Source: a virus (Duplodnaviria > Heunggongvirae > Uroviricota > Caudoviricetes). From it: 64,000 nucleotides of DNA. Numbering within the stretch: the stretch's first letter is position 1; the number at the start of each line of letters is the position of its first letter. Below, piece by piece: positions 1 through 64,000 of the stretch. Both the position numbers and the translations under genes were made by a program. The notes beneath the pieces are model-generated. The model searched no databases, was not told the origin of the DNA, and saw nothing but the letters and a program-made list of their open reading frames with translations. Location of the stretch: positions 22,393-86,392 of the IMG/VR virus record IMGVR_UViG_3300006099_000006, one strand, 5' to 3'.

Positions 1-960
1 CGACGACGCTGGGACCGGAATGCGGACAACGGGAAAGGGAAATGGCGAGACATTAACGAACCCTTATTATGGCCGGACCAGTGCGTCCATCACGCGGTAT
101 TGCAGCCGATGATCCCGCACATCATGCGGAGCATGGATCGCTACTGTATCGCAAGCGTTCCCGGTCGGGGCAACTCCTATGGCGTGAAGACCATCAAGAA
201 GTGGATGAAGAATGATCCAGTCGGCACCCGGTACGCGCTGGAGTGCGACATCTATCACTGCTTCGAGGAGCTGGACCCGCCGCACGTCATCAATGCATTG
301 AAGCGGCTGTTCAAGGATCAGGAGACCCTCTGGCTGTGCGACGCCATGATGGAGTACGGCGTGCTGATCGGCGCGTTCTTCTCCGCCTGGTTCCTGCATC
401 TGACGCTTCAGCCGCTGGACCTGATGATCCACGACAAGAAGTACGGCGTGAGCCATTCCATCCGTCAGATGGACAACTTCACCATCTTCAGCTCCAACAA
501 GCGAAAGCTGAGGAAGCTGTTCGAGGACATAAACGCTTGGTTGGCGGAGATCGGATTGAAGCTGAAGGGAACGTGGCAGGTGTTCCGGGTCGGCTTCACT
601 CCCAAGGTGGAGAGGGAACACGCGCTTCTCACGGAGAAGCAACAGCGCCACCGCAGGCCGAGGATGCCGTCGGCTCTGGGCTACCGGTTTGGGCACGGCT
701 ATACCATTCTGCGAAAGCACAACCTGTTCCGACTGAAGCAGGGCCTGCACGCCTATTACTACCGACGAGATCGGAACCGGGTCATCTCGTTCAAGAGAGC
801 GTCCGGCCTGATCTCAAGATTGGGACAGCTCCGAAAATGCAATAGCCAGAAGATATTGGAGCGGTTCTATCAACCAAAGACGATGTTCGATTTGAAGAAG
901 GTCGTCCGAAGGGAATGCAGGAGGCTTCAAGCACTATACCCGCCCTATGTGGCGGCATAA
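1..960 (+). CDS. Reverse transcriptase-like protein, 3' portion. The frame is open to nt 1, so the 5' end lies outside the window.
   Basis: Frame 1 has no stop from nt 1 to 960. RT motif 2 is DIYHCFEELDPPHV. Motif 4 is IGAFFSAWFLHLTLQPLD (I-G, DGR-RT-like). The motif 5 position reads RQMDNF instead of YxDD. A basic thumb-like tail follows. Confidence 0.5.
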   Translation, partial: RRRWDRNADNGKGKWRDINEPLLWPDQCVHHAVLQPMIPHIMRSMDRYCIASVPGRGNSYGVKTIKKWMKNDPVGTRYALECDIYHCFEELDPPHVINALKRLFKDQETLWLCDAMMEYGVLIGAFFSAWFLHLTLQPLDLMIHDKKYGVSHSIRQMDNFTIFSSNKRKLRKLFEDINAWLAEIGLKLKGTWQVFRVGFTPKVEREHALLTEKQQRHRRPRMPSALGYRFGHGYTILRKHNLFRLKQGLHAYYYRRDRNRVISFKRASGLISRLGQLRKCNSQKILERFYQPKTMFDLKKVVRRECRRLQALYPPYVAA

Positions 961-972
961 AGGAGTGATACC

Positions 973-1338
973 ATGAAAGTACAGGGGATGGTCGATCCCG
1001 GCCGCTTTACCGTGGAGCAAATCCCCGGGACTGACAAGAGCCTCGTTCGGCTCTTTCAAAATGTGGTGCCTGTCCAGAAGGAGGACTTCAATGGGTTCGA
1101 GTATGACGAGTACCACGTCGAAGTCGAGACCTGGGACGGCGTCGCTCAGAACGTTCAGGACAACTATGAGGAGTTCCTGAAGAAGGGCATGGACAATGAG
1201 GTGGACCGGAGCAACGAGGCGCTGTTTCGGGCGCAGACGGCCACCGACACCGCCATTCAGGACATGGATGCCATGAACGTGGACCACGAATATCGGCTGA
1301 CCTTGCTGGAGCTGGGCCTGTCCGAGGATGATATTTGA
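973..1338 (+). CDS. hypothetical protein, 121 aa
   Basis: ORF with RBS AAGGAG 8 nt upstream of the ATG; acidic protein. Confidence 0.6.
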   Translation: MKVQGMVDPGRFTVEQIPGTDKSLVRLFQNVVPVQKEDFNGFEYDEYHVEVETWDGVAQNVQDNYEEFLKKGMDNEVDRSNEALFRAQTATDTAIQDMDAMNVDHEYRLTLLELGLSEDDI

Positions 1339-1356
1339 GGAAAGGAGGAGTAGACC

Positions 1357-1491
1357 ATGTTGTATCGTACTTTGAAGCGTATGATCGAGCGCGGCCAGAC
1401 CGAGGGTATTGAGAAGAGACTGGATGTCTTCTACGCCGCCGGCAAGCTCACCGACGACGAGTATTCCGAGCTGATTGGGATGCTGAAGTAA
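1357..1491 (+). CDS. hypothetical small protein, 44 aa
   Basis: GGAGGAG RBS then ATG. It lies below the ORF-track size cutoff and was found by hand. Confidence 0.4.
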   Translation: MLYRTLKRMIERGQTEGIEKRLDVFYAAGKLTDDEYSELIGMLK

Positions 1492-1522
1492 GCGGACCGC
1501 CGAAACAAAGAAGTAGCAGGAG

Positions 1523-1864
1523 GTGACAGATATGGACGGAGATTACATCTCTCGCCATGAGCACGAGGAGTTCCGCCGGAGTATGGAGGCCGAGAATCAG
1601 CGTTTAGAGGACGAGAACAAGCGCCAGAACCATCGGCTTGATGCTTTGGAGAGAACCATCGAGCAGGTTGCCGCGATCAGCACATCCGTGGAGAAGTTGG
1701 CTCTGAACATGGAGAACATGCTGAAGGAGCAGGTCTCCCAAGGGAAACGTCTGGAAACACTGGAGAGCCGCGACGGTGAGATGTGGCGAAAGGTGGTTGG
1801 CTATGTCATCACCACCATTATCGGCATCGTTGTCGGTTACTTTTTCAACCACCCCATCGGGTAA
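1523..1864 (+). CDS. XhlA-like protein, 113 aa, with coiled coil and C-terminal TM helix
   Basis: RBS GGAGGTGA. N-terminal coiled coil plus a single C-terminal TM helix, which is the architecture of phage XhlA haemolysin-like lysis accessory proteins. Confidence 0.5.
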   Translation: MTDMDGDYISRHEHEEFRRSMEAENQRLEDENKRQNHRLDALERTIEQVAAISTSVEKLALNMENMLKEQVSQGKRLETLESRDGEMWRKVVGYVITTIIGIVVGYFFNHPIG

Positions 1865-1879
1865 GCGGGAGGGCGGTAT

Positions 1880-2263
1880 ATGTTGCATATCAAAGCAAAG
1901 GAAGCTGCTTCTTCGGTAGAAGAGCGACCCGCTGATATTTTGGAGGGTTCGGACATGGACTACCATCCCGAAGAGGAACGCGAAGATCCTATTCCGCCCC
2001 CCTCCGAGCCGAAGAAAAAAGCGACTACCATGAAGATTATCGTGTGGGTCTGTCTGCTCAATGGCTTTGCCTGGGTGTGGTGCAGCTACATTTTGGCATG
2101 GCTTGGGAAAGAGCAGATCGCCGAGAGTCTTTCACAGGTGGCGCTCACTGAGATCATCGGCGTGGTGTTGGTGTATGCCATCAAGTCCGTCGTTGAGAAC
2201 CTCAGCAAAAACAACTCATGGCCGGATAAACACGGCTCTGACCCGCCCGACGGCGTCGGGTAA
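1880..2263 (+). CDS. membrane protein, 127 aa, 2 TM helices (holin-like)
   Basis: Acidic N-terminus, two hydrophobic helices, charged C-terminus. Confidence 0.45.
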
Positions 2264-2279
2264 TGAAAGGAGAAACATC

Positions 2280-2651
2280 ATGGAAAAGCTGAACACAATC
2301 CAAAAGCGCAATAACCTGAATACTGTTTACAGAGACGGAGAGGCTGGGCCTGGCGGGGCGCATCATGATTATGTCGTATCGTTTGGCAGCAGTCTGCCGG
2401 AGAGCGATGCGGATGGGCTGCATATCCGTTTCCAGTGTGGGCCGCGCAAGGACCCGGAAGCGCGGAAGGGTGTGTGCGGTGCGGACCTGCTGGAGATCGT
2501 GCGCGATCAGTTGCGGGCGTTCCAGGCCGGCCCGTTCTCCTGTCGGGAAAATGCCTGTGCCTTGACACATATCGAGGAAGCATTGATGTGGTTAAACCGT
2601 CGGGCCGAGGACAGGGCGGAGCGCAACGTATTGGGCATGACTGAGAAGTAA
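2280..2651 (+). CDS. hypothetical protein, 123 aa
   Basis: RBS GAAAGGAG then ATG at 2280. This is an internal start of track ORF 2061-2651, in the same frame. Confidence 0.5.
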
Positions 2652-2669
2652 TACAAGGAGGAATCGCGC

Positions 2670-2978
2670 ATGGAAAGTATTCTGAACTGGTCTGTGGTCA
2701 TCAGTATCGTCGGCGTTCTCGTGGTGCTGACCAACATCATCACCCAGGTTCTCAAGAAGGTTACCTGGGAGAAGCTTCCGACGAACATCCTGGTGGTCAT
2801 CATCTCGATGGTGCTGACCCTGGTGGCGTTCTTCGCCTACTGCCAGATCAAAGCGGTGGCCGTTGTGTGGTACATGGTCGTGGCGGCCGTCGTCCTGGGT
2901 TTTATGGTGGCGTATGCCGCTATGTTCGGATTCGACAAACTGAAAGAGGCCCTGACCCAGCTTGACGCGAGGAGGTAG
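2670..2978 (+). CDS. putative holin, 102 aa, 3 TM helices
   Basis: RBS AAGGAGG. Three predicted TM segments and a charged C-terminal tail. It sits in the lysis-like cluster. Confidence 0.5.
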   Translation: MESILNWSVVISIVGVLVVLTNIITQVLKKVTWEKLPTNILVVIISMVLTLVAFFAYCQIKAVAVVWYMVVAAVVLGFMVAYAAMFGFDKLKEALTQLDARR

Positions 2979-2981
2979 CCT

Positions 2982-3200
2982 ATGAACGAAAATCTCGGCA
3001 GCATCGAGCTCGTTGGTGTGGACAAGCAGTGCTACACAGATGGGAAGATGCGCTACAAACGCGAGTACCAGGGGCTCAGTCAGGACTTTGATAAGCTCCC
3101 CGTCAGCGACGATATGGCGGCCGGGAGTAGCTGTCTGTTCCTCGACAATGGCACTTACGCCCAGTATCATGCTGGGACGAAGAAGTGGTACCTGATTTAA
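2982..3200 (+). CDS. hypothetical small protein, 72 aa
   Basis: RBS GAGGAGG. Small protein in the tail-end/lysis region (XkdX-like position). Confidence 0.45.
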   Translation: MNENLGSIELVGVDKQCYTDGKMRYKREYQGLSQDFDKLPVSDDMAAGSSCLFLDNGTYAQYHAGTKKWYLI

Positions 3201-3213
3201 GGGAGGCGGTTGC

Positions 3214-3489
3214 ATGACAGGCGATCAGGCGTATGCCGTCCTGAAGGGACTTATCAAATCAACTCTTGCCGGAGCCGGCGCACTGAAAGGCGAGGATGGT
3301 AAGTCCGCTTATCAGATCGCTGTGGAGCTGGGCTTCGTCGGTACAGAGGAAGAGTGGATCGCCTCTCTTAAGGGAAAAGACGGCGGCCCCGCAGAGGGGA
3401 GCTATCTGAAAATCGAGGTCATGGATCGCGGTGAGTATGAGGCACTCCTCACCAAGGACCCGAATACCCTCTACATGCTTCGGGGCTAA
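3214..3489 (+). CDS. tail-fibre-motif protein, 91 aa. Contains a GKSAYQIAVELGFVGTEEEWIASLKGKDG collagen/tail-fibre C-terminal motif.
   Basis: The motif SAYxIAVxxGFxGTExEWxxSLKG recurs in phage tail fibre and BppU-like proteins. A strong terminator follows. Confidence 0.5.
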   Translation: MTGDQAYAVLKGLIKSTLAGAGALKGEDGKSAYQIAVELGFVGTEEEWIASLKGKDGGPAEGSYLKIEVMDRGEYEALLTKDPNTLYMLRG

Positions 3490-3520
3490 ATCGTTCAAAA
3501 TGGAGCAGTAAATGAAATAA

Positions 3521-3558
3521 CCCCGTGGGCCTTAGCCGGCCTGCGGGGCTTTCTTTCT
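3521..3558 (+). terminator. intrinsic terminator
   Basis: CCCCG...CGGGG stem with nested GGCC pairs, followed by TTTCTTTCT. Confidence 0.5.
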
Positions 3559-3605
3559 GTCCTGCGCACATTTTACATCCTCTGTTATGGAAAGGAGGAT
3601 GAATT

Positions 3606-3782
3606 ATGGCATTGAAACTTTATTTGATTGCCGGAATCATAGTCGAAGCTTTTATTCTCAAGGGATATGCTGAAGACGAGGTTCCCTATACAAAAGCTGA
3701 ACTATTTTTTGGCGGCATCATTGACATTCTAACATGGCCGATTGTTCTTCTGGTACACATCATTATTAACGGGGGTCGCTAA
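3606..3782 (+). CDS. small membrane protein, 58 aa
   Basis: RBS GGAAAGGAGG. AT-rich composition, unlike the neighbouring genes (moron-like). Confidence 0.4.
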   Translation: MALKLYLIAGIIVEAFILKGYAEDEVPYTKAELFFGGIIDILTWPIVLLVHIIINGGR

Positions 3783-4035
3783 TACAGCGGCTCCTTGCTT
3801 TGTGACTTGAAAAGAAAGAGACCGCTGGTGGCAGTCTCTTCTCAAACAATTTAGGCACTCCGTCTTTTCTTGGAAAGTTTATGCGATTTCTTTTTGCCTT
3901 TGGCGTAATTGAAATCAATGACTTTCATACAGGCCGCGCCAACACTCAAATATCGGAGCAGTGCCGCGTTTCATTTAACAAGATTTCCATTCCTACCGAT
4001 AACATGGAATACCTACTTCGGAAAGGAGAACTGTT

Positions 4036-4194
4036 ATGGGCATTGACAAAAAGCTGGTAAAGCTTTGGAAGGAGAAACGTGAGGACGTAGTCACCACGCT
4101 TAAGGTGTTGAGGGAACTCGACATCGTGAAGAAGGAAGATGTTGCGTTTCTGACGGAAAAACTGGACATCGCAGCCAGTGCAAACAACGAGTAA
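4036..4194 (+). CDS. hypothetical small protein, 52 aa
   Basis: RBS GAAAGGAGAA 6 nt upstream. AT-rich. Preferred over the antisense track ORFs 3946-4206 and 3993-4187. Confidence 0.4.
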   Translation: MGIDKKLVKLWKEKREDVVTTLKVLRELDIVKKEDVAFLTEKLDIAASANNE

Positions 4195-4543
4195 AACAGT
4201 ATACATTAAGGACGGAATTTCAAGTTGAGAGGGCTTAACGGCTCCTTTTTTCTTTTGTTCATTTGGGGGTTTTAAGAAGCAGAAAATAGTGTAGGAGGGC
4301 CGTTTACTTCTCGACTACTCCTACACCTTGACCGTTGAAGCCTTGAAAATACGGGACTTTGTGCTTCCATTATAGAAACACCCGCTTTCATTTACCACTC
4401 TCAACCGCTCTTAAACGCTACTATCCCAATGGTTTTAGCGGCAGTTAGAAGTGGAAAACTTTGTGGAGATGTAGATAACTTATCCATTATTTCTACACTG
4501 TTCCTATACCAATACTCCTATACCGCGAGAAAGGACAAACACA

Positions 4544-4723
4544 GTGAATAAAAATACAATCCTCTACCTCTGCGACGGTGAAGTTCCTACCTGCTGCAAG
4601 CCTGGCTCCTGCTACAAATATGGTGGTGAGTGCCGTCATACCACCGAAGAGACCCATGCCCTAAATCCGGAGCCTCGCAATCTTACTCCTGATGACCAGG
4701 GTAATCTCTGGGAGAGGGATTGA
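4544..4723 (+). CDS. Cys-rich small protein, 59 aa, GTG start
   Basis: RBS GAGAAAGGA. Motif C-x7-CC-x4-C-x7-C, probably zinc-binding. Confidence 0.35.
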   Translation: MNKNTILYLCDGEVPTCCKPGSCYKYGGECRHTTEETHALNPEPRNLTPDDQGNLWERD

Positions 4724-4758
4724 CCCAAAGAAAACGCCATTTCTAAAAGAGGGGAAAA

Positions 4759-4790
4759 GGATGAGACTGCCGCCAACAGTCTCATCCTTA
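4759..4790. terminator. intrinsic terminator (bidirectional candidate)
   Basis: Perfect 11-bp stem GGATGAGACTG / CAGTCTCATCC. Confidence 0.5.
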
Positions 4791-4795
4791 TATGT

Positions 4796-4972
4796 TTAAG
4801 CGTATTGGGCTATTAAGTCTATAACCCGGATGGATTTGCGTTGTTCGACGAACCGCTTACCTGTGTTCTTGTGAGATAAGAAACACAGGATTGCCGCATT
4901 TCCATACTGTCGATGGCCTTTTGAGTCGGGCCAGCCAAGTTTTCGGATTGTATTTACAAGATCCATACTCAT
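4796..4972 (-). CDS. hypothetical small protein, 58 aa, expressed from a sigma70-like promoter
   Basis: RBS GAGGAGG 8 nt upstream of the ATG on the - strand. This is a shorter version of track ORF 4796-5089, whose 5' extension overlaps the promoter. Confidence 0.4.
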   Translation of the reverse strand: MSMDLVNTIRKLGWPDSKGHRQYGNAAILCFLSHKNTGKRFVEQRKSIRVIDLIAQYA

Positions 4973-5060
4973 ATGCTTAAACACCTCCTCTCTTTTAGAA
5001 ATGGCGTTTTCTTCGATTCCCACCTCCAAGGCCTCCCAGAGTATTTTTCTCCTTCCGCAC

Positions 5061-5089
5061 ACTATAGCATGGGTCATTATCAAAGTCAA
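5061..5089 (-). promoter_or_regulatory. sigma70-like promoter TTGACT-N17-TATAGT reading leftward
   Basis: Seen directly: -35 at 5084-5089 and -10 at 5061-5066 on the - strand, with a 17-nt spacer. Confidence 0.45.
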
Positions 5090-5137
5090 TGCCGATACGC
5101 CTGGAAATGTTGTTAGAATTTTCGCCGATTATACACC

Positions 5138-6373
5138 CTATTTTATTTTTTCGATTTCCTGTTTCAACCACTCAAATTCGCGTTGGGTATAGACCTTTTC
5201 GGTGATGTCCGAAATCTTGTGACCGACCATGTACTTGATGGCGTACTCGTCTACGCCGGCTTTTTTGCAGGCTGTGACAAAGTGTTTTCTACCATCATGG
5301 GGACGATGCTCTGGATTTAGTTTCAGCTCATCCCGAACCATACCAAAACCTCTCTGGTATCGTGGGTAGGTCATCATCGTAGGCTTGCCACTTCTGCCAT
5401 CCGTGCAGTTGAAGAGATACTTACTGCCAAGTACGACAGCCTCTTTATATTTACGCTCGATGAGATGCCGTATCTTCGAGTGGATGGGAACGACCCGATC
5501 CATACCGGCATCAGTCTTGATACCGCCTTTGAACGTCCAGTTCTCAAGGTCGATATTCTCCAGCTCCAGCAAGCCGAGTTCTTGAGGGCGCCATCCCGAG
5601 TAGCATTGGATCAGCATGACATCTACAAATCGCTTGTCATCGACATGGAACCAGAGCTGTTCCATCTCTTCTTCGGTGAATGGGATGTGTTCCTGCTTCA
5701 CGGTCTGGATCTCTTTGATAGTTTCCTCGGTGAGATTGAACGTCCGAGAGTAGTTCCGATCGACCAACTCATACTCTAAAGCATAGTCCAGCATGAGATT
5801 GAAAAGAGATTTGATTTTGTTCTTCATGGATGCGCTGGGGCGCTGCTCTTTTCCTCTAACTTTGGCCGTACCCTCTTCCATACAGCCTTTCACATGACGG
5901 GCCCGGACATCCATCACCCGCATATCATAGACAGCCGAACAATAGGCCCAAGCCGATGTAACAGCTCGAATGCTGCCATCCGCTTTAAGGGTCTTGAAAT
6001 ACTCTTCTGACCATTTGTCGTAAAGCTCCCTAACTGTAATGGACGGCTCCAAATCATACGGATTTTTGTTGTACTCTACGAGAGCGGCGTAAGCGTCATT
6101 GTAAGTAGGGAAATAAGATTCCGGTTTCAGAGGCTTACAAATAGGCCGCCCTTCTGGGGTCTTTCCAACCGTAACCATCGCCCGAAAAGGGTTTCGGAGG
6201 TTACGGTTCTTTATTTCACTGATTTGACCAAAGCCATTGGGGAGGCGCCTTCGTTTGTTGCTCTTAACACGGGGTTTTCGTTTTACAGTGGGCTGCATCG
6301 GGTAGCCACAATGAGGGCAGGCCGTAGCCTTATCGCTAACTTGGAGTTCGCATTCAGGGCATTTTATTAACAT
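5138..6373 (-). CDS. int: tyrosine recombinase/integrase, 411 aa, with N-terminal zinc ribbon
   Basis: C-terminal catalytic region HRPHDGRKH...GHKISDITEKVYTQRE carries the R..H..R..Y signature. N-terminal motif CPECE-x11-CPHCG. Confidence 0.9.
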   Translation of the reverse strand: MLIKCPECELQVSDKATACPHCGYPMQPTVKRKPRVKSNKRRRLPNGFGQISEIKNRNLRNPFRAMVTVGKTPEGRPICKPLKPESYFPTYNDAYAALVEYNKNPYDLEPSITVRELYDKWSEEYFKTLKADGSIRAVTSAWAYCSAVYDMRVMDVRARHVKGCMEEGTAKVRGKEQRPSASMKNKIKSLFNLMLDYALEYELVDRNYSRTFNLTEETIKEIQTVKQEHIPFTEEEMEQLWFHVDDKRFVDVMLIQCYSGWRPQELGLLELENIDLENWTFKGGIKTDAGMDRVVPIHSKIRHLIERKYKEAVVLGSKYLFNCTDGRSGKPTMMTYPRYQRGFGMVRDELKLNPEHRPHDGRKHFVTACKKAGVDEYAIKYMVGHKISDITEKVYTQREFEWLKQEIEKIK

Positions 6374-6579
6374 GGCGGTTCCTCGTCTTTCTTTTCAAGA
6401 GTCTTAATCGGAAGCCTTTCGATCTTATCCACTATGCGTCCAAGTTTTTGAATGTTCCAGACAATCCCGGCAAATTTCAAAATGCCTATGACCTGCTGGT
6501 TTTTGTTATGCTCTTTTACACCCCCTTCTTCGGTATAGACCTTATGCAGAAAGTCTTTTGGGTTCACATGTTTCTTCAT
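6367..6579 (-). CDS. small protein, 70 aa, upstream of int (excisionase or regulator candidate)
   Basis: RBS AAAGGAG 8 nt upstream. Overlaps the int start by 7 nt. This is an internal start of track ORF 6367-6810. Confidence 0.45.
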   Translation of the reverse strand: MKKHVNPKDFLHKVYTEEGGVKEHNKNQQVIGILKFAGIVWNIQKLGRIVDKIERLPIKTLEKKDEEPPC

Positions 6580-6634
6580 CGAATAGCTCCTTTCGCAGGT
6601 TTGGCACCTCCTTTTATGAAGGAGGTTGACTACC

Positions 6635-6847
6635 ATGAAAATAGACAAAAAGTTAATGAACGAGGTTGAAGAGTTGTGGGTTGGCCACGAGGAGGCATTA
6701 ACGCACTTCGGACAAGTATGTGTCGCGGCAGCAAAAGCTGGGCACGATTGCAAAGTGCGAAGACATTTGCGTCTGGGTATGGTTGTAGCCACTGCGGCAA
6801 CTATCATCATTACATGCTGTTTAGATTTGATGAGCGAAACTTACTAA
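6635..6847 (+). CDS. hypothetical protein, 70 aa, divergent from the int operon
   Basis: RBS GAAGGAGG 9 nt upstream of the ATG. The track start at 6626 is a TTG. Confidence 0.45.
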   Translation: MKIDKKLMNEVEELWVGHEEALTHFGQVCVAAAKAGHDCKVRRHLRLGMVVATAATIIITCCLDLMSETY

Positions 6848-6954
6848 AACGGGAGAGGCTCGCGGAAACGCGGGCTCTTTCTTTTATTTTTCCCGTTTAT
6901 TTTGCTTTTCCCGCTATTTCCCTTTGTTTCGCCCTAATAATCATATATGATAGT

Positions 6955-6979
6955 GTAGGAATTGTCAAGTAATTCCTAC
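6955..6979. promoter_or_regulatory. perfect 9-bp inverted repeat GTAGGAATT-N7-AATTCCTAC (operator-like)
   Basis: Seen directly in the sequence, 60 bp upstream of gene 7036. Confidence 0.35.
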
Positions 6980-7035
6980 ATAACTTTTTAACTTAGATTA
7001 GGAAGCTCGTACCTTAGAACAGAAAGGAGTCATGT

Positions 7036-7407
7036 ATGATTGCCAAGAACGCGTCAGTCTGCCCCAAATGCGGAGGACATCTCAGATTCTTCGACACTGT
7101 GAAACGCATTGTACGGACAAAAGCTCGGGTGACAGAATGGATTGTAATACGCAGACTCCGGTGTACCATATGTGGTTCGTTACATAGGGAATTACCAGAG
7201 GAACTATTCCCTTACAAGCAGTACGAGGCCGAAGTCATTATCGGTGTATTGGAGGGCCTTATCACCTGCGAAACACTGGGGTTTGAGGACTATCCCTGTG
7301 AGATGACTATGGCCCGCTGGCTCGCTGAATTTACAGGTGCTGTTACGGAAAGGAGGTCGTACTATGAACGAGAAACGACTGATGGGCGAAATCGAGAAGC
7401 TGTGTAA
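7036..7407 (+). CDS. zinc-ribbon protein, 123 aa (DUF6431-like N-terminal CPxCGG...CxxCG)
   Basis: Two CxxC pairs; pattern resembles the DUF6431 family of Firmicutes. Confidence 0.5.
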   Translation: MIAKNASVCPKCGGHLRFFDTVKRIVRTKARVTEWIVIRRLRCTICGSLHRELPEELFPYKQYEAEVIIGVLEGLITCETLGFEDYPCEMTMARWLAEFTGAVTERRSYYERETTDGRNREAV

Positions 7408-7588
7408 AGACGGTCATACGGATGCGCTACTCTACCTGTGCCGGAACTATGGAGACGCGGCAATCGAAGGGTACAGACGTGGATACCGGAAAGCATTCTG
7501 GACAGGATTAGGCGTTTCCAGTCTGATCGTTACAGGTTGCATAGGAGCCATCGGGGTCATCATGAAACAGTACGGCAAGAGGAACTAA
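7364..7588 (+). CDS. small membrane protein, 74 aa
   Basis: RBS AAGGAGG. Overlaps the 3' end of the previous gene in another frame. C-terminal TM helix. Confidence 0.5.
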   Translation: MNEKRLMGEIEKLCKDGHTDALLYLCRNYGDAAIEGYRRGYRKAFWTGLGVSSLIVTGCIGAIGVIMKQYGKRN

Positions 7589-7664
7589 TCTAAGGAGGGA
7601 GCGGCTAAACGGCGGCTCTCTTCTTTTCGCCTATTTCGCAGGTCCTTTTACGGAGGTGACTGTT

Positions 7665-7946
7665 ATGGTAATCAGAAATAAAGAATACTACACTCAGTTT
7701 AACGAAGAGATGAAGCGAGACCATAGAGCTTTGGACTACCACATCCGACAGGCAGAGAACTACAAGCGTATCTACCAGCTCACAAAAGGGCGTTCGGGAG
7801 TATATGCCTTACTGAATAAATTTGCTAAGAGGATGAATCAGGTTCATTGTGATAAGGGAACTAAATTAGCGAAGCTGGACATGACGTGGTGCCTTTACGA
7901 AATGATGTACTTACAAAATTACATTCAGAAAGGAGAGGAGCCCTAA
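7665..7946 (+). CDS. array gene 1, hypothetical, 93 aa
   Basis: Preceded by CCTTTTACGGAGGTGA box. The stop codon lies in the loop of the terminator hairpin. Confidence 0.55.
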   Translation: MVIRNKEYYTQFNEEMKRDHRALDYHIRQAENYKRIYQLTKGRSGVYALLNKFAKRMNQVHCDKGTKLAKLDMTWCLYEMMYLQNYIQKGEEP

Positions 7947-8151
7947 CAGGGGCTCTTCCCTTTTGCGCGAATTTAACAACATCCTTTATGGAAAGGTGAA
8001 CATATGCGAGACGGTATGTTCTGAAAAAGGTGTTGCCCTTGAAGGTTTAGCTGACGGCTATCGAGGTACGGAGCAACTTAATGGTTAAACGGCGAGCCGC
8101 CTGTCTTTCTTTTGTTCTCGCAGATTCTGCAAATTCCTTTATGGAGAGGAA
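7942..8151 (+). repeat. 210-bp direct repeat, copy A (terminator hairpin plus two promoter-like boxes)
   Basis: Near-identical to 14590-14798. Confidence 0.7.
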
Positions 8152-8285
8152 ATAAGGGAAACTTTGAAAAGCCAAATTGTAAGACATGGTCGGCAGTTAC
8201 ATTCGCAAGGATGTGGCCCCAATTCATGCCCTCTTTTTTTTGTTTCCGCAGATTTTGCAAATCGTATTATGAGAAGGAGAGGAAA

Positions 8286-8470
8286 TCCGACGGGTTGTGA
8301 CCAAGCAACAAAATTGTTTGGTTTGGATGTTCGACTCATCCACGGCTCGTCTTTCTCTAAGAAAATGGATAGATGCGGGTGGAAATCCCGCGGTGAGACA
8401 CGAAGGCGTACCGCCAAGTAATAACTTAATAAAAGATGGTACCCACCGGGCAACGGTTTTCGTTGGGCCG
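8286..8470 (+). ncRNA. candidate non-coding transcript downstream of the box variant TTTTGCAAATCGTATTATGAGAAGGAG
   Basis: The same box variant drives the tRNA-like gene at 14951. There is no convincing CDS here; a CAACG-GTTTT-CGTTG hairpin and a T-run sit at 8448-8500. Confidence 0.2.
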
Positions 8471-8535
8471 ACCCTGAAGTCATTTTCTTTTTATTTTTCG
8501 CCAAATACTCAACGGCCTTTATGGAGGTGATTGAT

Positions 8536-8736
8536 ATGTTTTTGAACAAAGTTGAATCAATGAGTACAGTCACAAAGAAAGTCATTGACGATTTTAATCG
8601 AATGGATGATAAACAATTTATGGCAAAATATTTTTGCAGTAAGCTGACGTATGCAAAGCGAGTTGCGAAGTATGGTGATCCGTACATGAAAAGTCCACTC
8701 GCTAAAATCGGAAAATTTCTTAATAAAATATTCTGA
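8536..8736 (+). CDS. array gene 2, hypothetical, 66 aa, AT-rich
   Basis: CCTTTATGGAGGTGATTGAT then ATG. Confidence 0.5.
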   Translation: MFLNKVESMSTVTKKVIDDFNRMDDKQFMAKYFCSKLTYAKRVAKYGDPYMKSPLAKIGKFLNKIF

Positions 8737-8971
8737 GGTGAAATCTAAGGAGCATGAAATCACGGAGAAGGGGTGTGTTCGCAGCACCTCTTTTCTTTTC
8801 GCGATTTTTACAAATCGTATTATGGAGAGGAAAAAGAATACCATCGGGTATGAAAGTGAAGAGGCTAAACGTGTGAGTATAAAATCTTTGCGCACATTAG
8901 ATGTCTACACGGAAAGTCGTCTCTCTTTATTTTTCGCCAAATACTCAACGGCCTTTATGGAGGTGATACTT

Positions 8972-9166
8972 GTGGAGACCAAGAAAATTCTTAGCACGAT
9001 TGGAACGTTCGTTATTGTAGGGGCAGTATCAACAGCAGGAGCTGCATTATGGACGAACGTTTTAGATGACAAACTTAAATTGGTTAAAGCGAAGAAAACA
9101 CATTCCAAATCAGACAAAGTAATTGTTGTTGATTTCAAGAAAGCAAGGAGGGACATGAGCCGCTAA
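8972..9166 (+). CDS. array gene 3, 64 aa, membrane protein (GTG start)
   Basis: CCTTTATGGAGGTGATACTT then GTG; one TM helix. An alternative start is the ATG at 8957 inside the box. Confidence 0.45.
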   Translation: METKKILSTIGTFVIVGAVSTAGAALWTNVLDDKLKLVKAKKTHSKSDKVIVVDFKKARRDMSR

Positions 9167-9190
9167 CACAGCGGCTCTCTCTTTTATATT
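9158..9190 (+). terminator. intrinsic terminator GAGCCGC-TAACACA-GCGGCTC followed by a T-run
   Basis: The same stem and loop family recurs at 10205 and 14345. Confidence 0.6.
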
Positions 9191-9230
9191 TTCCGCATAA
9201 AACTCCACGTCCTTTATGGAGGTGAAAGTA

Positions 9231-9506
9231 ATGAGACAAGTCATTCTTTATGGAATTTCTGGAGCAAGTAGGGCCTATACAGTTCTGAATTACTTCTGTA
9301 TCTATGAGGAATTCGTATCGATCAGCACTATCTTAGGGGAAGCGAGGCGACTTCGGATGAGAAATCCGGATATCGAGCACGTTTACGCAATAGATAATCG
9401 ACACGGACTCCGTCGTGATTACAAGGAGAGCATGAAACGGAATAGTATTGAGAGCCATTACATTTTCAAGGATATTCTGGAAAGAGAAGGTATGCGAATT
9501 ATTTAA
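9231..9506 (+). CDS. array gene 4, hypothetical, 91 aa
   Basis: TTCCGCA-N-CCTTTATGGAGGTGAAAGTA then ATG. Confidence 0.55.
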   Translation: MRQVILYGISGASRAYTVLNYFCIYEEFVSISTILGEARRLRMRNPDIEHVYAIDNRHGLRRDYKESMKRNSIESHYIFKDILEREGMRII

Positions 9507-9607
9507 CTACCGAGGAGGGTCCCGGCAGGGACTTTTCCTCTTTCCGCAGGAATGGCAGTTTCCTTTATGAGAGGCTTAGGCTTCATCTGTTATAAGGAGT
9601 GGAAACT

Positions 9608-9769
9608 ATGTTTACAAAATTGGAAATGGTCGGAGCTATTGCTATCAGCCTGTTCGGCGGATTCGCCATCGGCTACAGCAAGGCAAGAGAAATCTGTTTG
9701 CAAGCAATCATCACCGCTACCGGAGAACAGAAGGAACCCGAGACAACCGAGAAGGAGGAGACGCCCTGA
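9608..9769 (+). CDS. array gene 5, small membrane protein, 53 aa
   Basis: RBS AAGGAGTGG. The stop TGA lies inside the terminator stem. Confidence 0.4.
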   Translation: MFTKLEMVGAIAISLFGGFAIGYSKAREICLQAIITATGEQKEPETTEKEETP

Positions 9770-9844
9770 ACAAGGGCTCTCCCTTTTTCGCACAAATCAC
9801 AGTGCCTTTTATGGAAGAATCCATATTTGAAAGGAGAAACAACA

Positions 9845-10186
9845 ATGAGCATGGAAAAGTTCAAAAGGTTTGTAGCTGACCACAAGAAGGAGTTGATTGC
9901 CACTACGGCGGTCGCCGGCGGAATTGTGTTGGTGATCCTCGGGTGTAAGCGCCACAGCGGGAAGATGGCCAAAGGTATATTCAGGAGGAAAGATATTTCG
10001 ATCCCGGATGGCCTCAAGGTCTGGGACACGTCCTACCTCTGGGTGGAGGGAAAGTACCTGAACGCAATCGTCAACCGTATTCCCGTAGACGACCTGGGTG
10101 AACTGGGCAAGCAGTACATCAAGCATGGGCTCGCACAGCCTGGCGACATTGCAAGCGTCGTTATTGGAGTCGAGTACAACAAGTGA
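9845..10186 (+). CDS. array gene 6, membrane-anchored protein, 113 aa
   Basis: Box followed by TATTTGAAAGGAGAAAC then ATG; N-terminal TM helix. Confidence 0.55.
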   Translation: MSMEKFKRFVADHKKELIATTAVAGGIVLVILGCKRHSGKMAKGIFRRKDISIPDGLKVWDTSYLWVEGKYLNAIVNRIPVDDLGELGKQYIKHGLAQPGDIASVVIGVEYNK

Positions 10187-10299
10187 TTCTACCAAAGGTG
10201 GAGGCCGCTAACACAGCGGCTTTTGCCTTTTCACCGAGGTTGTTTGTACTTCGGTGTGGTTGCTAACTTAGAATAGCCGTTGAAAGGAGGTAGTCGTTA

Positions 10300-10551
10300 A
10301 TGAGTGAACAAGAATTTCATCCGGGTTCCGTTCCGGTTGCAGTAGCGGCCAGAGTCTATGGAAAAGATGCGTCTTGGGTTCGAGCCGGCATTGTGTCAGG
10401 ATGGCTTCCGATTGGTAAGGCTACCCGAAACGGTAAACTGGTGACCAGCATCAACGAGATAGACAGCCGGTACGGACGTATCAACTTTTACATCTCGCCC
10501 AAACTCCTCTATGAGGAAACCGGATTTTTATGGAAAGGAGAAAAGCGATAA
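10300..10551 (+). CDS. putative DNA-binding protein, 83 aa (Xis/AlpA-like HTH)
   Basis: RBS GAAAGGAGG. VAARVYGKDASWVRAGI is helix-turn-helix-like. Confidence 0.5.
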   Translation: MSEQEFHPGSVPVAVAARVYGKDASWVRAGIVSGWLPIGKATRNGKLVTSINEIDSRYGRINFYISPKLLYEETGFLWKGEKR

Positions 10552-10552
10552 T

Positions 10553-10972
10553 ATGCCTACAAATGTACGACCCGAAGTATCTAAGAAGAATCCCTATTAC
10601 ATAGAGCGTGAGCGATACTACGAGCTGAAACACTTCTGCCGGCAGTATCCGATTTGGAAGAAAGCTCATGCGGCCCTTGATGGACTGAGCCGGCGACCCG
10701 CTGATTTGGAGCTGTTCAGCGAGACTGGAGAAACAAGTGATCCAACGTTCCGATGCGTAGCGGCCCGTGAACGCTACTCCAGATGGATGGGTATGGTTGA
10801 GCAGTGCGCTCGTGAAGCTGACCCCGAGCTCTACAAGTATCTCATGAGCTATGTCACGAAAGGAGATTGTTACAGCGTTCTCAAAATGCGCGACCATATC
10901 CCCTGCTGCAAGGATGTGTTCTATGAGACGGCCCGTAAGTTCTTTTGGCTCCTTAACAAAGTCCGAGACTGA
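10553..10972 (+). CDS. putative phage transcription regulator, 139 aa (sigma-70 region-4-like C-terminus)
   Basis: RBS AAAGGAGAAAAG. Contains NPYYIERERYYELKHFCRQYP and a C-terminal HTH-like segment. Low specificity. Confidence 0.45.
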   Translation: MPTNVRPEVSKKNPYYIERERYYELKHFCRQYPIWKKAHAALDGLSRRPADLELFSETGETSDPTFRCVAARERYSRWMGMVEQCAREADPELYKYLMSYVTKGDCYSVLKMRDHIPCCKDVFYETARKFFWLLNKVRD

Positions 10973-11040
10973 TTTGGCATCTTCCGCAGAAAATACATCC
11001 GCCTTTATGGAAGACCCAATATTAGAAAGGAGTTTGACTT

Positions 11041-11217
11041 ATGAACCGTCGTTTTAACTGGATGGACAAGCCTGTCACCTGGGGAGGTTACTTTAAGCTG
11101 TGCGGCATTTGCACTGTGGTCGGAACGGCCATCGCTGCGATTGAGCTCATCGTGTTTATGGAGCCCGCCTGGTGGAAGGCTACAAAGAACTTTGTGAGAA
11201 GACTGTTCGACAGATGA
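11041..11217 (+). CDS. array gene, small membrane protein, 58 aa
   Basis: Box followed by ATATTAGAAAGGAG then ATG. Confidence 0.45.
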   Translation: MNRRFNWMDKPVTWGGYFKLCGICTVVGTAIAAIELIVFMEPAWWKATKNFVRRLFDR

Positions 11218-11330
11218 ACTATCGGCATATAGGTCGGCCAAGAGGGAGGTTGTGGAAACACGGCCTCTTCTCTTTTTATATTTTTGCTCGCACAAATTGC
11301 AACGACCTTTATGGAAAGGAGGTTCGATTT

Positions 11331-11510
11331 ATGACTTACAAGCAAATCGAGGCCAGCAGAGAATTGCGACTTTGGATTGGACAGGTAATCGTGCCGGCTG
11401 TTAGTGTGACGGCAGTGGTACTTGCTAATCCTGACGTGAGAAATGCGGCTAAGCAAAAGCTGGATAGCATCAAGCAGAAGTTCCAGTCCAAAAAGATCAG
11501 GGTCGTGTAG
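11331..11510 (+). CDS. array gene, small membrane protein, 59 aa
   Basis: CCTTTATGGAAAGGAGG then ATG; the track end at 11510 matches. Confidence 0.5.
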   Translation: MTYKQIEASRELRLWIGQVIVPAVSVTAVVLANPDVRNAAKQKLDSIKQKFQSKKIRVV

Positions 11511-11625
11511 CAGCGACCCTTTCTTTTATATTTTCCGCATATAGGTGACTGTAATGTGTGGTAAATTGGTATTCTAAAAAATTCCCGGGTGGAAAATTCT
11601 GAAAAACAATTTTAGGAGGCATCCT

Positions 11626-11844
11626 ATGGAAATCGTAATCGCACTCGTAGCCGTCCTTATCGGCTTTATCATCGGTCGAGTCCTTCCCAGAGAGCGCCAC
11701 CTTGGCGATTTGCGGGTTGACAGGTCTGACCCGACTTGTGAGCCCTATCTTTTTCTTGAACTGGGTACGGATGTCCGTAACGTCATGAGTAAGCGGCACG
11801 TTACATTTCGCGTCAAAGTCGAAAACTTCCTGCCGCACGAATAA
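11626..11844 (+). CDS. hypothetical, 72 aa, N-terminal TM helix
   Basis: RBS TAGGAGG. Confidence 0.55.
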   Translation: MEIVIALVAVLIGFIIGRVLPRERHLGDLRVDRSDPTCEPYLFLELGTDVRNVMSKRHVTFRVKVENFLPHE

Positions 11845-11894
11845 CACCCGCTATTATGGAGCCCAACTCTAATATTTGAAAGGAGTAAAGCAAT

Positions 11895-12581
11895 ATGGCA
11901 GAGATCAAAAGTTTGTTGGACGGCGTGATCGAGCAGGAAATCCAAAACGTGGAGGCCCTGAGCTCTGGATCTGACGAGAAGTCGAAGGCGATCCAGAATC
12001 TCGCAACCCTGCACAAACTCCGTATCGAGGAGATCAAGGCCGAGACCGAGGCGGAAGAGAAGCGTGAACGCCGGGTTATGGACAGCGAGCAGCGTAAAGC
12101 GGAACTCGCTCTGAAAGAAAAGCAGGCTACCCAGCAGGAGACCCAGCATCAGGCTGAACTCTCTATCAAGGAGCGCCAGGTGGATAGTGCCGAGGCAGAA
12201 CGTAAGATGAAGGACGAACAGTTCAAAGCTGAACTCGCCCTGAAGAAGCGTCAAGCCGACGGCGACACCGCTGAGCACAAGTTGAAAGAGAAGCAGAGTG
12301 AGACTGAGTATAAGCACAAGGGTGCCGAGCTTGCTCTGAAGGAGCGGGAACTGGATAGCAAAGACGCTGACCGGACCCAGGAAGGAGAGCTTCAGAAGCG
12401 CCAGGCCAGGGATCAGATGATTGACCGGTGCGTGAGGACTGGTGTGGCGGTTGGAGAACTGGTGTTGCCGTTGGTGTTCTACGGCATCTGGATGAACAAA
12501 GGTTTCAAGTTCGAGGAAACCGGTTCGTTCACGTCGACCACATTCAAGAACTTGCTGAATCGCTTCAGACCCACGAAGTAA
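11895..12581 (+). CDS. coiled-coil repeat protein, 228 aa, with four KAELALKEKQ-type repeats and a C-terminal TM helix
   Basis: RBS GAAAGGAG. Internal ~19-aa repeats; C-terminal hydrophobic helix. Confidence 0.65.
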   Translation: MAEIKSLLDGVIEQEIQNVEALSSGSDEKSKAIQNLATLHKLRIEEIKAETEAEEKRERRVMDSEQRKAELALKEKQATQQETQHQAELSIKERQVDSAEAERKMKDEQFKAELALKKRQADGDTAEHKLKEKQSETEYKHKGAELALKERELDSKDADRTQEGELQKRQARDQMIDRCVRTGVAVGELVLPLVFYGIWMNKGFKFEETGSFTSTTFKNLLNRFRPTK

Positions 12582-12751
12582 AGGGTAAGGCTACAAAAGC
12601 GGAGAGGGCGCGGAGATTTCGCGCTCTTTTCGTTTTCGCCATTTCTACAGCGCTCTTTATGAGGAAGAAGAGCTCTTTTACCTCGACTATCGGTCGGAAG
12701 TGGAGTATAATACTGTACAACACTTCTGGACTACATCAGGAGGTAATGAAA

Positions 12752-13081
12752 GTGCGTAAAAAGGGTAAAGAGATCATTCGGCCGGAGGGAATTGAGATCA
12801 GCGAGTATCTCAATGACGGCTGGGGCATCTGCAACAACTGCGGGGCGCTGATGGATGAGGAAATCAGGAATAGAATTGGAGTATTCACCTGCCCAGCATG
12901 TGGCTGGGAGTGCGATGTTATGGATTATGAGTACGAGGAGGAAGACACTATGGAACTCGTACAGGATGAAAGAGGTGACAACTATCTGATTCCGAAAGGA
13001 GGTATGCCGCCCGCTGGGTGCAGAGCTTGTGGAGGTCCGTATCCCCACTGCAAAACATCTTGCAAGATGTATGACGACTAA
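12752..13081 (+). CDS. Cys-rich zinc-finger protein, 109 aa (GTG start; alternative ATG at 12746)
   Basis: Multiple CxxC pairs. The upstream promoter-like sequence TCGACT-N17-TATAAT contains a perfect -10 hexamer. Confidence 0.5.
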   Translation: MRKKGKEIIRPEGIEISEYLNDGWGICNNCGALMDEEIRNRIGVFTCPACGWECDVMDYEYEEEDTMELVQDERGDNYLIPKGGMPPAGCRACGGPYPHCKTSCKMYDD

Positions 13082-13175
13082 GCATTATCAAAATGGAGGA
13101 GAGCCCTGGAAAAGCCGGGGCTCTTTCTCTTTTGCGCAGGTAAAACAGCTCACTTTATGAAAGGGGTTGATATGC

Positions 13176-13322
13176 ATGAAGAAATTAAAAATTAGCTTTT
13201 GGACGCGCGTCGTTGTTTTAGGGTGCTTCATTAGCGATGTTGGTGATAGCATTGTTAATAAGGCACTCGATAGGCTAGACGACATCCAAAAAGCGGATTG
13301 GCTGCGTTTATACAACCGTTGA
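13176..13322 (+). CDS. small protein, 48 aa, AT-rich
   Basis: RBS AAAGGGG. Weak call. Confidence 0.3.
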   Translation: MKKLKISFWTRVVVLGCFISDVGDSIVNKALDRLDDIQKADWLRLYNR

Positions 13323-13386
13323 AAGATCGAGCCTGCGGAAACGTGGGCTCTTTCTCTTTTATTTCTGAACTTGTGAGGAAATCGTT

Positions 13387-13746
13387 ATGCGCTATCATTT
13401 CGAGAAGCCGGTTATATCGCTGTCAATGTACGGCAGGCGATACACTTGTAATCATCCGGTGTATGACAGCTGTACCTTGTTCGAGATTGACGAAAAGGGT
13501 TTAGCTGTGATACAGCAGAGATTCAACGCAAAGACAAAGAGTACGTCTTGGACGGAGGTCGATGCCTATTTAACTGACGTTTTATATTTGCATCCCAAGT
13601 TCAAGGAGTTCTTTGACAGTCGGGCCGGAGCTTGTACGGACGGTCTTTACCCCACTGTAACAATTCGACAAATCATGTGGGCGTTGAAGATGAAACCTTT
13701 GCCAAAGCAAAAGTGGGAGACCGTGTTCGACCGTTCGCCGATTTGA
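13387..13746 (+). CDS. hypothetical, 119 aa
   Basis: RBS GTGAGGAAA. Confidence 0.55.
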   Translation: MRYHFEKPVISLSMYGRRYTCNHPVYDSCTLFEIDEKGLAVIQQRFNAKTKSTSWTEVDAYLTDVLYLHPKFKEFFDSRAGACTDGLYPTVTIRQIMWALKMKPLPKQKWETVFDRSPI

Positions 13747-13772
13747 CAGAGCGGTTTATGGAGGTGATATTT

Positions 13773-14012
13773 GTGGCTAATAGAATCGTAAAGATTAAAG
13801 TCCGCATTGATTCGGAAAAATTAAGAAAAATATTTTGAGAGAAGTCATCGATACGAAAAGCGGACAAGCCCGGAGTTTGTTCAGAAAAAACCATAAGGAG
13901 AGGACTGGAAACCGGCTTGCTCACTGTCGATACCGTCGCTTATCTCGCCTATCATCTTGGGGTAAATCCGGAATCATTTGCGGACATTGACGGCTATTTT
14001 GTGGAGCTGTGA
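13773..14012 (+). pseudogene. XRE-family HTH reading frame interrupted by an in-frame TGA at 13836-13838
   Basis: Reading through the TGA gives ...LRKIF*EKSSIRKADKPGVCSEKTIRRGLETGLLTVDTVAYLAYHLGVNPESF. This has an HTH_XRE helix 2-3 signature. Upstream box: TTTATGGAGGTGA then GTG. Confidence 0.35.
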
Positions 14013-14118
14013 CATTACATCAACCATTGGGAAGGGCCTTGACGCGGGCTCTTCTTTATTTTACCGCCAATTCCACAGCTCCTATTATGGACCAATACCA
14101 TGAAAGGGGTTAAGGAGC

Positions 14119-14334
14119 ATGGATGAGATGAAAATTGAATCAAAATGGACGAGAGGAATTGCGTCGATCCTTATTGGAAAGGCCATGCGTAAAAAGTTGG
14201 GTTACGACGTTGACGTCCAACTCAACCATTTTCGCACAACCATTCTTGAGGAGAAGGCACATGTCCACTTGGACATTGATTTGGAACTCTCAAAAGAGGA
14301 ACTTGACAAACTGTTAAAGAGCATTGGTCTCTGA
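14119..14334 (+). CDS. hypothetical, 71 aa
   Basis: RBS AAGGAG. Confidence 0.55.
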   Translation: MDEMKIESKWTRGIASILIGKAMRKKLGYDVDVQLNHFRTTILEEKAHVHLDIDLELSKEELDKLLKSIGL

Positions 14335-14408
14335 GGTCGGAGCCGCGTAACAGCGGCTTTTGCCTTTGATCCGCAAGATATTCATGCCATATTATGGAGG
14401 TGATCGCT

Positions 14409-14735
14409 ATGAGATTTGACAGCAAAAAGGTATTCAAGTTTGCAGGAGAAGTTAGCGGTTGTGTCGTCATGGGAATTGTTTCAGCGGCAACGCAGACGCT
14501 TTGGTACAGAATCGCAGAACCCAAGATACTTAATGCTATGGACAAAAATGAGGCAAAGCGAAAGCGGCCAATAGGTTTTAGGGGGGGGCCTAACAGGGGC
14601 TCTTCCCTTTTGCGCGAATTTAACAACATCCTTTATGGAAAGGTGAACATATGCGAGACGGTATGTTCTGAAAAAGGTGTTGCCCTTGAAGGTTTAGCTG
14701 ACGGCTATCGAGGTACGGAGCAACTTAATGGTTAA
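14409..14735 (+). CDS. array gene, membrane protein. The C-terminus probably read-through caused by a G8 tract.
   Basis: Box TATTATGGAGGTGATCGCT then ATG. The frame runs through the non-coding repeat copy B. One extra G would restore a TAA at the position homologous to the stop of gene 7665. Confidence 0.4.
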   Translation: MRFDSKKVFKFAGEVSGCVVMGIVSAATQTLWYRIAEPKILNAMDKNEAKRKRPIGFRGGPNRGSSLLREFNNILYGKVNICETVCSEKGVALEGLADGYRGTEQLNG

Positions 14736-14798
14736 ACGGCGAGCCGCCTGTCTTTCTTTTGTTCTCGCAGATTCTGCAAATTCCTTTATGGAGAGGAA
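14590..14798 (+). repeat. 210-bp direct repeat, copy B
   Basis: Near-identical to 7942-8151. The hairpin stem GAGCCC is replaced by a G8 run at 14582-14589. Confidence 0.7.
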
Positions 14799-14950
14799 GA
14801 ACCTGAGAAGGATACGAAATGCGTCTTTAGGCCAACCGAGCGCCCTTGAAAAGGGACTGAGAAGTTACGAAATGCGCCCTAAAGCCAACCGAATGTTCAA
14901 CCTCTCTAATGTTTTCACCTTCCGCAGATTTTGCAAATCGTATTATGGAG

Positions 14951-15023
14951 AGGAAGTTAGCTCAGTTGGTAGAGCGACGGGTGAAATTCCCGTAGGTCAT
15001 CGGTTCGAGTCCGATACAGCCTC
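14951..15023 (+). tRNA. tRNA-like gene with a canonical D-arm and T-arm but a non-canonical anticodon loop and acceptor stem
   Basis: D-arm is TAGCTCAGTTGGTAGAGC and T-arm is ATCGGTTCGAGTCCGAT. The anticodon stem ACGGG/CCCGT carries loop TGAAATT, which lacks U33. The acceptor stem pairs at 5 of 7 positions. It is preceded by the TTTTGCAAATCGTATTATGGAGAGG box. Confidence 0.45.
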
Positions 15024-15050
15024 TCTAAATTTTTTTTGAGAAGGGATATA

Positions 15051-15263
15051 GTGAAACGAATTTTGAAAAATGAAATAGGCCGTTGTAAGTATTGCGGAAG
15101 TAGTGTCGTTATAAGTCCTTTTACTGTAGGACATGGCAAAAAACGACGTATTGCTTACGGAGGAGCATGTTGCAATAAATATTGCGGTCGTAGGACAGCC
15201 GGGGCATACACCAAAGAGAAAGCAATACCTCTTATTAAAAATTGGGGCATATTAGCAAATTAA
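15051..15263 (+). CDS. zinc-ribbon protein, 70 aa (GTG start)
   Basis: CKYCGS...ACCNKYCG; AT-rich. Confidence 0.4.
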   Translation: MKRILKNEIGRCKYCGSSVVISPFTVGHGKKRRIAYGGACCNKYCGRRTAGAYTKEKAIPLIKNWGILAN

Positions 15264-15283
15264 CCCGAAAGGAGTAATTCAAA

Positions 15284-15742
15284 ATGGAAGTCAAAATCGT
15301 AGGAGAAGTCAGATTCAAGAACCGAGTCCTCAAGGTGTATGGGGATCTGGATGCGCCTCTCTTCAAGGCTGCGGACGTCGCCGATCTGGTGGAGTACGGC
15401 GAGGGTAACGTCTGGAACCTTGTTCGCCTCTGCGAGGAGGACGAGCATATGCTCCTTCCGCTCGTAGTCGCTGGCCAGAAGCGGCAGGTAACCTTCATTA
15501 CCGAAACCGGCCTGTATAATGTCCTGTCCCAAAGCAGAAAGCCTCTCGCCAGGGCGTGGCGGCGCGTTATCCATGAGGAGCTTATCGCGCTCCGGAGGTC
15601 TCAGGGTAAGAACGTCTCTGAGAAGTTTGACGAGTGGGACCACATGGCCGACAACATCTACTTCGACGAGGAGCGGGGCTGTCTGATGCGCTCTGTGACC
15701 GTCCAGGGCGGTGATGTCGAGCAGGTGCCGTTCGAGCCCTGA
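15284..15742 (+). CDS. BRO-N domain protein (antirepressor-like), 152 aa
   Basis: FKAADVADLV....ITETGLYNVLSQSRKPLARAWRRVIHEEL matches the BRO-N pattern. Confidence 0.65.
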   Translation: MEVKIVGEVRFKNRVLKVYGDLDAPLFKAADVADLVEYGEGNVWNLVRLCEEDEHMLLPLVVAGQKRQVTFITETGLYNVLSQSRKPLARAWRRVIHEELIALRRSQGKNVSEKFDEWDHMADNIYFDEERGCLMRSVTVQGGDVEQVPFEP

Positions 15743-15753
15743 CTGATATTCTC

Positions 15754-16110
15754 ATGAAACCTGAAATCGGATACGACCGTATCGTGATAGGGTCTTACAT
15801 CAATGACCTTCTTGAAGGCGTTGAGTGGAACTTAAAACGTACGGCATTGCGGGACCCGTACTTCAACCAGTTAAGCGTCGAGAAGTTCACGCTTGAAACA
15901 CTTCTTCAGGAGCTCGGAGAACATGGCGAAATTTCGCCAACCGATTTGATAGAGCGGTTTGTGCAGAAAGCAAACAAGTGCGCTGTTGAAAATCAGGACA
16001 CCAACAGCAACTACACATTTTCGGTATCAAGGGACACAGCAATGTCCGTTCTTGACGGACTGTATTTTGGTTTCCTGGAAGGAGAAACGCGCAGTGGATT
16101 TGATCCATAA
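15754..16110 (+). CDS. hypothetical, 118 aa
   Basis: ORF with the start overlapping the previous stop. Confidence 0.5.
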   Translation: MKPEIGYDRIVIGSYINDLLEGVEWNLKRTALRDPYFNQLSVEKFTLETLLQELGEHGEISPTDLIERFVQKANKCAVENQDTNSNYTFSVSRDTAMSVLDGLYFGFLEGETRSGFDP

Positions 16111-16134
16111 AACTAAAAAGGAGGTATCCAAAAG

Positions 16135-16959
16135 GTGAAACCCAAGAAAAGTCTGGTAAACCGGGCGGGAAAAGCTTTGAAACGGGCGTCGCCAACCATA
16201 CTGAGTTGTCTCGGTGCTTTTGGTGTAGTGGCGACTGCGATCCTGGCAATCAAAGCAACGCCCAAAGCCCTTGAGTGCATCGAGGACGCAAAAGAAACAA
16301 AAAGCCCCGGAAATGGCGAAAACCTGACCCGATTGGAGACGATAGCGGCTTGCTGGCAATGCTACATCCCTGCCACAGTCACTGGAATCGCTACAATCGG
16401 GTGTATTTTCGGCGCAAATGTGCTGAATCGCCGTCAGCAGGCCTCTCTCACCAGCGCCTACGCCCTGCTCAACCGAACGTACCAGGACTATCAGAAGTCT
16501 GTGAAAAACGTATTCGGCGAGGAAGGACATCGGCGTGTTTTGGAGGACATGGCCATTGAGCGGGTCTCTGAAAATCACACGATTTATACTCAGGGATCGT
16601 TTGAATGCACCACGCTGGATTTCTGCGTCTCTGAGGAGGAGCATCTCTTCTACGACACCTACTCTGACCGGCAGTTCGCATCAACCATCGGAAAGGTTCT
16701 CCAGGCCGAGTATCATTTGAACAGGATGTTCGCCCTTAACGGTAATGCATCGCTCAATGACTTCTATAAGTACCTGGGCCTCGGCCCTGTTACGGACGGG
16801 GACGACATCGGATGGTGGGTCGACCCCAATGAAGAAATTTACTGGGTCGAGTTCAACCATTCCGTTGCCCACATCGACGATGGCCCCGAGCGGCCTCAGG
16901 TGGACTGCCTTATCATCGAATTTCCTCATCCTCCGTGTCCGGCTCCTCCCGATTGGTAA
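16135..16959 (+). CDS. membrane protein, paralog A, 274 aa (GTG start)
   Basis: RBS AAGGAGG. Basic N-terminus, a TM helix, then conserved ATPKAL and W.CY.PA.VTG motifs shared with 17539 and 19530. Confidence 0.65.
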   Translation: MKPKKSLVNRAGKALKRASPTILSCLGAFGVVATAILAIKATPKALECIEDAKETKSPGNGENLTRLETIAACWQCYIPATVTGIATIGCIFGANVLNRRQQASLTSAYALLNRTYQDYQKSVKNVFGEEGHRRVLEDMAIERVSENHTIYTQGSFECTTLDFCVSEEEHLFYDTYSDRQFASTIGKVLQAEYHLNRMFALNGNASLNDFYKYLGLGPVTDGDDIGWWVDPNEEIYWVEFNHSVAHIDDGPERPQVDCLIIEFPHPPCPAPPDW

Positions 16960-17004
16960 TCCGCAAAAATGACATCCTCTATTGTGGAAAGGAGGTAAGG
17001 CTTC

Positions 17005-17178
17005 ATGGATAAGAAAGCCATCTTTAGAGTAATGTCCATGATCGGAATGGTCCTTGGGGCGGCGGGAACGCTGCTGTCCAACTGGGCCGACGATCGTGAA
17101 CTCAACATGACGATTGACGAGAAGATCGATGAAAAGCTTGCCGCCCGTGAGAGCGAAGAAGAAAGTGAGGAGCCCTGA
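17005..17178 (+). CDS. small membrane protein, 57 aa, with acidic tail
   Basis: RBS GGAAAGGAGG. The stop lies in the loop of a GAGCCCTGACAGGGGCTC hairpin. Confidence 0.45.
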   Translation: MDKKAIFRVMSMIGMVLGAAGTLLSNWADDRELNMTIDEKIDEKLAARESEEESEEP

Positions 17179-17197
17179 CAGGGGCTCTTTGCTTTTG
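17170..17197 (+). terminator. terminator hairpin GAGCCC-TGACAG-GGGCTC
   Basis: The same module occurs at 7938 and (variant) 14582. Confidence 0.55.
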
Positions 17198-17215
17198 GAT
17201 GAGGAAGAACTGCAC

Positions 17216-17518
17216 ATGAACGAGCGGGCACTTGCGGCAATCGGTCAGGTTCTGGAAGGTTACACGGAGCCTCCCGGACTTGATTGGCCGAAACACGAAA
17301 AAGAAGAGGTCACATTTTCACACTGGGCGCTGGACGAAATCTTGCTCCTGGTGTGGGATCATCCGTGGACACTTGCATCTGAAACCATCGAAGCATTTGC
17401 CATGAAGCTGGAGGTCTTTGCGGCGACGGCCGTATCAGAAGACCAACGGCGGATATTTGCTGTCGCGGCCGAGACAGCTTGGGAGATGCTTGAAGAGGTT
17501 CAGTTGCTGGAATTTTAA
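17216..17518 (+). CDS. hypothetical, 100 aa
   Basis: Internal ATG of track ORF 17114-17518, located after the terminator. Confidence 0.5.
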   Translation: MNERALAAIGQVLEGYTEPPGLDWPKHEKEEVTFSHWALDEILLLVWDHPWTLASETIEAFAMKLEVFAATAVSEDQRRIFAVAAETAWEMLEEVQLLEF

Positions 17519-17538
17519 TGCTTGAAAGGAGAAGCAGC

Positions 17539-18300
17539 GTGAACAAGCAAACCATCGCCAAGGCGCTTAAGGATATTCCGAAGATCTTGAAACGGCATAG
17601 TCCTGAGCTCCTGACAGGCATCGGCATCGCCGGGATGATATTTACGACCATTTCGGCGGTGAAAGCCACCCCCAAAGCGCTTCAGCTCGTGGACGAACGG
17701 GAAATCAAGGAAGGAAAGCGCCTGACAAACTCCGAGATCGTCAAGACTACCTGGAAGTGCTACGTCCCCGCCGCCGTTACCGGGGTATGCTCTGTCGGGT
17801 GTCTGATCGGAGCAAGTTCTGTCAACGCGCGGCGCAATGCCGCCCTTGCCACGGCCTACACCATCTCTGAAACTGCTCTTAAGGAGTATAAAGAGAAAGC
17901 GGTCGAGGTCGTCGGCGAAAAGAAGGAACAGGCGATCCGGGATGCGGTCGCCAAGGAGAAGCTGGAAAAAGCGCATGTTAAAGAGCGGGAGTTCATCATC
18001 ACTGGGAAAGGTGAAACTCCCTGTTTTGACCCGCTTACCAATGCCTGCTTCAAGTCGGATATCGAGACCATCCGAAAAGCGGAAAACATCCTGAACAAAC
18101 GAATGCGGGATGAGATGCAGATCACGGTCAACGACTTCTTACAGGAGCTCGGCCTTGATCCTTGTGATGATGCCATCGGCGACAAGATGGGCTGGGACAT
18201 CGACAAGGGTTACATTGATCTGGACTTCAGCTCGCAGCTGGTCGATGGCATTCCCTATTTGGTCATCGGCCACCACAATCCGCCGAGATACCTCGGCTGA
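17539..18300 (+). CDS. membrane protein, paralog B, 253 aa (GTG start)
   Basis: RBS GAAAGGAGAAG then GTG. Same architecture as 16135 and 19530. Confidence 0.65.
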   Translation: MNKQTIAKALKDIPKILKRHSPELLTGIGIAGMIFTTISAVKATPKALQLVDEREIKEGKRLTNSEIVKTTWKCYVPAAVTGVCSVGCLIGASSVNARRNAALATAYTISETALKEYKEKAVEVVGEKKEQAIRDAVAKEKLEKAHVKEREFIITGKGETPCFDPLTNACFKSDIETIRKAENILNKRMRDEMQITVNDFLQELGLDPCDDAIGDKMGWDIDKGYIDLDFSSQLVDGIPYLVIGHHNPPRYLG

Positions 18301-18373
18301 CAGCATCCGCAAAAATAGCATTTCCTATTATGGAGAGATCCACATTACAATACTTTGATAAAGGAGAATCATC

Positions 18374-18667
18374 ATGGAAGAGAACACTGTGAAGACCAAT
18401 GAGATCGAGGAGTATGAGCAGCCTGAGACCGAGGTCGAGGAGGCCCTGGAGGAGAGCTCCGGCAGCGGCGCGTTCGTCGCGGGCATCGTCGGTGGCTTCT
18501 TGGCCTACGCCGCTATCGGCGGGGTGAAGAAGCTGGTGACGTTCGCCCAGATGAAGTGGGCCGAGCGGAAGCAGAAGGAGGCGGCCAAGACCGTGATCGA
18601 CGCCGAGTACACCGCGGTCGAGGAGGAGCAGGATGAGCCCGAGGAGGAAGCTCCTGAGGAGAAGTAA
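18374..18667 (+). CDS. acidic membrane protein, 97 aa
   Basis: RBS AAAGGAGAA. Confidence 0.55.
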   Translation: MEENTVKTNEIEEYEQPETEVEEALEESSGSGAFVAGIVGGFLAYAAIGGVKKLVTFAQMKWAERKQKEAAKTVIDAEYTAVEEEQDEPEEEAPEEK

Positions 18668-18757
18668 ACAGCGAGGATCGCCAAGGGGAGAGTACCTATG
18701 ACAGGTGCTTTCCCCTTTTCATTTCAACACCGCATTACGTTACAAGGAGGAACCACA

Positions 18758-19369
18758 ATGGCAGAGTACCCCGATAACTCTTATAGCGCACGGGAGCGCA
18801 AGCAGGACGGTTCCGGCCCTCCTGATAAGAAGCTGGAGAAGGTGGTAAGCGGCGGAACGAAGACCCGCAAAAAAAGTGAGGTCAAAAAGTTCGCCAACAT
18901 CTTCGTTCCGGAAGACACCGAGAATGTCAAGAGCTACATCGTAATGGACGTTATCGTCCCCGGCATCAAAAATGCGATCGCTGACGTTGTCAGCATTATG
19001 CTCTTTGGGGAATCCGGGCGTCTCGGTGGGCGAGGAGGCAAAGGCTCCCGTGTTTCGTACCAGAAGTATTACGACGACAGGCGTGATGACCGCCGAGACT
19101 ACGGGCGGCCGAGAGCTGCCGCTGGTTTCGAGTACGACGACATTATCTTCGAAACCCGTGGTGACGCCGATTTGGTCTTAGGTCAGCTTGAGGCGGCCAT
19201 TGACCAATATGGCATTGCGAGTGTCGCTGACCTGTACGACTTGGCCGGTATCACCTGCCGCAGCTATACGGCAAACAAATATGGCTGGACTGATATTCGG
19301 ACGGCCAAAGTAGTCCGCATCCGCGACGGCTACATTTTGCAGCTCCCGAGAACAGTTCAGATCAGCTGA
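18758..19369 (+). CDS. hypothetical, 203 aa (Arg/Asp-rich linker)
   Basis: RBS AAGGAGG then ATG at 18758, in the same frame as track ORF 18698. Confidence 0.6.
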   Translation: MAEYPDNSYSARERKQDGSGPPDKKLEKVVSGGTKTRKKSEVKKFANIFVPEDTENVKSYIVMDVIVPGIKNAIADVVSIMLFGESGRLGGRGGKGSRVSYQKYYDDRRDDRRDYGRPRAAAGFEYDDIIFETRGDADLVLGQLEAAIDQYGIASVADLYDLAGITCRSYTANKYGWTDIRTAKVVRIRDGYILQLPRTVQIS

Positions 19370-19381
19370 GGAGGGATCGCT

Positions 19382-19489
19382 ATGTGCGGATACCACACCT
19401 CGTTTGGATACAAAGGCCTGGTCAATGGCGAGTGGATGCTCTTCACTACCGAGGCCGAGTATCATGAGTATCTGCGTGAACTCAAGTAA
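19382..19489 (+). CDS. mini-protein, 35 aa
   Basis: RBS GAGGAGGG then ATG. Low confidence. Confidence 0.3.
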   Translation: MCGYHTSFGYKGLVNGEWMLFTTEAEYHEYLRELK

Positions 19490-19529
19490 ATCATCCAACA
19501 ACACAATCCGAAAGGAGTATATTTTAACC

Positions 19530-20492
19530 ATGAAAAAGAACGAGCTTATGAAGTCTGCGAGTCGGACTTTCAACAAGATCGGTTTCCAGATCCAGAAGAA
19601 GAGCCCTGAGCTCCTGGTTGCGGCCGGGATCGCCGGTATCGTCGTCAGCACCGTCATGGCGTGTAAGGCCACCATCAAGGCCTGCGAAGTTGCCGAGGAG
19701 GCCAAGGATACCATCGACGAGATCCACGAGATCGAGGAGAAGGGCGTCACCCGGGCCGGCAACACCTACTCCGCCGATGATGCCAAGAAGGATCTCACCA
19801 CCGCCTATCTCCAGACCGGCGTCAAGTACGTCAAGCTGTATGCCCCCGCTATCGTTGTGGGCGCGGCGTCTGTTTCCTGCATCCTGGTAAGCCACAAGAT
19901 GATGAAGCAGCGCATGGCTGCTGTTGCGGCGGCCCTCTCCGCCACGGACAAGGCCTTTAAGGACTACCGCGGCCGCGTTATGGAGCGTTTCGGCGAGCAG
20001 GTCGAGAAGGAGCTCCGCTACAACATCAAGGCCCAAGAGATCGAGCATACCGTTACCACCGAGAAGGGCAAGGAGAAGAAGATCAAAGAGGTGGCCGACG
20101 TGCCTGCGGTTGAGGGCTGGGACCCGTCTCAGTACAGCCCTTATGCGCGGAGATTTGACGAGACCAATCCGGCGTGGAACCGGGACCCCGAAATGACCCG
20201 CTATTATTTAAGGGCCCGCCAGTCCCAGGCCTGCGACATGCTTCGCTCCCGCGGCCATCTGTTCCTCAACGAGGTGTATGATATGCTGGGCTTCCCCCGC
20301 ACAAAGGCCGGTGCTGTTGTTGGGTGGCTGTACGATCCCAAGCGGCCTGAGCTGGGTGACTGCTATGTGGATTTCGGCATGTTCGAGATTCAGCAGGAAG
20401 ACGGTGTCGGCGGCTATGGCCAGTCCTTCATCCTTGACTTCAACGTCGTCGGCGATATTACGAACGACCTCGTCGACCATCAGTATGTTTGA
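19530..20492 (+). CDS. membrane protein, paralog C, 320 aa
   Basis: RBS GAAAGGAG; N-terminal segment SPELLVAAGIAGIVVSTVMACKAT. Confidence 0.65.
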   Translation: MKKNELMKSASRTFNKIGFQIQKKSPELLVAAGIAGIVVSTVMACKATIKACEVAEEAKDTIDEIHEIEEKGVTRAGNTYSADDAKKDLTTAYLQTGVKYVKLYAPAIVVGAASVSCILVSHKMMKQRMAAVAAALSATDKAFKDYRGRVMERFGEQVEKELRYNIKAQEIEHTVTTEKGKEKKIKEVADVPAVEGWDPSQYSPYARRFDETNPAWNRDPEMTRYYLRARQSQACDMLRSRGHLFLNEVYDMLGFPRTKAGAVVGWLYDPKRPELGDCYVDFGMFEIQQEDGVGGYGQSFILDFNVVGDITNDLVDHQYV

Positions 20493-20502
20493 GGTCGGGA
20501 CG

Positions 20503-21020
20503 ATGAAGAAAGTCGCATTGTTCCTGCTTGTCTTCATGCTGGTGGTCAATAATAACACGCCCCCCCCCCCGTTCCATCCATTGAACCTGTACCGGAATTG
20601 ACCGTGCAGGATCGTCACAACGATGATATTCCGTTCACCTACGAAGAGCAGGATTGCCTTTTAGCGGCTTGCGAAGAGTTTGATGTCCCCTATGCGTTGG
20701 CTTTGGGTCTCATTGAGAAAGAGACCAGGTTTCAAAACATTATCGGGGATGATGGCGCTTCTGCTGGCTATATGCAGATTCAGAAAAAATGGCATTGGGA
20801 GCGCATGGAGCGTCTCGGTGTGACAGATCTGATGGAGCCGAATGGAAATTTCAAAGTGGGGTGCGATTTTCTATCCGAGCTCCACGAAAAATATGGTGAT
20901 TGGGATTTGGCCTTGACTGTTTATAACATGGGCCATGACCCCGGATACATCACCAACTATGCCAAGGATGTCATGGAAAACTATGGCCATTGGCAAGAGT
21001 TGCTTCAAACCTACAAATAA
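20503..21020 (+). CDS. secreted lytic transglycosylase (SLT domain). The signal peptide and the catalytic domain are in different frames, split at a C11 tract.
   Basis: Signal peptide MKKVALFLLVFMLVV is in frame 1, up to 20601. The SLT domain, with E..ETRFQ...GASAGYMQI, is in frame 0, from 20556 to 21020. The junction is C11 at 20560-20570. A single -1 slip or one extra C would fuse them. Confidence 0.6.
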
Positions 21021-21037
21021 GAAAGGATGGGAACACC

Positions 21038-21136
21038 ATGAAAAAGTGTCTCAATAGCTTGCTTTCCTACACCCTGTCTGTCGTATCGGGCCTGTTCCTC
21101 GTCAGCGGCATCGCCGTTTTGTCGGCGGGGAGGTAA
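21038..21136 (+). CDS. mini membrane protein, 32 aa
   Basis: RBS AAGGATGG. Weak call. Confidence 0.3.
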   Translation: MKKCLNSLLSYTLSVVSGLFLVSGIAVLSAGR

Positions 21137-21142
21137 CCGGAG

Positions 21143-21292
21143 ATGGAGGGATTCGCAAATCTGGTGTCCATGATGGACTATGTAGTCGACACAAAGCGGA
21201 AACGCCATATCACCGGCGGGCTCCTGATTAGCATGGCCATGCTTTTCGGGGGCCTCGCCATTACGGTGATGAGTGCCAAAGAGGAGGACTGA
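21143..21292 (+). CDS. small membrane protein, 49 aa
   Basis: RBS GGGAGG. Confidence 0.4.
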   Translation: MEGFANLVSMMDYVVDTKRKRHITGGLLISMAMLFGGLAITVMSAKEED

Positions 21293-21295
21293 ACC

Positions 21296-21943
21296 ATGGG
21301 TAAACTCAGCACTGTAATCGCATTCGTCACGGGAGCCGCCGTCGGCGGAGTGAGCGTTTGGTACATAACCAAGGAACGGTACGCTCAGTTGGCCGAAGAG
21401 GAGATCAGATCCGTGAAAGAGGCCTACGCCAAAATGGAGAGCAAAAAGAAGAAAGCCGAGGAGGCCATGCGGAAGTACCAGGGAACGGATGATGAAGCTG
21501 TGCAGGAGGGGCCGACTCCTGCTGTCGCCGCCAAGGTTGCGGAGAAAGGTAGCATCGCCGAGTATGCCAAACGGGTTCAGGAAGGAGCCCCTATGGAATA
21601 CTCCAAGACCGTTGTTCCGCCTAAAGGTGAGACGGCCAGCGATCAGCGGCAAACTGGAACCCCCGGTGAGTTTCCCTACGTCATTTCGCCGGAGGATTTC
21701 AATGAGCTTGACGGCTACACCCCGGTCAGCCTGACCTACTTCGCCGATGGCGTTTTGGCTGACGAACATGGCGTAATCGTTGATGATGTGGAAGAGATTA
21801 TCGGCGATGGACTCAATCATTTCGGCGAGTGGGAAGACGATTCTGTCTTCGTTCGGAACGATGCCAAACGGTGCGACTATGAAATCCTGCGGGATGAGCG
21901 CACCTATGAGGAGTTCCGGAAAACTCTTCCCTCCAATATCTAA
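21296..21943 (+). CDS. membrane-anchored protein, 215 aa
   Basis: RBS AGAGGAGG; N-terminal TM helix. Confidence 0.6.
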   Translation: MGKLSTVIAFVTGAAVGGVSVWYITKERYAQLAEEEIRSVKEAYAKMESKKKKAEEAMRKYQGTDDEAVQEGPTPAVAAKVAEKGSIAEYAKRVQEGAPMEYSKTVVPPKGETASDQRQTGTPGEFPYVISPEDFNELDGYTPVSLTYFADGVLADEHGVIVDDVEEIIGDGLNHFGEWEDDSVFVRNDAKRCDYEILRDERTYEEFRKTLPSNI

Positions 21944-21959
21944 AAAGGAGGCTTAAGCT

Positions 21960-22520
21960 TTGACCAAGAACGAGCTTGTCGATCGATATTTCGATTGGAT
22001 GTACCAGCTCGTGGTCGACAACCGATACTCTAAGTCCTATCACAAGCTGTTCGCCAGGCTGCATGACACGGACTTCAAGTACACGATTCCGATGGACGGC
22101 AACCGGGCCGAAGACGGCATCGACCTCAGATATCGGTTCGGTCGCGAGCATTCTTTCCCCGACGCTATGGTTGCGTCATTTTTGGATGACCGCCCGTGCA
22201 GCGTTTTGGAGATGATGACCGCCCTTGCTATTCGCTGTGAAGAGCACATCATGGATGACCCCGACATCGGCAACCGAACTGGACAGTGGTTCTGGAATAT
22301 GCTGGTCAATCTCGGGCTCGGCTCCATGGATGACGCCAAATTCGACAGGTACTATGTGGACAGGACCCTTGAACGGCTCTTGGAGCGAGAGTACGGACGT
22401 AATGGCGAGGGCGGACTCTTCACCGTCAACAACGGCCGCGATATGCGGAAAACAGAAATCTGGTATCAGATGAACTATTACCTCAGTGAGGTTATTAGAG
22501 AAGGGAGCGTCAGCATTTAG
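21960..22520 (+). CDS. hypothetical, 186 aa (TTG start)
   Basis: RBS AAGGAGG. Confidence 0.55.
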   Translation: MTKNELVDRYFDWMYQLVVDNRYSKSYHKLFARLHDTDFKYTIPMDGNRAEDGIDLRYRFGREHSFPDAMVASFLDDRPCSVLEMMTALAIRCEEHIMDDPDIGNRTGQWFWNMLVNLGLGSMDDAKFDRYYVDRTLERLLEREYGRNGEGGLFTVNNGRDMRKTEIWYQMNYYLSEVIREGSVSI

Positions 22521-22521
22521 T

Positions 22522-22773
22522 ATGGCAAAAAAGAAAAATGTTCCGATGCCCATCAGATCGATGGGTGATCTGGTCGAGTTGGTCAATCACAACTGCGAAG
22601 TTTTTGACCGCCGGACCAAGAAGCTTGCTAAAAGCACCCGGAACCTCAAGGTTCTCTGTGTGGTCACTATCGGCTACGCCGTCTATACGGCAGTCAAGAG
22701 CCGGAATCAGGAGGAACAGATCTATCAGCTTTCTGTGAAGGTGAAGAAGCTGGAACGCGGTGAAGGAGAGTAA
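22522..22773 (+). CDS. small membrane/coiled-coil protein, 83 aa
   Basis: RBS GAAGGGAG. Confidence 0.5.
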   Translation: MAKKKNVPMPIRSMGDLVELVNHNCEVFDRRTKKLAKSTRNLKVLCVVTIGYAVYTAVKSRNQEEQIYQLSVKVKKLERGEGE

Positions 22774-22781
22774 GCGGCTCA

Positions 22782-25700
22782 ATGTTAGACTTCTTGATGA
22801 TTGCAACGCGCAGCGGTAAACGCGGTATCATCGAGATCTATCCCAAGTTTATCATCAAGAAAAGCAACGACCTCATGATAAGAGGCGGCGATTTCTATGC
22901 CATTTGGATTGAGGAACGGGGATTATGGTCGACTGATGAACAGGATGCGGTCGACTTGATCGACCGTGAACTGGACCGTTACGCCGAAGAAAACCGCAAG
23001 CGTTTTGATGACAACATTCGCGTTCTGCACATGTGGGACGCTGAGACCGGCATGATCGACACCTGGCATCGCTACTGCCAAAAGCAGATGAAAGACCAGT
23101 TCCATATGCTCGACGAGAAGTTGATCTTTGCCAACACCAAGACCGGTAAGCGAGACTATGCCAGCAAATCTCTGGATTATCCTTTGGAAAAAGGGGATAC
23201 GCCGGCGTGGGATCGTCTTATCGGTACTTTATATTCTCCCGAGGAGCGTCACAAGATTGAATGGTGCATCGGAGCCATCGTCACCGGAGATTCCAAACGA
23301 CTGCAAAAGTTTATGGTGTTTTACGGAGCGGTTGGGACGGGTAAGAGTACCATCATCAACGTGATACAGCAGCTCTTTGAGGGATACTACACCAGCTTTA
23401 ATGCCAAGGATCTCGGGTCTTCCAGTAATGCATTCGCACTGGAGGCATTCCGTTCCAATCCGTTGGTGGCGATTCAGCATGACGGCGATCTTTCACGCAT
23501 TGAGGATAACACCCGCATCAACAGCTTGGTGTCCCATGAGATGATGACCGTCAACGAGAAGTTCCGATCTGCTTACTCCAACCGGTTTAAGGCGTTCCTT
23601 ATCATGGGCACCAATAAGCCTGTGAAGATTACGGACGCTAAATCCGGTATTATCCGCAGACTGATTGATGTGTCGCCAACTGGCAACAAAGTGCCGCCCA
23701 ACGAGTATCGAACTCTCACCAAGCAAATTCCCTTCGAGCTCGGCGGCATCGCCTATCACTGCCAGGAAGTATATTTGGAAGATCCGGATTACTATGACGA
23801 TTACATCCCCATCTCAATGCTCGGGGCCTCAAACGACTTCTACAACTTTGTCGTGGATTCTTACCATGTGTTCAAGCGGGAGGACGGCGTTTCTCTGAAG
23901 TCTGCTTGGGAGATGTATAAGACCTATTGCGATGACGCGAAGGTTTTGTATCCCTTGTCCAGAATGATATTTAAGGAGGAGTTGCGAAACTACTTCCGGG
24001 AGTATGAGGAACGATTCAACATGGACGATGGAACTCGTGTGAGAAGCTACTATCACGGGTTTCGGACGGAGAAGTTTGAAGAACAGACCCCCGATGAAAA
24101 GGAGGAACCGAAGAAAAAGTCAACCCCGCAGCCTACGATTGCCTTTGCAGAGGGGCAGTCGTCCATTTTTGATGCCCAGTGTGCAAATTGTCCGGCGCAA
24201 TATGCGGGCGAAGAAGGCACACCGCAAAGGAAATGGGAGCGGGTTCGCTCTAAACTCTCCTCGTTGGACACTTCCCGGCTCCATTATGTGAAACTTCCGG
24301 AGAATCACATCGTCATCGACTTTGATATTCCGGATGAACAGGGTAATAAGTCCTTTGAGCGGAATTTGGTCGAGGCCAGTAAGTGGCCAGCGACCTATGC
24401 AGAGGTGAGTAAAAGCGGCTGCGGAATTCATCTGCACTACATCTATTCCGGAGATGCGACGAAGCTCAGCCGGATCTATGATGACCACATCGAGATCAAG
24501 GTCTTCACTGGCAACAGCTCACTGCGCCGGAAGCTTTCAAAATGCAACAACCTACCTATCGCTACGATAAGCTCTGGGTTACCGTTGAAAGGAGAAAACA
24601 GCGTGGTAAACACCAAAGTGGTTCAAAGCGAGAAAGGGCTTAGACTCCAGATCAAACGCAATCTCAACAAGGAGATCCATCCGGCTACTAAGCCCAGCAT
24701 CGACTTTATCCATAAAATTTTGACGGATGCGTATGAAAGCGGCATGACCTACGATGTGACCGACATGCGTAACGCCGTCCTGGCCTTTGCGGCCAACAGT
24801 ACCAACCAAGCGGAATACTGCATCAAGTTGGTGAACAAGATGCCGTTCAAATCCGCCGAAGACGGGTCGGCAGTGAAAAACGACGATGCGAAATTGGTGT
24901 TCTACGACGTGGAGGTATTCCCGAACCTCTTCCTGGTGAACTGGAAGATCGAGGGCCCCAACCAAACCGTCGTGAGGATGATTAACCCGAAGCCCCAGGA
25001 GATCGAGGAGCTGATGAAGTTCCGCCTCGTCGGGTTCAACTGCCGCCGGTACGACAATCATATCCTCTACGCCCGTCTGATGGGCTACACGGAGGAACAG
25101 CTGTACAATCTGTCCCAAAAGATCATCAGCAGTGAGAAGAAGGCCAAAAGTAACAACTGCTTCTTTGGGGAGGCGTATAACGTCTCTTATACGGACGTAT
25201 ACGACTTCTGCTCCAAAAAGCAAAGCCTGAAGAAGTGGGAAATCGAGCTTGGGCTTCACCATCAGGAGTTAGGGCTTCCCTGGGATCAGCCGGTTCCCGA
25301 ACACCTTTGGCAGAAGGTCGCGGAGTATTGCGACAACGATGTTATTGCAACTGAGGCCGTGTTCAATGCCCGCAAGGCCGACTTTGTTGCCCGTGAGATT
25401 CTGGCCGACGTGGCCGGCATGACGGTAAACGACACCACCAACACCTTGACCACCAAAATTATATTTGGCGGGAACAAGAAACCCCAGGATCAGTTCAACT
25501 ACCGCGATATGGGGGATACAACTCAGATTTACGATCCCGACCGGGATCTGCCGTTTGAGATGGGCCCGAAGGAATTCGACGAGTTCACAGCCTTTGACAA
25601 GAAGGGCCGTCCCATCTTCCCTGGGTACAAGTTCGAGAATGGGAAGTCCATCTATCGTGGCGAGGAAGTTGGCGAGGGCGGTTATGTCTACGCCGAGCCG

Positions 25701-26900
25701 GGAATGTACGGGAACATTGCTCTGCTGGACATCGCCAGTATGCATCCGTCGAGCATCATCGCGGAGATCCTGTTTGGACCCGAATACACGAAACGGTTCC
25801 AGGAGATCCGTGACGCTCGTGTGGCCATCAAACACAAAGACTTTGAGAAGGCCAAGAAGATGCTGAATGGCGCGTTGGCAAAGTACCTAACCGATGAGGG
25901 CGCTGCTGCCGACTTGGCACAGGCGCTGAAGATCGCCATCAACTCTGTGTATGGTCTGACTTCGGCCGGCTTTGACAACCCCTTCCGGGACAATCGGAAC
26001 AAAGACAATATTGTCGCCAAGCGCGGAGCCCTGTTCATGGTCAACCTCAAACACGAGGTTCAGAAACGGGGCTTTACTGTTGCCCATATCAAGACCGACT
26101 CCATCAAGATTCCCGATGCCACGCCGGAGATCATTAAGTTCGTCATGGACTACGGCGAGAAGTACGGCTACACCTTTGAACATGAGGCCACCTATGACCG
26201 GATGTGCCTTGTGAACAACGCGGTCTACATCGCCAAGTACAAGGACAGCAAGCACGCCGGTGAATGGACTGCCACGGGCACGCAGTTCCAGATCCCGTAT
26301 GTGTTCAAGAAACTGTTCAGCCACGAGGAGATCACTTTCGAGGACATGTGCGAGACCAAGTCTGTAACCAGTGCTCTTTATCTGGACATGAATGAAAATC
26401 TGCCCAATGTTTCCGAATACGAAAAAGAGTATAAGGAACTCGCCGGATATTTGTCCACAACTTCTGGAGATGGTGGTCAATATGTCAGATTCGATGAGCT
26501 TGAGAAGCTTATTGGGCGGGGGCATAACTATGTCTTCGTGGGAAAGGTTGGTCAGTTCTGTCCGATGAAACCGGGCCACAATGGCGGTCTGCTCTTAAGA
26601 GAGGTAACTGACAAGAAAACCGGCGCAAAGAGCTATGCCGCGGCCACGGGGGCCAAAGGGTATCGTTGGCTGGAATCCGAGATGGTCAAGCATCTGGAGA
26701 AGGAGGATGGCATCGACCGGAGCTACTACGACGCTATGGTTGATGAGGCGGTCCATGATATTTCTCAGTTCGGAGATTTTGAATGGTTCGTATCTGACGA
26801 TCCCTACGTCCAGCCCAACCCCTCGAACGATACCCCGCCTTGGGAGACGCCCGGTGAGCCTTGGCAGGGGGAAGCGGCTGTGGCTTTCGATGCGAGGTGA
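22782..26900 (+). CDS. tripartite replicase, 1372 aa: N-terminal SF3/P4-D5-type NTPase, central AEP PrimPol, C-terminal family-B DNA polymerase with 3'-5' exonuclease
   Basis: Walker A motif GAVGTGKST. PrimPol motifs VIDFDIPDE and SKSGCGIHLHYIY. Exo I FYDVEVFPN, Exo II GFNCRRYD, Exo III YCDNDV. PolB motif A DIASMHPS, motif B KIAINSVYG, motif C KTDS. Confidence 0.85.
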   Translation: MLDFLMIATRSGKRGIIEIYPKFIIKKSNDLMIRGGDFYAIWIEERGLWSTDEQDAVDLIDRELDRYAEENRKRFDDNIRVLHMWDAETGMIDTWHRYCQKQMKDQFHMLDEKLIFANTKTGKRDYASKSLDYPLEKGDTPAWDRLIGTLYSPEERHKIEWCIGAIVTGDSKRLQKFMVFYGAVGTGKSTIINVIQQLFEGYYTSFNAKDLGSSSNAFALEAFRSNPLVAIQHDGDLSRIEDNTRINSLVSHEMMTVNEKFRSAYSNRFKAFLIMGTNKPVKITDAKSGIIRRLIDVSPTGNKVPPNEYRTLTKQIPFELGGIAYHCQEVYLEDPDYYDDYIPISMLGASNDFYNFVVDSYHVFKREDGVSLKSAWEMYKTYCDDAKVLYPLSRMIFKEELRNYFREYEERFNMDDGTRVRSYYHGFRTEKFEEQTPDEKEEPKKKSTPQPTIAFAEGQSSIFDAQCANCPAQYAGEEGTPQRKWERVRSKLSSLDTSRLHYVKLPENHIVIDFDIPDEQGNKSFERNLVEASKWPATYAEVSKSGCGIHLHYIYSGDATKLSRIYDDHIEIKVFTGNSSLRRKLSKCNNLPIATISSGLPLKGENSVVNTKVVQSEKGLRLQIKRNLNKEIHPATKPSIDFIHKILTDAYESGMTYDVTDMRNAVLAFAANSTNQAEYCIKLVNKMPFKSAEDGSAVKNDDAKLVFYDVEVFPNLFLVNWKIEGPNQTVVRMINPKPQEIEELMKFRLVGFNCRRYDNHILYARLMGYTEEQLYNLSQKIISSEKKAKSNNCFFGEAYNVSYTDVYDFCSKKQSLKKWEIELGLHHQELGLPWDQPVPEHLWQKVAEYCDNDVIATEAVFNARKADFVAREILADVAGMTVNDTTNTLTTKIIFGGNKKPQDQFNYRDMGDTTQIYDPDRDLPFEMGPKEFDEFTAFDKKGRPIFPGYKFENGKSIYRGEEVGEGGYVYAEPGMYGNIALLDIASMHPSSIIAEILFGPEYTKRFQEIRDARVAIKHKDFEKAKKMLNGALAKYLTDEGAAADLAQALKIAINSVYGLTSAGFDNPFRDNRNKDNIVAKRGALFMVNLKHEVQKRGFTVAHIKTDSIKIPDATPEIIKFVMDYGEKYGYTFEHEATYDRMCLVNNAVYIAKYKDSKHAGEWTATGTQFQIPYVFKKLFSHEEITFEDMCETKSVTSALYLDMNENLPNVSEYEKEYKELAGYLSTTSGDGGQYVRFDELEKLIGRGHNYVFVGKVGQFCPMKPGHNGGLLLREVTDKKTGAKSYAAATGAKGYRWLESEMVKHLEKEDGIDRSYYDAMVDEAVHDISQFGDFEWFVSDDPYVQPNPSNDTPPWETPGEPWQGEAAVAFDAR

Positions 26901-26907
26901 AACAACG

Positions 26908-27294
26908 ATGGCTGATTTTACTCATTGTGATAGCGAATTTGTCGAAGTTGGTGAGGATCTTGATATGACGAACTTCGGTGCCGTAAAAACCTTGCCGCTC
27001 TCCCCCATCAAATATGTTCCTCCGGATATTACCCGAGAACTTTCTATGTTGGAGCAATATGCTCAGAAAGGAGAAAAGATGGTAAAAGTAGGAACGAAGG
27101 TTATCTTCAACGGCAGTAAAACCATCATCCTCTGGAGTGACGGCACAAAGACTATTGCCACCTGTGGCGAGGGCGATAGCTTTGATCCCTATACCGGCTT
27201 CTGTGCTGCCGTTGTGAAGCGGGTCTTTGGCTCTACTGGCACTGCAAAGCGTGCCTTGAAAAAGGCGAACAACGTGAAAGAAGAGGATGCCTAA
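26908..27294 (+). CDS. hypothetical, 128 aa
   Basis: RBS GAGGTGA. Confidence 0.6.
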   Translation: MADFTHCDSEFVEVGEDLDMTNFGAVKTLPLSPIKYVPPDITRELSMLEQYAQKGEKMVKVGTKVIFNGSKTIILWSDGTKTIATCGEGDSFDPYTGFCAAVVKRVFGSTGTAKRALKKANNVKEEDA

Positions 27295-27333
27295 CAGGTG
27301 TCCTCTTTTATATTTTTGAAAGGAGAAAAACTC

Positions 27334-27534
27334 ATGAGCAAGTTTGTTCAGTTCTTCGCGAAAGGCATCATCTACGACCGGGATAAGAAGGGCCGTCCCT
27401 GCGGCATCAAGGAGAGCCGCAAAAAAGGGGGCGTAACTCTCGGTAACGCCGACCTGATGGGCAAGGTGTTTATGCAGTGCCCGGATCTGCTTCCGTGCGA
27501 CTGGGTGGAGGTCGAAACCTGTCCCATCGGGTAA
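27334..27534 (+). CDS. small Cys-containing protein, 66 aa
   Basis: TATATTTTTGAAAGGAGAAAAACTC then ATG. Confidence 0.5.
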   Translation: MSKFVQFFAKGIIYDRDKKGRPCGIKESRKKGGVTLGNADLMGKVFMQCPDLLPCDWVEVETCPIG

Positions 27535-27581
27535 ACAATCACTTACCTGCCAATCCAACAAACAGAAAGGAGACCTGACTT

Positions 27582-28073
27582 ATGGCTAACCCCAGGGTCA
27601 CTGAAAACCTCAAAATCGAAAACGCTCACATCCTGTTCCGGAACTTCTCCGGCCGGGAGAGCAAGTACAACCGCGCCGGTCAGCGCAACTTCTGCGTCTA
27701 CATCGACGATCCGGCGGATGCACAGCGGCTCATCGATGACGGCTGGAACGTCCGTGTTCGGCCGCCGCGTGAGGAAGGGGACGAGCCGCGCTACTACATC
27801 CAGGTGGCCGTCAGCTTCAGCAACATCCCGCCCTCTGTCTATATGCTCACCAAGCGGAAGAGGGTGCAGCTGGACGAGGAGTCCATCGACGTCCTGGATA
27901 TCGCCGAGATCCGCAGCATCGATCTAACTATCCGTCCCTATAACTGGGTTATCCAGGAGGGTACCAAGAACGAGAAGAGCGGCGTCAAGGCCTACCTGCG
28001 TTCCATGTACGTCGTCATCGACGAGGATGAGTTCGCTGAGAAGTACGCTGGCGACGAGTATCCCCAGGAGTAA
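27582..28073 (+). CDS. hypothetical, 163 aa
   Basis: RBS GAAAGGAG. Confidence 0.6.
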   Translation: MANPRVTENLKIENAHILFRNFSGRESKYNRAGQRNFCVYIDDPADAQRLIDDGWNVRVRPPREEGDEPRYYIQVAVSFSNIPPSVYMLTKRKRVQLDEESIDVLDIAEIRSIDLTIRPYNWVIQEGTKNEKSGVKAYLRSMYVVIDEDEFAEKYAGDEYPQE

Positions 28074-28148
28074 GGCATGTGCAGGGGCGCTGGTTAGGAG
28101 GTGACTGGCGCTCCTGTTCTTTGCTTTGATATTTGAAAGGGGGAGGAT

Positions 28149-28520
28149 TTGGTGTCTATGGACTATTCCTACTACAACCAAGCCTTCGTTGATGGCTTGA
28201 AAGCATTTTTGGATTACACCGCTCCCGATTCATTACGCAATAATGTAAAAGAGGGGCTCGTTGTACGACGGCGTTTGCAAAAGCAAGATTTTGAAAAGCG
28301 CTGCATTCAAAGATGGGCTATATCTCAGTTGGCCGAGTCAATTATCAACAATCCGAGTGATCCCATTGAGGACACGACCTACAAACTGGCATTAAAGCTG
28401 CTAAGTTTTGCAGTTGACTCTACTAATCCAAATGTAAGGAACGTGTTTTCAATTGCTGCGGCTTTTATTGAAGACGAGGTCATAAATCCCTTCCGAGAAA
28501 AAGCCGGAATATACCCATAA
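28149..28520 (+). CDS. hypothetical, 123 aa (GTG start)
   Basis: RBS GGGGGAGGA. Confidence 0.5.
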   Translation: MVSMDYSYYNQAFVDGLKAFLDYTAPDSLRNNVKEGLVVRRRLQKQDFEKRCIQRWAISQLAESIINNPSDPIEDTTYKLALKLLSFAVDSTNPNVRNVFSIAAAFIEDEVINPFREKAGIYP

Positions 28521-28543
28521 CTGTTTTCGCAAAGGAGAAAAAG

Positions 28544-28864
28544 ATGCAAAATAAGAAATCTCCGCGAAATTCTGGCAAAGTAATCCTGAAAAAAGAGGAG
28601 TGCTATTGCAACCTTGCCGAGTTATATGACGCCATTGCGATAAAATTGGGCCACAACCCCGCATTGGTTGCTTATGACTGCCGCAAGATATGCGTGACAA
28701 CTCCTGTGATGGAGGAAGTATTTTCGTATTACAAAGCCAGATACCGCGTAACAAGGGCAGCATTTAATCAGCTTTGGCTCAATTTAGGCCCTAAAGCTAA
28801 TCTCGTCGGGAGTGACTATATCGCTCAAATTGAAAGCGGATTCTTTTTGGAGGTCAGGCCATGA
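28544..28864 (+). CDS. hypothetical, 106 aa
   Basis: RBS AAAGGAGAAAAAG. Confidence 0.55.
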   Translation: MQNKKSPRNSGKVILKKEECYCNLAELYDAIAIKLGHNPALVAYDCRKICVTTPVMEEVFSYYKARYRVTRAAFNQLWLNLGPKANLVGSDYIAQIESGFFLEVRP

Positions 28865-29334
28865 AAAAGTCTTTCTGGCGGCATTTTCGACTTCCAAGAA
28901 AACGTAAGCCAAAACCCGTAGAGTTGGTAGTTTACAAGCCGCCCCAAAAGCATATGACCGAGCCTGACCGTTGGATACCGCCGTTTGCGACCAAGAAAGA
29001 AGAACCCCTCAAGGTTGACAAACAGGATTTGATTGTTGTAAATGAATCGCCTGAGTTCGATCTTGGCAGAGTTACGGCGACAGTTGGTGTCCTGTTGCAG
29101 GCGAGAATGGACTACAACTTTCAAGCTTTCGTTGATGAATGCCTCGAACGCTACAAACACTCTGATTGGGGCGGTGTAAACGAAAAGGAAAGACGATTGA
29201 ACGACCTCAGGCTCTCAGCTCAGACAGGCGCCATTTATGGCATTTATACCTATCTTGGTTCCGGGGAACAAATCTGGATCGCCACTGATTTAGATCAAGG
29301 CATCACAAAGATTTGTCTGTCCGAAGAACGCTGA
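28861..29334 (+). CDS. hypothetical, 157 aa (basic N-terminus)
   Basis: ATGA overlap with the previous gene. Confidence 0.55.
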   Translation: MKKSFWRHFRLPRKRKPKPVELVVYKPPQKHMTEPDRWIPPFATKKEEPLKVDKQDLIVVNESPEFDLGRVTATVGVLLQARMDYNFQAFVDECLERYKHSDWGGVNEKERRLNDLRLSAQTGAIYGIYTYLGSGEQIWIATDLDQGITKICLSEER

Positions 29335-29347
29335 AAGAGGTGGTGTC

Positions 29348-30370
29348 ATGAGTTCATTCTGGCAAAAATCGCCTAAGAAAAGCAAGAAGAAAAAGCGAAA
29401 ACCAAAGGCTGCACCGCAAGAAAAAGCTTTACAGACGATTCCTAAAGCAAAGCCCACGCCTTGGGTTCCTCCGCATCCCATAATACCAAGCACCCCAACC
29501 ATTGAGGGTAGATTCATCGCAAAGCCCTCAGTAACCCATCAAGTGCCGACCATCCCGGAAGTCAAAGAGAAGATCCCGATTACAACTTCGCATCCTAAGC
29601 AGAAAAACATTCGTCGCAAAAGCGAACAAGTACGGAAAGATTTCCTGAAAACGTTTGAAGCTTTAACCCATCGTTGGCGCTCCTGGGATATTTGGACCGA
29701 TTTCGTCACCCTTGTCGCTTGCACTATCTCAAACTCGGTGGACAAGCTCCACTTTGAAGGGCGAGAAAAGACCTACCTTCGCATCATCAATAAGTACAAC
29801 AAGGAGGAGCGAGAGCTTTTTCCAAAGCTATTTGCCTATGTGGTCCTCGCATTGGAGGAGAATCCTGAGCAGGACTTCCTTGGTGATATTTACACGGAGC
29901 TTGGACTGAACAGTAAAGAACACAAGCAAATATTTACACCCTATCACATTTGTCAGTTGATGTGCGAGGTAACCTTTGGGAACCTTGCAGAAGAGGTTGA
30001 TAAAAAGGGCGTCGTTGAAATTCACGACTGCTGCTGTGGAGCTGGAGCGACCCTGATTGCAGCGGCAAACGTGGCGAAGTACAAGCTCACAAAAGCCGGC
30101 CTCAACTATCAGAATCATATTTTAATCACAGGCCAGGATATCGATTATCTCGTAACTATGATGTGCTACATTCAGCTCTCATTGCTCGGGATGGCTGGAT
30201 ATTTCAAAGTCGGTAATGCCCTAACCGATCCGATGACGGATAATGATAGTTTGGAAAACTATTGGTTCACACCGATGTACTTCTTCCCTGTTTGGCATTA
30301 TCGAAGAATCTGGCACAGTATCGGCGAACTCTTGGGAGGCGAACCAAATGCAGAAGTTCACGAAAATTGA
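29348..30370 (+). CDS. truncated N6-adenine methyltransferase-like protein, 340 aa. It has the FTP and motif-I regions but no NPP[FY] catalytic motif.
   Basis: QIFTPYHICQLMCEV is motif X. HDCCCGAGATL is motif I. GQDIDYLVTMMCYIQLSLLG...GNALTDP matches N6_Mtase up to the point where NPPF is expected. Lys-rich N-terminus. Confidence 0.6.
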   Translation: MSSFWQKSPKKSKKKKRKPKAAPQEKALQTIPKAKPTPWVPPHPIIPSTPTIEGRFIAKPSVTHQVPTIPEVKEKIPITTSHPKQKNIRRKSEQVRKDFLKTFEALTHRWRSWDIWTDFVTLVACTISNSVDKLHFEGREKTYLRIINKYNKEERELFPKLFAYVVLALEENPEQDFLGDIYTELGLNSKEHKQIFTPYHICQLMCEVTFGNLAEEVDKKGVVEIHDCCCGAGATLIAAANVAKYKLTKAGLNYQNHILITGQDIDYLVTMMCYIQLSLLGMAGYFKVGNALTDPMTDNDSLENYWFTPMYFFPVWHYRRIWHSIGELLGGEPNAEVHEN

Positions 30371-30551
30371 AATTTCCTGGATCATCATTGAGCTCGACAA
30401 GGCGGCTGCCGAATTGAACCGCCTCGCAAATGAGCCGAACGACAGAGATTTCTCCAAAATGTATCGGCTCCGTTCTGAGCAATATGCCGACATTTCTCGG
30501 CGTCTTCGCTTGGCTCTCAAAAAGGGCAGTAAGCGAATCGAAATCAAGTAA
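30348..30551 (+). CDS. hypothetical, 67 aa
   Basis: RBS GGGAGG; overlaps the 3' end of 29348-30370. Confidence 0.45.
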   Translation: MQKFTKIEISWIIIELDKAAAELNRLANEPNDRDFSKMYRLRSEQYADISRRLRLALKKGSKRIEIK

Positions 30552-30611
30552 GTCACAGAATCGAGCAGCTAATCATGGCTGCTTATATTTTTGAAAGGAG
30601 AAAAATGAACA

Positions 30612-31126
30612 ATGAGCACTAATCATAAGCCTTCCCTTGAGGTCATCGAGCAGGGGTTGAAGGACGAGAGCTGGCGTGTGCGGGCTGCGGCCATGAACGC
30701 CTGCCAGGGCCGGGAGGTGCCCTTGAGGTCATCGAGCGGTGGTTGAAGGACGAGAGCTGGCGTGTGCGGGCTGCGGCCATGAACGCCTGCAAAGCCAACA
30801 ACATCCCCGTTCCGGTTATCCGGACGATTGAGCCGCCCGAACTGGTCTATAAGAAGTGCGTAGGCGGCATCATCGTTGTCGCTTCCATCCCCAAGGACGC
30901 ACAGATCCGCGGCAACTTCAACCACAAGTGCCGCGCCAGCAAGGCCGTTATCAAGGAGATCATCGGCGACCTCTGTGGGGAGCAGGTCGGTATTTCCAAG
31001 TATGACCTGAGAACCCTCTACTACGCCGGCGACGAGGTTGAGATCGACAACTTCGACTACAGCAATGAGGAGTGCTCCACCGGCTTCCACTTCTTCTGCA
31101 CAATCGAAGAAGCCCGGCGATACTAA
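30612..31126 (+). pseudogene. HEAT/PBS-lyase-repeat protein gene disrupted by an 86-bp tandem duplication
   Basis: ATG at 30612 in frame 0 reaches a stop at 30744-30746. The downstream part, 30743-31126, is in frame 2. Removing one 86-bp unit gives a continuous ORF of about 142 aa. Confidence 0.5.
30634..30805 (+). repeat. 2 x 86-bp tandem direct repeat
   Basis: Seen directly. Units 30634-30719 and 30720-30805 share a 71-bp core with 2 mismatches. Confidence 0.75.
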
Positions 31127-31144
31127 GCACTGGAGGGGATTAAT

Positions 31145-31596
31145 ATTTTAAGTCAGGCACTATTCTCTACGGGAAAGAATGATTGGGCAACGCCACAGGA
31201 GCTCTTTGATGAGCTTGATGCTGAGTTCCATTTCACGCTCGATCCCTGCGCTACTCCGGAAACGGCTAAGTGCGCTAAATTCTACACGGAAGAAGACAAC
31301 GGACTTGCCCAGGATTGGACTGGAGAGACGGTGTTCTGCAATCCTCCCTACTCTGACCAGCAACAGACCGAATGGGTCAAAAAGTGCTATGAACATGGAG
31401 TTCGGGGGGGGGGTAGCAGTTATGCTGATTCCGGCCAGAACCGATACGAAGCGTTTCCACGAGTACATTTATGGGAACGCGGAAATACGGTTTATCAAAG
31501 GCCGGTTGAAATTTGGCGGGTGTGAAAACTCTGCACCCTTCCCCTCCATGATTGTTGTATTCGGAAAAGAACCTGCTGAAAGGAGGCCGCGGCCAA
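31145..31596 (+). CDS. dam: phage Dam-type N6-adenine DNA methyltransferase (PF05869-like), frameshifted at a G10 tract. The C-terminal half continues in frame into the helicase ORF.
   Basis: N-terminal half in frame 2 reads WATPQELFDELDAEFHFTLDPCA...FCNPPYS. C-terminal half in frame 0 reads VAVMLIPARTDTKRFHEY...IRFIKGRLKF...APFPSMIVVF. The junction is G10 at 31404-31413. The start codon is uncertain; no ATG is available in frame 2. Confidence 0.6.
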
Positions 31597-32837
31597 TGGG
31601 ACGCATAAATCTCCGTGATTATCAGCTCGATGCTATCAAGCGGATGAAAAATGGCTGCATCCTATGTGGCGGCGTCGGAAGCGGCAAATCACGCACATCT
31701 CTCGCATACTACTACAAACTACAAGGCGGCGATCTTCTCACTCCAGACGAGGTCGCCATGAAGAACCCGAAAGACCTATACATCATTACTACCGCCCGGA
31801 AACGGGATACCTGCGAGTGGGAGGGGGAACTGGCTCCGTTCCTCCTCTCTACTCATAAGGACAGCAACTACTACAAGAATACTGTGGTTGTGGATTCCTG
31901 GAACAACATCGGAAAGTATACGGAAGTTAAAAACGCCTTCTTTATATTTGACGAGCAGCGGGTGGTTGGCTATGGAGCCTGGACAAAAGCATTTCTCAAA
32001 ATCGCCGAGGCAAATAATTGGATTTTGCTGTCGGCAACACCTGGAGACACATGGCAGGACTACATTCCTGTCTTCATTGCCAATGGGTTTTACCGCAACA
32101 AGACAGACTTTGTTGACCAGCATGTGAACTATGACTGGCGGGCAAAGTATCCCAAAATTGACAGCTATCGCAACACAGGCCGCCTGATCCGGTTACGCAA
32201 CAACATTCTTGTGACCATGGACTTCGAGCGGCATACGGTATCTCGCCATGAGGACATCCCGGTTCCGTATGATATTTCCAAGTATAAGGACATTATGCGA
32301 AATCGCTGGAATCCATGGGAGGACAAGCCGATCGAAACGGCTTCGGAACTGTGTCTGGCTTTGCGTCGGACGGTTAATTCAGATGTATCCAGGGAAGTCG
32401 CAGTGCTGGAGCTTATGGAAGACCATCCCAAGGCCATCATCTTCTACAGCTTTGACTATGAGCTGGATATTCTTCGCTCTCTCGGATATCCGGAGGGAAC
32501 AGAAATTGCAGAATGGAATGGCCATAAGCACCAAGAGATTCCGACAGGGGACAAGTGGGTCTATCTGGTTCAGTATACGGCCGGTTGCGAAGGCTGGAAC
32601 TGCATCACCACGGACACTATTATATTCTTCTCCCAGCAGTATTCCTACAAGGTGGCGACGCAGGCGGCCGGACGGATTGACCGGCTTACCACGCCGTACA
32701 AGGATCTGCACTACTACCATCTGAAGAGCTTCTCCGGGATTGACCTCGCTATCAGTAAGGCTATCAAGCAGAAGAAGAATTTCAACGAGGGCAAGTTTGT
32801 TGGCTGGGCCACCAAGCCAATGCCGAAAGCCGCATAA
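31596..32837 (+). CDS. SNF2/DEAD-like superfamily-2 helicase, 413 aa
   Basis: RBS GAAAGGAGG. Q-motif LRDYQLDAI. Walker A CGGVGSGKS. Motif II FDEQ. Motif III LSATP. Motif VI QAAGRIDR. Confidence 0.75.
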   Translation: MGRINLRDYQLDAIKRMKNGCILCGGVGSGKSRTSLAYYYKLQGGDLLTPDEVAMKNPKDLYIITTARKRDTCEWEGELAPFLLSTHKDSNYYKNTVVVDSWNNIGKYTEVKNAFFIFDEQRVVGYGAWTKAFLKIAEANNWILLSATPGDTWQDYIPVFIANGFYRNKTDFVDQHVNYDWRAKYPKIDSYRNTGRLIRLRNNILVTMDFERHTVSRHEDIPVPYDISKYKDIMRNRWNPWEDKPIETASELCLALRRTVNSDVSREVAVLELMEDHPKAIIFYSFDYELDILRSLGYPEGTEIAEWNGHKHQEIPTGDKWVYLVQYTAGCEGWNCITTDTIIFFSQQYSYKVATQAAGRIDRLTTPYKDLHYYHLKSFSGIDLAISKAIKQKKNFNEGKFVGWATKPMPKAA

Positions 32838-32911
32838 TTTGCAAGTCCTATTACGGAGGAGATGCTACATAGCGTCTTCTTTTATATTTTTATGAAAGGA
32901 GGCGTACTGCC

Positions 32912-34213
32912 TTGCAACAAAAGTCTGACCTCGAAGTTAAAGCATTCTTTGAGACTTTGTCCAACACTGCGTCCATCAAGGCAAAAAAGCAGCTCCTCGC
33001 TGAGAAGCGAGATGACCGAAACGTCAAGAAGTTTCTGGACTATCTGCTGAACCCCTTCTTCGTCACTGGGATTTCTGAGAAGAAAATCGGCAGGCCGGTG
33101 GTGAAAGAGCCAACTATCTCCTTCAGCTCATTCCATGACCTGATGCCCTACATCCGGGAAAATCACACCGGTGCGGACGAGGTGTTGGCAAATGTTCAGA
33201 CTTTTCTGGTTGGAGTGGACGACATTGCTTTGCGGCTCTTTTACATCGGCATCATCACAAAATCCATCCGTATTGGCTGCGATGTCAAGACTGTAAATGA
33301 GGGGCTCGGCTTTGAGCTCATTCCTCAGTGGGAAGTACAGCAGGCCTATCAGATTGGCAAACTGAAAATGAACGAGAACGAGTGGTTCAGTTTAAGCCAA
33401 AAGCTTAATGGCGTTCGCGGCACTTACTTCGATGGGAAACTCATCAGCCGGCAGGGCAAAGAGTTTAATGGTTTGGAGCACATCTTGGCCGACATTCAAA
33501 AACTTATCCCGGACTGTGAGGACTGGGTGCTTGATGGGGAGCTGATCCGAAAGAACATCGACCATGTTTCTGACAATGAGAACTTCCGGCTGACGGCCGG
33601 GATCATCAATCAAGATGATGGCGATAAGAGTTTGATCCAAATGGTGATCTTTGATATTTTGCCGAAGACCGAATTCCTTTGCGGCGAAAGCAAGCTGAGA
33701 TATCGGGATCGCCTGGAGCACCTGAGAAAGCTGGAACGGCTAATCCAGAGGTTGAGTCTGTCAAGCCTTTCGATAGTTGACATCCTTTACACTGGCAGGG
33801 ACGTGTCCATGATTAAGCCCTGCCTGAATCGGATGGTCTGTGAAGGCAAGGAGGGCCTCATACTGAACCGTAACTCCAAATACTTCAGGAGGCGGCATAA
33901 CGGAATCCTGAAAGTGAAGCAGTTCTACACGGTGGACTTGGAGATTGTAGATCTCGAAGAAGGAACCGGACGGCTGAGCGGAACCTTGGGAGCGTTTGTT
34001 GTTCGTTACAAAGGGAATTTCCTTCGGGTTGGCTCCGGGATGACGGACGAACAGCGCAACACATTCTGGAACGAGGGGATCGCTTTGATCGGCCGGGTTA
34101 TTGAGGTCAAGTACAAGGAGGAGAGCTATGATAGGCAGACGGGGCTTCCCAGCCTTCAGTTCCCGATTTTCATCCAACTTCGTGAGCTCGGTAAGCAGGA
34201 AAGCTATGACTGA
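32912..34213 (+). CDS. ATP-dependent DNA ligase-like protein, 433 aa (TTG start)
   Basis: Motif I KLNGVRG. Motif III VLDGELI. Motif IIIa MVIFDIL. Motif V EGLILNR. An OB-fold C-terminus is present. Confidence 0.7.
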   Translation: MQQKSDLEVKAFFETLSNTASIKAKKQLLAEKRDDRNVKKFLDYLLNPFFVTGISEKKIGRPVVKEPTISFSSFHDLMPYIRENHTGADEVLANVQTFLVGVDDIALRLFYIGIITKSIRIGCDVKTVNEGLGFELIPQWEVQQAYQIGKLKMNENEWFSLSQKLNGVRGTYFDGKLISRQGKEFNGLEHILADIQKLIPDCEDWVLDGELIRKNIDHVSDNENFRLTAGIINQDDGDKSLIQMVIFDILPKTEFLCGESKLRYRDRLEHLRKLERLIQRLSLSSLSIVDILYTGRDVSMIKPCLNRMVCEGKEGLILNRNSKYFRRRHNGILKVKQFYTVDLEIVDLEEGTGRLSGTLGAFVVRYKGNFLRVGSGMTDEQRNTFWNEGIALIGRVIEVKYKEESYDRQTGLPSLQFPIFIQLRELGKQESYD

Positions 34214-34234
34214 TATTTTGAAAGGACTGCAAAA

Positions 34235-34723
34235 ATGAGCTGTTGGACTTATGTAACTGGCGTCATCGAAGTCGATACTTGTGGCCGAAGTGATGCCGAG
34301 GCTATGTATCTCGCCCAGACAGTTGTCAACCATCTTCCACGCATCAGCGGATCTGAAAGGAATGTGGAGTATTACCTGTCTCGGCCAAGCGGGTACTGCG
34401 TATCGTCTAATGTCGATGAGTTTGACCAACCCAGCAATCTCTATGATGACAGACATTTTCGTATGTTTACAACGCAGGATAGAATTCTGATTACGATTCA
34501 TGGAAATCTCAGGGATCGTATGTTCAAACAAACCCTGTGTGAAACCACAAAAATGCTGGCAAGGCTCTCATCCAGACTATGGGTCTTGAACTGCCTTGTC
34601 CGGGTTAAGTCGGACATGGGCAAAACATTTATATTTGACAACCCGGAATGGGTTCGACACCGTGAAATTACGGATTGGGCTCCAAGACTTCTCTGGAAAT
34701 TCAATGAAAGTGAGGAAAACTGA
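34235..34723 (+). CDS. hypothetical, 162 aa
   Basis: RBS GAAAGGA. Confidence 0.55.
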   Translation: MSCWTYVTGVIEVDTCGRSDAEAMYLAQTVVNHLPRISGSERNVEYYLSRPSGYCVSSNVDEFDQPSNLYDDRHFRMFTTQDRILITIHGNLRDRMFKQTLCETTKMLARLSSRLWVLNCLVRVKSDMGKTFIFDNPEWVRHREITDWAPRLLWKFNESEEN

Positions 34724-34726
34724 ATA

Positions 34727-35350
34727 ATGGAGGAACAGGAAAAGACCTCTTTGAGTGAAAATGTCCGAATTCAGCAATTCCGAAAACTGATGGACCCCGC
34801 ATGGCATCTGTTTCCGGCATATCTCATTAACGATCTGAAAGCCAACGGCTTCTTCATCGCTCCGGCCAGTACCAAGTATCATGGAGCCTTTGAGGGCGGC
34901 CTGTTCGAGCACAGTCGGAATGTGACCCAGGTGCTTATCACCCTCACGGCGGACAACGGGCTGGTATGGCAGCGGCCCGAGTCTCCGTATATTATCGGGA
35001 TGTTCCATGACCTGTGCAAGATTGACCTCTACCGGCATCCATACTCAGAGGTGGTTCTGCACACTTGGGACGCCAATGGTCACGAGACTATCCGCGAGAA
35101 GGATACGACTAAGTGGGAACATAACCCTGATATTCTGCTTAAGGGGCATGGCGATAAGTCCGTGATGCTGCTGTCTCAGTATTTGCAGCTCACATTAGAG
35201 GAGATCCTGTGCATCCGCTATCACAGGGGAGCCTTTGTCGATCAGAAAGAGTGGAACGACTATACTCGGGCTATCCACAGATTCGACACTGTCCTTTGGA
35301 CGCATCACGCTGACATGATAGCCTCACATATCCTTGAGGATGTGAGGTGA
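34727..35350 (+). CDS. HD-domain metal-dependent phosphohydrolase, 207 aa
   Basis: The segments KYHGAFEGGLFEHS and GMFHDLCK give an H...HD...D pattern. Confidence 0.6.
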   Translation: MEEQEKTSLSENVRIQQFRKLMDPAWHLFPAYLINDLKANGFFIAPASTKYHGAFEGGLFEHSRNVTQVLITLTADNGLVWQRPESPYIIGMFHDLCKIDLYRHPYSEVVLHTWDANGHETIREKDTTKWEHNPDILLKGHGDKSVMLLSQYLQLTLEEILCIRYHRGAFVDQKEWNDYTRAIHRFDTVLWTHHADMIASHILEDVR

Positions 35351-35359
35351 AGAGAAGGC

Positions 35360-35698
35360 ATGAGAGCAAGCTATTGCTTACCATCCGGAAACTACAATAT
35401 TGTCCTCTCCAATGAAGAATTGCGTGAGCTTCTTGAGCGGGGACATGTGACTGCTCGTATGTCTCGAACTCCTTGCACAACAAGCAGAGCCATCTTTAAT
35501 GATGAAAAGGGTAAAATGGAGATTCATGACAAGAAACACATTGATAACTGCTTGTTTTTTCACGCTAAGGAACCTGTCGCTGATATCGAAGCGGGCGACC
35601 ACTATGTACAGTTCTTGTGTATCAACATTGAGAAACAGGAGGATAATAATGGCCCAGAAAAGAATTCGGATGGTACGGACGGACAGCCTGAATTGTAA
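35360..35698 (+). CDS. hypothetical, 112 aa
   Basis: ORF with a weak RBS. Confidence 0.45.
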   Translation: MRASYCLPSGNYNIVLSNEELRELLERGHVTARMSRTPCTTSRAIFNDEKGKMEIHDKKHIDNCLFFHAKEPVADIEAGDHYVQFLCINIEKQEDNNGPEKNSDGTDGQPEL

Positions 35699-35834
35699 AG
35701 TCCGACTCCTCTATGACGATGGCAGCCAGGGCGAGCTTGACATGACAAAGGCTAAGGCTTCTATGCTTGACGCCACAGTCTTGGTTGGGTTGACCCTCAA
35801 GCAGGCCAAAATGCGGCTCGGCATCAAAAGTTGA
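35649..35834 (+). CDS. hypothetical, 61 aa
   Basis: RBS CAGGAGGA then ATG; in frame with track ORF 35499. Confidence 0.4.
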   Translation: MAQKRIRMVRTDSLNCKVRLLYDDGSQGELDMTKAKASMLDATVLVGLTLKQAKMRLGIKS

Positions 35835-35881
35835 CAGCATGGCCTAAACATTATATTCTGTTGAGGCAGGAGGTGAAAAAA

Positions 35882-36673
35882 ATGTTAGGTGCAATAATCG
35901 GCGACATTGTTGGTTCCAGGTTCGAGCGAAAGAATTACAAAGCCACGGATTTTGAGCTCTTCACAGATGACTGTCATTTTACCGACGACACGGTTATGAC
36001 CGTCGCAGTTGCCAAAGCACTTCTGGAAAGCGATGGCGATTGGGATGCACTGGATGCGAATGCTGTGAAGTACATGCAGAAGTTTGGAAAGAGATATCCG
36101 AACTGTGGGTATGGTCAGATGTTCTGGCTGTGGCTCCATAAAAGAAACCCCAAACCATACAATAGTCTCGGGAACGGCTCGGCCATGCGGGTAAGTCCGG
36201 TTGCCTATGCTGCTGAGACAATGCAGCAATGCCTCGATTTTTCAGCCGCTGTTACCAATGTCACCCATAATCACCCCCAAGGGGGACTGGGTGCTCAGGC
36301 TGCGGCAGCTGCTACATGGGCAGCACTTCACGGCTGGAAAAAGCAAAAGATTAAGGAGCTAATCCAAGATCAGTTTTATGACCTGAACTTCACAATTGAT
36401 GAAATTCGGCCATACTATCGGTTCGACGCCACCTGCCCGGGGAGCGTCCCCCAAGCAATCAAAGCTTTCTTGGAATCTAAGGGATTTGAAGATGCAATAC
36501 GGCTCGCTGTTTCTATTGGAGGTGATAGTGACACGATTGCCGCGATTACCGGCGGAATTGCCGGAGCTTACTATGGAATCCCGGACGATCTGATCGTTAA
36601 AGCCATGGAGTATCTTCCCGAGGATTTGAGCAATGTCGTAGCAGAATTCGGGCGGACATACTGCCTGAAATAA
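35882..36673 (+). CDS. ADP-ribosylglycohydrolase (ARH/DraG family), 263 aa
   Basis: N-terminal GAIIGDIVGS and C-terminal GGDSDTIAAITGGIAGAYYG are both hallmarks of the family. Confidence 0.75.
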   Translation: MLGAIIGDIVGSRFERKNYKATDFELFTDDCHFTDDTVMTVAVAKALLESDGDWDALDANAVKYMQKFGKRYPNCGYGQMFWLWLHKRNPKPYNSLGNGSAMRVSPVAYAAETMQQCLDFSAAVTNVTHNHPQGGLGAQAAAAATWAALHGWKKQKIKELIQDQFYDLNFTIDEIRPYYRFDATCPGSVPQAIKAFLESKGFEDAIRLAVSIGGDSDTIAAITGGIAGAYYGIPDDLIVKAMEYLPEDLSNVVAEFGRTYCLK

Positions 36674-36732
36674 ATTGACGAGGACTTCTCAGTTGAGAGG
36701 CCCTCGTTTTATATTTGAAAGGAGAAAAAGCA

Positions 36733-38775
36733 ATGTTTACCGATTTCAAAAAGGCGATCCAGAACCATTTTGCTCAGATGAGCGAAACTGCCGACCATGT
36801 CTACGAGGTGGAAGTGGACAAGGACGAATTGTGGAACCTGTATCTGGACAGCTTCCCGGCCGGAACCAATGAGATCTATCGGGAGCGCCGCGAGTATGAT
36901 TGCAGCTGCTGCCGACAGTTCATCCGGGCCATCGGCAATATGGTGTTCATCAAGGATGCCGTTGTCCATACCATCTGGGAGCTCACCGATCTCGGCACCA
37001 CGTTCCAGCCCGTTGCCGATGCATTGGACGTCTACATCAAGGCCCACGCGGTTGCGGACATTTATATTTCCAAGTTCGCAAAGATCGGCACTGACAAGAA
37101 CCACGAACAGCTCCCGAATGGCCGAGTGAAGACTTGGGAGCATTTCTATCTGGAGCTCCCCGCCAAGTTCGTCGATAAGAGCCAGCGTTCCATCGGCGAT
37201 CTCAAAGGACCCTACCGCGACACCAAGAACGTCTTCAAGCGTTCTCTGGAAGAGATTACGGACGACGCCGTCGATACCGTACTGGAGCTGATCGGCCAAA
37301 AGTCCCTGTATAAGGGCGAGGAATGGCAGCACGCTTTGGAGGAGTTCAAGAAATACAAGGCCATGTATGCTGCCACGGCGGAAGAGCTCCGTGACAACTT
37401 CGCCTGGGAGCAGTCCATGAACGCCGGGATGGCTGTTGGTCGCATCCGTAACCACAGCATGGGCACTCTCCTGGTCAACATCAGCGAGGGGATGGAACTG
37501 GATGAGGCCGTTCGCAAATACGAGGCTATCGTGGCCCCGACGAACTACAAGCGGCCCAAGGCGATTTATACGAAGAAAATGCTGGAGAATGCGAAGCAGA
37601 CAATTTCCGACCTTGGATATTTGCCTTCCCTGGGCCGGCGCTTTGCCACTCTGGACGATATTACGGTGAACAATATTCTGTTTGCCAACCGCAATGCGGC
37701 ACAGCGCATTCAGACTGGGACTGATATTTTCAGCGAAATGGAGCGGGGCATCGCTCTTGACCCGAAGAAGTTCTCTCGGGTGCAGGAGATTTCGATTGAG
37801 GACTTCGTCAAGAATGTCCTCCCGACGGCCACTTCTGTGGAAGCCTTGCTGGAAAACCGGCACGCGGCCAATATGGTCTCGCTGATTGCGCCCACGGAGA
37901 AAGACAGTAAAACCATGTTCAAGTGGGCCAATGGTTTCAGCTGGGCGTATTCCGGCAACATCACCGACAGCGACATCCGCGAAAATGTGAAGATGGCCGG
38001 CGGTAAGGTGGATGGTGTTCTTCGTTTCTCCATTCAGTGGAACGACGAGGATTATTGTCCGAACGACTACGACGCCCATTGCAGGCTTCCCGATGGCCGG
38101 GAGATTTTCTTCAGTGAACGGCGAGATCGAGTGACACTCGGAGAGCTGGACATTGATATTATTAACCCGCAGAGAGGCATTCCCGCCGTTGAAAACATCG
38201 TATGGCCTTCCATGACCAACATGAAGAAAGGCACTTACCTGATGTACGTCCACTGCTACACCAACAGCGGCGGCCGGAGCGGCTTTAAGGCCGAAGTGGA
38301 GTTCGATGGAACGATCCACTCTTTCGAGTACAAGAAGGAGCTCCGGAGAGGCGAGGTTATTAAAGTCGCAGCGGTCACCTATGACCCGGCCACCGGCTTC
38401 TCCATCCAGGATCTGATTCCTTCTTCTGTATCAGCCCGGGATATTTGGGGCCTCAAGAGCAACCAGTTCATTCCGGTATCTGTCGTCATGTACTCCCCCA
38501 ACTATTGGGACGAGCAGAACGGCATCGGGCACAGGCACTACTTCTTCATGCTTAAGAATTGCGTCAACCCCGAGCGGCCCAACGGCTTCTATAACGAGTT
38601 CCTGAAGCCGGAGCTGGAGCAGCATCGTCGTGTCTTTGAGGCTCTTGGAAGCAAGGCGGCGGTTCAGGACGTGGAGGATCAGCTCTCTGGGCTGGGCTTC
38701 TCCGCTACGAAGCGGAACAATCTGCTGGTCAAGGTGAAAGGCGCCACCGAGCGCATTCTCAAAATCACATTTTAA
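36733..38775 (+). CDS. large hypothetical protein, 680 aa, immediately downstream of ARH
   Basis: TATATTTGAAAGGAGAAAAAGCA then ATG. No family recognised by eye. Confidence 0.65.
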   Translation: MFTDFKKAIQNHFAQMSETADHVYEVEVDKDELWNLYLDSFPAGTNEIYRERREYDCSCCRQFIRAIGNMVFIKDAVVHTIWELTDLGTTFQPVADALDVYIKAHAVADIYISKFAKIGTDKNHEQLPNGRVKTWEHFYLELPAKFVDKSQRSIGDLKGPYRDTKNVFKRSLEEITDDAVDTVLELIGQKSLYKGEEWQHALEEFKKYKAMYAATAEELRDNFAWEQSMNAGMAVGRIRNHSMGTLLVNISEGMELDEAVRKYEAIVAPTNYKRPKAIYTKKMLENAKQTISDLGYLPSLGRRFATLDDITVNNILFANRNAAQRIQTGTDIFSEMERGIALDPKKFSRVQEISIEDFVKNVLPTATSVEALLENRHAANMVSLIAPTEKDSKTMFKWANGFSWAYSGNITDSDIRENVKMAGGKVDGVLRFSIQWNDEDYCPNDYDAHCRLPDGREIFFSERRDRVTLGELDIDIINPQRGIPAVENIVWPSMTNMKKGTYLMYVHCYTNSGGRSGFKAEVEFDGTIHSFEYKKELRRGEVIKVAAVTYDPATGFSIQDLIPSSVSARDIWGLKSNQFIPVSVVMYSPNYWDEQNGIGHRHYFFMLKNCVNPERPNGFYNEFLKPELEQHRRVFEALGSKAAVQDVEDQLSGLGFSATKRNNLLVKVKGATERILKITF

Positions 38776-38789
38776 GGAGGACGTGTAAA

Positions 38790-39176
38790 ATGGAAGCTAA
38801 CAAAATGTTTGAGGTTGCGGTTCGCAACAAGTTCCGGTATCCCTACAAGGGCGTCATCGCCACCGAGGACCTCTGGGATCTGTCTGTCCAGCAGTTGGAC
38901 GGCATCTTCAAGACGCTTAAGTCCCAGGAGAAGAAGGCGCAGGAGGAGAGCCTTCTGGATACCCGCACTCCGGAGGACGAGATCCTGACGGCTAAGATCG
39001 AGATCATCAAGCACATCGTCAACACCAAGCTGGAGGAGGCCCAGAAGGCTGAGCACGCCAAGGAGCTTCGTGACCAGAAGCAGAAGATTCTCAACATCCT
39101 CGCCGACAAGCAGGATGAGGACCTGCGCAGCAAATCTCCCGAAGAGCTCAAGGCCATGCTGGAGCAGCTCGGCTAA
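38790..39176 (+). CDS. hypothetical coiled-coil protein, 128 aa
   Basis: RBS AAGGAGG. Confidence 0.6.
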   Translation: MEANKMFEVAVRNKFRYPYKGVIATEDLWDLSVQQLDGIFKTLKSQEKKAQEESLLDTRTPEDEILTAKIEIIKHIVNTKLEEAQKAEHAKELRDQKQKILNILADKQDEDLRSKSPEELKAMLEQLG

Positions 39177-39251
39177 CACCGCCGATTATAGGAGGGCCTG
39201 CGAAAACGTGGGCTCTCCTAAATTATATTTTTGGAAAAGGAGAAAAGTTCC

Positions 39252-39548
39252 ATGCTCGATATTAAAGGATTGGACAAAGCTGAGGTTTTGAAAGCTTTGT
39301 ATGATAGCTCCCATGTTCAGGGAATGGGTTTCCTTCAGACTGCTCCGGAAGGAACAGTTACTGTACAGCACTGCCGCGAGCTGCTTAAGCATGGCACCTA
39401 CTTCGACTACTTGTACGGACGGATTCTCAAGGTTGACCTCTCCGGCGATGAGTTCGACGAGCGGCTCTATGAGCGTGATAATGGCCGTGATTCGGCTGCG
39501 ATGGCAATGATTCCTTTGTGGGGCAAGCGGAAGGAGAATGCCAAATGA
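39252..39548 (+). CDS. hypothetical, 98 aa
   Basis: RBS AAAGGAGAAAAG. Confidence 0.55.
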   Translation: MLDIKGLDKAEVLKALYDSSHVQGMGFLQTAPEGTVTVQHCRELLKHGTYFDYLYGRILKVDLSGDEFDERLYERDNGRDSAAMAMIPLWGKRKENAK

Positions 39549-40411
39549 ACATTTTGGTAGGAGGACGCCAGCAGGGAAAGACAACGCGTTTGATTCAAAT
39601 GTCAGCGGCCGGGAAAGGCACTATTGTGACTCCGACGGAGCAGAGCGCAAAGTGCATCAAGGATCAGGCCAAGGCGATGAAGCTGGATATTCCGGAACCT
39701 ATTGGTTGGAGATCATTTGTCCGCTCCAACATTGGGCGAAGCGGGCCCTATCTTCTCGATGAGCTTGGCGGGGTTCTCACGGGCCTCAGCATCAAAACGG
39801 CCACTCTCGATGATGGATGCATTATTGAGAATCTGTCCGGAAGCCCGCTTCACTACGGCGATGAGCTGACTGAAAAGATCCGGAAAAACACGAAGGACTT
39901 TAGCAAGCTTTCCGACTTTGACAAGTTTGTCCTCGATAACGGGTATCGGTATGAAACTCGGGAGGCACTGCAAGCTGGATATGACCGGCACTGGAAAGCG
40001 GCCCATGATATTTTAGTGACCATGGAGGAGTTCCTCGCTGAGGCTGAAAAGAAACCGAGTGATCCGGCCGCCGATACATATGAGGCCCTTGCTGGCCTGG
40101 TTGAAGCAAAGAAGCTCCGTCCCGGAGAAGTTTTCGGTTATGCGCACTTACACTGGTGTCTCGATGCTCCGGAGGCGATTGTCGCCTGGCAAACCGGACG
40201 AGACAAATGGACTGTGAACAACTGCGATACCGAAATAACCGAAGAGGCTGCACGCATTAAAGTCTGTGAGGAGTGGGGCTTCGAGACGGGCCGTCTTCAT
40301 ATTATCGGCACTCCCTACTATGATGCAACCGATTACCAGTTCATTCGCTTCAACTGCGCCCATATGGCTTGGCTCTGGCAGAACGGCAACCTACTCCAGG
40401 TGTATTGCTAA
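39545..40411 (+). CDS. P-loop NTPase or kinase-like protein, 288 aa
   Basis: Walker A NILVGGRQQGKTT; Walker B LLDELG. Confidence 0.6.
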   Translation: MNILVGGRQQGKTTRLIQMSAAGKGTIVTPTEQSAKCIKDQAKAMKLDIPEPIGWRSFVRSNIGRSGPYLLDELGGVLTGLSIKTATLDDGCIIENLSGSPLHYGDELTEKIRKNTKDFSKLSDFDKFVLDNGYRYETREALQAGYDRHWKAAHDILVTMEEFLAEAEKKPSDPAADTYEALAGLVEAKKLRPGEVFGYAHLHWCLDAPEAIVAWQTGRDKWTVNNCDTEITEEAARIKVCEEWGFETGRLHIIGTPYYDATDYQFIRFNCAHMAWLWQNGNLLQVYC

Positions 40412-40424
40412 GGAGGGCATAACA

Positions 40425-40715
40425 TTGTTCGGATGGAAAAAGGCCTCTGAAAGCAAAAGTGTTCAGAAATTCGTTGATATTTTGTATCAATTTGAACGAG
40501 AGAACCCCGATGAGCTGTTTCCGCCAGAGACAAATCCGCAGTTAGTCGTAGACTGCCTTTGCGATGTATTTCTGGGTACAGATTGGCAAATTGCCATGCC
40601 GGTTAATATGAAGCAGGCCAACACTATCATTCTCGATAAAATTCTCCGGATGCACAGCAAAGAGTTCCGAAAACTGGTAAAAGAGAAACAGAAGGAGTGG
40701 AAAGCTTCACAATGA
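40425..40715 (+). CDS. hypothetical, 96 aa (TTG start)
   Basis: RBS TAAGGAGGG 7 nt upstream of the TTG. Confidence 0.4.
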   Translation: MFGWKKASESKSVQKFVDILYQFERENPDELFPPETNPQLVVDCLCDVFLGTDWQIAMPVNMKQANTIILDKILRMHSKEFRKLVKEKQKEWKASQ

Positions 40716-40858
40716 AATACTTCCTCCTCATTATTGGGATTATCGTTCTGACTCTGAACGCATGGTTTATGAAGAAAGAATACGATAAGCAAACCTGGTG
40801 GGGGGGGGTTGTCTACTGGGGATTTTGGACACTCATAATATTCATGGCTCTTCGCTGA
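40712..40858 (+). CDS. small membrane protein, 48 aa, containing an in-frame G9 tract
   Basis: ATGA overlap with the previous gene. The G9 run at 40800-40808 encodes WWGG. Confidence 0.4.
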   Translation: MKYFLLIIGIIVLTLNAWFMKKEYDKQTWWGGVVYWGFWTLIIFMALR

Positions 40859-40882
40859 GCCCCAAAAAAAGGAGAAAAATCT

Positions 40883-41932
40883 ATGGAACTGAAACAATTC
40901 TGCAAGGAAAACAACATTCCGCTGGAAAAGCTGGGTGACATCGGTGAGGTGAGCGACGGCTTTCACACCTTCAACTCCCTCTACCACCAGCGGCTGATTC
41001 TGTCTGCCGTCCTGGTCAACGCCTTCCCGCATCTAGCTTGGAAGTCCCACAAGCACCATGATGGTGAGCCCCCGTTCGGTGGCGGCTGGTTTATCGTCGG
41101 TATCAATGCGCCGGAGGGCCAGTACACCTACCACTACGAGGACAAGAACTGGGATATTTTCCGCTGCGAGGAGCTGGAGAAGGCTCCCAAGTTTGATGGG
41201 CATACAGATAAGGATGTCGAGCGGTTACTGTCCCTGGTACCCGATCCCGAAAAGGATACGATGTCCAGCTGGGCCCACCATGAAGTCGAACTGGCTATTC
41301 AGGCCGAGAAGGAAGCCTGCAAGGGTACGGATGACTGGAAGTACGGGGCCGGCTGTTACGAGAGTGCACTGCGGGCTTTCCAGTGTCTCGCCCGTGACAA
41401 CGATGATGATATCAGCATCCAGATGACCAAGAGCATTCTCAACCGTCTGGTTGATGGTCGGACGCTTACTCCCATTGAGGACACGCCCGATATTTGGTCT
41501 GATATTTCGGAGGTCTTCTCCAAGGGGGAGAAGAGCAAGCAATACCAGTGTAAGCGGATGTCCTCTCTGTTCAAGAAGATTGCCGAAGACGGCACCGTAT
41601 CCTTCAGTGACACCAATCGCGTCTCCTGCGTCAACATTGAGAACCCCGATGCATCTTTCATCAAAGGCTTTGCTACCCGGATGATCGAAAGCATCTTCCC
41701 CATCAAGATGCCGTATCTCCCTTCCGGCAAGAAGTTCAAAGTCGTGCAGGATGAGTTCCTGGTCGATCCCAAGAACGGCGACTACGACACTGTCGGTTAT
41801 CTCCATATCCTGACGCCGGATGGTAAGAAGGTGGAACTGAACCGCTTCTTCAAGGAAGTTGACGGTCAGATGGTTCAGATCGAGAAGGCCGAGTTCGATG
41901 AGCGGAAGACAAAGAAGGTGGATAAAAAATGA
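40883..41932 (+). CDS. hypothetical, 349 aa
   Basis: RBS AAAAAGGAGAAAAA. Confidence 0.6.
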   Translation: MELKQFCKENNIPLEKLGDIGEVSDGFHTFNSLYHQRLILSAVLVNAFPHLAWKSHKHHDGEPPFGGGWFIVGINAPEGQYTYHYEDKNWDIFRCEELEKAPKFDGHTDKDVERLLSLVPDPEKDTMSSWAHHEVELAIQAEKEACKGTDDWKYGAGCYESALRAFQCLARDNDDDISIQMTKSILNRLVDGRTLTPIEDTPDIWSDISEVFSKGEKSKQYQCKRMSSLFKKIAEDGTVSFSDTNRVSCVNIENPDASFIKGFATRMIESIFPIKMPYLPSGKKFKVVQDEFLVDPKNGDYDTVGYLHILTPDGKKVELNRFFKEVDGQMVQIEKAEFDERKTKKVDKK

Positions 41933-42282
41933 AGGTGTTGGACAGCGAAAAGACTATCACTCTTCTGGAAAAAGCGAAAAAACTTCTCCCAGGGAGTAAT
42001 GGCATACTTCCTCAGAAATACCTTTCCAAAGATAGTATGGATACAATTATTCAAGGTCTACGCGCGAATACCGTGAACCTTGATATTTTGGTCAACATGA
42101 TTGGCTTGGCAGGTAAAAAGAAAGATTCCGATACCCTTCTGACTGGTTTTGACCACACGCATGGCGACATTGCCGTTCTTATCATCGGGCGCAAAGAAGC
42201 CAATGGCAAAGTCCAAATCATCAATCAGTTCCAAGGCAAGGAGGCCGAGGAGTTGTATGAAAGGTTGGTGGAGAAGAAATGA
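41929..42282 (+). CDS. hypothetical, 117 aa. The C-terminal GKEAEELYERL motif is shared with 55042-55245.
   Basis: ATGA overlap with the previous gene. Confidence 0.55.
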   Translation: MKVLDSEKTITLLEKAKKLLPGSNGILPQKYLSKDSMDTIIQGLRANTVNLDILVNMIGLAGKKKDSDTLLTGFDHTHGDIAVLIIGRKEANGKVQIINQFQGKEAEELYERLVEKK

Positions 42283-42458
42283 GCTTTATTGACCGTGAGA
42301 AGCTCATTCAAGAGGCCGAGACATGCCGTGAAACGACAGATGCATTTGTGTCTCTTATTCAAAGCCAACCGAATGTCGCAATCCATATCAACTTGAATGA
42401 CGCAGTAAAGTTCAAGCTTACCGACTACGGAAAAAGATATTTTCTATCATCGGTTTGA
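42279..42458 (+). CDS. hypothetical, 59 aa. Possibly the 5' part of a gene that would extend to 42639 if an A5 tract at 42431-42435 is one A too long.
   Basis: ATGA overlap. The frame 42409-42639 is open but lacks a start codon. Confidence 0.3.
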   Translation: MSFIDREKLIQEAETCRETTDAFVSLIQSQPNVAIHINLNDAVKFKLTDYGKRYFLSSV

Positions 42459-42643
42459 CAAAGTCAATGCAAAAATTCGCAAACGTGGCGGTAAACTCAT
42501 CGAGCCGGATATGCCAAAGGTCGATTCGGATGGCTATACCTGTATGCAACTCTGGCAGTTTATGGAACTATTTGGGCCTCGCACTGGTATGGCGATGAAA
42601 AACTACATCGAATCTCTTGAAATCGTTTACGGAGGTTGAGCCA

Positions 42644-43005
42644 ATGATATTTACAAGTTACTTCGCTAAGCTGAGTAAACTTCCTTCGGATGTTGTCCTA
42701 TCTCTATCTGTGGCAAAGCGCCTGACTGGTACACGGGGTTACAGTATAAAAAGCTGGCCCCGAAGTACCAGTTTTTCATGGAGTGGAAACGGACGCATGA
42801 CAACGCTTACTATATCGAGCACTTCGAGCGGGAAGTGTTGGACAAGTTGGATGCTAATACGGTGTTTGCGGAACTTTCCGCACTGTCTGGCGGTCAAACC
42901 TTTGCTCTGATCTGCTACGAACGGCCAAACGACTTCTGTCACCGGCATCTCGTGGCTGAATGGTTCTGTAAGAACGGCTACCGCTGCGAAGAAATTGATA
43001 TTTGA
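42644..43005 (+). pseudogene. DUF488-family gene with an internal frameshift near 42690
   Basis: N-terminus MIFTSYFAKLSKLPSDVV is in frame 2. The remainder, PISICGKAPDWYTGLQYKKLAPKY...LICYERPNDFCHRHLVAEWF, is in frame 1. A single-nt indel in the stretch GTTGTCCTATC would join them. Confidence 0.5.
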
Positions 43006-43019
43006 AAAGGAGAAAAAAC

Positions 43020-43910
43020 ATGGACCTTAAAAGATTCGACAGCAGTGAAGGCAATGTTTGTAAGTATGTCTTCACGAAAGCTGACATGGTTGCCGAAGCG
43101 GTTCTGTACCGCTACGAGGACTTCTACCAGCGCACAGTCATTTGCTGCTCCACCATGAGCGGCTGTCCGGTCGGATGCAAGTTCTGTGGCACCGGAAACA
43201 AGTTTGTGCGGAACCTGACCTCTGCCGAGATCGTTGAGCAGATTCAGGCGGTGCTTCGGGATAAGAGCATTGAGGATGTGGATAAGGTTGGTAAACGATT
43301 CCAGATCATGTTCATGAGCATGGGTGAACCGCTCTTGAACTGGGATCAGGTAGAGAGCGCAATCAATACGCTCCATGACCTCTATCCGAATGCGGAGCTT
43401 TTATTGTCCACCATCGCTCCCAACAACCATGACGCGTGGGATCGGCTGATTCAGCTCTCCAAGAAAATTCCCAAGGTTGGGTTGCAGTTTTCTATTCATA
43501 AGTCCACCGATGCCGTCCGTGATATTCTGATTCCTTACAAGGAGAAGCTGCCCCTCAAGGAAATCCGGGACATCGGCATTGTTTGGTGGCGAGAGACCGG
43601 CAGACATCCCTATCTGAACTACTGTATCGACGGCACCAACAATACGGCTGAAGACGCTGAGCGGCTGATGGCTCTCTTCTCTCCGGTCGTGTTCAATTTC
43701 ACTTTCAGCGTCGTATGCTCCGCAAATGAGAGCATGAAAGACGCCGGCTTCCGTGAATTGGATACGGTGCGACTTTTTGAGCAAAAGTTTGGCTCTAACG
43801 GCTACAACACCCGGATATTTAATCCGGATGGCCAAGACGACATCGGCGGAGGTTGTGGTCAACTCTGGTACGTTCAGAAATGGATGAAAGAAAGGAGTGC
43901 TTCCAAGTGA
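43020..43910 (+). CDS. RlmN/Cfr-family radical SAM methyltransferase-like protein, 296 aa. It lacks the N-terminal accessory domain.
   Basis: The CCSTMSGCPVGCKFCGTG segment carries the CxxxCxxC motif. NLTSAEIVEQI...FMSMGEPLLNWDQV follows. The C-terminal GGGCGQLW carries the conserved methyl-carrying Cys, as in the RlmN motif AACGQL. Confidence 0.7.
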   Translation: MDLKRFDSSEGNVCKYVFTKADMVAEAVLYRYEDFYQRTVICCSTMSGCPVGCKFCGTGNKFVRNLTSAEIVEQIQAVLRDKSIEDVDKVGKRFQIMFMSMGEPLLNWDQVESAINTLHDLYPNAELLLSTIAPNNHDAWDRLIQLSKKIPKVGLQFSIHKSTDAVRDILIPYKEKLPLKEIRDIGIVWWRETGRHPYLNYCIDGTNNTAEDAERLMALFSPVVFNFTFSVVCSANESMKDAGFRELDTVRLFEQKFGSNGYNTRIFNPDGQDDIGGGCGQLWYVQKWMKERSASK

Positions 43911-44164
43911 ATAAAAAACTGCTTGCGGCCATCCTCGCTCTGGGGATGGCTCTTTCTCTGGCTGGGTGCGGAAACCGCCAGATGATTGACCTCACCTACA
44001 CCTACAAGTACGCCATCATCAGCCTGCCCAACGGGGAAATCGTCGAGGGCAAGGTTGATTCCTGGAAGGACTTTGAGGATGGAGACCAGCTCCAGATCAC
44101 CGTTGACGGTGTGACCTATCTTGTCCATGCTACGGACGCCGTCTTGATAACGGAGGAGAGGTAA
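43907..44164 (+). CDS. lipoprotein, 85 aa (GTG start)
   Basis: RBS AAAGGAG; lipobox LSLAGC. Confidence 0.55.
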   Translation: MNKKLLAAILALGMALSLAGCGNRQMIDLTYTYKYAIISLPNGEIVEGKVDSWKDFEDGDQLQITVDGVTYLVHATDAVLITEER

Positions 44165-44166
44165 CT

Positions 44167-44436
44167 ATGAACATGACCATCGAATGGGGTACCAGACTCT
44201 GTACTGTTAAAGGCGAGTCTGGATATTTTCACACCTGGGAGCACTACTCAAAGCCACTCTCGGCAAGTCCACTCGTTGGCGGAGAACCTGCTGGAGTGTT
44301 TAGCCAGGTCTTCGGAATCGTGGAGTTCAAGGATGGCATCCGGCGAGTAGACCCGACTACCATCGTATTCTGTGATGAAGAAAACGCGGCGCTCAAAGTA
44401 TTTGAAGAAAAGGAGAAAACGCATGATTCTGATTGA
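44167..44436 (+). CDS. hypothetical, 89 aa
   Basis: RBS GAGGAGAGG. Confidence 0.55.
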   Translation: MNMTIEWGTRLCTVKGESGYFHTWEHYSKPLSASPLVGGEPAGVFSQVFGIVEFKDGIRRVDPTTIVFCDEENAALKVFEEKEKTHDSD

Positions 44437-45385
44437 GAATGCCCAGATCATGGGCTTGGAACCCACTATCCGCGGAATGCGGAATCCGATGAACAGCTGG
44501 GCCAAGAGCGACAGCGGGCCTTGCCTTACTCACGGTCCTGACCACTGCAAGGACTGCCCTTACCCCGAAGGGTCTTGCTCTGCTAATGTAGAGGATCTCA
44601 GCAATTATATTATCATCGGCCCCAACGACCTTGACCTGATGCTGCGGCTGGCCAGGGCCGGCTCGGTGGACGGCAAGTTCCGCCGGATGATTGTGGTGTA
44701 CGTCGATATCACCGCTCCGCTCTACTGGTGGAAGGAGTTCGATACCTATAAAGTGGGTACGGTCGCCAACTCCTGCTCTACCATGCACAAGATTCACGCC
44801 AAGGAGTTCACGCTGGAGGATTTCAGCCATGAGCATCTTGTAAAGCGTTCCTTACGAAAACTCACAGAAAAAATCGAAGAATTAAACTTCTGGCGGAACA
44901 TTTACTTAAATGGTGGGGAAGTTGATAACGAAGATGGAACAATCCGGATATTCGCGCCCAAGGAAAAAGACGCTTGGTGGCAAATGATTCAGCTCCTCCC
45001 CTCCAGCTACAACCAGAAGCGGACGGTCATGCTGAACTACGAGGTCCTGTCCAACATCTACCAGCACCGGCGTAACCACAAGCTGGACGAGTGGCGGGAG
45101 CTCTGCAAGTGGATCGAGGAGCTGCCGTACAGCGAGGTCATCACCTGCAATGTCATTGAAGGTAAAAAGGCCGCGTTGAAAACCTTTGTCGATGACACTG
45201 ACGCAACGCCTGTTCACGGCGGTGCTTTTGACAAGCCGACTGATGCTGAGAAAAAAGAAATTCAGGAACTCAAAGCAGCCATTAACAAACTGCGGGAGCA
45301 GAAATGGAGTGAAGAGCAAATAACGAAGTTGCTCCAGAGGGCGGCCGATCCTGCCAACCCTAATGGAATAGACCATGAAGGATAA
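44423..45385 (+). CDS. hypothetical, 320 aa, with weak ThyX-like resemblance (ITAP...W region) but no RHR...S..R signature
   Basis: RBS AAAAGGAGAAAACGC. Confidence 0.5.
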   Translation: MILIENAQIMGLEPTIRGMRNPMNSWAKSDSGPCLTHGPDHCKDCPYPEGSCSANVEDLSNYIIIGPNDLDLMLRLARAGSVDGKFRRMIVVYVDITAPLYWWKEFDTYKVGTVANSCSTMHKIHAKEFTLEDFSHEHLVKRSLRKLTEKIEELNFWRNIYLNGGEVDNEDGTIRIFAPKEKDAWWQMIQLLPSSYNQKRTVMLNYEVLSNIYQHRRNHKLDEWRELCKWIEELPYSEVITCNVIEGKKAALKTFVDDTDATPVHGGAFDKPTDAEKKEIQELKAAINKLREQKWSEEQITKLLQRAADPANPNGIDHEG

Positions 45386-45920
45386 GTCTGGTAAAAAGAT
45401 ATTCGGACTCCCCAGGCCATGGAAGCCGATTCCTCTGCCTCCGACACCAATGTTGCCCCGACTCCCGCCACTGGTGTCATCGAAACCAGCTCCGGTTAGG
45501 GGCGATCATCCCCGTGAAGTATTCGAGCCAATCCTCTCAAGAACCATAGAGATGGACAAGTTTGCGGCGGAGGTCATACTTCGATATCGCGACCTTGACG
45601 GAGAATATGAAATCAGAACCTGCCCCGGTGATATTTACAAAATCGTAAACGTGTTCATGGACTATGCCAGATTGCTGGAGCTTGTCAATGACGAGTGGGA
45701 TTTAGATCCTTATCGTTGCGCCGTCAACGAAGTAACCGCTGATAAACTGAGGTCTATTGCCAAAAAGTATCAGGAGGCTATCGACTACGACTATGAGGCG
45801 GCAATGGCAAAGTGCGAAGCAAAACGGAAGAAACAGCATACGGACGATGACGTCGGCGGTGATGCTTTGGAGCTGGCCATGAAACGCGGAAAGCGATCAC
45901 CCAAGAAAAAGGAGAAGTAA
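45375..45920 (+). CDS. hypothetical, 181 aa (Pro-rich N-terminus)
   Basis: ATGA overlap with the previous gene. Confidence 0.55.
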   Translation: MKDKSGKKIFGLPRPWKPIPLPPTPMLPRLPPLVSSKPAPVRGDHPREVFEPILSRTIEMDKFAAEVILRYRDLDGEYEIRTCPGDIYKIVNVFMDYARLLELVNDEWDLDPYRCAVNEVTADKLRSIAKKYQEAIDYDYEAAMAKCEAKRKKQHTDDDVGGDALELAMKRGKRSPKKKEK

Positions 45921-45923
45921 GTC

Positions 45924-46130
45924 ATGGACAAATTCATTATGACGATAGCTGTCATTTTGCTGGTGCACTTATGCGTCTATGCGATTGTCAATCGTATCTG
46001 TAAGTGTATCGAGCACCACACAGAGTATATGTATCGCTCTTTGGCTGATGTCCAGTGGAGACAAGATCATAGGCTGATAAACCCGGGAGTTGACCACAAA
46101 GGTAAGGAGGATGGAAGTTTTTATGTGTAG
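45924..46130 (+). CDS. small membrane protein, 68 aa
   Basis: RBS AAAAAGGAGAAG. Confidence 0.5.
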   Translation: MDKFIMTIAVILLVHLCVYAIVNRICKCIEHHTEYMYRSLADVQWRQDHRLINPGVDHKGKEDGSFYV

Positions 46131-46410
46131 CGGTGTAAAAGAAACTCAATGCACTCACTGTAACCATCTCCAGGTCTGTTCCTTCAAAGTGCAGTTTCTT
46201 GCGGCCCAAAAGGCGGTTGACGAGGTTACGGTCGGCACCGGGGATCGTTCCTTCATCAATCTCCGTGATATTTCGTGGATTCACCCTGTCAGCCTGGAGT
46301 GCTCCTATTTCTCGGGAAAGGCGACAACCATGAGAAATGCTGCCCAAAGTGCAGCTCTGATGGCAACGCCGGCCTCGGCGGTAGGATTCATGGAGGACCC
46401 GATTCCCTAA
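46123..46410 (+). CDS. hypothetical Cys-rich protein, about 95 aa (start ambiguous: 46111 or 46123)
   Basis: RBS AAGGAGG. Confidence 0.4.
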   Translation: MCSGVKETQCTHCNHLQVCSFKVQFLAAQKAVDEVTVGTGDRSFINLRDISWIHPVSLECSYFSGKATTMRNAAQSAALMATPASAVGFMEDPIP

Positions 46411-46550
46411 TTGATATTTCTTTGGCTCCATGTTACAATGACCTTATACACATTCAAGGAGGTGTTAAGGTCATAGCCGGGGAAATCAAAAGCGGAGCTC
46501 AGTCTTCTGCGCAGAAAAAGCAACCCCCTTTATGGAAGGAGGTGAATGAC

Positions 46551-46715
46551 ATGAGCGACAAGGAACAACTAACCATGCTGATCGACATCTACACCGATTT
46601 GCAGCGGATCAAATCTGCGGACGATCGCGAAAAAGAGATCGACTACCAGATTAAAGCGGCGAAGGCGAAGTTGGAGGCATTTGGTATTGTGACTGAAAAC
46701 CTGGACATTCACTGA
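46551..46715 (+). CDS. hypothetical, 54 aa
   Basis: CCTTTATGGAAGGAGGTGAATGAC then ATG. This box is of the same type as those in the 7.6-15 kb array. Confidence 0.45.
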   Translation: MSDKEQLTMLIDIYTDLQRIKSADDREKEIDYQIKAAKAKLEAFGIVTENLDIH

Positions 46716-46794
46716 TTCCAAACCGGGAGAGGGCCTACGGAAACGTGGGCTCTCTTCTTTTATATTTCAAAAAAAAAACGGAGGTACATCAAAA

Positions 46795-47001
46795 ATGCGT
46801 AAGATTCTCAGGAACATGGCGAAGGCCAAGATGAAGGAGATGGGCTACTCCAAGGTCAACAAGCGGATGGATCGGGGCCGCTGGCGCGAGATCGTCGGCG
46901 CCTATCCGGTGAACCTCATTACCGGTGAGAAGATGTCCATGAACTTCCGCGGCCGGAAGAAGAACAAACCCGGCTCCTACAATTCCCTCTTCGCATACTG
47001 A
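46795..47001 (+). CDS. hypothetical basic protein, 68 aa
   Basis: RBS ACGGAGG. Confidence 0.5.
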   Translation: MRKILRNMAKAKMKEMGYSKVNKRMDRGRWREIVGAYPVNLITGEKMSMNFRGRKKNKPGSYNSLFAY

Positions 47002-47201
47002 TGGAAAACGCTTTTCAAGCGGCAAAAAGCGAAATCGTATGGGTTCGGGGCTGCAACTCCGATGGAGCCCTGCGCTACGTCATCACCAGCAGCAAAACGC
47101 GAGATCGCTACTTCCTCTACGCCCTTGAAAGAGGTAAGTGGGAGAAGACAGCCAAAGCCCGGTCCCCGATTGCTTTCGAGGGCCGGGTCAAATTATATTA
47201 G
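47001..47201 (+). CDS. hypothetical, 66 aa
   Basis: Start overlaps the previous stop. Confidence 0.5.
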   Translation: MENAFQAAKSEIVWVRGCNSDGALRYVITSSKTRDRYFLYALERGKWEKTAKARSPIAFEGRVKLY

Positions 47202-47213
47202 GAGGAATGCAGC

Positions 47214-47594
47214 ATGACCAAAGAAGAGCAGGTCATTGAGACCATCAGAAAAGGGCCCGGAATGAGTCCGAACGAGTATCAGCGGCTGGCGCTCCGGACG
47301 GCATCCGAGGAATCCATGAAAGATCCTCTCCTGAACGGCCTGCTGGGCCTCGGAGGTGAAACTGGCGAGTGCCAGGATCTTTACAAGAAGCACCGCTTCC
47401 AGGGCCACGAACTCGACAAGGCTAAGATGGCCAAGGAGCTGGGCGACGTGTCCTGGTATTTAGCGCTCACGGCCTATGCCGTTGGCTACAATCTGGAGGA
47501 CATTTTCAAGATGAACATCGAGAAGCTCCGAGCCAGGTATCCGGATGGCTTCGATGCTGACCACAGCCTTCACCGGCAGCCCGGGGATGTGTAG
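47214..47594 (+). CDS. mazG: MazG-like nucleotide pyrophosphohydrolase, 126 aa
   Basis: EYQRLALRT...LGLGGETGE...ELGDVSWYLALTA matches the MazG pattern. Confidence 0.7.
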   Translation: MTKEEQVIETIRKGPGMSPNEYQRLALRTASEESMKDPLLNGLLGLGGETGECQDLYKKHRFQGHELDKAKMAKELGDVSWYLALTAYAVGYNLEDIFKMNIEKLRARYPDGFDADHSLHRQPGDV

Positions 47595-47606
47595 GAATTC
47601 ACTTTT

Positions 47607-47981
47607 ATGAAAATAATCGAGTTCCTCAAAGCCGTTCAAAAAATTTCACTATCTAAAAGAGTCCCACCCATTAGTGATGAAACTCTGGAAGATTTAATTA
47701 ACCAGATAAACATGACGAAAGAAGACGAACGCTATAACCCATATCCAATTCTCGGAACCAAGCCTCAACAGTATATCCCTTTGGGCTTGCTCCTGATTCA
47801 TGAAGGGCAGGCATGGAAAAACCATGGACAGTCGCTTAACCAACTGGCAAGTCGAGGAGGTCTTAGTTGGGCGGAAGCGCTCGCTATTATAGAAGGTAAA
47901 GGGTGGCGAGACGCAGAACATGATGAAAATGCTGCTGAAATCATCGTTAAGAAAAAGGTATCCCACTACATGAAAGGCTGA
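47607..47981 (+). CDS. hypothetical, 124 aa, AT-rich
   Basis: ORF. Confidence 0.55.
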   Translation: MKIIEFLKAVQKISLSKRVPPISDETLEDLINQINMTKEDERYNPYPILGTKPQQYIPLGLLLIHEGQAWKNHGQSLNQLASRGGLSWAEALAIIEGKGWRDAEHDENAAEIIVKKKVSHYMKG

Positions 47982-47987
47982 TATGCA

Positions 47988-48143
47988 ATGGAGTACCACG
48001 AACAGTTCGTTGAGTTCGACCAATACTGCAAAACCTGCCAGCACGAGAAGCTTGCGGAATCGCACTCGCCCTGTGACGAGTGCCTGGAGCACCCGGTAAA
48101 CTGGGAAACCAACAAGCCGTATTGCTACAAACCAATTTCTTAG
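47988..48143 (+). CDS. zinc-finger mini-protein, 51 aa
   Basis: CKTCQHE...CDEC...CYKP. Weak RBS. Coordinates accurate to plus or minus 1 nt. Confidence 0.3.
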   Translation: MEYHEQFVEFDQYCKTCQHEKLAESHSPCDECLEHPVNWETNKPYCYKPIS

Positions 48144-48160
48144 GAAAGAAGAGTTGACCT

Positions 48161-48280
48161 ATGCTGGAGAAACCCGAAATCATGGTGTCGTGCGAGGACC
48201 CCAATACCACCTATCTCTGCTACCGCGACATGCGCTTCATCTTCCGGGATGGCGAGTACGCCGGCTGGTATCGGCCGTAA
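48161..48280 (+). CDS. mini-protein, 39 aa
   Basis: RBS AGGAAAGAAGAG. Ends immediately before a terminator hairpin. Confidence 0.3.
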   Translation: MLEKPEIMVSCEDPNTTYLCYRDMRFIFRDGEYAGWYRP

Positions 48281-48333
48281 ATCAGCAAAAAAAAAAGAGA
48301 GCCTGTAAAGATGCAGACTCTCTTTGGTCCTTT

Positions 48334-48616
48334 ATGAGGCCACTGTGTCGAAACGTTAAGTTCAATTTGGCTGGTGACTGACTGAAGCCGAGGATACGCT
48401 TTTCAAATGGAATTCACCATAAGACAGGTCTGTATCCCGGTTATATTTTGCATTGGCGTAAACAGTTACGCAATAACACATCCCGATCACGAGAATCGCG
48501 GTGACGGCAATCATGGGATTCCCGAGGTCAAGGGTTGATTGTTGGGTAACAGGAACTGCTGAGGCATTAGTCATGGTCGAAAACCTCCTTATCAGGCTTC
48601 GACACAATGGCCTCAT
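48334..48616. repeat. segment of about 280 bp flanked by 19-bp inverted repeats ATGAGGCCAYTGTGTCGAA, with 1 mismatch between the arms
   Basis: Seen directly: left arm 48334-48352 and right arm 48598-48616. Confidence 0.55.
48362..48574 (-). CDS. small membrane protein, 70 aa, on the minus strand inside the inverted-repeat-flanked segment
   Basis: RBS GGAGG 8 nt upstream of the ATG on the - strand; one TM helix. Confidence 0.5.
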   Translation of the reverse strand: MTNASAVPVTQQSTLDLGNPMIAVTAILVIGMCYCVTVYANAKYNRDTDLSYGEFHLKSVSSASVSHQPN

Positions 48617-48664
48617 TTATATTACCATGAACCTTTTGAATTTACAAGAGAGGCGTTGTCATTT

Positions 48665-48988
48665 ATGAATGAAAAAGTTATGCGGCACAAGGAGCTCTGT
48701 GACGGGCTGAACACCTTGTACGCTCGCAAGAACCACGACTACGGCGACAGCTTCCACCAGACATTTGTCGAGGAGGGGCTGGCTATGGCCCGCATCCGGC
48801 TGGGGGACAAGTTCTCCCGCTTTAAGACTCTGTCCCGCATCTCCCCCACCGATAGCGCTCAGCAGCAGGTTACTGATGAGTCCATCCGGGACACGCTCCT
48901 CGACCTCGCCAACTATGCCATTATGACCGTTCTGGAGCTGGATCAGGCGGAGGCCGAGCGGGCTGATCCTTACAGCGGGGAGGATTAA
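48665..48988 (+). CDS. hypothetical, 107 aa (DUF1599-like pattern Y..KN.DYGDSF)
   Basis: ATG at 48665 within track ORF 48656. Confidence 0.55.
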   Translation: MNEKVMRHKELCDGLNTLYARKNHDYGDSFHQTFVEEGLAMARIRLGDKFSRFKTLSRISPTDSAQQQVTDESIRDTLLDLANYAIMTVLELDQAEAERADPYSGED

Positions 48989-48989
48989 A

Positions 48990-49139
48990 ATGTGTTCACT
49001 CATTTCGGTTGTCCTCGTTCTCATCGGAGTCTACTCTGAAAGAGTGGATGTACTTTTCGTGGCGGCTCTATTCGCGTTCATTTCAAACGTGGATATTCAC
49101 ATCAACATAAACAAGGATGGTTACAACAATGCTGACTAA
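48990..49139 (+). CDS. small membrane protein, 49 aa
   Basis: ATG directly after the previous stop; overlaps the next gene. Confidence 0.3.
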   Translation: MCSLISVVLVLIGVYSERVDVLFVAALFAFISNVDIHININKDGYNNAD

Positions 49140-49416
49140 ACTTCAGGAGCGCTGGTACTTCCTTCTCATTCTAATGGACGCGGCTGGTATGGCCTGGGCT
49201 CGGACGAGACGGACACTCTGCGACCTGCTGGATATTCTCGTCGCACTGGTCGGGCTTTTGCTCGACACTGAAACACTGAGGAACAAGTTCTACGCCATTC
49301 TGCTCATCGCCTGTACCCTACCGGTCATGTTCCTGGACGGCGATGCTACGGCCACGGTTTTCATGGCGATGATTGCGGTTCCCATGTTCTTCGCAAAAGA
49401 AAACTGGATTTATTAG
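49129..49416 (+). CDS. membrane protein, 95 aa
   Basis: RBS AAGGATGG. Confidence 0.5.
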   Translation: MLTKLQERWYFLLILMDAAGMAWARTRRTLCDLLDILVALVGLLLDTETLRNKFYAILLIACTLPVMFLDGDATATVFMAMIAVPMFFAKENWIY

Positions 49417-49432
49417 AAAGGATCTGTGAAAC

Positions 49433-49759
49433 ATGAAAGACACCATCAGAAACATTCTCCTCGCTCTGCTCGCCGTCATCATCGTGGTGGGCGGGACTTA
49501 CACCGCTATCCAGTGGGACGCCATCGTCGGCAAGTGGGAGACGGAGGCGGAGCGGGAGGTCTTCAAGCAGACGACTGCCTACTCTGAGGCCGCCGCGTCA
49601 TTTCTCGCCGACAGCTACAAGCAGTACAACGATGCGGAGAACGATGCCGACAAGAGCACCATTATGGAGTACGTCATCATGCGGTATCCCAACCTCGATA
49701 CGGACTCCATTGACAACGACACCCTGCGCCGGTTCTACAACCAGTGCCTTAACCATTAA
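49433..49759 (+). CDS. membrane-anchored protein, 108 aa
   Basis: RBS GAAAGGA. Confidence 0.6.
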   Translation: MKDTIRNILLALLAVIIVVGGTYTAIQWDAIVGKWETEAEREVFKQTTAYSEAAASFLADSYKQYNDAENDADKSTIMEYVIMRYPNLDTDSIDNDTLRRFYNQCLNH

Positions 49760-49780
49760 AAAAAAACGGAGGAAACAAAA

Positions 49781-50311
49781 ATGAAGAAAGCTATGAAGAT
49801 CGCGGCCCTGTTCCTGTGCGCTGTCATGATGACCTGCTTGATGGCGGGATGCGACGAGACTACTCGGATGAAGGAAGAGAATTACACCGAAAACACCAAG
49901 ACGCAGATATTGGATATGTATGGGCTCCCTGAAGTGACCAATTTCTTTGAGTATTCCCAGCTCAAGGAAATTTACGAACTTCGGGATAACCCCAACTTGA
50001 TCTGCTACTGGTACACAAAGAATGATATGTCCGGCAAGTGGATTTACCAGGGCACCTGTGTTGGATATGGTATCCCCTATGGGGCGAGCATCACAAACCC
50101 TGAGCAGCGTGTATATAGCGGTCTTACGCTGCCTCTTGCGGAACCGAACGGGCTGTACACAAACGGCCTTTCCACTTCCGCAACCTGGATTCTGACTACG
50201 GACGCTAAGGGCAACATTACTCCTACTTACGTTGAAAGTGAAATTACTATCAGTCAGACCAAGATGGAGGCCCGGCTCTGCGAGGACTGGTCGATTCCGT
50301 CCGACTATTAA
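49781..50311 (+). CDS. lipoprotein, 176 aa
   Basis: RBS ACGGAGG; lipobox LMAGC. Confidence 0.65.
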   Translation: MKKAMKIAALFLCAVMMTCLMAGCDETTRMKEENYTENTKTQILDMYGLPEVTNFFEYSQLKEIYELRDNPNLICYWYTKNDMSGKWIYQGTCVGYGIPYGASITNPEQRVYSGLTLPLAEPNGLYTNGLSTSATWILTTDAKGNITPTYVESEITISQTKMEARLCEDWSIPSDY

Positions 50312-50408
50312 CGCATACAGAAGCTTACGGGTGGCGGTGTTCCTACACAGGGATGCCGCCGCTCTTGTTTTTATTCCAAAATTATATTTTTCAAAGAGGT
50401 ATTGCTAC

Positions 50409-52643
50409 ATGACCATCATCAAACGAAATGGCACTGAGGTCGTCTTCGAGGCAGAAAAAATCGCTAATGCGGTTACGAAGGCAAACAACAGTGTTCCCGA
50501 GGTCTGCCGCATGACGGCTGCGCAGATTCAGGAAATCACGGAGGCTGTTACCAAAACCTGCGAGAGCATGGGACACGCTCCGGCGGTCGAGGAGATCCAG
50601 GACTTGGTTGAGCGTCAGATCATGGCCCAGGGAGCATTTGATGTGGCAAAAAGCTACATCACCTATCGCTACACACGTTCTCTTGTCCGCCGCTCCAATA
50701 CGACCGACCAAAAAATTCTCAGCCTGATTGAGTGCTGCAACGAGGAGATCAAGCAGGAGAATTCCAACAAGAATCCTGTTGTGAACTCCACGCAGCGGGA
50801 TTACATGGCCGGCGAGGTCTCTCGGGATATTACTGAGCGGCTTCTGCTCCCGCCTGATATTGTGGAGGCCCATAAGGAAGGCATCATCCATTTCCATGAC
50901 TCCGACTACTTCGCTCAGCATATGCACAACTGCGACCTGGTCAACCTGGAGGATATGCTTCAGAATGGCACCGTCATCAGCGGTACCCTGATTGAGCGGC
51001 CTCACAGTTTCTCCACGGCCTGCAATATCGCCACGCAGATCATTGCCCAGGTGGCTTCCAATCAGTACGGCGGACAGTCCATCTCTCTGACGCATCTGGC
51101 TCCCTTCGTGGATATTTCCAGGAAGAAAATCCGGAAACAGGTCGAGAAGGAGTTCCAGTACATCTATACCCACGCCTGCGGCGCTCCCTTTACCGATCCC
51201 GACATGAAAAGCTTCAATGAGCTCTTGGATGAGATCACGGAGCAGCGTGTCCGGGATGAGATCAAGCGTGGGGTGCAAACTATCCAGTACCAGATTCTCA
51301 CCCTGCTGACCACCAACGGCCAAACGCCTTTCGTGACCGTCTACATGTACCTGAATGAGGCCCGTTCTGAGCAGGAGAAAAAAGACCTCGCCGTCATCAT
51401 TCAGGAGACATTGGAGCAGCGGTATCAGGGCGTGAAAAATGAGTGTGGTGTATGGGTGACTCCGGCTTTCCCGAAACTTATTTATGTCCTGGAGGAGGAC
51501 AATATCAAGGAGGGGACGCCGTTTTGGTATCTGACGCAACTGGCGGCAAAGTGTACTGCCCGGAGGTTGGTACCGGATTATATTTCCGAGAAGAAGATGC
51601 TGGAACTGAAAGGCGACGTCTACACATGCATGGGGTGCCGCTCGTTCCTGACGCCTGACCGCTTCACTGATGCTGGCGTCGGCAACATCGCCAATGCGAA
51701 AAACTACGTTCCCGGCCAGCATAAATACTATGGAAGGTTCAATCAGGGCGTAGTCACCATCAATCTACCGGATGTGGCTCTTTCCTCTGGCGGCGACAAG
51801 GACAAGTTCTGGGATATTCTCGATGAACGGCTGGAGCTGTGCCATCGAGCGCTTCTGTGCCGGCACGAACGCCTGAAAGGAACTATTTCGGACGTGTCCC
51901 CTATTCTGTGGCAGTACGGCGCTCTGGCCCGGCTGAAAAAGGGCGAAGTCATCGACAAGCTCCTGTTCGATGGATATTCTACCATCTCTCTTGGCTACGC
52001 CGGCCTCTATGAGTGCGTGAAGTACATGACCGGTAAGAGCCACACTGATCCGGGGGCCAAACCCTTTGCCATTGATGTTATGAACCGCCTCAATGATACC
52101 TGTAAGGCCTGGAAAGCGGCCAGTAACGTCGATTTCAGTCTGTATGGCACTCCACTGGAGTCTACCACCTACAAGTTCGCCAAGGCCCTTCAGCGGCGGT
52201 TTGGGATCATTCCTGGCGTAACTGACAGGAATTATATTACCAACAGCTACCACGTCCATGTGACGGAGCAGATCGACGCCTTCGAGAAACTGCGGTTTGA
52301 ATCCGAGTTCCAGGCCCTGTCCCCTGGCGGAGCCATCAGTTATGTCGAGGTTCCTAATATGCAGAACAATCTGACGGCTGTGCTGCGTGTCATCCAGTTC
52401 ATCTATGACAACATCATCTATGCCGAGCTGAATACCAAGAGCGACTACTGCCAGGTGTGCGGCTGGGATGGCGAGATTCAGATTGTGGAGGAAGACGGAA
52501 AGCTCCTGTGGAAGTGCCCTCAGTGCGGCAACATGGATCAGACAAAAATGAACGTGGCTCGGCGCACCTGCGGCTACATTGGGAGCCAGTTCTGGAACCA
52601 GGGACGGACGCAGGAGATCCGGGATCGGGTGCTGCATCTGTAA
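50409..52643 (+). CDS. nrdD: anaerobic ribonucleoside-triphosphate reductase (class III RNR)
   Basis: ATP-cone N-terminus. C-terminal Zn ribbon C..C...CPQCG. Glycyl-radical motif RRTCGYIG. Confidence 0.9.
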   Translation: MTIIKRNGTEVVFEAEKIANAVTKANNSVPEVCRMTAAQIQEITEAVTKTCESMGHAPAVEEIQDLVERQIMAQGAFDVAKSYITYRYTRSLVRRSNTTDQKILSLIECCNEEIKQENSNKNPVVNSTQRDYMAGEVSRDITERLLLPPDIVEAHKEGIIHFHDSDYFAQHMHNCDLVNLEDMLQNGTVISGTLIERPHSFSTACNIATQIIAQVASNQYGGQSISLTHLAPFVDISRKKIRKQVEKEFQYIYTHACGAPFTDPDMKSFNELLDEITEQRVRDEIKRGVQTIQYQILTLLTTNGQTPFVTVYMYLNEARSEQEKKDLAVIIQETLEQRYQGVKNECGVWVTPAFPKLIYVLEEDNIKEGTPFWYLTQLAAKCTARRLVPDYISEKKMLELKGDVYTCMGCRSFLTPDRFTDAGVGNIANAKNYVPGQHKYYGRFNQGVVTINLPDVALSSGGDKDKFWDILDERLELCHRALLCRHERLKGTISDVSPILWQYGALARLKKGEVIDKLLFDGYSTISLGYAGLYECVKYMTGKSHTDPGAKPFAIDVMNRLNDTCKAWKAASNVDFSLYGTPLESTTYKFAKALQRRFGIIPGVTDRNYITNSYHVHVTEQIDAFEKLRFESEFQALSPGGAISYVEVPNMQNNLTAVLRVIQFIYDNIIYAELNTKSDYCQVCGWDGEIQIVEEDGKLLWKCPQCGNMDQTKMNVARRTCGYIGSQFWNQGRTQEIRDRVLHL

Positions 52644-52658
52644 AGGAGAAACAAAAAA

Positions 52659-53504
52659 ATGAGTGCAATTATTATGGACGGTGCGTCTCTTGCTAAACGG
52701 ATAAAAACAGACATCCGGGAACGAATGAACGATCATCTTTATATTCCTGAATTGGCAATCATCAGAACAAGAAACGATACGGCTTCCCGGGTTTATGTCG
52801 GTGGTAAAATCAAAGACTGTGGAGAATGCGGGTTCCGAAGTCGCGAGTTTGTCTTTTCGGATGATATTTCGGAGGACGAGCTCATTAAGAAGGTAGAGTT
52901 TTTGAATCGGCGAAAAAATGTGCACGGCATTATCGTACAGCTTCCGCTTCCTGCTGAAATCAATAAACATCGAGTTATTAGCCGAATCGATCCAAAGAAA
53001 GATGTTGATTGCCTTCATCCGCTCAATGTAGCGAGCAACGTCGTACATCAAGGCCGAGGATTTACGCCATGCACTCCAACTGGCATTATGAGACTACTCC
53101 GGGAGTACCGTATTGATCCTGCTGGAAAGCGGGCGGTCGTTATCGGTCGATCCGATATTGTTGGCGTTCCGATGGCTTGTATGCTTCAACACTCCAACGC
53201 TACTGTTACGATCTGCCACTCTCACACAGTCGATCTTCCCGAAATTACACGCCAAGCTGACATTCTGGTATCCGCAACCGGAAAACGTGGAATCATCACC
53301 GCTAATATGGTGAAACCCGGAGCGGTAGTTATCGACGTTGGAATTACCAGAGGGCAAGATGAAAAGCTTCATGGTGATGTTGATTTCAATCAGGTAAAGG
53401 AAACCGCTGCTTATATTACACCGGTGCCAGGCGGCGTTGGTCCTATGACCAGAGCGATGCTCATGTACAACCTCTGGAAAGCATATCGTGATCGACTGTT
53501 CTAA
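52659..53504 (+). CDS. folD: bifunctional methylene-THF dehydrogenase/methenyl-THF cyclohydrolase
   Basis: IIVQLPLP, CTPTGI, VVIGRSDIVGVPMA and YITPVPGGVGPMT are all FolD signatures. Confidence 0.9.
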   Translation: MSAIIMDGASLAKRIKTDIRERMNDHLYIPELAIIRTRNDTASRVYVGGKIKDCGECGFRSREFVFSDDISEDELIKKVEFLNRRKNVHGIIVQLPLPAEINKHRVISRIDPKKDVDCLHPLNVASNVVHQGRGFTPCTPTGIMRLLREYRIDPAGKRAVVIGRSDIVGVPMACMLQHSNATVTICHSHTVDLPEITRQADILVSATGKRGIITANMVKPGAVVIDVGITRGQDEKLHGDVDFNQVKETAAYITPVPGGVGPMTRAMLMYNLWKAYRDRLF

Positions 53505-53516
53505 GGAGATTTCGCC

Positions 53517-54047
53517 ATGAACTACTCACTTATACGAAACTGTGACATCGCTAATGGCCCGGGCGTCAGGGTTTCCCTGTTCGTCTCGGGCTGTACCCAT
53601 CATTGCCCAGGTTGCTTTCAGCCGGAGGCATGGAATTTCAACTATGGTGAACGGTTTACGGACGAGACCATATGGAGGATTCTTCATCTATTGGAGCCGA
53701 ATTATATTGACGGCCTGACTATCCTTGGCGGAGAGCCTTTGGATTTGTGGAACATAGATGATGTGTGGTCACTGCTTGATGCGGTTAGACGACTTGGTCC
53801 TCCGGAAAAAACGGTCTGGCTCTACACTGGTTCAATTTATGAGTATCTTCAAATGAGGCCACAGCGATACGGACGGCTGACAAAAGCGATACTCGACAAA
53901 GTTGATATTCTGGTGGATGGCCCGTTCATCGAAGCGAAAAAAGACCTACGGCTAAGATTCCGTGGCTCCTCTAATCAACGACTCATCGACCTGAGAAAAA
54001 CGGAAGAGGCTGGAGAGATTGTTCTCTGGAAAGGAGAAGAGATGTGA
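53517..54047 (+). CDS. nrdG: anaerobic RNR activating protein (radical SAM)
   Basis: GCTHHCPGC (CxxxCxxC) and the GGEPL motif. Confidence 0.85.
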   Translation: MNYSLIRNCDIANGPGVRVSLFVSGCTHHCPGCFQPEAWNFNYGERFTDETIWRILHLLEPNYIDGLTILGGEPLDLWNIDDVWSLLDAVRRLGPPEKTVWLYTGSIYEYLQMRPQRYGRLTKAILDKVDILVDGPFIEAKKDLRLRFRGSSNQRLIDLRKTEEAGEIVLWKGEEM

Positions 54048-54400
54048 AAAAATTCAAGGGCCATATCAATATTGGCAAACGGATCACTATCTATGGCAAT
54101 AACGCCATGCACTACGCGATCCATATCTGGACCAAACGCTTTGGTTATATTTGTTTTCACCCAACTGTCGGTCGCTGGAAGTGGTACTTTTATCTCTCGC
54201 CGAATGCAACTCCTTGGGCAGCAACCTATGCAAAAGGTCCTGGGTTGAGAGTAAGCGATAAAAATTTGGCTCCTGTTCGCAAGACTCTCTTCGGTCACAA
54301 CTTCGATGCTGAGAAGAACGGAGATGCTCTTTACGAGCTGAACAATACTTACTCAGGAGCCTGCACTTTCTTCGATGAGCAGCTTAGAAGAAAGGGGTAA
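54044..54400 (+). CDS. hypothetical, 118 aa (GTG start)
   Basis: Overlaps the stop of nrdG. Confidence 0.5.
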   Translation: MKKFKGHINIGKRITIYGNNAMHYAIHIWTKRFGYICFHPTVGRWKWYFYLSPNATPWAATYAKGPGLRVSDKNLAPVRKTLFGHNFDAEKNGDALYELNNTYSGACTFFDEQLRRKG

Positions 54401-54404
54401 GACG

Positions 54405-54632
54405 ATGCTCGACAAATTCGGAAAACTGGTTCGGGACATTCGCATCACTCGGAGCCTGCTGCTCTACGACATGGCGAAGACACTGAGTATTTCACCAGCA
54501 GAACTTTCAGCTATTGAGTGCGGAAAAAAGCCGGTTCCGGACTGGTTTATTTCTGCACTTGAAAAGCACTACGGCATCGGCGACACCTGTGCTCACATGT
54601 TGTCCGTCTTTGTTAAGAACCGAGGTGATTGA
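54405..54632 (+). CDS. HTH (XRE-like) DNA-binding protein, 75 aa
   Basis: RBS AAAGGGG; LLLYDMAKTLSISPAELSAIECGKK. Confidence 0.55.
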   Translation: MLDKFGKLVRDIRITRSLLLYDMAKTLSISPAELSAIECGKKPVPDWFISALEKHYGIGDTCAHMLSVFVKNRGD

Positions 54633-54635
54633 TAT

Positions 54636-54833
54636 TTGGCCGCGAAAGATAGAAAAAACTCGGAGGGTTATTCTGATCCGACTGTTTACGCAGCCATGAA
54701 AAAGATTACCCAGGAAGAGGATCGTTTCCGGAAACTGCGCAAGGCCATCTTGAGTATTTGTGATGTGGCGGGCTTCGAGATTCGGGGCCCGCTCGTCCTT
54801 ATCGACAAGAAGACCGGAAAGATTTGGAGGTAA
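54636..54833 (+). CDS. hypothetical, 65 aa (TTG start)
   Basis: RBS GAGGTGATTGATA. Confidence 0.4.
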   Translation: MAAKDRKNSEGYSDPTVYAAMKKITQEEDRFRKLRKAILSICDVAGFEIRGPLVLIDKKTGKIWR

Positions 54834-54835
54834 CT

Positions 54836-55045
54836 ATGCCTGAAAAAGAAAAAGGTGTCAGGAAATTTGGTATCAAGCACGACAGAGCTTGGTCCTGGCA
54901 TATCGGTTTCTGTCTTTGTACAGAACCTAAATCCAGAACGACAGGTAAGCGGGATATTTATTTGCTTATTTGTCTTGGAACACACGACTTCAGCATCGGT
55001 ATGATGACTTGGTATGACGAAAGCGAGGGGCGAGAAAACGGATGA
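54836..55045 (+). CDS. hypothetical, 69 aa
   Basis: RBS TGGAGG. Confidence 0.5.
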   Translation: MPEKEKGVRKFGIKHDRAWSWHIGFCLCTEPKSRTTGKRDIYLLICLGTHDFSIGMMTWYDESEGRENG

Positions 55046-55245
55046 GCATCCCCAAAGGGTCCACAATCAGCGAGAGATACAGCATCGGGGTTGATATTTC
55101 CGACGACAAAGATCTTTCAGTCATCATGGTCAGTCGCATCGACGGTCAAAAAATGACCATTGTCAATGTCTTTACCGGTGCTGAAGCCGAGGAGATGTAT
55201 GAACGGCTGACCAATCAGAAAGTAGGGGTGATCCGGGATGGATAA
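55042..55245 (+). CDS. hypothetical, 67 aa. The C-terminal GAEAEEMYERL motif is shared with 41929-42282.
   Basis: ATGA overlap with the previous gene. Confidence 0.5.
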   Translation: MSIPKGSTISERYSIGVDISDDKDLSVIMVSRIDGQKMTIVNVFTGAEAEEMYERLTNQKVGVIRDG

Positions 55246-55555
55246 TTGGTTCCTCCCAGAAGAACTTGTTGACCTGATCCGGCAGAAAGCAGATGAGCTC
55301 ATGGTAGAGTTTACTGCTCTTGCTGACGCGGTAAGCAGGGCACTTGGCGTCGCTGGCTGTTCCATTCAGGAGGCCGCAGAAGCCTTTGAAAAGCTCTTCA
55401 AACAGGCAGAGGAGCAGAGTATTGCGAGTGTCGGTACATCTCCGAAGAAATATGGAATGTCGCTCCGTAAACGCCGCCAACGTGAAACCGCCATGCACTA
55501 CAATTATATTCCGAAGCCGATTAGAAACCAGCCTTATCAGAGGCGGTCATACTAA
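55238..55555 (+). CDS. hypothetical, 105 aa
   Basis: Overlapping start. Confidence 0.5.
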   Translation: MDNWFLPEELVDLIRQKADELMVEFTALADAVSRALGVAGCSIQEAAEAFEKLFKQAEEQSIASVGTSPKKYGMSLRKRRQRETAMHYNYIPKPIRNQPYQRRSY

Positions 55556-55592
55556 AAAATCAAACCACACTACATTAAAAGGAGTAAAGAAA

Positions 55593-56534
55593 ATGATTAT
55601 TCTGCTTGTTATTCTTTCGATCATCGCTATCGCTGGGTTCGCCATCACCACCGCTCTGCGCAAAGGGTTTGATCCCAAGGACGAATACGATAAGGACCGG
55701 TTGAAGATTCTCGGCATCATCCGGGGTGCGGTCATCGGCGGCTGCGTCGCTATTTTCGCTATTGCGATGCTGGTCTGCGGAATCAAGATCATGGACCAAA
55801 CCGAGATCGGAATCGTGAAGACATTCGGCAAAGTTGACCACACTATTTCCGGAGGTCTGAACTTCGTAAATCCGATTTCCGATACGGTGGAGGTCATGGA
55901 TCTGCGGGTACACGTCAACGAGGCCTCCTTTGCGAGCTATACCAAGGATGCTCAGCCTTTGACAGCCGCAATCGAGTATCAGTATGAGCCCATCGCCGCT
56001 CAGGCCATGCAAATCGTTTCCCAGTACGGCTCCTATGAGATCTTGGAAACCAAACTCCAGGCCGCCGTTGAGGAGCGTGCCAAAATCGTGTTTGCACGTT
56101 ATGGCGCTATGACACTGCTGGAGAACCGCGCTACCCTTTCCGCCCAGGTGCAGGAGGAAGTTAAGGAGTTGGAGGAACTGTTTCCCGTCAACTTTACGCA
56201 GGTCGTTGTGAAAGACATCGACTTCTCCGACGCTTTCGAGCAAGCCGTCGAGGCCAAAATGCAGGCAGAACAGAATGCGCTCCGGGCTGAAAATGAGAAG
56301 CAGGAAGCCATTACCAGGGCCGAGCAGGAGCGTGAGGTTGCCCGCGTTGAGGCGGAGGCTACCGTCCTGGCCGCTGAGGGTGAAGCCCGTGCGCTGGAGA
56401 TCACTCGGGAGGCCCTTGAAAATATGCCTGATACCTGGATCGCTCAGCAGTATCTGGAGAAGTGGGATGGTAAGCTGCCTCAGCTCATTACTGGCGATAA
56501 CTCCGGTGTGATGCTGACACCCAATCTTGAGTGA
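55593..56534 (+). CDS. SPFH/band-7 (prohibitin-HflC-like) membrane protein, 313 aa
   Basis: Two N-terminal TM helices. GIVKTFGKV...MDLR is the SPFH core. The C-terminal coiled coil is rich in AEQ/AER. Confidence 0.75.
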   Translation: MIILLVILSIIAIAGFAITTALRKGFDPKDEYDKDRLKILGIIRGAVIGGCVAIFAIAMLVCGIKIMDQTEIGIVKTFGKVDHTISGGLNFVNPISDTVEVMDLRVHVNEASFASYTKDAQPLTAAIEYQYEPIAAQAMQIVSQYGSYEILETKLQAAVEERAKIVFARYGAMTLLENRATLSAQVQEEVKELEELFPVNFTQVVVKDIDFSDAFEQAVEAKMQAEQNALRAENEKQEAITRAEQEREVARVEAEATVLAAEGEARALEITREALENMPDTWIAQQYLEKWDGKLPQLITGDNSGVMLTPNLE

Positions 56535-56549
56535 TGAGGTGAGGGTGAA

Positions 56550-56669
56550 GTGAACATTCTCGTCAAGCTGATTATATTCCTGATCCGCCTGAATTGGCTT
56601 CTGAACAAGGACTGCAAAATCAGACCGCCTTTTAAGTTCCTGGATATTCACGCAGGAGGTAGGCAATGA
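56550..56669 (+). CDS. hydrophobic mini-protein, 39 aa (GTG start)
   Basis: RBS GAGGTGAGGGTGAA. Weak call. Confidence 0.25.
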   Translation: MNILVKLIIFLIRLNWLLNKDCKIRPPFKFLDIHAGGRQ

Positions 56670-56959
56670 AAAAATATTTTCTTGTCTTTTTGATCGTGCT
56701 TCTCTGTTTAAGCCTTTGCGCCTGTGACGTAACGATCCCAGCGGAGTTAAGTGAAAACAGCGAAGACTTTATCGGTTTCTCCACCATTCCCAACAAAAAC
56801 AATCTTTACTATGATGTAGACACAAAAATTGTTTACATTATTTTCAAAGAGCGTAAAGGATATGGCGGATACGGATTCATGTCTCCCTATTATGCTCCCA
56901 ACGGATTTCCGTATCAGTATGATGCAAATAATCGTGTTCTAATCGAAACCATTCCTTAA
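56666..56959 (+). CDS. lipoprotein, 97 aa
   Basis: RBS GCAGGAGG; lipobox LSLCAC. Confidence 0.6.
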   Translation: MKKYFLVFLIVLLCLSLCACDVTIPAELSENSEDFIGFSTIPNKNNLYYDVDTKIVYIIFKERKGYGGYGFMSPYYAPNGFPYQYDANNRVLIETIP

Positions 56960-56974
56960 ATATGGGGGAGGGCT

Positions 56975-57337
56975 ATGATGGGTTTATCAAAGTTAGCCGC
57001 CAAGTGTCAGGTGTGTCCGTTCGTGGACGCCTGCGACCATAAGTGCATGGAGGCCCTTGGATATTTACCACTCCCGGAACCGACCACTCAGCCCACTGAA
57101 ACGGGATACCGGAGTGTTGAGAACTTCTGGAACAATCCTAAAATCCTGATTGGTTCGAGGCCGGACTCCGAAGTTCTGGTGAGGACAGGTGGTGAAATCG
57201 ACATCGATGTTGAAGGACTGGTACGGACGATTTCCAGGGAGCTTCGACTTCCCGAGCGGGTGTTGGCCGGAGCTCTTACATCGGCCGAGAATGAGAAGCA
57301 ATGGCAAACATTCTTAGAAATCAACGGAATGAGGTGA
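56975..57337 (+). CDS. hypothetical, 120 aa
   Basis: RBS GGGGGAGGG. Confidence 0.55.
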   Translation: MMGLSKLAAKCQVCPFVDACDHKCMEALGYLPLPEPTTQPTETGYRSVENFWNNPKILIGSRPDSEVLVRTGGEIDIDVEGLVRTISRELRLPERVLAGALTSAENEKQWQTFLEINGMR

Positions 57338-57483
57338 GAAAATGCGGAATCTGAAGTGAGTTTAGAAGTACGATTTGGCCCGGTTCGGTCTATCTTAGAA
57401 TAGAAAAACCGTCTAACTTGGATTAGAATTCGGGCCATTTCCGTACTCGACCTACCACTATCATTTGTAGTTACAGGTCAAAT

Positions 57484-57750
57484 TTCTGCCCACTTTTATC
57501 AGAAAAAACGGGCTTCTGCCCACTTTTGGTTTTGGGTATGGACGCTTTTACGCTTTCGGACTCTTATTTTTGCCCATTTTTATGGTCATTTGCCCACTTT
57601 CTGCCCATTTATTTTTGAAAAGTGGGCACGCTGAAACTGTTGCGACACAAGGGCTTGCGGGTTTTCTGCCCACTTTCCCACTTTTTCTTTACACTTAAAT
57701 GCAAAAAAAAAGAAAGAAAAATATATAAAGTGGAAAATAAAAGTGGGTTT
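57484..57750. repeat. iteron array: at least 7 direct copies of TGCCCACTTT(T) and at least 2 inverted copies of AAAGTGGGCA
   Basis: Seen directly in the sequence. Confidence 0.65.
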
Positions 57751-57846
57751 TTGGCCAGAAGATAGTTGCAGGTCTGCTTTCAGGTAAAAATTTCATCAAT
57801 ACGACTTCTCCCCCTTTCTTTTCTTTTTGAGGTGTGGTATACTGAC

Positions 57847-57955
57847 TTTGCGACACAACTCTATATTTTTAAGTAGCTACGAGGAAATACCTTGGCAAAA
57901 GGTGTTCCCTCTCTTTCCTCATACATATCGTAGCTACTGAGGGTTGTGTCGCAGC
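57847..57955. promoter_or_regulatory. nested imperfect hairpin of about 110 nt. Outer arms TTTGCGACACAAC/GTTGTGTCGCAGC; inner arms AGTAGCTACG/CGTAGCTACT and GAGGAAA/TTTCCTC.
   Basis: Seen directly. It is followed by an ATAGAGAGA...TCTCTCTAT hairpin and an AGGTGCG...CGCACCTTTTT terminator. Confidence 0.5.
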
Positions 57956-58039
57956 AATAGAGAGAAACACTTTTGCAGGTGCGTCTCTCTATTGTGGGGC
58001 GCACCTTTTTATTTTGTCCGGATTTTGGAGGGAAAGTTT

Positions 58040-59086
58040 ATGGGTATAGAGCTGGATATTTTGCGTGGATGCGAGATTGCGCCTATCGACGAAGCCGTTG
58101 ATCTGGGCAACAATCAAAAGTTCAAAAAACTTGAGCTGACGCAAGGGCAGAAAATCCAGATGAGCGCCCTGATGAACCAACTGCCCGCTTTAGCTGGGAT
58201 GGATATTCTGTCAAAGACCATGATGATTACTTTTCCTGAGGGTGTCCAAGGCGTTTTGATGCAGCTGAAGAATGGTGGCTTTACTACGACGCTAAAAAAC
58301 GTGGATACCGGAAAAATTGCCGGAACCGCTTGGCTGGAATCTGCCGCTCCGCAAGCAGCCTGTCTCGGTGCGTTCACTGCGATGTCGATTGCCTCCGGTC
58401 AATACTTTCTGGCACAAATCAATAACAGTCTTGCTCAGATTTCGTCGGGGCTTGATAAAATCCTTGAGTTCCTTTATGGTGACAAACGAGCGGAGCTTCT
58501 GTCTGAGGTCAGTTTCATCCGTTTCGCCTATGAAAACTACAAGTCTGTCATGGAGCATAGCGAGCAAAGAGTTGCAACACTTATTAGCTTGCAGAATGCA
58601 AAAAAAGTCGCCATGAAGGACATCGAGTTCTATCTATCCGATTTGAGTTCCATCATGAACGACAAAAAGGGCAATGACATCTCAGTAATAGTTTCAAAGA
58701 TGGTCCGCACTAAGGACTGTCTCGACCTGTCGCTTCAGCTTTATACCATGAGTAATCTTCTGGAAGTCTACTATTCCGAGAACTACGACCCAAATTATAT
58801 TTCCTTTGTACAGTCAGAGGCTTCGGTTTACATCGGTAAATGCGAAAAACGGCTGTTGAATTGTTTCGGTCAGCTCCAGCATCTTCTCGCTGAGACTAAG
58901 GATGGCTTCATTAAGAAAACCAATAAGGAAGAATACATCCGGCAAGTTGACGCCATCGTGGCTGAGCTGGAAGCAAGCAGTGTATCTCCGCTCCAGACCA
59001 CACTACAGTCGGCTTTGAGCGAAACGACGAAAGAAAAGCAATACTATCTGAACCGCGAAGGAGAGGTTTACCTAAAAGTATCATGA
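58040..59086 (+). CDS. hypothetical, 348 aa, AT-rich cargo-like gene
   Basis: RBS GGAGGG then ATG at 58040, within track ORF 57944. Confidence 0.6.
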   Translation: MGIELDILRGCEIAPIDEAVDLGNNQKFKKLELTQGQKIQMSALMNQLPALAGMDILSKTMMITFPEGVQGVLMQLKNGGFTTTLKNVDTGKIAGTAWLESAAPQAACLGAFTAMSIASGQYFLAQINNSLAQISSGLDKILEFLYGDKRAELLSEVSFIRFAYENYKSVMEHSEQRVATLISLQNAKKVAMKDIEFYLSDLSSIMNDKKGNDISVIVSKMVRTKDCLDLSLQLYTMSNLLEVYYSENYDPNYISFVQSEASVYIGKCEKRLLNCFGQLQHLLAETKDGFIKKTNKEEYIRQVDAIVAELEASSVSPLQTTLQSALSETTKEKQYYLNREGEVYLKVS

Positions 59087-59102
59087 AAGGATCTGAACGC
59101 CT

Positions 59103-59927
59103 ATGAAAAAACTCGTCTCACTTTTGCTTGTCATGGGCATTATATTTTCGATGTCGGCCTGCGGCCAGAAAAGCGACCCTCTGACTTTGGAAACTGAACC
59201 TGAACAAATGAAGTTTGCTGAATTTCAATGGCCTGACACCGACATCGCCAAACTGATGCCTGTTCCAAAGTCGACCATTGGTAACATCAACTGGAGTCAT
59301 GATTATGGCTTCGTGATTTATGTCGCCGAAACACCACTGAATGACTATGCGGCCTATGTGAAAGAGTGCGAAGCTCTTGGGTTTACATTGGAATGCCGGA
59401 AAGGTGATAATTACTTCTACGCCGACAATCCAGATGGTTACCATGTCGCTCTTAATTATCAAGAAGGCGATGTCATGTTCGTTCGTATTGATGAACCTAA
59501 AGACGAACCTGTGAGTGAACCGCCGGCTGAGCAAACTCCAGCGGAAACGGATACGTCGAATGGAGCTCTATCTGAATCGCCGGAAGAAAAACCGATTGAA
59601 ACTACACCACCCGAGGAAACGACCGCCGAACCTGAGCAGCCCAAGGAATCAGATGAACCGAAGGATGACTATTCAGATTCCACTCACCGGAGTCAGGCTG
59701 TCCAAGCATTCCAGAATTACGGGGATTATATTTGTCCGTATGGAATTGAATATCATTGGTTCCATCAGAATGTCTCCGAGTACGAGGGCAACGGTGTTTG
59801 GCATTTCAAAGTCGGCGTCACGATCACAAATCAGTTCGACGCGGAGCGAGAGGCCGTTGCGGAAGGCCGTGTCAGCTTTATAGAAGAGTCCGTTACAGAG
59901 TTCGAGCTGCTGGACGACTGGGACTGA
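59103..59927 (+). CDS. lipoprotein, 274 aa, with a Pro/Glu-rich linker
   Basis: Lipobox SMSAC. Confidence 0.65.
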   Translation: MKKLVSLLLVMGIIFSMSACGQKSDPLTLETEPEQMKFAEFQWPDTDIAKLMPVPKSTIGNINWSHDYGFVIYVAETPLNDYAAYVKECEALGFTLECRKGDNYFYADNPDGYHVALNYQEGDVMFVRIDEPKDEPVSEPPAEQTPAETDTSNGALSESPEEKPIETTPPEETTAEPEQPKESDEPKDDYSDSTHRSQAVQAFQNYGDYICPYGIEYHWFHQNVSEYEGNGVWHFKVGVTITNQFDAEREAVAEGRVSFIEESVTEFELLDDWD

Positions 59928-59955
59928 GTCTAATATTAACAACATTATATTTTCT

Positions 59956-59989
59956 GAGCAGAGATGTCTTAGCTGGCATCTCTGTTTTT
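59956..59989 (+). terminator. intrinsic terminator CAGAGATG...CATCTCTG followed by T8
   Basis: Seen directly. Confidence 0.6.
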
Positions 59990-60102
59990 TTTCGGCTCTT
60001 TTTGGCTTCCGCCAAAAAAACAGACTCTTTTATGGAGAGAAGAGGGAATGTGTCGCACAATTCCTGTTTTTTCTATTATTTCTGTCGAAAGGAGGCCTTT
60101 TT

Positions 60103-60420
60103 ATGGCCAGGAGTTCCCGCCTGGAGAGCGGTTTTCAGGATCGGCTTATCAAGAAGCTGGAAAATCTCTTTCCCGGCTGCATGGTTTTCAAGATGGAACG
60201 GCCCCAGGGCATCCCTGACCTGCTTGTCCTGTACGGAAAGAAGTGGGCCTCCCTGGAATGCAAGAGATCTGCGGGCGCGAAGAGACAGCCGAATCAAGAA
60301 TACTATGTCGAGAAGATGAACGGGATGTCTTTCTCTCGTTTTGTCTCTCCCGAAAACAAGGAGGATGTGCTTGATGAGCTCCGGCAGATTTTTGCGGAAG
60401 AGGAGGGCGATGACCTGTGA
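60103..60420 (+). CDS. VRR-NUC domain nuclease, 105 aa
   Basis: GFQDRLIKKL...GIPDLLVLYGKKWASLECKR...QPNQEYYVEKMNGM is a PD-(D/E)xK VRR-NUC pattern. Confidence 0.6.
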   Translation: MARSSRLESGFQDRLIKKLENLFPGCMVFKMERPQGIPDLLVLYGKKWASLECKRSAGAKRQPNQEYYVEKMNGMSFSRFVSPENKEDVLDELRQIFAEEEGDDL

Positions 60421-60980
60421 CGTTCAGCTTTAATCAGCACAAGAATCTGGAAGGCCAGCACGCTTTCCTCGGCGCAAGCAATTATCACTGGATCAATTAT
60501 AGCGAGGACAAGGTCGAGGAGACCTACTCCAAGTGGAGGGCGACCCAGAAGGGCACCCAGCTCCACGCCTTCGCCGCCGATTGCATCCGCCTCGGGCAGA
60601 AACTGCCCAGAACACAGCAGACCCTGAATATGTACGTCAACGATGCCATCGGGTTCAAGATGACGCCGGAGCAGGTTTTGTACTATTCCCCCAACTGCTT
60701 CGGCACCGCTGACGCAATTATATTTAGGAATAACTTTCTCCGGATTCACGATTTGAAAACCGGAGAGACGCCGGCCAAGATGGAGCAGTTGATGATCTAT
60801 GCGGCGCTTTTCTGCCTGGAGTACGGCGTCAAACCCAGCGAGATCAGGACGGAGCTTCGCATTTATCAGAATGACGAAGTCCTCTGTCACAACGCGACGG
60901 TGGAAGACATCTTCCCCATCATAGACCGGATCATCACCTTTGATAAGATTTTGAACCGGATGAGAGAACAGGAGGGGTAA
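60417..60980 (+). CDS. putative PD-(D/E)xK-type nuclease, 187 aa (GTG start)
   Basis: GTADAIIFRNNFLRIHDLKTGE carries a D...D-x-K arrangement. Confidence 0.45.
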   Translation: MTFSFNQHKNLEGQHAFLGASNYHWINYSEDKVEETYSKWRATQKGTQLHAFAADCIRLGQKLPRTQQTLNMYVNDAIGFKMTPEQVLYYSPNCFGTADAIIFRNNFLRIHDLKTGETPAKMEQLMIYAALFCLEYGVKPSEIRTELRIYQNDEVLCHNATVEDIFPIIDRIITFDKILNRMREQEG

Positions 60981-60983
60981 AGC

Positions 60984-63695
60984 ATGGATCTAATTCAGGA
61001 CGACATCCTGATGCACTATGGCGTCAAGCGGCGTTCGGGGCGCTATCCGTGGGGTTCCGGCGAAAACCCCTACCAGCACGGCGGGGACTTCCTCAGCCGG
61101 GTCGAGGAGCTTCAGTCTCAGGGAAAGAGTGAGAAGGAGATCGCCGACGAGCTCAAGATGTCAACCACGGATCTGCGGATGCAGGTTCGGGTGGCGAAGC
61201 ATGAGCGGCGCATGGTCCTGGCCGACAGGGCGAAGTCTTTGCGGGAAGAGGGCAAGACTCTGGACGAGATCGCCAAGATTATGGGTTACAATAACGATTC
61301 TTCGGTTCGGGCCCTTCTCAACGAGAACACCGCCTCCAACAAGAACAAGGCCTGGCAGACTGCGGAGCGGTTGAAGCAGGAGCTTGCGACGAAAGGTGCC
61401 CTTGACGTGGGAACCGGAGCCGAGCGGGAGCTTGGAGTTTCCAGTGGCGTCCTTCAGGAGGCGCTCTTCATTCTGGAGACTGAGGGTTATAACCGGTTTG
61501 GCGTTGGCGTTCCCCAGGTCAACAACCCGAAGCAGCGCACCATTACGCCTGTTATATCCGTTCCCGACATCGACCAGCGGCAGGTCTATCAGGACCTCGC
61601 TTTGGTCAAGGCGGTGGGTGAATATCACAGCACTGATGGCGGCGAATCCTGGGACAAGCGGGAATATCCGTCCAGCATCAGCTCTGGCCGGGTGAAGATC
61701 CGTTATGGGGATGAGGGCGGTTCCGCGAAAGACGGTGTTATCGAGATCCGTCGCGGCGTCGCCGACCTGGATTTGGGTGCGTCCCACTATGCACAGGTCC
61801 GTATCATGGTGGACGGAACCCATTACCTCAAAGGGATGGCCATGTATTCTGATGACATTCCCGATGGGGTAGACATTATATTTAACACCAACAAGCATTC
61901 CGGCACGCCCAAGTTGGACGTCCTGAAGAAAATCCAGGATGACCCGGACAACCCCTTTGGGGCCTTCATCAAGGCGAATGGGCAGAGCTACTACCCCGAC
62001 CCCAATGGCAAATACATCGACCCCGTCACCGGGGAAAGGCGTTCGTTGTCGGCGATCAACAAATTAAAAGAAGAAGGCGACTGGGATAAGATGAGTAAAA
62101 ACTTGTCTTCCCAGTTTCTTTCTAAGCAGCCCATCAAGCTGATCCAGACCCAGTTGGATTTGACCTACGCCGACGCAGAGGATGAGTTCGCCGAGATCTG
62201 CGCCCTGACCAATCCCACGGTCAAGAAGAAGCTGTTGATGGACTTCGCCGACGAGTGCGATTCTGCCGTCGTTCACCTGAAAGCCGCGGCCCTTCCCCGC
62301 CAGAGCACCCAAGTTATATTGCCGCTCACGGCGATGAAGGAGACCGAGATCTACGCCCCCAACTACAGGGACGGCGAAAAGGTGGCTTTGGTTCGATACC
62401 CCCATGGCGGGACGTTTGAGATCCCCATTCTGACCGTCAACAACAAAAACAAGGCGGCCATCGCAATTATGGGCAAGAATGCCCGGGATGCTGTCGGTAT
62501 CAACGCCAAAGTGGCTGAGCGGCTCTCCGGAGCCGACTTCGACGGCGACCAGGTCGTGGTCATTCCTACCGGTGGGAGGGTGAACATCAAATCGACCCCC
62601 GCCCTTGACGCATTGAAAACTTTTGACGCTAAAGTTGAATACTCAACCGAAGGGAAGACCGGTATCCGGCTCCTCTCGAAAGAGGCTACCCAGATCGAGA
62701 TGGGAAAGATCTCTAACCTCATCACCGATATGACGTTGAAGGGGGCCCCCGATGGCGACATTATCAAGGCCGTCAAGCATAGCATGGTGGTTATCGACGC
62801 CGCCAAGCACAAGCTGGACTACAAGCGGTCGGAGCAGGAGAACGACATCGCCACCCTGCGGAAGAAGTGGCAGGGCTATGTGGACGAGACTGGCAAGGTC
62901 AGGGGCGGTGCTTCTACCCTGCTGTCCCGCCGTAAGCAGGATGTGGAGGTTCCCGAACGCCAGGGCAGCGGCCGTATCGACAAGCAGACCGGCAAGGTGG
63001 TCTACAAGGAGTCTGGCCGTACTTACCTCGACGCGAAGGGACGGGAAGTTCAGGCCACAACCAAAATCAAACTACTGGACGCCACCGACGACATTCGGAC
63101 ATTGTCTTCTGGCACCTTGGTCGAGGACACTTATGCCGACTACGCCAACAAGATGAAGGTGCTTGCCAACAGGGCTCGGCTTGAGTACGTTGCGACGCCG
63201 ACTTTGGCCCGTTCCGCCAGCGCCGCTAAAACCTATCAGCCGGAAGTTGATCGTCTGACTGCCGCGCTTCGGGCCGCGCAGCTCAACGCTCCTCGTGAGC
63301 GGGAAGCCCAGCGGATCGCCAATGCTCGCGTCAGGGCGAAGATCGACGCCAATAATGTCACCGACAAAGACGAAATTTCTAAAATTCGTCGGGCCGCAAT
63401 CAGCGACGCTCGTGTTGAGACCGGCGCAAGCGGCAAAGGAACTCGAATTACGATCAGCGACGGCGAATGGGAAGCGATTCAGGCTGGCGCGATTTCTGAC
63501 ACAACGCTGAAAGAGATTCTGCGCTATGCCGACCCCGACATCGTTCGGGAACGTGCTACGCCGAGAGCTCAAACCGAGATTTCCGATGCTCGGAAAAACA
63601 GGATCAGAGCAATGGCTGGTTCCTACACGAACGTCGAGATCGCGGAAGCGTTGGGTCTTTCGCCTTCTGCTGTGTCGAGAATCCTCAATGAATGA
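60984..63695 (+). CDS. large multidomain protein, 903 aa, with a C-terminal sigma-70 region-4/LuxR-like HTH
   Basis: C-terminal TNVEIAEALGLSPSAVSRILNE; N-terminal GYPWGSGENP. No NTPase motif found. Confidence 0.7.
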   Translation: MDLIQDDILMHYGVKRRSGRYPWGSGENPYQHGGDFLSRVEELQSQGKSEKEIADELKMSTTDLRMQVRVAKHERRMVLADRAKSLREEGKTLDEIAKIMGYNNDSSVRALLNENTASNKNKAWQTAERLKQELATKGALDVGTGAERELGVSSGVLQEALFILETEGYNRFGVGVPQVNNPKQRTITPVISVPDIDQRQVYQDLALVKAVGEYHSTDGGESWDKREYPSSISSGRVKIRYGDEGGSAKDGVIEIRRGVADLDLGASHYAQVRIMVDGTHYLKGMAMYSDDIPDGVDIIFNTNKHSGTPKLDVLKKIQDDPDNPFGAFIKANGQSYYPDPNGKYIDPVTGERRSLSAINKLKEEGDWDKMSKNLSSQFLSKQPIKLIQTQLDLTYADAEDEFAEICALTNPTVKKKLLMDFADECDSAVVHLKAAALPRQSTQVILPLTAMKETEIYAPNYRDGEKVALVRYPHGGTFEIPILTVNNKNKAAIAIMGKNARDAVGINAKVAERLSGADFDGDQVVVIPTGGRVNIKSTPALDALKTFDAKVEYSTEGKTGIRLLSKEATQIEMGKISNLITDMTLKGAPDGDIIKAVKHSMVVIDAAKHKLDYKRSEQENDIATLRKKWQGYVDETGKVRGGASTLLSRRKQDVEVPERQGSGRIDKQTGKVVYKESGRTYLDAKGREVQATTKIKLLDATDDIRTLSSGTLVEDTYADYANKMKVLANRARLEYVATPTLARSASAAKTYQPEVDRLTAALRAAQLNAPREREAQRIANARVRAKIDANNVTDKDEISKIRRAAISDARVETGASGKGTRITISDGEWEAIQAGAISDTTLKEILRYADPDIVRERATPRAQTEISDARKNRIRAMAGSYTNVEIAEALGLSPSAVSRILNE

Positions 63696-63711
63696 AAGGA
63701 AGTGAGAGCAA

Positions 63712-63975
63712 ATGGCTCGGTGTGCACTGACCACAATCGATAATCCCTTCGACCCCTTTACCCAATTCGAGGCATGGTACCAGTACGACGAGGGAAAGGG
63801 TTATCATTCCTGCGCCTATCTGGCGCGTATCGCTCACACTTCCGATCAGCTCTCCGGCGCTGAGAACGAGCAGGAGGTCGAGCGGGCCATCGACGACATC
63901 ATCAAGTACAATCCCCTGGGTATCTACAAGAAGGTTAAGACTTCTGCGGAACCTGGGCCTGCGGTGAGCGCCTGA
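63712..63975 (+). CDS. hypothetical, 87 aa
   Basis: RBS GGAAGTGAGAG. Confidence 0.55.
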   Translation: MARCALTTIDNPFDPFTQFEAWYQYDEGKGYHSCAYLARIAHTSDQLSGAENEQEVERAIDDIIKYNPLGIYKKVKTSAEPGPAVSA

Positions 63976-64000
63976 TTGGCGGTTGCTGCCCTGGTGAAAG

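Follow-up and report, generated by a model that had tools for sequence, protein, structure and literature searches.

A terminator-promoter cassette array in a temperate phage, probably read by the phage's own two-barrel RNA polymerase

Between positions 7590 and 15036 of the 64,000-nucleotide stretch of phage DNA analyzed here (the window) small genes follow one another on the + strand, most units being introduced by a hairpin and a conserved sequence box, and the question raised by this locus is what the box does and what reads it. In keeping with a preliminary description of this DNA the phage is temperate, since it carries an integrase, and its host Gram-positive, the nearest isolate being Faecalibacterium phage FP_oengus. 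We consider it probable that the repeated unit is a terminator-promoter module and that the modules form an early array read by the phage's own RNA polymerase, a protein of 903 residues.

Boxes, payloads and hairpins

The pattern CGCV-N15-HTTAYR is matched 28 times in the window, as compared with 3.15 ± 1.94 matches expected from 100 shuffles (largest value 9), and 27 of the 28 lie on the + strand. With the matches at 2307 (+) and 19662 (−) rejected, 26 true boxes remain, every one of them on the + strand. A PWM derived from the copies likewise scores 26 + strand sites of the window above threshold and none on the − strand. The recurrent array described previously is therefore real, with 21 boxes within 7590-15030, most of them directly behind a hairpin and T-run. 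The CGCV-N15-TTTATG spacing is invariable and the consensus, (T-run)-CGCR-N7-CA-N4-N-[T/C][A/T]T[A/T]AT-G, extends over ∼28 bp; in most copies of the window and of FP_oengus the hexamer is CTTTAT, which has no A at position 2. Each of 23 related arrays contains 8-23 boxes, none on the − strand.

Pattern and PWM scans together define 21 box-led units with protein, non-coding RNA and tRNA-like payloads, all on the + strand. Six boxes are fused to a Shine-Dalgarno (SD) sequence: 7628-7652 (ORF 7665-7946, 93 aa), 8499-8523 (ORF 8536-8736, 66 aa), 8935-8959 (ORF 8972-9166, 64 aa, TM), 9194-9218 (ORF 9231-9506, 91 aa), 13736-13760 (overlapping the end of ORF 13387-13746 and followed by short or disrupted ORFs, 13773-14012) and 14372-14396 (ORF from 14409). 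The placement of GGAGGTGA 4-7 nt ahead of the start codon, proposed earlier for the cassettes in general, is found in these six; elsewhere the SD comes 20-45 nt farther downstream. Further boxes head ORFs at 9545-9569 (ORF 9608-9769, 53 aa, TM), 9789-9813 (ORF 9845-10186, a box-less hairpin at 10203-10221 and ORFs 10300-10551 and 10553-10972), 10985-11009 (ORF 11041-11217, 58 aa, TM), 11289-11313 (ORF 11331-11510, hairpin 11499-11520, a decayed box and ORF 11626-11844), 11834-11858 (overlapping the end of ORF 11626-11844 and heading ORF 11895-12581, 228 aa), 12637-12661 (Cys-rich ORF 12746-13081, 111 aa), 13135-13159 (also a recombination junction; ORF 13176-13322, hairpin 13329-13350, ORF 13387-13746) and 14065-14089 (ORF 14119-14334, 71 aa).

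About seven cassettes are non-coding RNAs with no credible ORF. These are cassette A (7990-8112, box 7966-7990), B (8143-8243, box 8119-8143, with GGAGAGG...CCCUCU and a U-run), C (8271-8495, box 8247-8271, fold z = −2.8), whose 3' 135 nt (8359-8495) are 92-95% conserved across 17 relatives, D (8824-8931, box 8800-8824), a duplicate of A (14637-14760, box 14613-14637; 14589-14798 matches 7932-8150), E (14790-14912, box 14766-14790, closing stem GGAGAGG...CCUCUCU) and a tRNA-like gene (14947-15026) that abuts the box at 14923-14947, located by the pattern scan. Protein cassettes do exist, as was first noted, but not every cassette is a monocistronic mini-gene: a third are RNAs and several units contain 2-3 genes.

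The hairpins include, each with its T-run, GAGCCC-TAACA-GGGGCTC at 7938-7955, GAGCCGC-TAACACA-GCGGCTC at 9157-9177, GCCCT-GAACA-AGGGC at 9763-9777, GGCCGC-TAACACA-GCGGCT at 10203-10221, a stem with a GAAA loop at 11244-11269 and others at 11499-11520, 13098-13126 and 14029-14056; a further terminator, GAGCCTGCG-GAAA-CGTGGGCTC (13329-13350), is also a homology breakpoint (13351). All are on the + strand, and the two stems quoted in the preliminary description are those at 9157-9177 and 13329-13350. The claim that every unit is preceded by a hairpin holds for most boxes but not for those at 10985, 13736 and 14923, nor, outside the array, for those at 6594 and 46510. Conversely, after the hairpins at 10203-10221, 11499-11520 and 13329-13350 the next box is absent or decayed.

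Outside the array the box occurs, always on the + strand, at 3565-3589 (CGCACATTTTACATCCTCTGTTATG, PWM 35.7, after a terminator at 3521-3548 and heading a 58-aa TM ORF, 3606-3782), at 6594-6618 (the predicted first rightward promoter beside the divergent integrase module, heading ORF 6635-6847), at 18308-18332 (ahead of ORF 18374-18667 and of the block of replication genes) and at 46510-46534 and 60010-60034. The last two, found by the scans, bear out the outlying copies reported earlier, the former then placed at 46521-46549. Box-like sites precede ORF 17005-17178 (16962-16986, a weak site, PWM 10.0) and the DNA ligase gene 32912-34213 (32831-32855, TATTACG). Structural genes have no box. The copy at 60010-60034 heads the operon 60103-60420/60417-60980/60984-63695 and stands ∼950 nt ahead of the polymerase gene. 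Of 80 IMG/VR relatives nearly all have a box 930-970 nt upstream of that gene, and almost none has one downstream.

Register with RNA 5' ends and turnover of cassettes

The tRNA-like RNA with its U-run spans 14947-15036 (ARAGORN 14950-15025; Rfam tRNA, 47.5 bits). Its 5' GGAGAGG, which pairs with CCUCUCU, begins at the predicted +1, exactly where homology between tRNA-like RNAs begins in BLAST comparisons. In the phage of the window, in FP_oengus and in nine relatives from IMG/VR, 11 phages in all, the distance from the G behind the hexamer to the start of the gene is 0-2 nt in 9 and 5 nt in 2. In four short RNAs the 5' GGAGAGG folds onto a 3' CCUCUC located just before the U-run. Because the tRNA-like gene keeps this 0-5 nt register we infer from the sequences that the box is a promoter, with conservation that reaches the predicted transcription start, a G or GG 3' of the hexamer (14947/14948, for example).

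In close relatives the backbone is collinear and whole cassettes are gained or lost, so that comparison of cassette content reveals turnover rather than identical gene order. Box intervals make up 10% of the region and hold 13 of the 17 homology breakpoints, a result reached by 0 of 100,000 random placements. The likeness to the PeSL modules of T4 that had been suggested is thus upheld: composite terminator/promoter units surround ORFan payloads that come and go as whole cassettes. The repeated modules of 40-60 bp probably also serve as substrates for homologous recombination, with cassettes swapped, lost, duplicated and gained at the boxes.

The 903-residue protein and its relatives

The gene at 60984-63695 (+) encodes a protein with two N-terminal HTH repeats (about 36-137), a C-terminal HTH (868-902) and the motif SGADFDGD at 515-522. 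It matches phrog_4291 (E = 0), and over 87 sequences with 44-55% identity to it the motif (S515-D522) is invariant, F519 nearly so. An AlphaFold model (pLDDT 87.8, pTM 0.81) gives as top Foldseek matches QDE-1 (E = 2e-8), RDR2 and the non-virion RNAP gp62 of Thermus phage P74-26 (E = 2.5e-6), behind which come the largest subunits of multisubunit RNAPs. HHpred independently points to a polymerase for this family (bioRxiv 10.1101/842583). Judged by motif and modeled fold the protein is a two-barrel, single-subunit RNA polymerase of the QDE-1/YonO/P23-45 gp64 type and not a sigma factor; as a sigma candidate it had been a good pointer to the wrong class. Its link to YonO is one of fold class and catalytic motif only, a sequence-profile comparison of the two being negative. 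YonO, the sole characterized bacterial-phage relative, lacks domains that are as a rule required for a response to hairpin plus U-run terminators (PMC5467207).

A motif search in related phages, suggested at the outset, recovers the architecture CRCR-N7-CA-N4/5-TATAAT-like hexamer-purine(+1) in phages of Faecalibacterium (FP_oengus, ACGCGAAAAATACAgccTCCTTTATGG, 10 copies), Arthrobacter (Circum, CGCGTAAATTACAnGGGCTATAATG, 9 copies), Lactococcus (1706, CGCATGTTTTACATAcaCTATAGTAG, 12 copies), Streptomyces (Scap1, TCGCAAGTTTTACAgccTCTATAGTG, 6 copies; 3 exact pattern matches vs 0.02 expected) and Rhodococcus (ReqiPoco6, one copy upstream of the polymerase operon in the 6.7-kb stretch examined). 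All encode a homologue of the 903-residue protein. The box is accordingly not private to one phage and is conserved over a whole supercluster whose members infect Firmicutes and Actinobacteria. In Scap1 the initial transcribed sequence differs (GAGACCCC).

What reads the box

Two readings would deny the box a primary role in transcription. That its 3' half is a mere 5'-UTR or ribosome-binding module, duplicated along with genes, is the least credible of the explanations considered: GGAGGTGA is a perfect SD and is well placed in six cassettes, yet seven of the payloads led by the box are non-coding, the tRNA-like gene among them, conservation continues for 24 nt upstream of the SD, 13 cassettes have a separate SD farther downstream, and the hexamer and upstream elements are kept in Scap1 in spite of its different initial sequence. 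Very improbable as well is an integron-like system in which the repeats are mainly recombination sites, the promoter role being incidental. The co-oriented array is indeed immediately preceded by a tyrosine integrase gene on the other strand, breakpoints coincide with the repeats and an inverted repeat closes each cassette. However, the lytic phages Circum, 1706 and Scap1 have the same arrays, and the sequence covered (the whole genome only for Scap1) carries no integrase annotation; the replication and polymerase operons, remote from the integrase, are likewise box-led, each hairpin is a plain GC stem with a T-tail that lacks paired RYYYAAC/GTTRRRY core sites, and the box is in fixed register with RNA 5' ends.

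If the box is a promoter, it might be an early one of host RNA polymerase with the housekeeping sigma factor, the phage enzyme acting only on box-free late genes much as YonO of SPbeta, which transcribes late genes only (PMC5467207). In favor of this are the fit of the 3' element to TAnnnT in Circum, 1706, Scap1 (TATAAT/TATAGT, a perfect or near-perfect sigma-70 −10 element, which in those three phages at least the host polymerase may use) and the TATTAT copies of the window, the location of boxes ahead of genes expected to be early and of the polymerase gene itself, and the classical hairpin plus U-run terminators that end the cassettes. We nevertheless regard it as unlikely. No TTGACA-like hexamer was found 16-18 bp upstream of the box hexamer, CTTTAT is without the key A, and a sigma-70 scan touches only 14065 and 14372 among the 21 boxes of the array, or at most three, the third match, TTGACA-17-GATATT, overlapping 13736 with its GATATT downstream of the box hexamer. 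A sigma-70 −10 element at the hexamer would place the start 4-7 nt into the tRNA-like RNA and truncate it, so that the register seen in the 11 phages argues against such a promoter; moreover, CGCR-N7-CA is kept between actinobacterial and firmicute phages, the sigma-A promoters of the two host phyla having only the −10 in common. Gram-positive phages commonly encode sigma or appropriator proteins (SPO1 gp28, ArpU/RinA-type activators), and the array has many uncharacterized small proteins, one of which could redirect the host core enzyme, a minor but real possibility. The product of gene 10553, called sigma-like earlier, does not sustain that description, having neither a sigma-70 nor any other Pfam domain (E ≤ 0.01) and belonging to a PHROG of unknown function; the gene is moreover a box-led member of the variable array and so could not start the cascade. 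Genes found supercluster-wide include the HTH-bearing polymerase and no reported sigma-like protein (bioRxiv 10.1101/842583), the factor would have to suit core enzymes of two phyla, and the tRNA-like register argues against any sigma-type −10 geometry. A phage-encoded reader is favored because the hosts belong to two phyla and range from roughly 34 to 67% GC, and we infer that the 903-residue polymerase, not host sigma-A RNA polymerase, reads the box.

For this polymerase the N- and C-terminal HTH domains are the obvious candidates to read CGCR (about −24) and CA (about −13) in the duplex, and melting would take place at the AT-rich hexamer (−6 to −1). Transcripts would begin GGAG(A/G)G, doubling as SD in mRNAs and as the 5' strand of the closing stem in the short RNAs, with the 3' strand CCUCUC and the U-run ending the transcript. 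The 26-28 co-oriented boxes would then constitute one regulon of array, replication block and polymerase operon, in which the small ORFan and membrane proteins, non-coding RNAs and tRNA-like RNA of the array probably have host-takeover functions. No promoter has been described for this polymerase family in the literature searched; in Thermus phage P23-45 each two-barrel RNAP has its own conserved motif upstream of pre-early or early genes (bioRxiv 10.1101/2022.12.01.518664). Difficulties attend the proposal in that a hairpin with a U-run is the termination signal classically recognized by bacterial RNAP and that, the polymerase gene being itself box-led, a polymerase that is not injected, or an induced prophage, needs another start, for which no alternative promoter was identified. 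The polymerase may enter with the injected DNA and fire box promoters, its own included, independently of the host, in which case early expression would be reinforced by positive feedback. The homologue in phage 1706, orf75, is annotated in the database as 'structural protein' (EU081845.1), as is ReqiPoco6 gp106 by citation of its similarity to 1706 gp75, and the label of the 1706 protein hints at delivery of the polymerase in the virion.

The repeated box and its payloads

Between positions 7400 and 15200 of the window a single unit recurs, consisting of a GC hairpin, a T-rich tail, the element TTYCGCR, 15 variable bases and, finally, (C)CTTTATGG or TATTATGG. The preliminary description had claimed such a repeated unit of hairpin and box, and the counts establish that it is real: the loose pattern CGCV-N15-HTTAYR for the ∼28-bp box matches 28 times in the window, 27 of these on the + strand, as compared with 3.15 ± 1.94 matches in shuffled sequences (largest value 9), and a weight matrix built from the box copies returns 26 sites, all on the + strand. 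The 15-mer singled out originally, CCTTTATGGAGGTGA, occurs 11 times with up to three mismatches, versus 1.65 expected. Twenty-one boxes are located in the array proper (7590-15030), and the weight matrix and pattern scan place others at 3565, 6594, 18308, 32831, 46510 and 60010, the last two being the copies already named outside the array, with a weak one at 16962. Over the window and distant phages the consensus reads CRCR-N7-CA-N4-N-[T/C][A/T]T[A/T][A/G]T-purine. Terminator-like hairpins number 36 between 3 and 19 kb (16.1 expected) and lie just upstream of most boxes, with the hairpin and its T-run at a distance of 5-20 nt; there are exceptions in both directions, some boxes having no hairpin and some hairpins no box.

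Many of the terminator hairpins in the window, as well as in Arthrobacter phage Circum and Streptomyces phage Scap1, share a (C)TAACA(C/A) loop, found in the window in 8 of 54 + strand hairpins and in none of 28 on the - strand. Examples are located at 7938-7955, 9157-9177, 10203-10221, 14340-14362 and 14588-14606 of the window, at 17306-17342 and 17967-18003 of the related-phage locus L003 and at 23369-24057 of a second such locus, L114. In the phage FP_oengus GAAA loops are preferred. Retention of the (C)TAACA(C/A) loop across phyla suggests a polymerase-specific signal for termination or RNA processing.

The array had been described as a series of mini-genes, and this holds for those cassettes that code for proteins of 48-228 amino acids; some units, however, contain two or three genes, and mapping of each inter-box segment shows that approximately seven payloads, about a third, are non-coding RNAs. 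These include, all on the + strand, segments 7990-8112 (with a duplicate at 14637-14760), 8143-8243, 8271-8495, 8824-8931 and 14790-14912. Four of the short RNAs fold with their first bases, GGAGAGG, paired to CCUCUC immediately before the U-run, and the fold z-scores of the non-coding cassettes are unremarkable except for that of 8271-8495 (z=-2.8). The array ends in a tRNA-like gene on the + strand at 14950-15025 (RNA 14947-15026), identified by ARAGORN and by the Rfam tRNA model (47.5 bits), and in an Rfam search of the array (E≤1) this gene alone was significant, the non-coding cassettes giving no match. Comparison of relatives shows that the D and T arms of the RNA are conserved and that the anticodon stem covaries. 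The anticodon loop is non-canonical, with G33 in the window and 6-8 nt in relatives as opposed to the canonical 7-nt loop with U33, and for the relatives ARAGORN returns 'anticodons' of 2 or 4 nt. Corresponding RNAs end the arrays of related loci L091 (9680-9768), L093 (9893-9983), L105 (8990-9064), L113 (7948-8022) and L001 (2935-3006). The molecule could be a decoy or a frameshift-type tRNA.

None of nine array proteins tested has a Pfam domain; six belong to PHROGs whose function is unknown, and the other three match no PHROG. One of the open reading frames, 10553-10972, had been considered sigma-like and hence a candidate reader of the box. It contains no sigma domain, has no match in Pfam and belongs to a PHROG without known function, and we have therefore discarded it as a sigma factor.

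Several further features of the region deserve mention. A 135-nt non-coding segment at 8359-8495 is 92-95% identical in 17 relatives, in each of which it has its own box, compared with ∼70-77% for neighboring genes; no Rfam match was obtained for it. A run of eight G's at 14575-14600 precedes the duplicated hairpin and shifts the stop codon of ORF 14409 to another frame than in the parental copy at 7940-7946; it reflects either a true frameshift arising from the duplication or a homopolymer sequencing error. Three paralogous DUF6353 genes (16135-16959, 17518-18300 and 19404-20492) follow just after the array, and FP_oengus also has three. At the end of the late region an ORF at 100-960 gives a sub-threshold match to RVT_1 (26.8 bits, cutoff 29.6) and may be part of a diversity-generating retroelement.

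A candidate promoter and its predicted polymerase

The tRNA-like gene provides a natural gauge of where transcripts begin. In the window it starts 2-3 nt after TATTATG, and a homologous gene is found behind the last array box in FP_oengus and in the nine IMG/VR relatives examined. Measured from the G next to the TATAAT-like hexamer of the box, the distance to the 5' end of the gene is 0-5 nt in all 11 phages and 0-2 nt in nine of them. BLAST homology of the RNA begins exactly at this G in 22 relatives. The predicted transcripts start with GGAG(A/G)G, which in six mRNAs acts as the Shine-Dalgarno sequence and in the short RNAs supplies the 5' strand of the closing stem. On the basis of this register we consider the box very likely to be a promoter from which transcription starts (+1) at the G next to the hexamer.

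Whether such a promoter could be of the host sigma-70 type can be judged from the same data. A few points of overlap do exist, as a sigma-70 consensus scan touches 3 of the 21 array boxes, those at 14065 and 14372 and a site overlapping 13736; the last of these (13743-13771) uses another hexamer, downstream of the box. There is no TTGACA-like element 16-18 bp upstream of the box hexamer, and most copies read CTTTAT, that is, without the critical A. Moreover, a sigma-70 -10 element at the hexamer would put +1 4-7 bases within the tRNA-like RNA, so that the conserved sequence extends to the point of initiation, a trait of the promoters used by phage-encoded polymerases. On geometry and on the register with the tRNA-like gene we reject a sigma-70-type promoter. 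The preservation of two upstream elements in phages from two host phyla of very different GC content is likewise best fit by a phage-encoded reader.

A near-consensus sigma-70 promoter (TTGACA-17-TATGAT) is present elsewhere, on the - strand at 6940-6981, where it overlaps an operator-like palindrome with 13-bp arms (GTGTAGGAATTGT...ACAATTCCTACAT-like). It faces a small leftward gene and the integrase (5138-6373), is antisense to the first box-driven cassette, and is probably a lysogeny promoter and operator used by the host enzyme. No host-type promoter was identified for the polymerase gene discussed below, and nothing consistent emerged as a second 'late' motif in the 1.5 kb downstream of that gene in 10 relatives.

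The preliminary description had also put forward, as a possible sigma factor, the 903-residue protein encoded at 60984-63695 (+). Pfam recognizes only HTH domains, at its two ends, and phmmer and hmmsearch against the PDB give HTH matches only; over its whole length the protein matches phrog_4291, 'RNA-dependent RNA polymerase', with E=0. It contains the sequence SGADFDGDQ, which has the form of the catalytic DxDGD loop of two-barrel single-subunit RNA polymerases; S515-D518 and D520-D522 are invariant, and F519 nearly so, in 87 homologues with 44-55% identity to the window protein, and SGADFDGD (515-522) is retained likewise in eight distant homologues. An AlphaFold (AF2) model computed from the family alignment (pLDDT 87.8, pTM 0.81) was compared with the PDB using Foldseek, the sole search to link the protein to known structures. 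QDE-1 (E=2e-8), plant RDR2 (E=1.6e-6) and gp62, the non-virion RNA polymerase of Thermus phage P74-26 (E=2.5e-6), were returned with probability 1.0 each, followed after the two-barrel matches by the largest subunits of multisubunit RNA polymerases, so that model and fold search agree on a two-barrel polymerase fold. Taken together, the Pfam, PHROG, motif and fold evidence indicates that the protein is a polymerase and not a sigma factor; the earlier choice of candidate survives, with a different function. As modeled it is a two-barrel RNA polymerase, with promoter-specific, DNA-dependent synthesis predicted. This is in keeping with the work of Koert et al., who used HHpred to propose that the protein of FP_oengus, phage 1706 and the actinophage clusters is a YonO/crAss-like polymerase flanked on either side by HTH domains (bioRxiv 10.1101/842583); the word 'promoter' is absent from their text. 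The protein belongs to a large family of 896 clusters at 50% identity (E≤1e-30). Residues 1-34 (window 60984-61085) are predicted to be disordered (pLDDT below 50) and hold the most conserved stretch outside the active site, HYG..SGRYPWGSG..PYQH, with several residues invariant in the 87 homologues; they could form a packaging, ejection or partner-binding peptide.

Box and polymerase travel together. By tblastn the polymerase is found in 250 phage records, among them Faecalibacterium, Arthrobacter, Gordonia, Streptomyces, Lactococcus and Rhodococcus phages, and the architecture and register of the box are the same in all five polymerase-bearing phages examined: ACGCGAAAAATACAgccTCCTTTATGG in FP_oengus, CGCGTAAATTACAnGGGCTATAATG in Arthrobacter phage Circum, CGCATGTTTTACATAcaCTATAGTAG in Lactococcus phage 1706, TCGCAAGTTTTACAgccTCTATAGTG in the GC-rich genome of Streptomyces phage Scap1 (three exact pattern matches versus 0.02 expected) and, in the 6.7-kb stretch of ReqiPoco6, one copy upstream of the polymerase operon. 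IMG/VR loci that have the box number more than 90, and in nearly all cases it lies on the gene strand. The motif is not private to the window phage and extends over phages of two phyla. Within a genome the sites lie in the small-gene array and in front of parts of the replication block. Boxes also head the conserved endonuclease/exonuclease/polymerase operon: in four of the five phages (phage 1706 being the exception) and in nearly all of 80 IMG/VR relatives, one is located 930-970 nt ahead of the polymerase gene. Downstream of the operon, and in structural genes, boxes hardly ever occur. In the 50 kb of SPbeta examined, with no match close to the late promoter, a stricter pattern gave no hits and a looser one a single unrelated match on the minus strand. 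We infer that the polymerase is the only conserved DNA-binding protein that would fit as reader of the box, and that it does read the box seems to us probable.

Cassette turnover at the boxes

The arrays of 23 relatives were compared, each through the gene just downstream of the array. All 23 carry boxes, 8-23 per array and only on the gene strand. Clustering of payloads reveals a collinear backbone in which whole cassettes are present or absent, even where the flanking gene is 94% identical, so that the suspected turnover of cassettes is borne out. Pairwise BLAST against the two closest relatives locates the points where homology stops or restarts, at 7978, 8105, 8241, 8927, 13132, 13733/44, 14059/60, 14399, 14642, 14798 and 14919/20; 13 of 17 such breakpoints fall inside box intervals, which make up 10% of the region, a score that 100,000 random placements never equaled. 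Through an internal duplication the window also contains one and a half cassettes twice, at 7932-8150 and at 14589-14798.

Arrays of exchangeable cassettes call to mind both integrons and the PeSLs of T4-like myoviruses (Arbiol 2010, PMC2839356; Comeau 2014, PMC4122927). An integron-like array can be rejected because the same arrays are present in relatives for which the stretch examined shows no annotated integrase; in addition, the hairpins are GC stems with T-tails that have no R''/R' cores, and so do not qualify as attC sites. The parallel with PeSLs, 'small, composite terminator/promoter sequences' that mediate indels in hyperplastic regions (PMC4122927), is closer. In both cases small composite terminator/promoter motifs are repeated between ORFan genes in a hyperplastic region, and indel or replacement junctions between close relatives lie at the motif; here, too, a stem-loop terminator is coupled to a promoter between ORFs whose products have no Pfam match. 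The resemblance suggested earlier thus stands as far as function is concerned but not for the promoter. In PeSLs, which belong to Gram-negative myoviruses, the promoter is an early one of the host sigma-70 type, for which reason the box modules are not PeSLs: the box lacks sigma-70 geometry, travels with a two-barrel RNA polymerase and is conserved across phages of two bacterial phyla, and a third of its payloads are RNAs. The window phage is itself a relative of the siphovirus FP_oengus and not a T4-like myovirus. The best explanation of these data is a family-wide promoter/terminator module for the phage two-barrel RNA polymerase that is also a recombination junction.

Related polymerases and early expression

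QDE-1-like two-barrel RNA polymerases with promoter sets are known from Thermus phage P23-45 (gp96 vRNAP and gp64 nvRNAP; bioRxiv 10.1101/2022.12.01.518664) and from crAss-like phage phi14:2 (gp66; bioRxiv 10.1101/2020.03.07.982082). As in the window, the P23-45 system has a strongly conserved motif upstream of co-oriented pre-early or early genes, including a polymerase gene, and virion delivery is a further possible likeness to the phage two-barrel enzymes. The window enzyme differs in belonging to another protein family, about 10-12% identical in structure-based alignments, and in having HTH domains at both ends; the promoter motif is unrelated so far as the published text describes, and the window phage, a temperate siphovirus, has a Gram-positive anaerobe as its host.

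YonO of SPbeta is likewise a single-chain RNA polymerase with a DxDGD metal motif from a temperate Firmicutes phage. No sequence-profile similarity between the two is detectable (hhalign probability 0.2), and the best BLASTP alignment pairs SGADFDGDQ with FDNDGDK. Moreover, a single promoter serves YonO, for a long late operon, in contrast to ∼28 promoters in the window, which precede early and replication genes but no structural gene. In the study by Forrest et al. (2017, PMC5467207) a single YonO-dependent start was located upstream of yonK, with the promoter left undefined. The interval between the primer-extension primers has a single TTTATG, within GATAATAGTCATTTATGAGGGTG, and contains GATAATrGTCATTTATGAGGGT, which resembles TCCTTTATGGAGG; divergent SPbeta-like phages have kept the TTTATG block but not the flank upstream of it. 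Primer positions are compatible with the published start (B. subtilis 168 position 2225998) lying on this motif, and an exact-match scan of genome contigs gave no hit. We regard a YonO start motif akin to the box as a lead only, to which we attach little weight.

The T7 promoter, CACTATAGGGAGA, can be set beside the boxes of phage 1706, CACTATAGTAGA, and Scap1, CTATAGTGAGA. Both kinds are contiguous motifs of ∼25 bp with an AT-rich, TATA-like end abutting the +1 G, phage-specific and orthogonal to the host. The box, however, extends to about -24 with two separated upstream elements, and its predicted reader has a two-barrel fold unrelated to the Pol I-like right hand of T7 RNA polymerase.

The homologue in phage 1706, orf75, was deposited as 'structural protein' (EU081845.1), and the ReqiPoco6 record repeats this designation for gp106. 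Such labels were reportedly assigned by Garneau et al. in 2008 through SDS-PAGE and LC-MS/MS of virions. Delivery of the polymerase in the virion is thus possible, if on balance somewhat doubtful. A packaged and injected polymerase would fire the early genes without host RNA polymerase, as in N4, crAss-like phages and P23-45, where the virion two-barrel enzyme fires strongly conserved promoters on pre-early genes (bioRxiv 10.1101/2022.12.01.518664), and the box before the polymerase operon would add positive feedback. In the prophage the lytic promoters would stay silent in the absence of phage polymerase; were they unreadable by the host, we propose, silencing of one gene would keep the whole program off. 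The elements combine into a joint reading that we offer tentatively, its chances falling only slightly short of even: the box would be the promoter recognized by a two-barrel RNA polymerase that is delivered in the virion and has HTH promoter readers of its own, the pair nearly unchanged in siphoviruses of Actinobacteria and Firmicutes and forming a host-independent, orthogonal early system with its own terminator signal (hairpins with conserved CTAACAM or GAAA loops), and its modules would be the recombination substrate that turns over host-takeover ORFans, small RNAs and the tRNA-like RNA with its abnormal anticodon loop.

The HTH-flanked RdRP-like protein of the supercluster comprising 1706, FP_oengus, Arthrobacter AM-AU, Streptomyces BI, Gordonia and Rhodococcus phages is to date known solely through bioinformatics, as a 'putative RNA polymerase', with no activity or promoter reported, in a family that is common in human-gut viromes. 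The literature on YonO-like and FP_oengus-type polymerase promoters and on repeats in Arthrobacter cluster AM yielded no description of the motif, nor did that found on phage 1706 and ReqiPoco6, with an earlier mention possible in Garneau 2008 or Summer 2011. In the sources searched no promoter is assigned to the polymerase family, and we regard the box as a variant of two known kinds, phage-polymerase promoters and PeSL-like modules. If true, the assignment would add a compact, single-protein, host-orthogonal transcription system from Gram-positive phages, explain the expression of variable 'small membrane protein' arrays, suggest a simple lysogeny logic in which lytic promoters are silent unless the phage polymerase is present, and provide, besides the T4 PeSLs, a second independent case in which regulatory modules drive the shuffling of cassettes. 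A 28-bp candidate promoter with a predicted +1 lends itself to testing in vitro.

A related locus, L065, has a ∼450-nt non-coding gap with GC-rich hairpins downstream of the polymerase gene (13000-13458), between the polymerase module and the first structural genes. No motif common to this gap and its SPbeta/Goe14 counterpart was found. The gap has a parallel behind yonO/yonN in SPbeta, where the gap contains an ncRNA; for phage Goe14 the annotation of the equivalent region is a 'skipping-rope' RNA.

Follow-up and report, generated by a model that had tools for sequence, protein, structure and literature searches.

Variable-length G and C tracts as probable contingency loci in a Dam methyltransferase gene and a lytic transglycosylase gene of a temperate gut phage

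Hypermutable polyG tracts within the open reading frames (ORFs) of Campylobacter phages switch genes in and out of frame and give rise to phenotypic subpopulations (Sorensen et al., 2021, Cell Rep 35:109214, as cited in PMC12823448 and PMC11868660). Phages T2 and T4 carry many simple-sequence repeats (SSRs) per genome, in all gene classes; their contingency loci are A runs of 6–9 nt with variants at ~1e-4 to 1e-3 in reads, and homopolymer slippage in T2 agt trades sensitivity to TgvAB against sensitivity to McrA/BC (Gomez, Barrick and Waters, 2025, bioRxiv, PMC12633550). In phasevarions, an SSR in a methyltransferase ORF switches genome-wide methylation; in the examples given, the genes are mod or hsd and belong to R-M systems on the chromosomes of pathogens (Srikhanta et al., 2005; reviewed in PMC11868660).

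The DNA analysed here is a 64,000-nt stretch of a phage genome (the window), in which long G and C tracts lie within ORFs. The tracts vary in length on identical backgrounds in related phages, and the reading frame follows the length. They are probably slipped-strand contingency loci (hypermutable simple-sequence repeats) in a temperate phage. Long G runs in phage ORFs are common to this phage and to the Campylobacter phages as outlined in the sources above. With T2 agt it would share the logic of slippage toggling a DNA-modification gene, here putatively Dam, but the runs are of G or C and of 8–11 nt, are strong outliers in their genome and have different lengths fixed per sample. The likeness to phasevarions lies in the SSR within a methyltransferase ORF, which here belongs to a phage-borne, putatively orphan Dam (PF05869) that is predicted to be fused to a helicase. 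The Campylobacter phages are reportedly lytic, with tracts in receptor-binding genes and an AT-rich Gram-negative host; in contrast, the present phage is temperate, has about 50% G+C and comes from Oscillospiraceae, and its tracts lie in the orphan Dam, in a putatively secreted lytic transglycosylase (SLT) and in two small ORFs.

The phage and its long homopolymers

The phage genome is roughly 85–97 kb in length and encodes an integrase, a primase-polymerase, NrdD and a YonO-like RNA polymerase. Near-identical copies that differ only in tract length occur in many samples. Numerous public datasets from the mouse gut contain the phage, and a cultured mouse-gut Oscillospiraceae isolate carries a related prophage.

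The window contains 16 G runs of length 5, none of length 6 or 7 and one each of lengths 8, 9 and 10. Of its C runs, 19 have length 5 and one has length 6, and the next is a single run of length 11. An order-3 Markov model predicts ~0.3 G/C runs of at least 8 nt, against four observed (Poisson p ~3e-4), and ~0.06 of at least 9 nt, against three observed (Poisson p ~3e-5). The G10 of Dam, the C11 of SLT and the G8 and G9 of the small ORFs lie inside ORFs and exceed the ~7 nt at which a homopolymer is long enough to slip. An earlier reading made from the letters of the window (the sequence-only reading) had located the C11, G10 and G9 tracts exactly, as a recount shows. It had also listed four A9–A10 runs near 46768, 48288, 49759 and 57700; all four are present, with their starts shifted as follows.

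46769–46778, A run of 10
48287–48296, A run of 10
49758–49766, A run of 9
57703–57711, A run of 9

The Dam methyltransferase gene

The Dam gene and the helicase gene downstream of it are arranged as follows.

31145–31525, plus strand, N-terminal half of Dam as read in the window; matches PF05869 and ends with TGA
31404–31413, plus strand, G10 tract in codons for Arg-Gly-Gly (CGG GGG GGG G..); G10 is OFF, G9 is in frame
31414–31595, plus strand, C-terminal half of Dam (VAVMLIPARTDT...PFPSMIVVFGKEPAERRPRP), which shares the helicase frame and continues into it without a stop
31596–32837, plus strand, SF2 helicase (phrog_62) that has an ATG and an SD sequence of its own (GAAAGGAGG at 31577–31585); G9 would give an in-frame fusion to Dam

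The gene is split exactly at the G10 tract, as the sequence-only reading had held: when the tract is shortened by one G, one continuous PF05869 match extends across the junction (residues 17–133, E = 1.4e-30, 106.7 bits; cut-off 28.1), and the restored protein matches phrog_111 (E = 7.5e-60). Family membership suggests an orphan Dam with GATC specificity, GATC being the site of N6-adenine methylation by characterised members; the window holds 271 GATC sites (observed/expected 0.79), which does not amount to avoidance. The N-terminal half begins with an ATT codon 6 nt downstream of the SD sequence GGAGGGG (31132–31138), and ATT or ATC follows an SD at the same position in all relatives. It carries the DPCA and NPPY motifs before the tract, followed by 38 out-of-frame codons and TGA, and in the G8 allele a TAG stands immediately after the run. 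Restoration is achieved by G9 or G12 (frame mod 3 = 2 to mod 3 = 0), which is a +1 correction by loss of one G and thus opposite in direction to the −1 slip that had been proposed. Among the lengths seen in relatives, the NPPY and ARTDT frames are joined only by G9; G6 would join them too. A single-nucleotide change does rejoin the halves, as had been expected, but the product has no stop of its own and runs on into the helicase. This layout, with the C-terminal half in the helicase frame and no intervening stop, recurs in all tract-bearing relatives, and the helicase of Dam-less relatives (L011–13) starts at the equivalent Met.

The nearest database protein is a stand-alone phage Dam of 147 aa (P0135, 91% identical). 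Stand-alone PF05869 Dam proteins share the fold family and the DPCA, NPPY and ARTDT motifs, and have Gly-Gly or Arg-Gly where the tract sits. However, they start with ATG, lack the G run (..LRGRV.. or ..NGG..) and end at a stop codon of their own, whereas in the clade of the window Dam the start is ATT or ATC, a G run is present and no stop precedes the helicase.

Comparison with homologous phages, which the sequence-only reading had proposed as a check, shows G7, G8, G9, G10 or G11 among 25 related contigs from independent assemblies. The main clade has G7 once, G8 eight times, G9 (in frame) five times and G10 five times; the second clade has G8, G10, G11 twice and two A-interrupted alleles, so that its six loci, which are 0–1 mismatches apart, hold five different tract alleles. 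A G9 contig (L054) shows no mismatches to three G8 contigs (L061–63) over 850 nt of flanks, and another G9 contig (L052) differs from a G10 contig (L074) by one mismatch in 850-nt flanks. Dam is in frame in five of the 25 copies (all G9) and in none of the six in clade 2; this minority of ON copies fits the one third expected by chance (binomial p = 0.11). A Logan contig from SRR33855067, 99.94% identical to the window, starts within the Dam G tract, which indicates an assembly-graph break there and may reflect length variation within that sample. Dam is absent from L024, its N-terminal half is deleted in L066 and its first 35 codons are missing in L054, L057, L061 and L065 (read directly) and in L062 and L063 (judged from a matching alignment start at residue 36); the gene is apparently dispensable in some relatives.

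The transglycosylase gene and the small ORFs

The SLT gene is likewise split exactly at its tract.

20503–20601, plus strand, N-terminal part of SLT in the frame of the window, comprising a signal or anchor peptide (MKKVALFLLVFMLVV), the tract, nine out-of-frame codons and TGA
20560–20570, plus strand, C11 tract in the SLT linker (..NNNT PPPP..); C11 is OFF, C9 or C12 is in frame
20571–21020, plus strand, SLT catalytic domain (PF01464), frame 0

Here the proposed split at the tract, mendable by a single-nucleotide change or a −1 slip, was borne out: C12, C9 or a −1 shift rejoins the signal peptide and the SLT domain. The domain matches PF01464 (38.3 bits; cut-off 21.3), and the catalytic Glu motif, GLIEKET, is conserved in all homologues. 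By inspection of their sequences, all 17 full-length homologues begin with MKK and ~13 hydrophobic residues, with a lipobox-like VGISC in some; together with family membership, these features suggest that SLT may be secreted. Candidate internal starts (TTG at 20598 and GTG at 20604) could yield a putative product of 138–140 aa lacking the signal peptide. Relative to L032, the window gene has a 114-nt in-frame linker deletion after 20541.

Within the window SLT haplotype (99.5–100% identical), C8 occurs once, C9 four times, C10 11 times (in contigs that come from JGI and from several SRA/ENA projects) and C11 once; C9 is the ON state, a 171-aa protein (P0132). Three SNP backgrounds carry two lengths each (C10/C11, C9/C10 and C8/C10). 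The full-linker haplotype has a 209-aa ON form in 88 contigs, and C10 and C8 stubs in ~10 contigs. The counts of OFF copies of SLT as a whole are biased, because the truncated product served as the look-up query. Among the lengths seen, only C9 encodes a full SLT (171 or 209 aa). The C11 of the window is a singleton and could be a miscounted C10; since both are out of frame, the conclusion is the same in either case. Related SLT genes have G8 (ON) or G13 (OFF) at the end of the signal peptide, or C7 (OFF) in mid-linker, the last also in an Oscillospiraceae isolate genome; SLT genes have gained tracts independently at three positions.

The two remaining tracts lie in small ORFs.

14409–14735, plus strand, small ORF with a C-terminus that varies with G tract length
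14581–14588, plus strand, G8 tract in the last codons of that ORF
40800–40808, plus strand, G9 tract that keeps the frame (..TWWGGVVYW..) of the 48-aa two-helix membrane ORF 40712–40858

The G8 tract had been placed one nucleotide too far downstream, at 14582–14589, and taken as a frame junction; the ORF reads straight through it and the tract instead sets the ORF stop. The tract makes up the 5′ arm of a terminator-like hairpin (14580–14608) and adjoins the left end of an exact repeat of 210 nt (14589–14798 = 7942–8151). Relatives have G8, G9 or G10 at this site: with G9 (L135) the ORF has 62 aa and stops at a TAA within the hairpin loop, and with G10 (L134 and L136), or with the G8 of the window, it reads on to 108–110 aa. 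The G9 tract is in frame within the 48-aa ORF, as previously noted, and the L138 homologue of this ORF has the same protein motif and no tract.

Origin and possible role of the tracts

Neutral decay at mutational hot spots, with Dam and SLT as dispensable cargo, OFF copies as pseudogenes and no adaptive switching, would be in keeping with the absence, 5′ deletion or N-half deletion of Dam in several relatives, with its mostly OFF state (including all six clade 2 copies, two of them with A-interrupted tracts) and with the extra 114-nt deletion and mainly C10 (OFF) state of the window SLT haplotype. However, dN/dS, computed on Dam only, is 0.01–0.03 for each of its halves when all-OFF lineages are compared (dS 0.24–2.7, about 1), and thus Dam is not decaying; no second frameshift or stop occurs anywhere in the Dam gene of OFF lineages. 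The uninterrupted Dam tract persists over about 15–18% nucleotide divergence, while just 15 of 49 four-fold sites are invariant over these haplotypes. Decay also sits poorly with an SLT haplotype that occurs both ON and OFF and with the independent origin of SLT tracts at three positions, and it is an unlikely account. Such strong purifying selection, despite most sampled genomes being out of frame, might instead point to recoding, whereby RNA polymerase stuttering or ribosomal slippage would give some full-length protein at any length, OFF would be leaky and length would tune dosage. The slip could be +1 on CCC-C or GGG-G, or −1 at GGG-TAG in the G8 Dam allele, in which the stop directly follows the run; frameshifting is favoured where a stop codon comes right after a slippery run. 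That C10 is the stable majority state in one SLT haplotype is also consistent with recoding. Against it, the shift needed differs by allele (+1 for G10 and C10, −1 for G8 and C11), so no single programmed event fits, and tract length, which varies from 7 to 11, is not conserved as at a programmed site; a programmed ribosomal frameshift site was rejected on these grounds. In bacteria, transcriptional slippage has been described chiefly for runs of A or T, whereas the present runs are of G or C. Recoding is therefore considered very unlikely.

Homopolymers of 8–13 nt are error-prone on several platforms, and a single fixed in-frame length with miscalled variants would be in line with this, with the C11 of the window being seen nowhere else and with the Logan contig break, which could reflect poor read quality. 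Yet out-of-frame lengths recur in independent assemblies (C10 in 11, G8 in eight), four to five lengths span the range, lengths only partly co-segregate with SNP backgrounds and interrupted alleles exist. Error can account neither for the existence of such long runs nor for the three SLT positions, and as an explanation it is extremely improbable. Between the two options offered by the sequence-only reading, phase variation is favoured over error by the many lengths on near-identical backgrounds (Dam G7–G11; SLT C8–C11) and by the purifying selection on the Dam halves.

If the tracts are slipped-strand contingency loci, mispairing during replication would add or remove a single G or C, and the phage population would be a heritable mix of in-frame (ON) and out-of-frame (OFF) variants of each gene. 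With G9, a full orphan Dam would be translated from a weak ATT or ATC start and continue without a stop into the helicase as a Dam–helicase fusion; in the OFF states the helicase would still be made from its own SD and ATG. With C9, a lytic transglycosylase with a signal peptide would be produced, and C8, C10 and C11 would leave a short signal-peptide stub and at most also a signal-less 138-aa domain. The G8 tract sets the C-terminus of its small ORF beside the terminator-like hairpin, and the G9 tract is in frame in the membrane ORF. We infer the rate of switching and its reversibility within one lineage, reversibility solely from homoplasy across SNP backgrounds. Switching may represent adaptive bet-hedging: in the case of Dam, methylated DNA would escape GATC-cutting restriction and unmethylated DNA would escape methyl-dependent restriction.

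Contingency loci are a recent discovery in phages, reported for Campylobacter phages in 2021 and for T-even phages in a 2025 preprint; the present case, drawn from metagenome data alone, adds a temperate phage whose host is an uncultured-type gut Firmicute. A frameshift at a long G/C run in a phage contig should not be silently 'corrected' or taken to mark a pseudogene. Because the phage recurs in mouse-gut datasets and a related prophage is present in a cultured isolate, the hypothesis is directly testable. The Dam switch would be a natural parallel to T2 agt, with a phage DNA-modification enzyme stochastically on or off. More tentatively, the phage may possess a small 'phasome' of several independent homopolymer switches, in which a switchable, weakly initiated orphan Dam made only as a Dam–helicase fusion is combined with switchable SLT export and selection for switchability created the three SLT tract positions. 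Should this reading be true, a single lysogen would yield virions with methylated DNA as well as virions with unmethylated DNA, and would so hedge against restriction systems of either kind, those that cut unmethylated and those that cut methylated DNA.

Long G and C tracts in the window

Four long G or C tracts were read from the window. The positions assigned to C11, G10 and G9 in the sequence-only reading stand, while that of G8 was one base off.

Long G/C tracts in the window
14581-14588, G8, in the small ORF 14409-14735
20560-20570, C11, in the SLT (lytic transglycosylase) gene
31404-31413, G10, in the Dam (DNA methylase) gene
40800-40808, G9, in frame in a 48-aa membrane ORF

Within the run-length spectrum of the window these tracts are outliers. 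G runs of lengths 2-5 number 3076, 570, 108 and 16, lengths 6-7 are absent, and lengths 8, 9 and 10 occur once each; C runs of length 5 number 19, with one each of lengths 6 and 11. An order-3 Markov model predicts ∼0.3 G/C runs of at least 8 nt (four observed) and ∼0.06 of at least 9 nt (three observed). The tract density of 19.7 per 100 kb in relatives against 0.9 in unrelated loci is not evidence, since the related loci were fetched around tracts.

Relatives carry extra G9-G11 runs at other places. Three occupy positions where the window has no long run (L031 15092-15100, L137 3642-3650 and L139 546-556): a 66-aa ORF upstream of the ssDNA-binding gene contains the first, an in-frame G9; another, also G9, falls where a gene ends and overlaps the Shine-Dalgarno (SD) sequence of the next gene; the remaining one is a G11 in contig 3300006201_000007. 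The A9-A10 runs of the window had been described as non-coding, and all four do look intergenic. The A10 run from 46769 and the A9 run from 49758 directly precede CGGAGG with an ATG 11 nt later (46769-46795 and 49758-49785), and look like a shared leader or ribosome-binding motif.

The Dam gene and its G tract

The N-terminal half of Dam, upstream of G10, lies in frame mod3=2 and holds the motifs GKNDWATP, DPCA and NPPY, and the C-terminal half (VAVMLIPARTDT...PFPSMIVVF) follows in frame mod3=0. Once a G is taken out, a profile search finds one PF05869 match extending over the junction (106.7 bits versus a cut-off of 28.1), so that Dam needs G9 or G12, a +1 correction, for the two halves to be in frame (ON). 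The gene is thus split at G10 and restored by a single-nucleotide change, as had been proposed, but not by the −1 slip proposed with it.

No ATG, GTG or TTG start is present. The preceding TAA is followed by an SD sequence and, 5-8 nt on, by ATT or ATC at a homologous position in all relatives (SD and ATT at 31132-31147 in the window), and this conservation behind a good SD suggests that Dam initiation is deliberately weak. Downstream of the tract, 31414-31598 contains no stop codon, as in every tract-bearing relative, and the C-terminal half reads into an SF2 helicase (phrog_62) that retains an SD of its own as well as an ATG, at 31596. Since no stop separates the two, the predicted ON product is a Dam-helicase fusion of ∼565 aa. 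Dam genes that are more distant stand alone, as does the closest database protein, P0135 (91% identical): they start with ATG, have a stop codon of their own and lack a G run. The stand-alone relatives stop ∼5-10 residues past ..VVF. Megablast of the Dam and SLT regions against INPHARED phages gave no match. A further protein search, using the restored Dam as query, was dominated by stand-alone Dam proteins of 140-150 aa and yielded no ON/OFF counts; the Dam protein search was probably limited by gene callers unable to start at ATT.

A 552-aa ORF (31179-32837), comprising an alternative frame of the Dam N-terminal half, the C-terminal half and the helicase, was rejected as an overprinted product. 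Its frame stays open in 37% of synonymous recodings, its ATG is not conserved in the second Dam clade, and the frame under selection is that of Dam.

Scans of IMG/VR and metagenomes identified 25 loci with the same tract, at varying lengths, which answers the call of the sequence-only reading for a check of homologous phages.

Dam tract alleles
Main clade (95-99% aa, ∼82-97% nt identity): G7 in one locus, G8 in eight, G9 in five, G10 in five including the window
Second clade (88% aa identity): G8, G10, G11 in two loci, GGGGGGGAGGG, GGGGAGGG

Among the 25 tract-bearing loci the two frames are joined in G9 copies only. Identical or near-identical flanks carry different G counts: L054 (G9) and L061-63 (G8) show no differences over 850 flanking nucleotides, L052 (G9) and L074 (G10) differ once in the flanks, and the six loci of the second clade have 0-1 flank differences yet five alleles. 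Tract length therefore changes faster than point substitution. A Logan contig (SRR33855067) that is 99.94% identical to the window begins within the G run, indicating a break of the assembly graph there.

Comparison of four out-of-frame copies (the window, G10; L002, G8; L064, G10; L067, G10) gives dN/dS values of 0.01-0.03 for both Dam halves at dS of 0.24-2.7; the window and L002 differ in the N-terminal half by one non-synonymous and 25 synonymous changes. No second frameshift or stop was found in Dam in these four. Of 49 four-fold sites only 15 are the same in all of seven haplotypes, and the three that lie inside the run all stay G (p ∼0.03). The low dN/dS, the absence of a second break and the retention of G at the four-fold sites of the run indicate that Dam is kept functional while bearing the tract.

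Human-gut contigs (L114-L119) carry AT-rich Dam homologues, 65% identical, with a frame break close to an A run (..TEKK/NAKC..) and another before NPPY; L116 and L114 differ at the first. These breaks may represent the same kind of variation at an A run, or simply mark pseudogenes.

The SLT gene and the G8 and G9 sites

In the SLT gene a signal-like peptide (MKKVALFLLVFMLVV..NNNTPPPP) starts at ATG 20503 in frame mod3=1, a frame that stops at 20601, and the SLT domain (PF01464, profile search) lies in frame 0, extending to 21020. Most homologues are 200-220 aa in length with the signal-like N-terminus in frame; ENA contig L032, ∼97% identical, has C9 and is ON, encoding 209 aa. Relative to L032 and P0121, the window has a 114-nt (38-codon) in-frame linker deletion after 20541 that is common to all contigs of its haplotype. 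Within this haplotype (99.5-100% identity, same deletion) C8 occurs once, C9 four times (the 171-aa ON protein P0132), C10 11 times and C11 once, in the window, and three SNP backgrounds carry two lengths each (C10/C11, C9/C10 and C8/C10). In the full-linker haplotype the ON form is found on 88 contigs and C10 and C8 stubs on ∼10. Related SLT genes have tracts at different points of the N-terminal region, either a G run at the end of the signal peptide (G8, ON in L128; G13, OFF, i.e. out of frame, in L033) or a mid-linker C7 (OFF in IMG/VR contig 3300006133_000004 and in Oscillospiraceae isolate MGBC000151, which has a related prophage).

No contigs were retrieved by exact-protein look-ups for ORFs 30743-31126, 19404-20492, 18698-19369 and 40883-41932, probably owing to differences in called start codons. 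JGI contig Ga0080702_1000627 (L131), otherwise 99.9-100% identical to the window, lacks ∼43 nt of the primase-polymerase gene at ∼6990 (window 24045-24087), which splits the gene into 446 and 955 aa; the gap may be a genuine deletion or may stem from assembly.

The G8 tract had also been read as a frame junction, but it does not break ORF 14409-14735. In the predicted fold the tract is the 5′ arm of a hairpin of 12 bp with UUUU behind it (ΔG −22 kcal/mol, z −2.8); the T tail is short and a simple terminator scan at this site gave no match, so that the predicted hairpin is termed only terminator-like. A 210-nt exact direct repeat (14589-14798, identical to 7942-8151) adjoins the tract, its second copy beginning right after it. 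At the start of each copy a small gene ends in a terminator-like hairpin; in copy 7942-8151 it stops at a TAA in the hairpin loop. Relatives have G8 (L031), G9 (L135, where the ORF ends at the hairpin-loop TAA, 62 aa) or G10 (L134 and L136, 110 aa). The G9 tract at 40800 is in frame, as first described; no near-identical relatives of this site were found, and the sole homologue, in L138, has no tract.

Phage context and origin of the tract variation

The window encodes an integrase, a 1372-aa primase-polymerase, an ssDNA-binding protein, a second N6 methyltransferase, a ligase, NrdD and a YonO-like RNA polymerase, and the element is a temperate phage. Related contigs are 84-97 kb in length, and one relative lies within a 301-kb contig of a mouse-gut Oscillospiraceae isolate, from which Oscillospiraceae would be the host family. 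CTAG occurs at only two sites (13275 and 41033) where trinucleotide content predicts 53.6 (observed/expected 0.04), suggesting strong counter-selection, for example by a host CTAG-cutting restriction enzyme; GATC is not avoided in the window (271 sites, observed/expected 0.79). The HEAT/DUF5758 gene (30612-31126) is split into 44 and 127 aa by C3 at 30720-30722, where L024 has C4 and an intact 171-aa product; an imperfect tandem repeat (30634-30704 resembling 30720-30790) encloses the site, and JGI contig L026 has the same frameshift.

Sequencing error, which the sequence-only reading had left as an option, cannot explain the tract lengths: four to five different lengths are seen, those that are not in frame recur in many independent assemblies, and error would not account for the runs existing at all or arising independently. 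A single programmed frameshift does not fit, since different alleles need opposite shifts. Leaky slippage could occur, possibly alongside genetic switching. Neutral decay of the tract-bearing genes would accord with the loss of Dam in some lineages: the gene is absent in L024, its N-terminal half is deleted in L066, and the first 35 codons are missing from L054, L057, L061 and L065 (read directly) and from L062 and L063 (by matching alignment start). Dam is thus dispensable in some relatives and not essential, but decay is contradicted by the selection data. The best-supported explanation is that these are contingency loci, at which slipped-strand length variation would generate heritable ON and OFF variants.

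PolyG tracts of the same kind are known in Campylobacter phages (Sorensen 2021, as cited in PMC12823448 and PMC11868660), as are contingency loci in T2 and T4 (PMC12633550), and PMC11868660 describes phase-variable methyltransferases in bacteria. Here, in contrast, the phage is temperate and comes from a gut Firmicute, and switching would affect a predicted helicase-fused orphan Dam and a predicted secreted SLT. The window tracts appear to be a new member of the contingency loci, with unusually clear population-genomic evidence. By analogy with T2 agt, switching of Dam may be adaptive in that methylated and unmethylated DNA would meet different restriction types.

What the first reader, a model, noticed from the sequence alone, without database searches (positions are those of the whole stretch)
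22782..26900. A single 1372-aa polypeptide combines an SF3 helicase, an AEP PrimPol and a family-B DNA polymerase with proofreading exonuclease, in an unusual N-to-C domain order
Walker A (GAVGTGKST) and Walker B (VAIQHDGD) of a D5/P4-type NTPase lie near residue 190. The PrimPol motifs I-III (VIDFDIPDE, SKSGCGIHLHYIY, IEIKVF) lie around residue 520. Exo I-III and PolB motifs A, B and C lie in the C-terminal 600 residues. Known primase-helicases put the AEP domain N-terminal to the SF3 helicase, and fusion to a replicative PolB is rare. This looks like an all-in-one replisome protein.
Basis: partly seen in the sequence, partly recalled or inferred. Interest (0 to 1): 0.7.

Follow-up and report, generated by a model that had tools for sequence, protein, structure and literature searches.

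The report
Known phage four-in-one DNA replicase
This 1372-residue phage protein really does join a helicase, a primase and a proofreading DNA polymerase in one chain, but the design was described in 2016 and a homologue was tested in the lab in 2025, so this is one more member of a known family.

Summary

The domain order is an N-terminal D5-like SF3 helicase, then an AEP primase domain with a four-helix accessory domain (aHD), then a C-terminal family-B polymerase with a 3'-5' exonuclease.

It is not new. The protein matches phrog_4210 over its whole length. 252 deposited phage genomes encode a homologue covering at least 80% of the protein, usually annotated "DNA primase/polymerase". It is collinear with GP55 of Lactococcus phage 1706 at 40-43% identity.

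Kazlauskas et al. 2016 described GP55 as an SF3 helicase-AEP-PolB fusion. Zhang et al. 2025 showed it has helicase, RNA primase, polymerase and exonuclease activities. All seven residues whose mutation reduced or abolished a GP55 activity are conserved here: K188, D515, Y657, F669, D709, E711 and D983.

The gene lies in the replication module of a temperate phage, probably of Oscillospiraceae.

Verdict: a real, correctly read, new member of a known kind. Interest is low.

The parts
22782..26900 (+). Complete gene for the GP55-type four-in-one replicase (1372 aa plus stop)
   Evidence: Single ORF. Whole-length match to phrog_4210 at E=0. Collinear with GP55 of phage 1706 and nine other phage homologues.
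22782..24119 (+). N-terminal region plus D5-like SF3 helicase (aa 1-446). Walker A is aa 182-190 (K188), Walker B aa 228-236 (D234), sensor-1 N278, and the arginine-finger pair R292/R293.
   Evidence: Pfam DUF5906 covers aa 180-293 at 3.4e-12. PHROG primase-helicases cover aa 121-442. The family profile hits 7OLA at 6e-9 and 6K9C at 1.5e-4. The residues are invariant in A1. K188 corresponds to GP55 K189. The boundary follows GP55 deltaN(1-439).
24120..24266 (+). Variable, charged linker and lead-in to the primase domain (aa 447-495). It includes the conserved PAQYA strand.
   Evidence: Length and sequence vary in alignment A1, and actinophage homologues carry a ~25-aa insertion here. The model places PAQYA in a strand.
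24267..24581 (+). AEP (PriS-like, PrimPol-type) catalytic domain, about aa 496-600. Motif I is D513/D515, motif II S545..H550/H552, motif III E571/K573.
24627..24851 (+). aHD, a four-helix primase accessory domain (helices aa 617-628, 636-652, 660-671 and 677-686). It contains Y657 and F669.
24852..25421 (+). PolB 3'-5' exonuclease subdomain (about aa 691-880). Exo I is D709/E711, Exo II N753..D758, Exo III Y849..D853.
   Evidence: phrog_1252 'DNA polymerase' covers aa 694-1328 at 2.5e-48. Block-mean pLDDT is mostly 80-96 in this part of the model. The residues are invariant. D709 and E711 correspond to GP55 D712 and E714, whose mutation abolishes exonuclease activity.
25422..26897 (+). PolB polymerase subdomains (aa 881-1372). 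Motif A contains D983, motif B K1050..Y1057/G1058, motif C K1104-T-D1106-S. Variable loops lie at about aa 912-945 and 1208-1250, followed by a variable C-terminal tail.
   Evidence: The family profile hits E. coli Pol II at 3e-8, Pol alpha at 4e-5 and archaeal PolB. The phmmer alignment with Pol II spans motifs A to C. The top 20 Foldseek hits are all PolB, although the model is poor (pLDDT 57). D983 corresponds to GP55 D949, whose D949A mutant lacks polymerase activity.

Best explanation
The ORF encodes an orthologue of GP55 of Lactococcus phage 1706. GP55 is a single-chain 'four-in-one' replicase of a family of tailed phages, and this copy belongs to a temperate phage, probably of Oscillospiraceae.

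Proposed mechanism, inferred by homology to GP55:
- The N-terminal D5-like SF3 NTPase unwinds duplex DNA. It also mediates self-association; GP55 is a dimer in solution.
- The central AEP domain, together with the four-helix aHD that follows it, makes short RNA primers on the exposed single strand.
- The C-terminal family-B polymerase extends those primers with dNTPs. Its 3'-5' exonuclease proofreads, and the helicase supports strand displacement.
- In GP55 primer hand-off can occur in trans, so one subunit may prime while the other extends.

The neighbouring phage genes would supply the remaining replication functions: an ssDNA-binding protein (27582-28073), an SF2 helicase (31179-32837) and an ATP-dependent DNA ligase (32912-34213).

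Shown here: the ORF, its domain folds and families, conservation of every tested catalytic residue, and the gene context. Inferred: all enzymatic activities of this particular protein, its NTP preference, its primer recognition sequence and its oligomeric state.
For: - Whole-length match to phrog_4210 at E=0.
- 252 phage genomes encode a collinear homologue covering at least 80% of the protein, including GP55 at 40% identity over aa 19-1332 and FP_oengus 'helicase/polymerase' at 60%.
- An 11-sequence alignment has 53% mean column identity, with all catalytic motifs invariant.
- The seven GP55 residues whose mutation reduced or abolished a specific activity map to identical residues here: K188, D515, Y657, F669, D709, E711 and D983.
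- The AEP+aHD module occurs almost only in this architecture. Of 141 new 50%-identity representatives, 109 are at least 1200 aa long with the module at about residues 445-720.
- The context is a phage replication module with synteny to FP_oengus.
- Literature: PMC4889955 and PMC12205980.
Against: - No experiment exists on this protein. It is only 40-43% identical to the characterised GP55, so quantitative properties such as UTP/dTTP dependence, the 5'-CCAAC-3' primer site and the dimeric state may differ.
- Pfam recognises neither the AEP nor the PolB region.
- The PolB structural model is poor (mean pLDDT 57), so PolB rests mainly on sequence-profile evidence and motifs.
- Motif C has Lys in place of the first Asp of the canonical DTDS. 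GP55 carries the same substitution and is active.
Confidence: 0.92

Rival explanations
1. The long ORF is an artefact: a frameshift, a misassembly or a read-through that fuses separate helicase-primase and polymerase genes.
For: Some database relatives appear as 3-4 adjacent short ORFs (P0197 in L011 and P0194 in L012). In Bifidobacterium phage BitterVaud1 the gene is really split before motif A by a 213-aa ORF.
Against: - The window ORF is continuous, with a Shine-Dalgarno sequence and tight coupling to both neighbours.
- 252 phage genomes from several bacterial phyla carry the same fusion in one ORF.
- 109 of 141 diverse representatives are at least 1200 aa long.
- GP55 was expressed and purified as a 1317-aa protein with all four activities.
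- In L011 and L012 neighbouring genes are fragmented as well, which points to indel errors in those assemblies.
Confidence: 0.01
2. The fusion is real, but one or more modules are inactive relics. For example, the AEP domain could be a structural or origin-binding remnant, with priming left to the host or to another phage protein.
For: Pfam and PDB sequence profiles do not detect the AEP domain. There is no PriL, helix-bundle or zinc-finger accessory domain typical of AEP primases. Motif C of the polymerase is non-canonical (KTDS).
Against: - The AEP residues D513, D515, H550 and H552, and the aHD residues Y657 and F669, are invariant or nearly invariant across sequences as low as 40% identical. 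That indicates purifying selection on catalysis.
- In GP55 the PriS-like domain (D509A mutant) was found crucial for RNA primer synthesis, and Y655 and F667 mutants abolish it. GP55 has the same KTDS motif and is an efficient polymerase.
- PHROG and Pfam scans of about 30 ORFs in the window detected no other primase.
Confidence: 0.04
3. The protein is not the main genome replicase. It could be a specialised initiation or repair enzyme, for example a PrimPol-type translesion or repriming enzyme, or a phi29-style protein-primed polymerase.
For: Many PrimPols act in damage tolerance. The GP55 authors compare the PolB motifs with phi29 polymerase. The phage also encodes a separate SF2 helicase.
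Against: - No other DNA polymerase was found among the window ORFs scanned.
- The gene sits in the core of the replication module next to the SSB.
- With GP55, no significant primer products were observed with dNTPs alone, and deleting PolB removes all DNA polymerase activity, so the AEP domain acts as a dedicated RNA primase.
- The strongest PolB profile hits are RNA/DNA-primed enzymes (Pol II, Pol alpha, archaeal PolB), not protein-primed ones.
- Kazlauskas 2016 classed it as the replicative set.
Confidence: 0.03

Closest known systems
GP55 (ORF55) of Lactococcus phage 1706, the 'four-in-one replicase' (Zhang et al. 2025, NAR 53:gkaf542, PMC12205980; first noted by Kazlauskas et al. 2016, PMC4889955)
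   Same: It has the same four modules in the same order: SF3 helicase, PriS-like AEP, aHD, then PolB with exonuclease. The two proteins are collinear over about 96% of their length. All seven functionally tested residues are identical, and both carry the KTDS motif C.
   Different: - Identity is only 40-43%.
- The window protein is 55 aa longer.
- It has different variable loops at about aa 912-945 and 1208-1250 and a different C-terminal tail.
- The host lineage differs: a gut Oscillospiraceae-type temperate phage rather than a lactococcal phage.
- No biochemistry exists for this copy.
Faecalibacterium phage FP_oengus 'helicase/polymerase' (AUV56521, MG711463), and the actinophage 'DNA primase/polymerase' genes of Arthrobacter, Gordonia, Streptomyces, Rhodococcus ReqiPepy6 gp072 and others
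   Same: FP_oengus is the closest deposited phage homologue, at 60-64% identity over the full length. It has the same gene order downstream (small ORF, then SSB) and is also a temperate phage with an integrase. The actinophage homologues are 45-51% identical by tblastn.
   Different: There is no nucleotide-level match (megablast finds nothing), so the window is a different phage. None of these homologues has been characterised experimentally.
AEP-SF3 primase-helicases and PrimPols: pRN1 ORF904, phage NrS-1 primase-polymerase, vaccinia D5 / mpox E5, and the SaPI5 primase-helicase
   Same: They share the same two enzyme superfamilies. The AEP domain is structurally closest to NrS-1 and pRN1. The helicase is closest by sequence to the SaPI5 and NrS-1 D5-like helicases.
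   Different: - The order is reversed: here the helicase comes first and the AEP second. Kazlauskas 2016 reports the primase N-terminal in 94% of fusions.
- There is no helix-bundle, PriL or zinc-finger accessory domain; the aHD takes that place.
- A separate PolB, not the AEP domain itself, performs DNA elongation.
Pas55 of Actinoplanes phage phiAsp2 (SF3 helicase-DnaG primase-PolA fusion), and T7 gp4 with gp5
   Same: The logic is the same: helicase, primase and polymerase are coupled physically. Pas55 is the only other helicase-primase-polymerase single-chain case listed by Kazlauskas 2016.
   Different: The primase (DnaG/TOPRIM) and the polymerase (family A) are non-homologous to those here.

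Membership tests
GP55-type four-in-one replicase family (phrog_4210) | Whole-length, collinear homology to GP55 of phage 1706 | tested here: met
   phrog_4210 covers aa 2-1345 at E=0. tblastn to phage 1706 covers aa 19-1332 at 40.4%. The MAFFT alignment gives 43% identity with a single collinear block structure.
GP55-type four-in-one replicase family (phrog_4210) | Conservation of the residues shown by mutagenesis to be needed for each activity (GP55 K189, D509, Y655, F667, D712, E714, D949) | tested here: met
   They map to K188, D515, Y657, F669, D709, E711 and D983. All are identical to GP55, and all are invariant or nearly invariant across 11 sequences.
GP55-type four-in-one replicase family (phrog_4210) | aHD (two pairs of alpha-helices) between the AEP and PolB domains, in place of a PriL or helix-bundle domain | tested here: met
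GP55-type four-in-one replicase family (phrog_4210) | Helicase, RNA primase, DNA polymerase and 3'-5' exonuclease activities in one polypeptide | not testable with these tools
   Shown only for GP55. Inferred here from homology.
SF3 (D5/P4-like) helicase | AAA+-type NTPase core with Walker A, Walker B, motif C (sensor-1 Asn) and an arginine finger, plus profile similarity to D5-like helicases | tested here: met
   Pfam DUF5906 at 3.4e-12. 7OLA at 6e-9 and 6K9C at 1.5e-4. G182..K188, D234, N278 and R292/R293 are invariant.
SF3 (D5/P4-like) helicase | Hexameric ring assembly | not testable with these tools
   GP55 behaves as a dimer by SEC-MALS. The state on DNA is unknown.
Archaeo-eukaryotic primase (AEP) superfamily, PrimPol clade | AEP catalytic fold | tested here: met
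Archaeo-eukaryotic primase (AEP) superfamily, PrimPol clade | Catalytic motifs I (DxD), II (sxH) and III | tested here: met
   D513-F-D515, S545..H550-L-H552 and E571-I-K573 are invariant across the family. Motif III is assigned by position, not verified by structural superposition.
Family B DNA polymerase | Exo I-III motifs plus polymerase motifs A (DxxSLYPS), B (KxxxNSxYG) and C (DTDS), with profile similarity to PolB | tested here: met
   - Exo I D709/E711, Exo II N753/D758 and Exo III Y849/D853.
- Motif A D983-IASMHPS and motif B K1050-IAINSVYG.
- Pol II at 3e-8, and Pol alpha and archaeal PolB at 1e-4 to 1e-5.
- Deviation: motif C is K1104-T-D1106-S. The first Asp is Lys in 109 of 112 motif-C matches among family representatives. 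The aspartate aligned with the second Asp of DTDS is retained.
Family B DNA polymerase | PolB three-dimensional fold | tested here: inconclusive
   The model is poor (mean pLDDT 57) and only the exonuclease part is confident. The top 20 Foldseek hits are all PolBs, but TM-scores are about 0.25 and E-values 5e-4 to 0.2. This is consistent but not decisive on its own.

The most novel reading that the evidence does not exclude
The most novel reading my evidence leaves open concerns a hallmark the published work does not discuss. Throughout this family the first Asp of PolB motif C is replaced by Lys (H-x-K-T-D-S, 109 of 112 motif-C matches). This could mean an altered active-site or metal arrangement, linked to the hand-off of RNA primers from the fused AEP domain. 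This gut-phage clade might also differ from GP55 in nucleotide fuel, primer site or oligomeric state. Neither point would change what the protein is.
Probability: 0.15. Interest if true: 0.35.

Novelty: new member of a known kind. Interest (0 to 1): 0.15.

Why it matters
The family itself is interesting. It is a minimal replisome in one polypeptide, with a reversed helicase-primase order and a new primase accessory domain, and it has biotechnological potential for primer-free DNA amplification.

That significance already belongs to the published work of 2016 and 2025. This window adds a diverged gut-phage member (40-43% identical to the characterised enzyme). Relatives at 72-97% identity fill the top of both hit lists from public metagenomes, mostly ENA and Logan assemblies.

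It could serve as a comparative subject for questions such as which features of GP55 are general: UTP/dTTP use, dimerisation and primer site. It does not open a new question by itself.

Tried and rejected
- Megablast of the gene against 50,697 phage records found nothing. The phage is new at the nucleotide level, and only protein-level searches were informative.
- Pfam recognised only DUF5906. A single-sequence phmmer search of the PDB gave only a marginal Pol II hit at E=0.04. A family profile was needed to reach 3e-8, and even that did not detect the AEP domain, so I used structure prediction.
- Two word-index homologue searches returned only close relatives at 72-97% identity. A third, using a distant-member profile of the central region, returned only proteins shorter than 500 aa. 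The two I inspected on long contigs are pieces of the same ~4-kb gene broken by frameshifts in error-prone assemblies, not stand-alone primases. I therefore rejected the idea of a free-standing AEP+aHD protein.
I use it only as weak corroboration.
- I looked for lineage-specific functional insertions. The loops at about aa 912-945 and 1208-1250 and the C-terminal tail are variable even among close relatives (consensus of A4) and have low pLDDT. I did not treat them as features.
- I considered an artefactual fusion, inactive relic domains, and a repair or protein-primed role. All are rejected under the rival explanations.
- An Rfam scan for a self-splicing intron at the split site of the BitterVaud1 homologue found nothing.
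Full report
**1. Observation**

Window 22782-26900 (+) is one open reading frame of 1372 codons with no internal stop. An AGGAG lies 13 nt upstream of the ATG. The upstream ORF ends at 22773 and the next gene begins at ATG 26908, eight bases after the stop codon.

- Walker A, aa 182-190
- Walker B, aa 228-236
- AEP motifs I-III, aa 511-519, 543-555 and 570-575
- Exo I-III, aa 707-715, 751-762 and 848-858
- PolB motifs A, B and C, aa 981-992, 1050-1059 and 1101-1109

The only correction is that motif C reads K-T-D-S, not D-T-D-S.

**2. What it is: sequence evidence**

Pfam alone is nearly blind to this protein. It reports only DUF5906, a D5-like NTPase family, at aa 180-293 (3.4e-12).

PHROGs gives much more:
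- phrog_4210 ('DNA polymerase', 1304 positions) matches aa 2-1345 at E=0.
- phrog_1252 ('DNA polymerase') matches aa 694-1328 at 2.5e-48.
- Several D5-type 'DNA primase' PHROGs match aa 121-442 through their C-terminal helicase portions, at about 1e-22.

tblastn against 50,697 phage records finds 283 records, and in 252 of them the match covers at least 80% of the protein. The best is Faecalibacterium phage FP_oengus 'helicase/polymerase' at 60%. Arthrobacter, Gordonia, Streptomyces, Rhodococcus, Microbacterium and Curtobacterium phages follow at 45-51%, mostly annotated 'DNA primase/polymerase'. Lactococcus phages 1706, P162 and P078 match at 37-40%.

The fusion is therefore a recurrent, conserved gene and not an accident of this sequence.

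**3. Literature**

Kazlauskas, Krupovic and Venclovas (2016, PMC4889955) singled out gp55 of Lactococcus phage 1706 as one of only two known cases of helicase, primase and polymerase fused within one polypeptide. [quoted passage not shown] They also documented that the primase is N-terminal to the helicase in 94% of primase-helicase fusions.

Zhang, Lu, Zhu and Huang (2025, PMC12205980) purified GP55 (1317 aa) and reported the following:
- UTP/dTTP-dependent helicase activity, lost in K189A.
[quoted passage not shown] Mutations at Y655 and F667 abolish priming.
- Family-B DNA polymerase activity, lost in D949A.
- 3'-5' exonuclease activity, lost in D712A/E714A.
- Dimerisation through the helicase domain.
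- Primer hand-off in trans.
- De novo replication of ssM13 DNA.

They report more than 1000 homologues, mostly from human-associated phages.

**4. Membership in that family**

I aligned the window protein with GP55 and nine other phage homologues. Mean column identity is 53%, and the window protein is 43% identical to GP55.

A script mapped the seven mutated GP55 residues to K188, D515, Y657, F669, D709, E711 and D983. All are identical to GP55. All are invariant across the alignment except the Y657 and F669 columns, which are nearly invariant.

The helicase sensor-1 residue (N278) and the arginine pair (R292/R293) are also invariant.

**5. Independent checks of each domain**

*Helicase and polymerase.* A profile of the alignment, searched against PDB sequences, hits:
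- the SaPI5 primase-helicase 7OLA at 6e-9, over profile positions 154-437
- the NrS-1 helicase domain 6K9C at 1.5e-4
- E. coli Pol II at 3e-8
- Pol alpha at 4e-5
- many archaeal PolBs

*AEP domain.* Nothing matched the central region by sequence, so I modelled aa 452-700 with an 83-sequence alignment. The model has mean pLDDT 92.8.

Foldseek gives ten hits with E at or below 3e-4. All are pRN1 ORF904 or NrS-1, and the next hit is at E=0.2.

*aHD.* The C-terminal four helices (aa 617-686) match only generic helical repeats. This agrees with the authors' claim that the aHD is not a known primase accessory domain.

*PolB fold.* The model of the PolB half was poor (mean pLDDT 57), because only a shallow alignment could be used. 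Its 20 best Foldseek hits are nevertheless all family-B polymerases. I treat this as weak corroboration only.

**6. Distribution of the central module**

An exhaustive phmmer search of 1.84 billion representatives with aa 452-700 found 474 clusters at E of 1e-3 or better, and 375 at 1e-10 or better.

Of 141 newly returned representatives, 109 are at least 1200 aa long and carry the module at about residues 445-720. The remainder look like truncated gene calls.

Two short hits on long contigs proved to be pieces of the same ~4-kb gene, broken into 3-4 ORFs in assemblies where neighbouring genes are fragmented too. The AEP+aHD module is therefore essentially confined to this fusion.

**7. Context**

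The window is a temperate-phage genome segment. Its genes include:
- integrase, 5138-6373 (-)
- conserved phage proteins of unknown function upstream of the replicase
- a PF24083 ssDNA-binding protein, 27582-28073
- an N6-methylase-like protein, 29348-30370
- an SF2 helicase, 31179-32837
- an ATP-dependent DNA ligase, 32912-34213
- an NrdD ribonucleotide reductase, 50232-52643

The order replicase, small ORF, SSB matches FP_oengus.

The exact protein is present only in JGI/IMG metagenome data. Relatives at 85-97% identity fill the listed metagenome hits, and a 91% relative is annotated in an Oscillospiraceae genome.

**8. Mechanism**

The best-supported explanation (confidence about 0.9) is that this is a GP55-type single-chain replisome.
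- The SF3 helicase unwinds the duplex.
- The AEP domain with the aHD makes RNA primers.
- The PolB extends the primers and proofreads.
- The phage SSB and ligase complete lagging-strand synthesis.

The folds, the motifs and the gene context are shown here. The activities are inferred from a 40-43% identical enzyme that has been characterised.

**9. Rivals**

- An artefactual fusion is excluded by the continuous ORF, by the hundreds of intact homologues, and by the purified full-length GP55.
- Relic or inactive domains are unlikely, because every catalytic residue is invariant.
- A repair-only or protein-primed role is unlikely. No other polymerase or primase was found among the window ORFs scanned. 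In GP55 the AEP domain makes RNA primers only, and PolB provides all DNA synthesis.

**10. Novelty and score**

The architecture was published in 2016 and the mechanism in 2025, so this is a new, diverged member of a known kind. Interest is 0.15.

The only unreported detail I found is the family-wide Lys at the first position of PolB motif C: H-x-K-T-D-S in 109 of 112 motif-C matches. The 2025 paper does not mention it.

Noticed in passing
window 26082-26108 (aa 1101-1109) and the family as a whole: PolB motif C reads H-[IVC]-K-T-D-S instead of the canonical (Y)xDTDS. The first Asp is Lys in 109 of 112 motif-C matches among family representatives, and Ser in the other 3. GP55 has the same motif (HVKTDS) and is active. 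A word search of the 2025 paper's main text finds no mention of DTD or KTD.
   Followed up: partly
window 14950-15025 (+): A phage-encoded tRNA is called tRNA-Phe with anticodon AAA by ARAGORN, and Rfam scores it as tRNA at 47.5 bits. The anticodon loop reads T-G-A-A-A-T-T, so position 33 would be G rather than the near-universal U, and the anticodon is not the usual GAA. The decoding role is unclear.
   Followed up: partly
window 60984-63695 (+): A 903-aa ORF matches phrog_4291 over its whole length. That family is annotated 'RNA-dependent RNA polymerase', so the ORF may be a phage-encoded polymerase. It has a C-terminal helix-turn-helix resembling sigma-70 region 4 at aa 880-903.
   Followed up: partly
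window 16135-16959, 17518-18300 and 19404-20492 (+): Three paralogous genes of phrog_2152 lie in tandem upstream of the replicase. Pfam DUF6353 hits genes at the corresponding position in relatives. The function is unknown, and the arrangement is conserved in related contigs L011 and L012.
   Followed up: no
L013 501-5131 (Bifidobacterium phage BitterVaud1, MT006236): The homologous replicase gene is naturally split just before PolB motif A. A 959-aa ORF corresponds to window aa 2-956. A 213-aa ORF with no Pfam match follows. A 368-aa ORF in another frame then corresponds to window aa 974-1347. Rfam detects no intron at the junction. This may be a mobile-element insertion that divides the palm domain.
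   Followed up: partly
L011 5228-8750 and L012 5066-9125: In two metagenome or genome assemblies the same ~4-kb replicase gene is called as 3-4 short ORFs, and neighbouring genes are fragmented as well. This pattern fits indel errors in the assemblies. Such fragments appear in protein databases as apparent stand-alone primase or DUF5906 proteins.
   Followed up: yes
window 27582-34213 and 50232-52643 (+); 5138-6373 (-): The rest of the replication and nucleotide module comprises a PF24083 ssDNA-binding protein, an N6-methylase-like protein, an SF2 helicase whose N-terminus has a methylase-like segment, an ATP-dependent DNA ligase, a metal-dependent phosphohydrolase-like protein, an ADP-ribosylglycohydrolase and an NrdD anaerobic ribonucleotide reductase. 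A tyrosine-type integrase marks the phage as temperate.
   Followed up: partly
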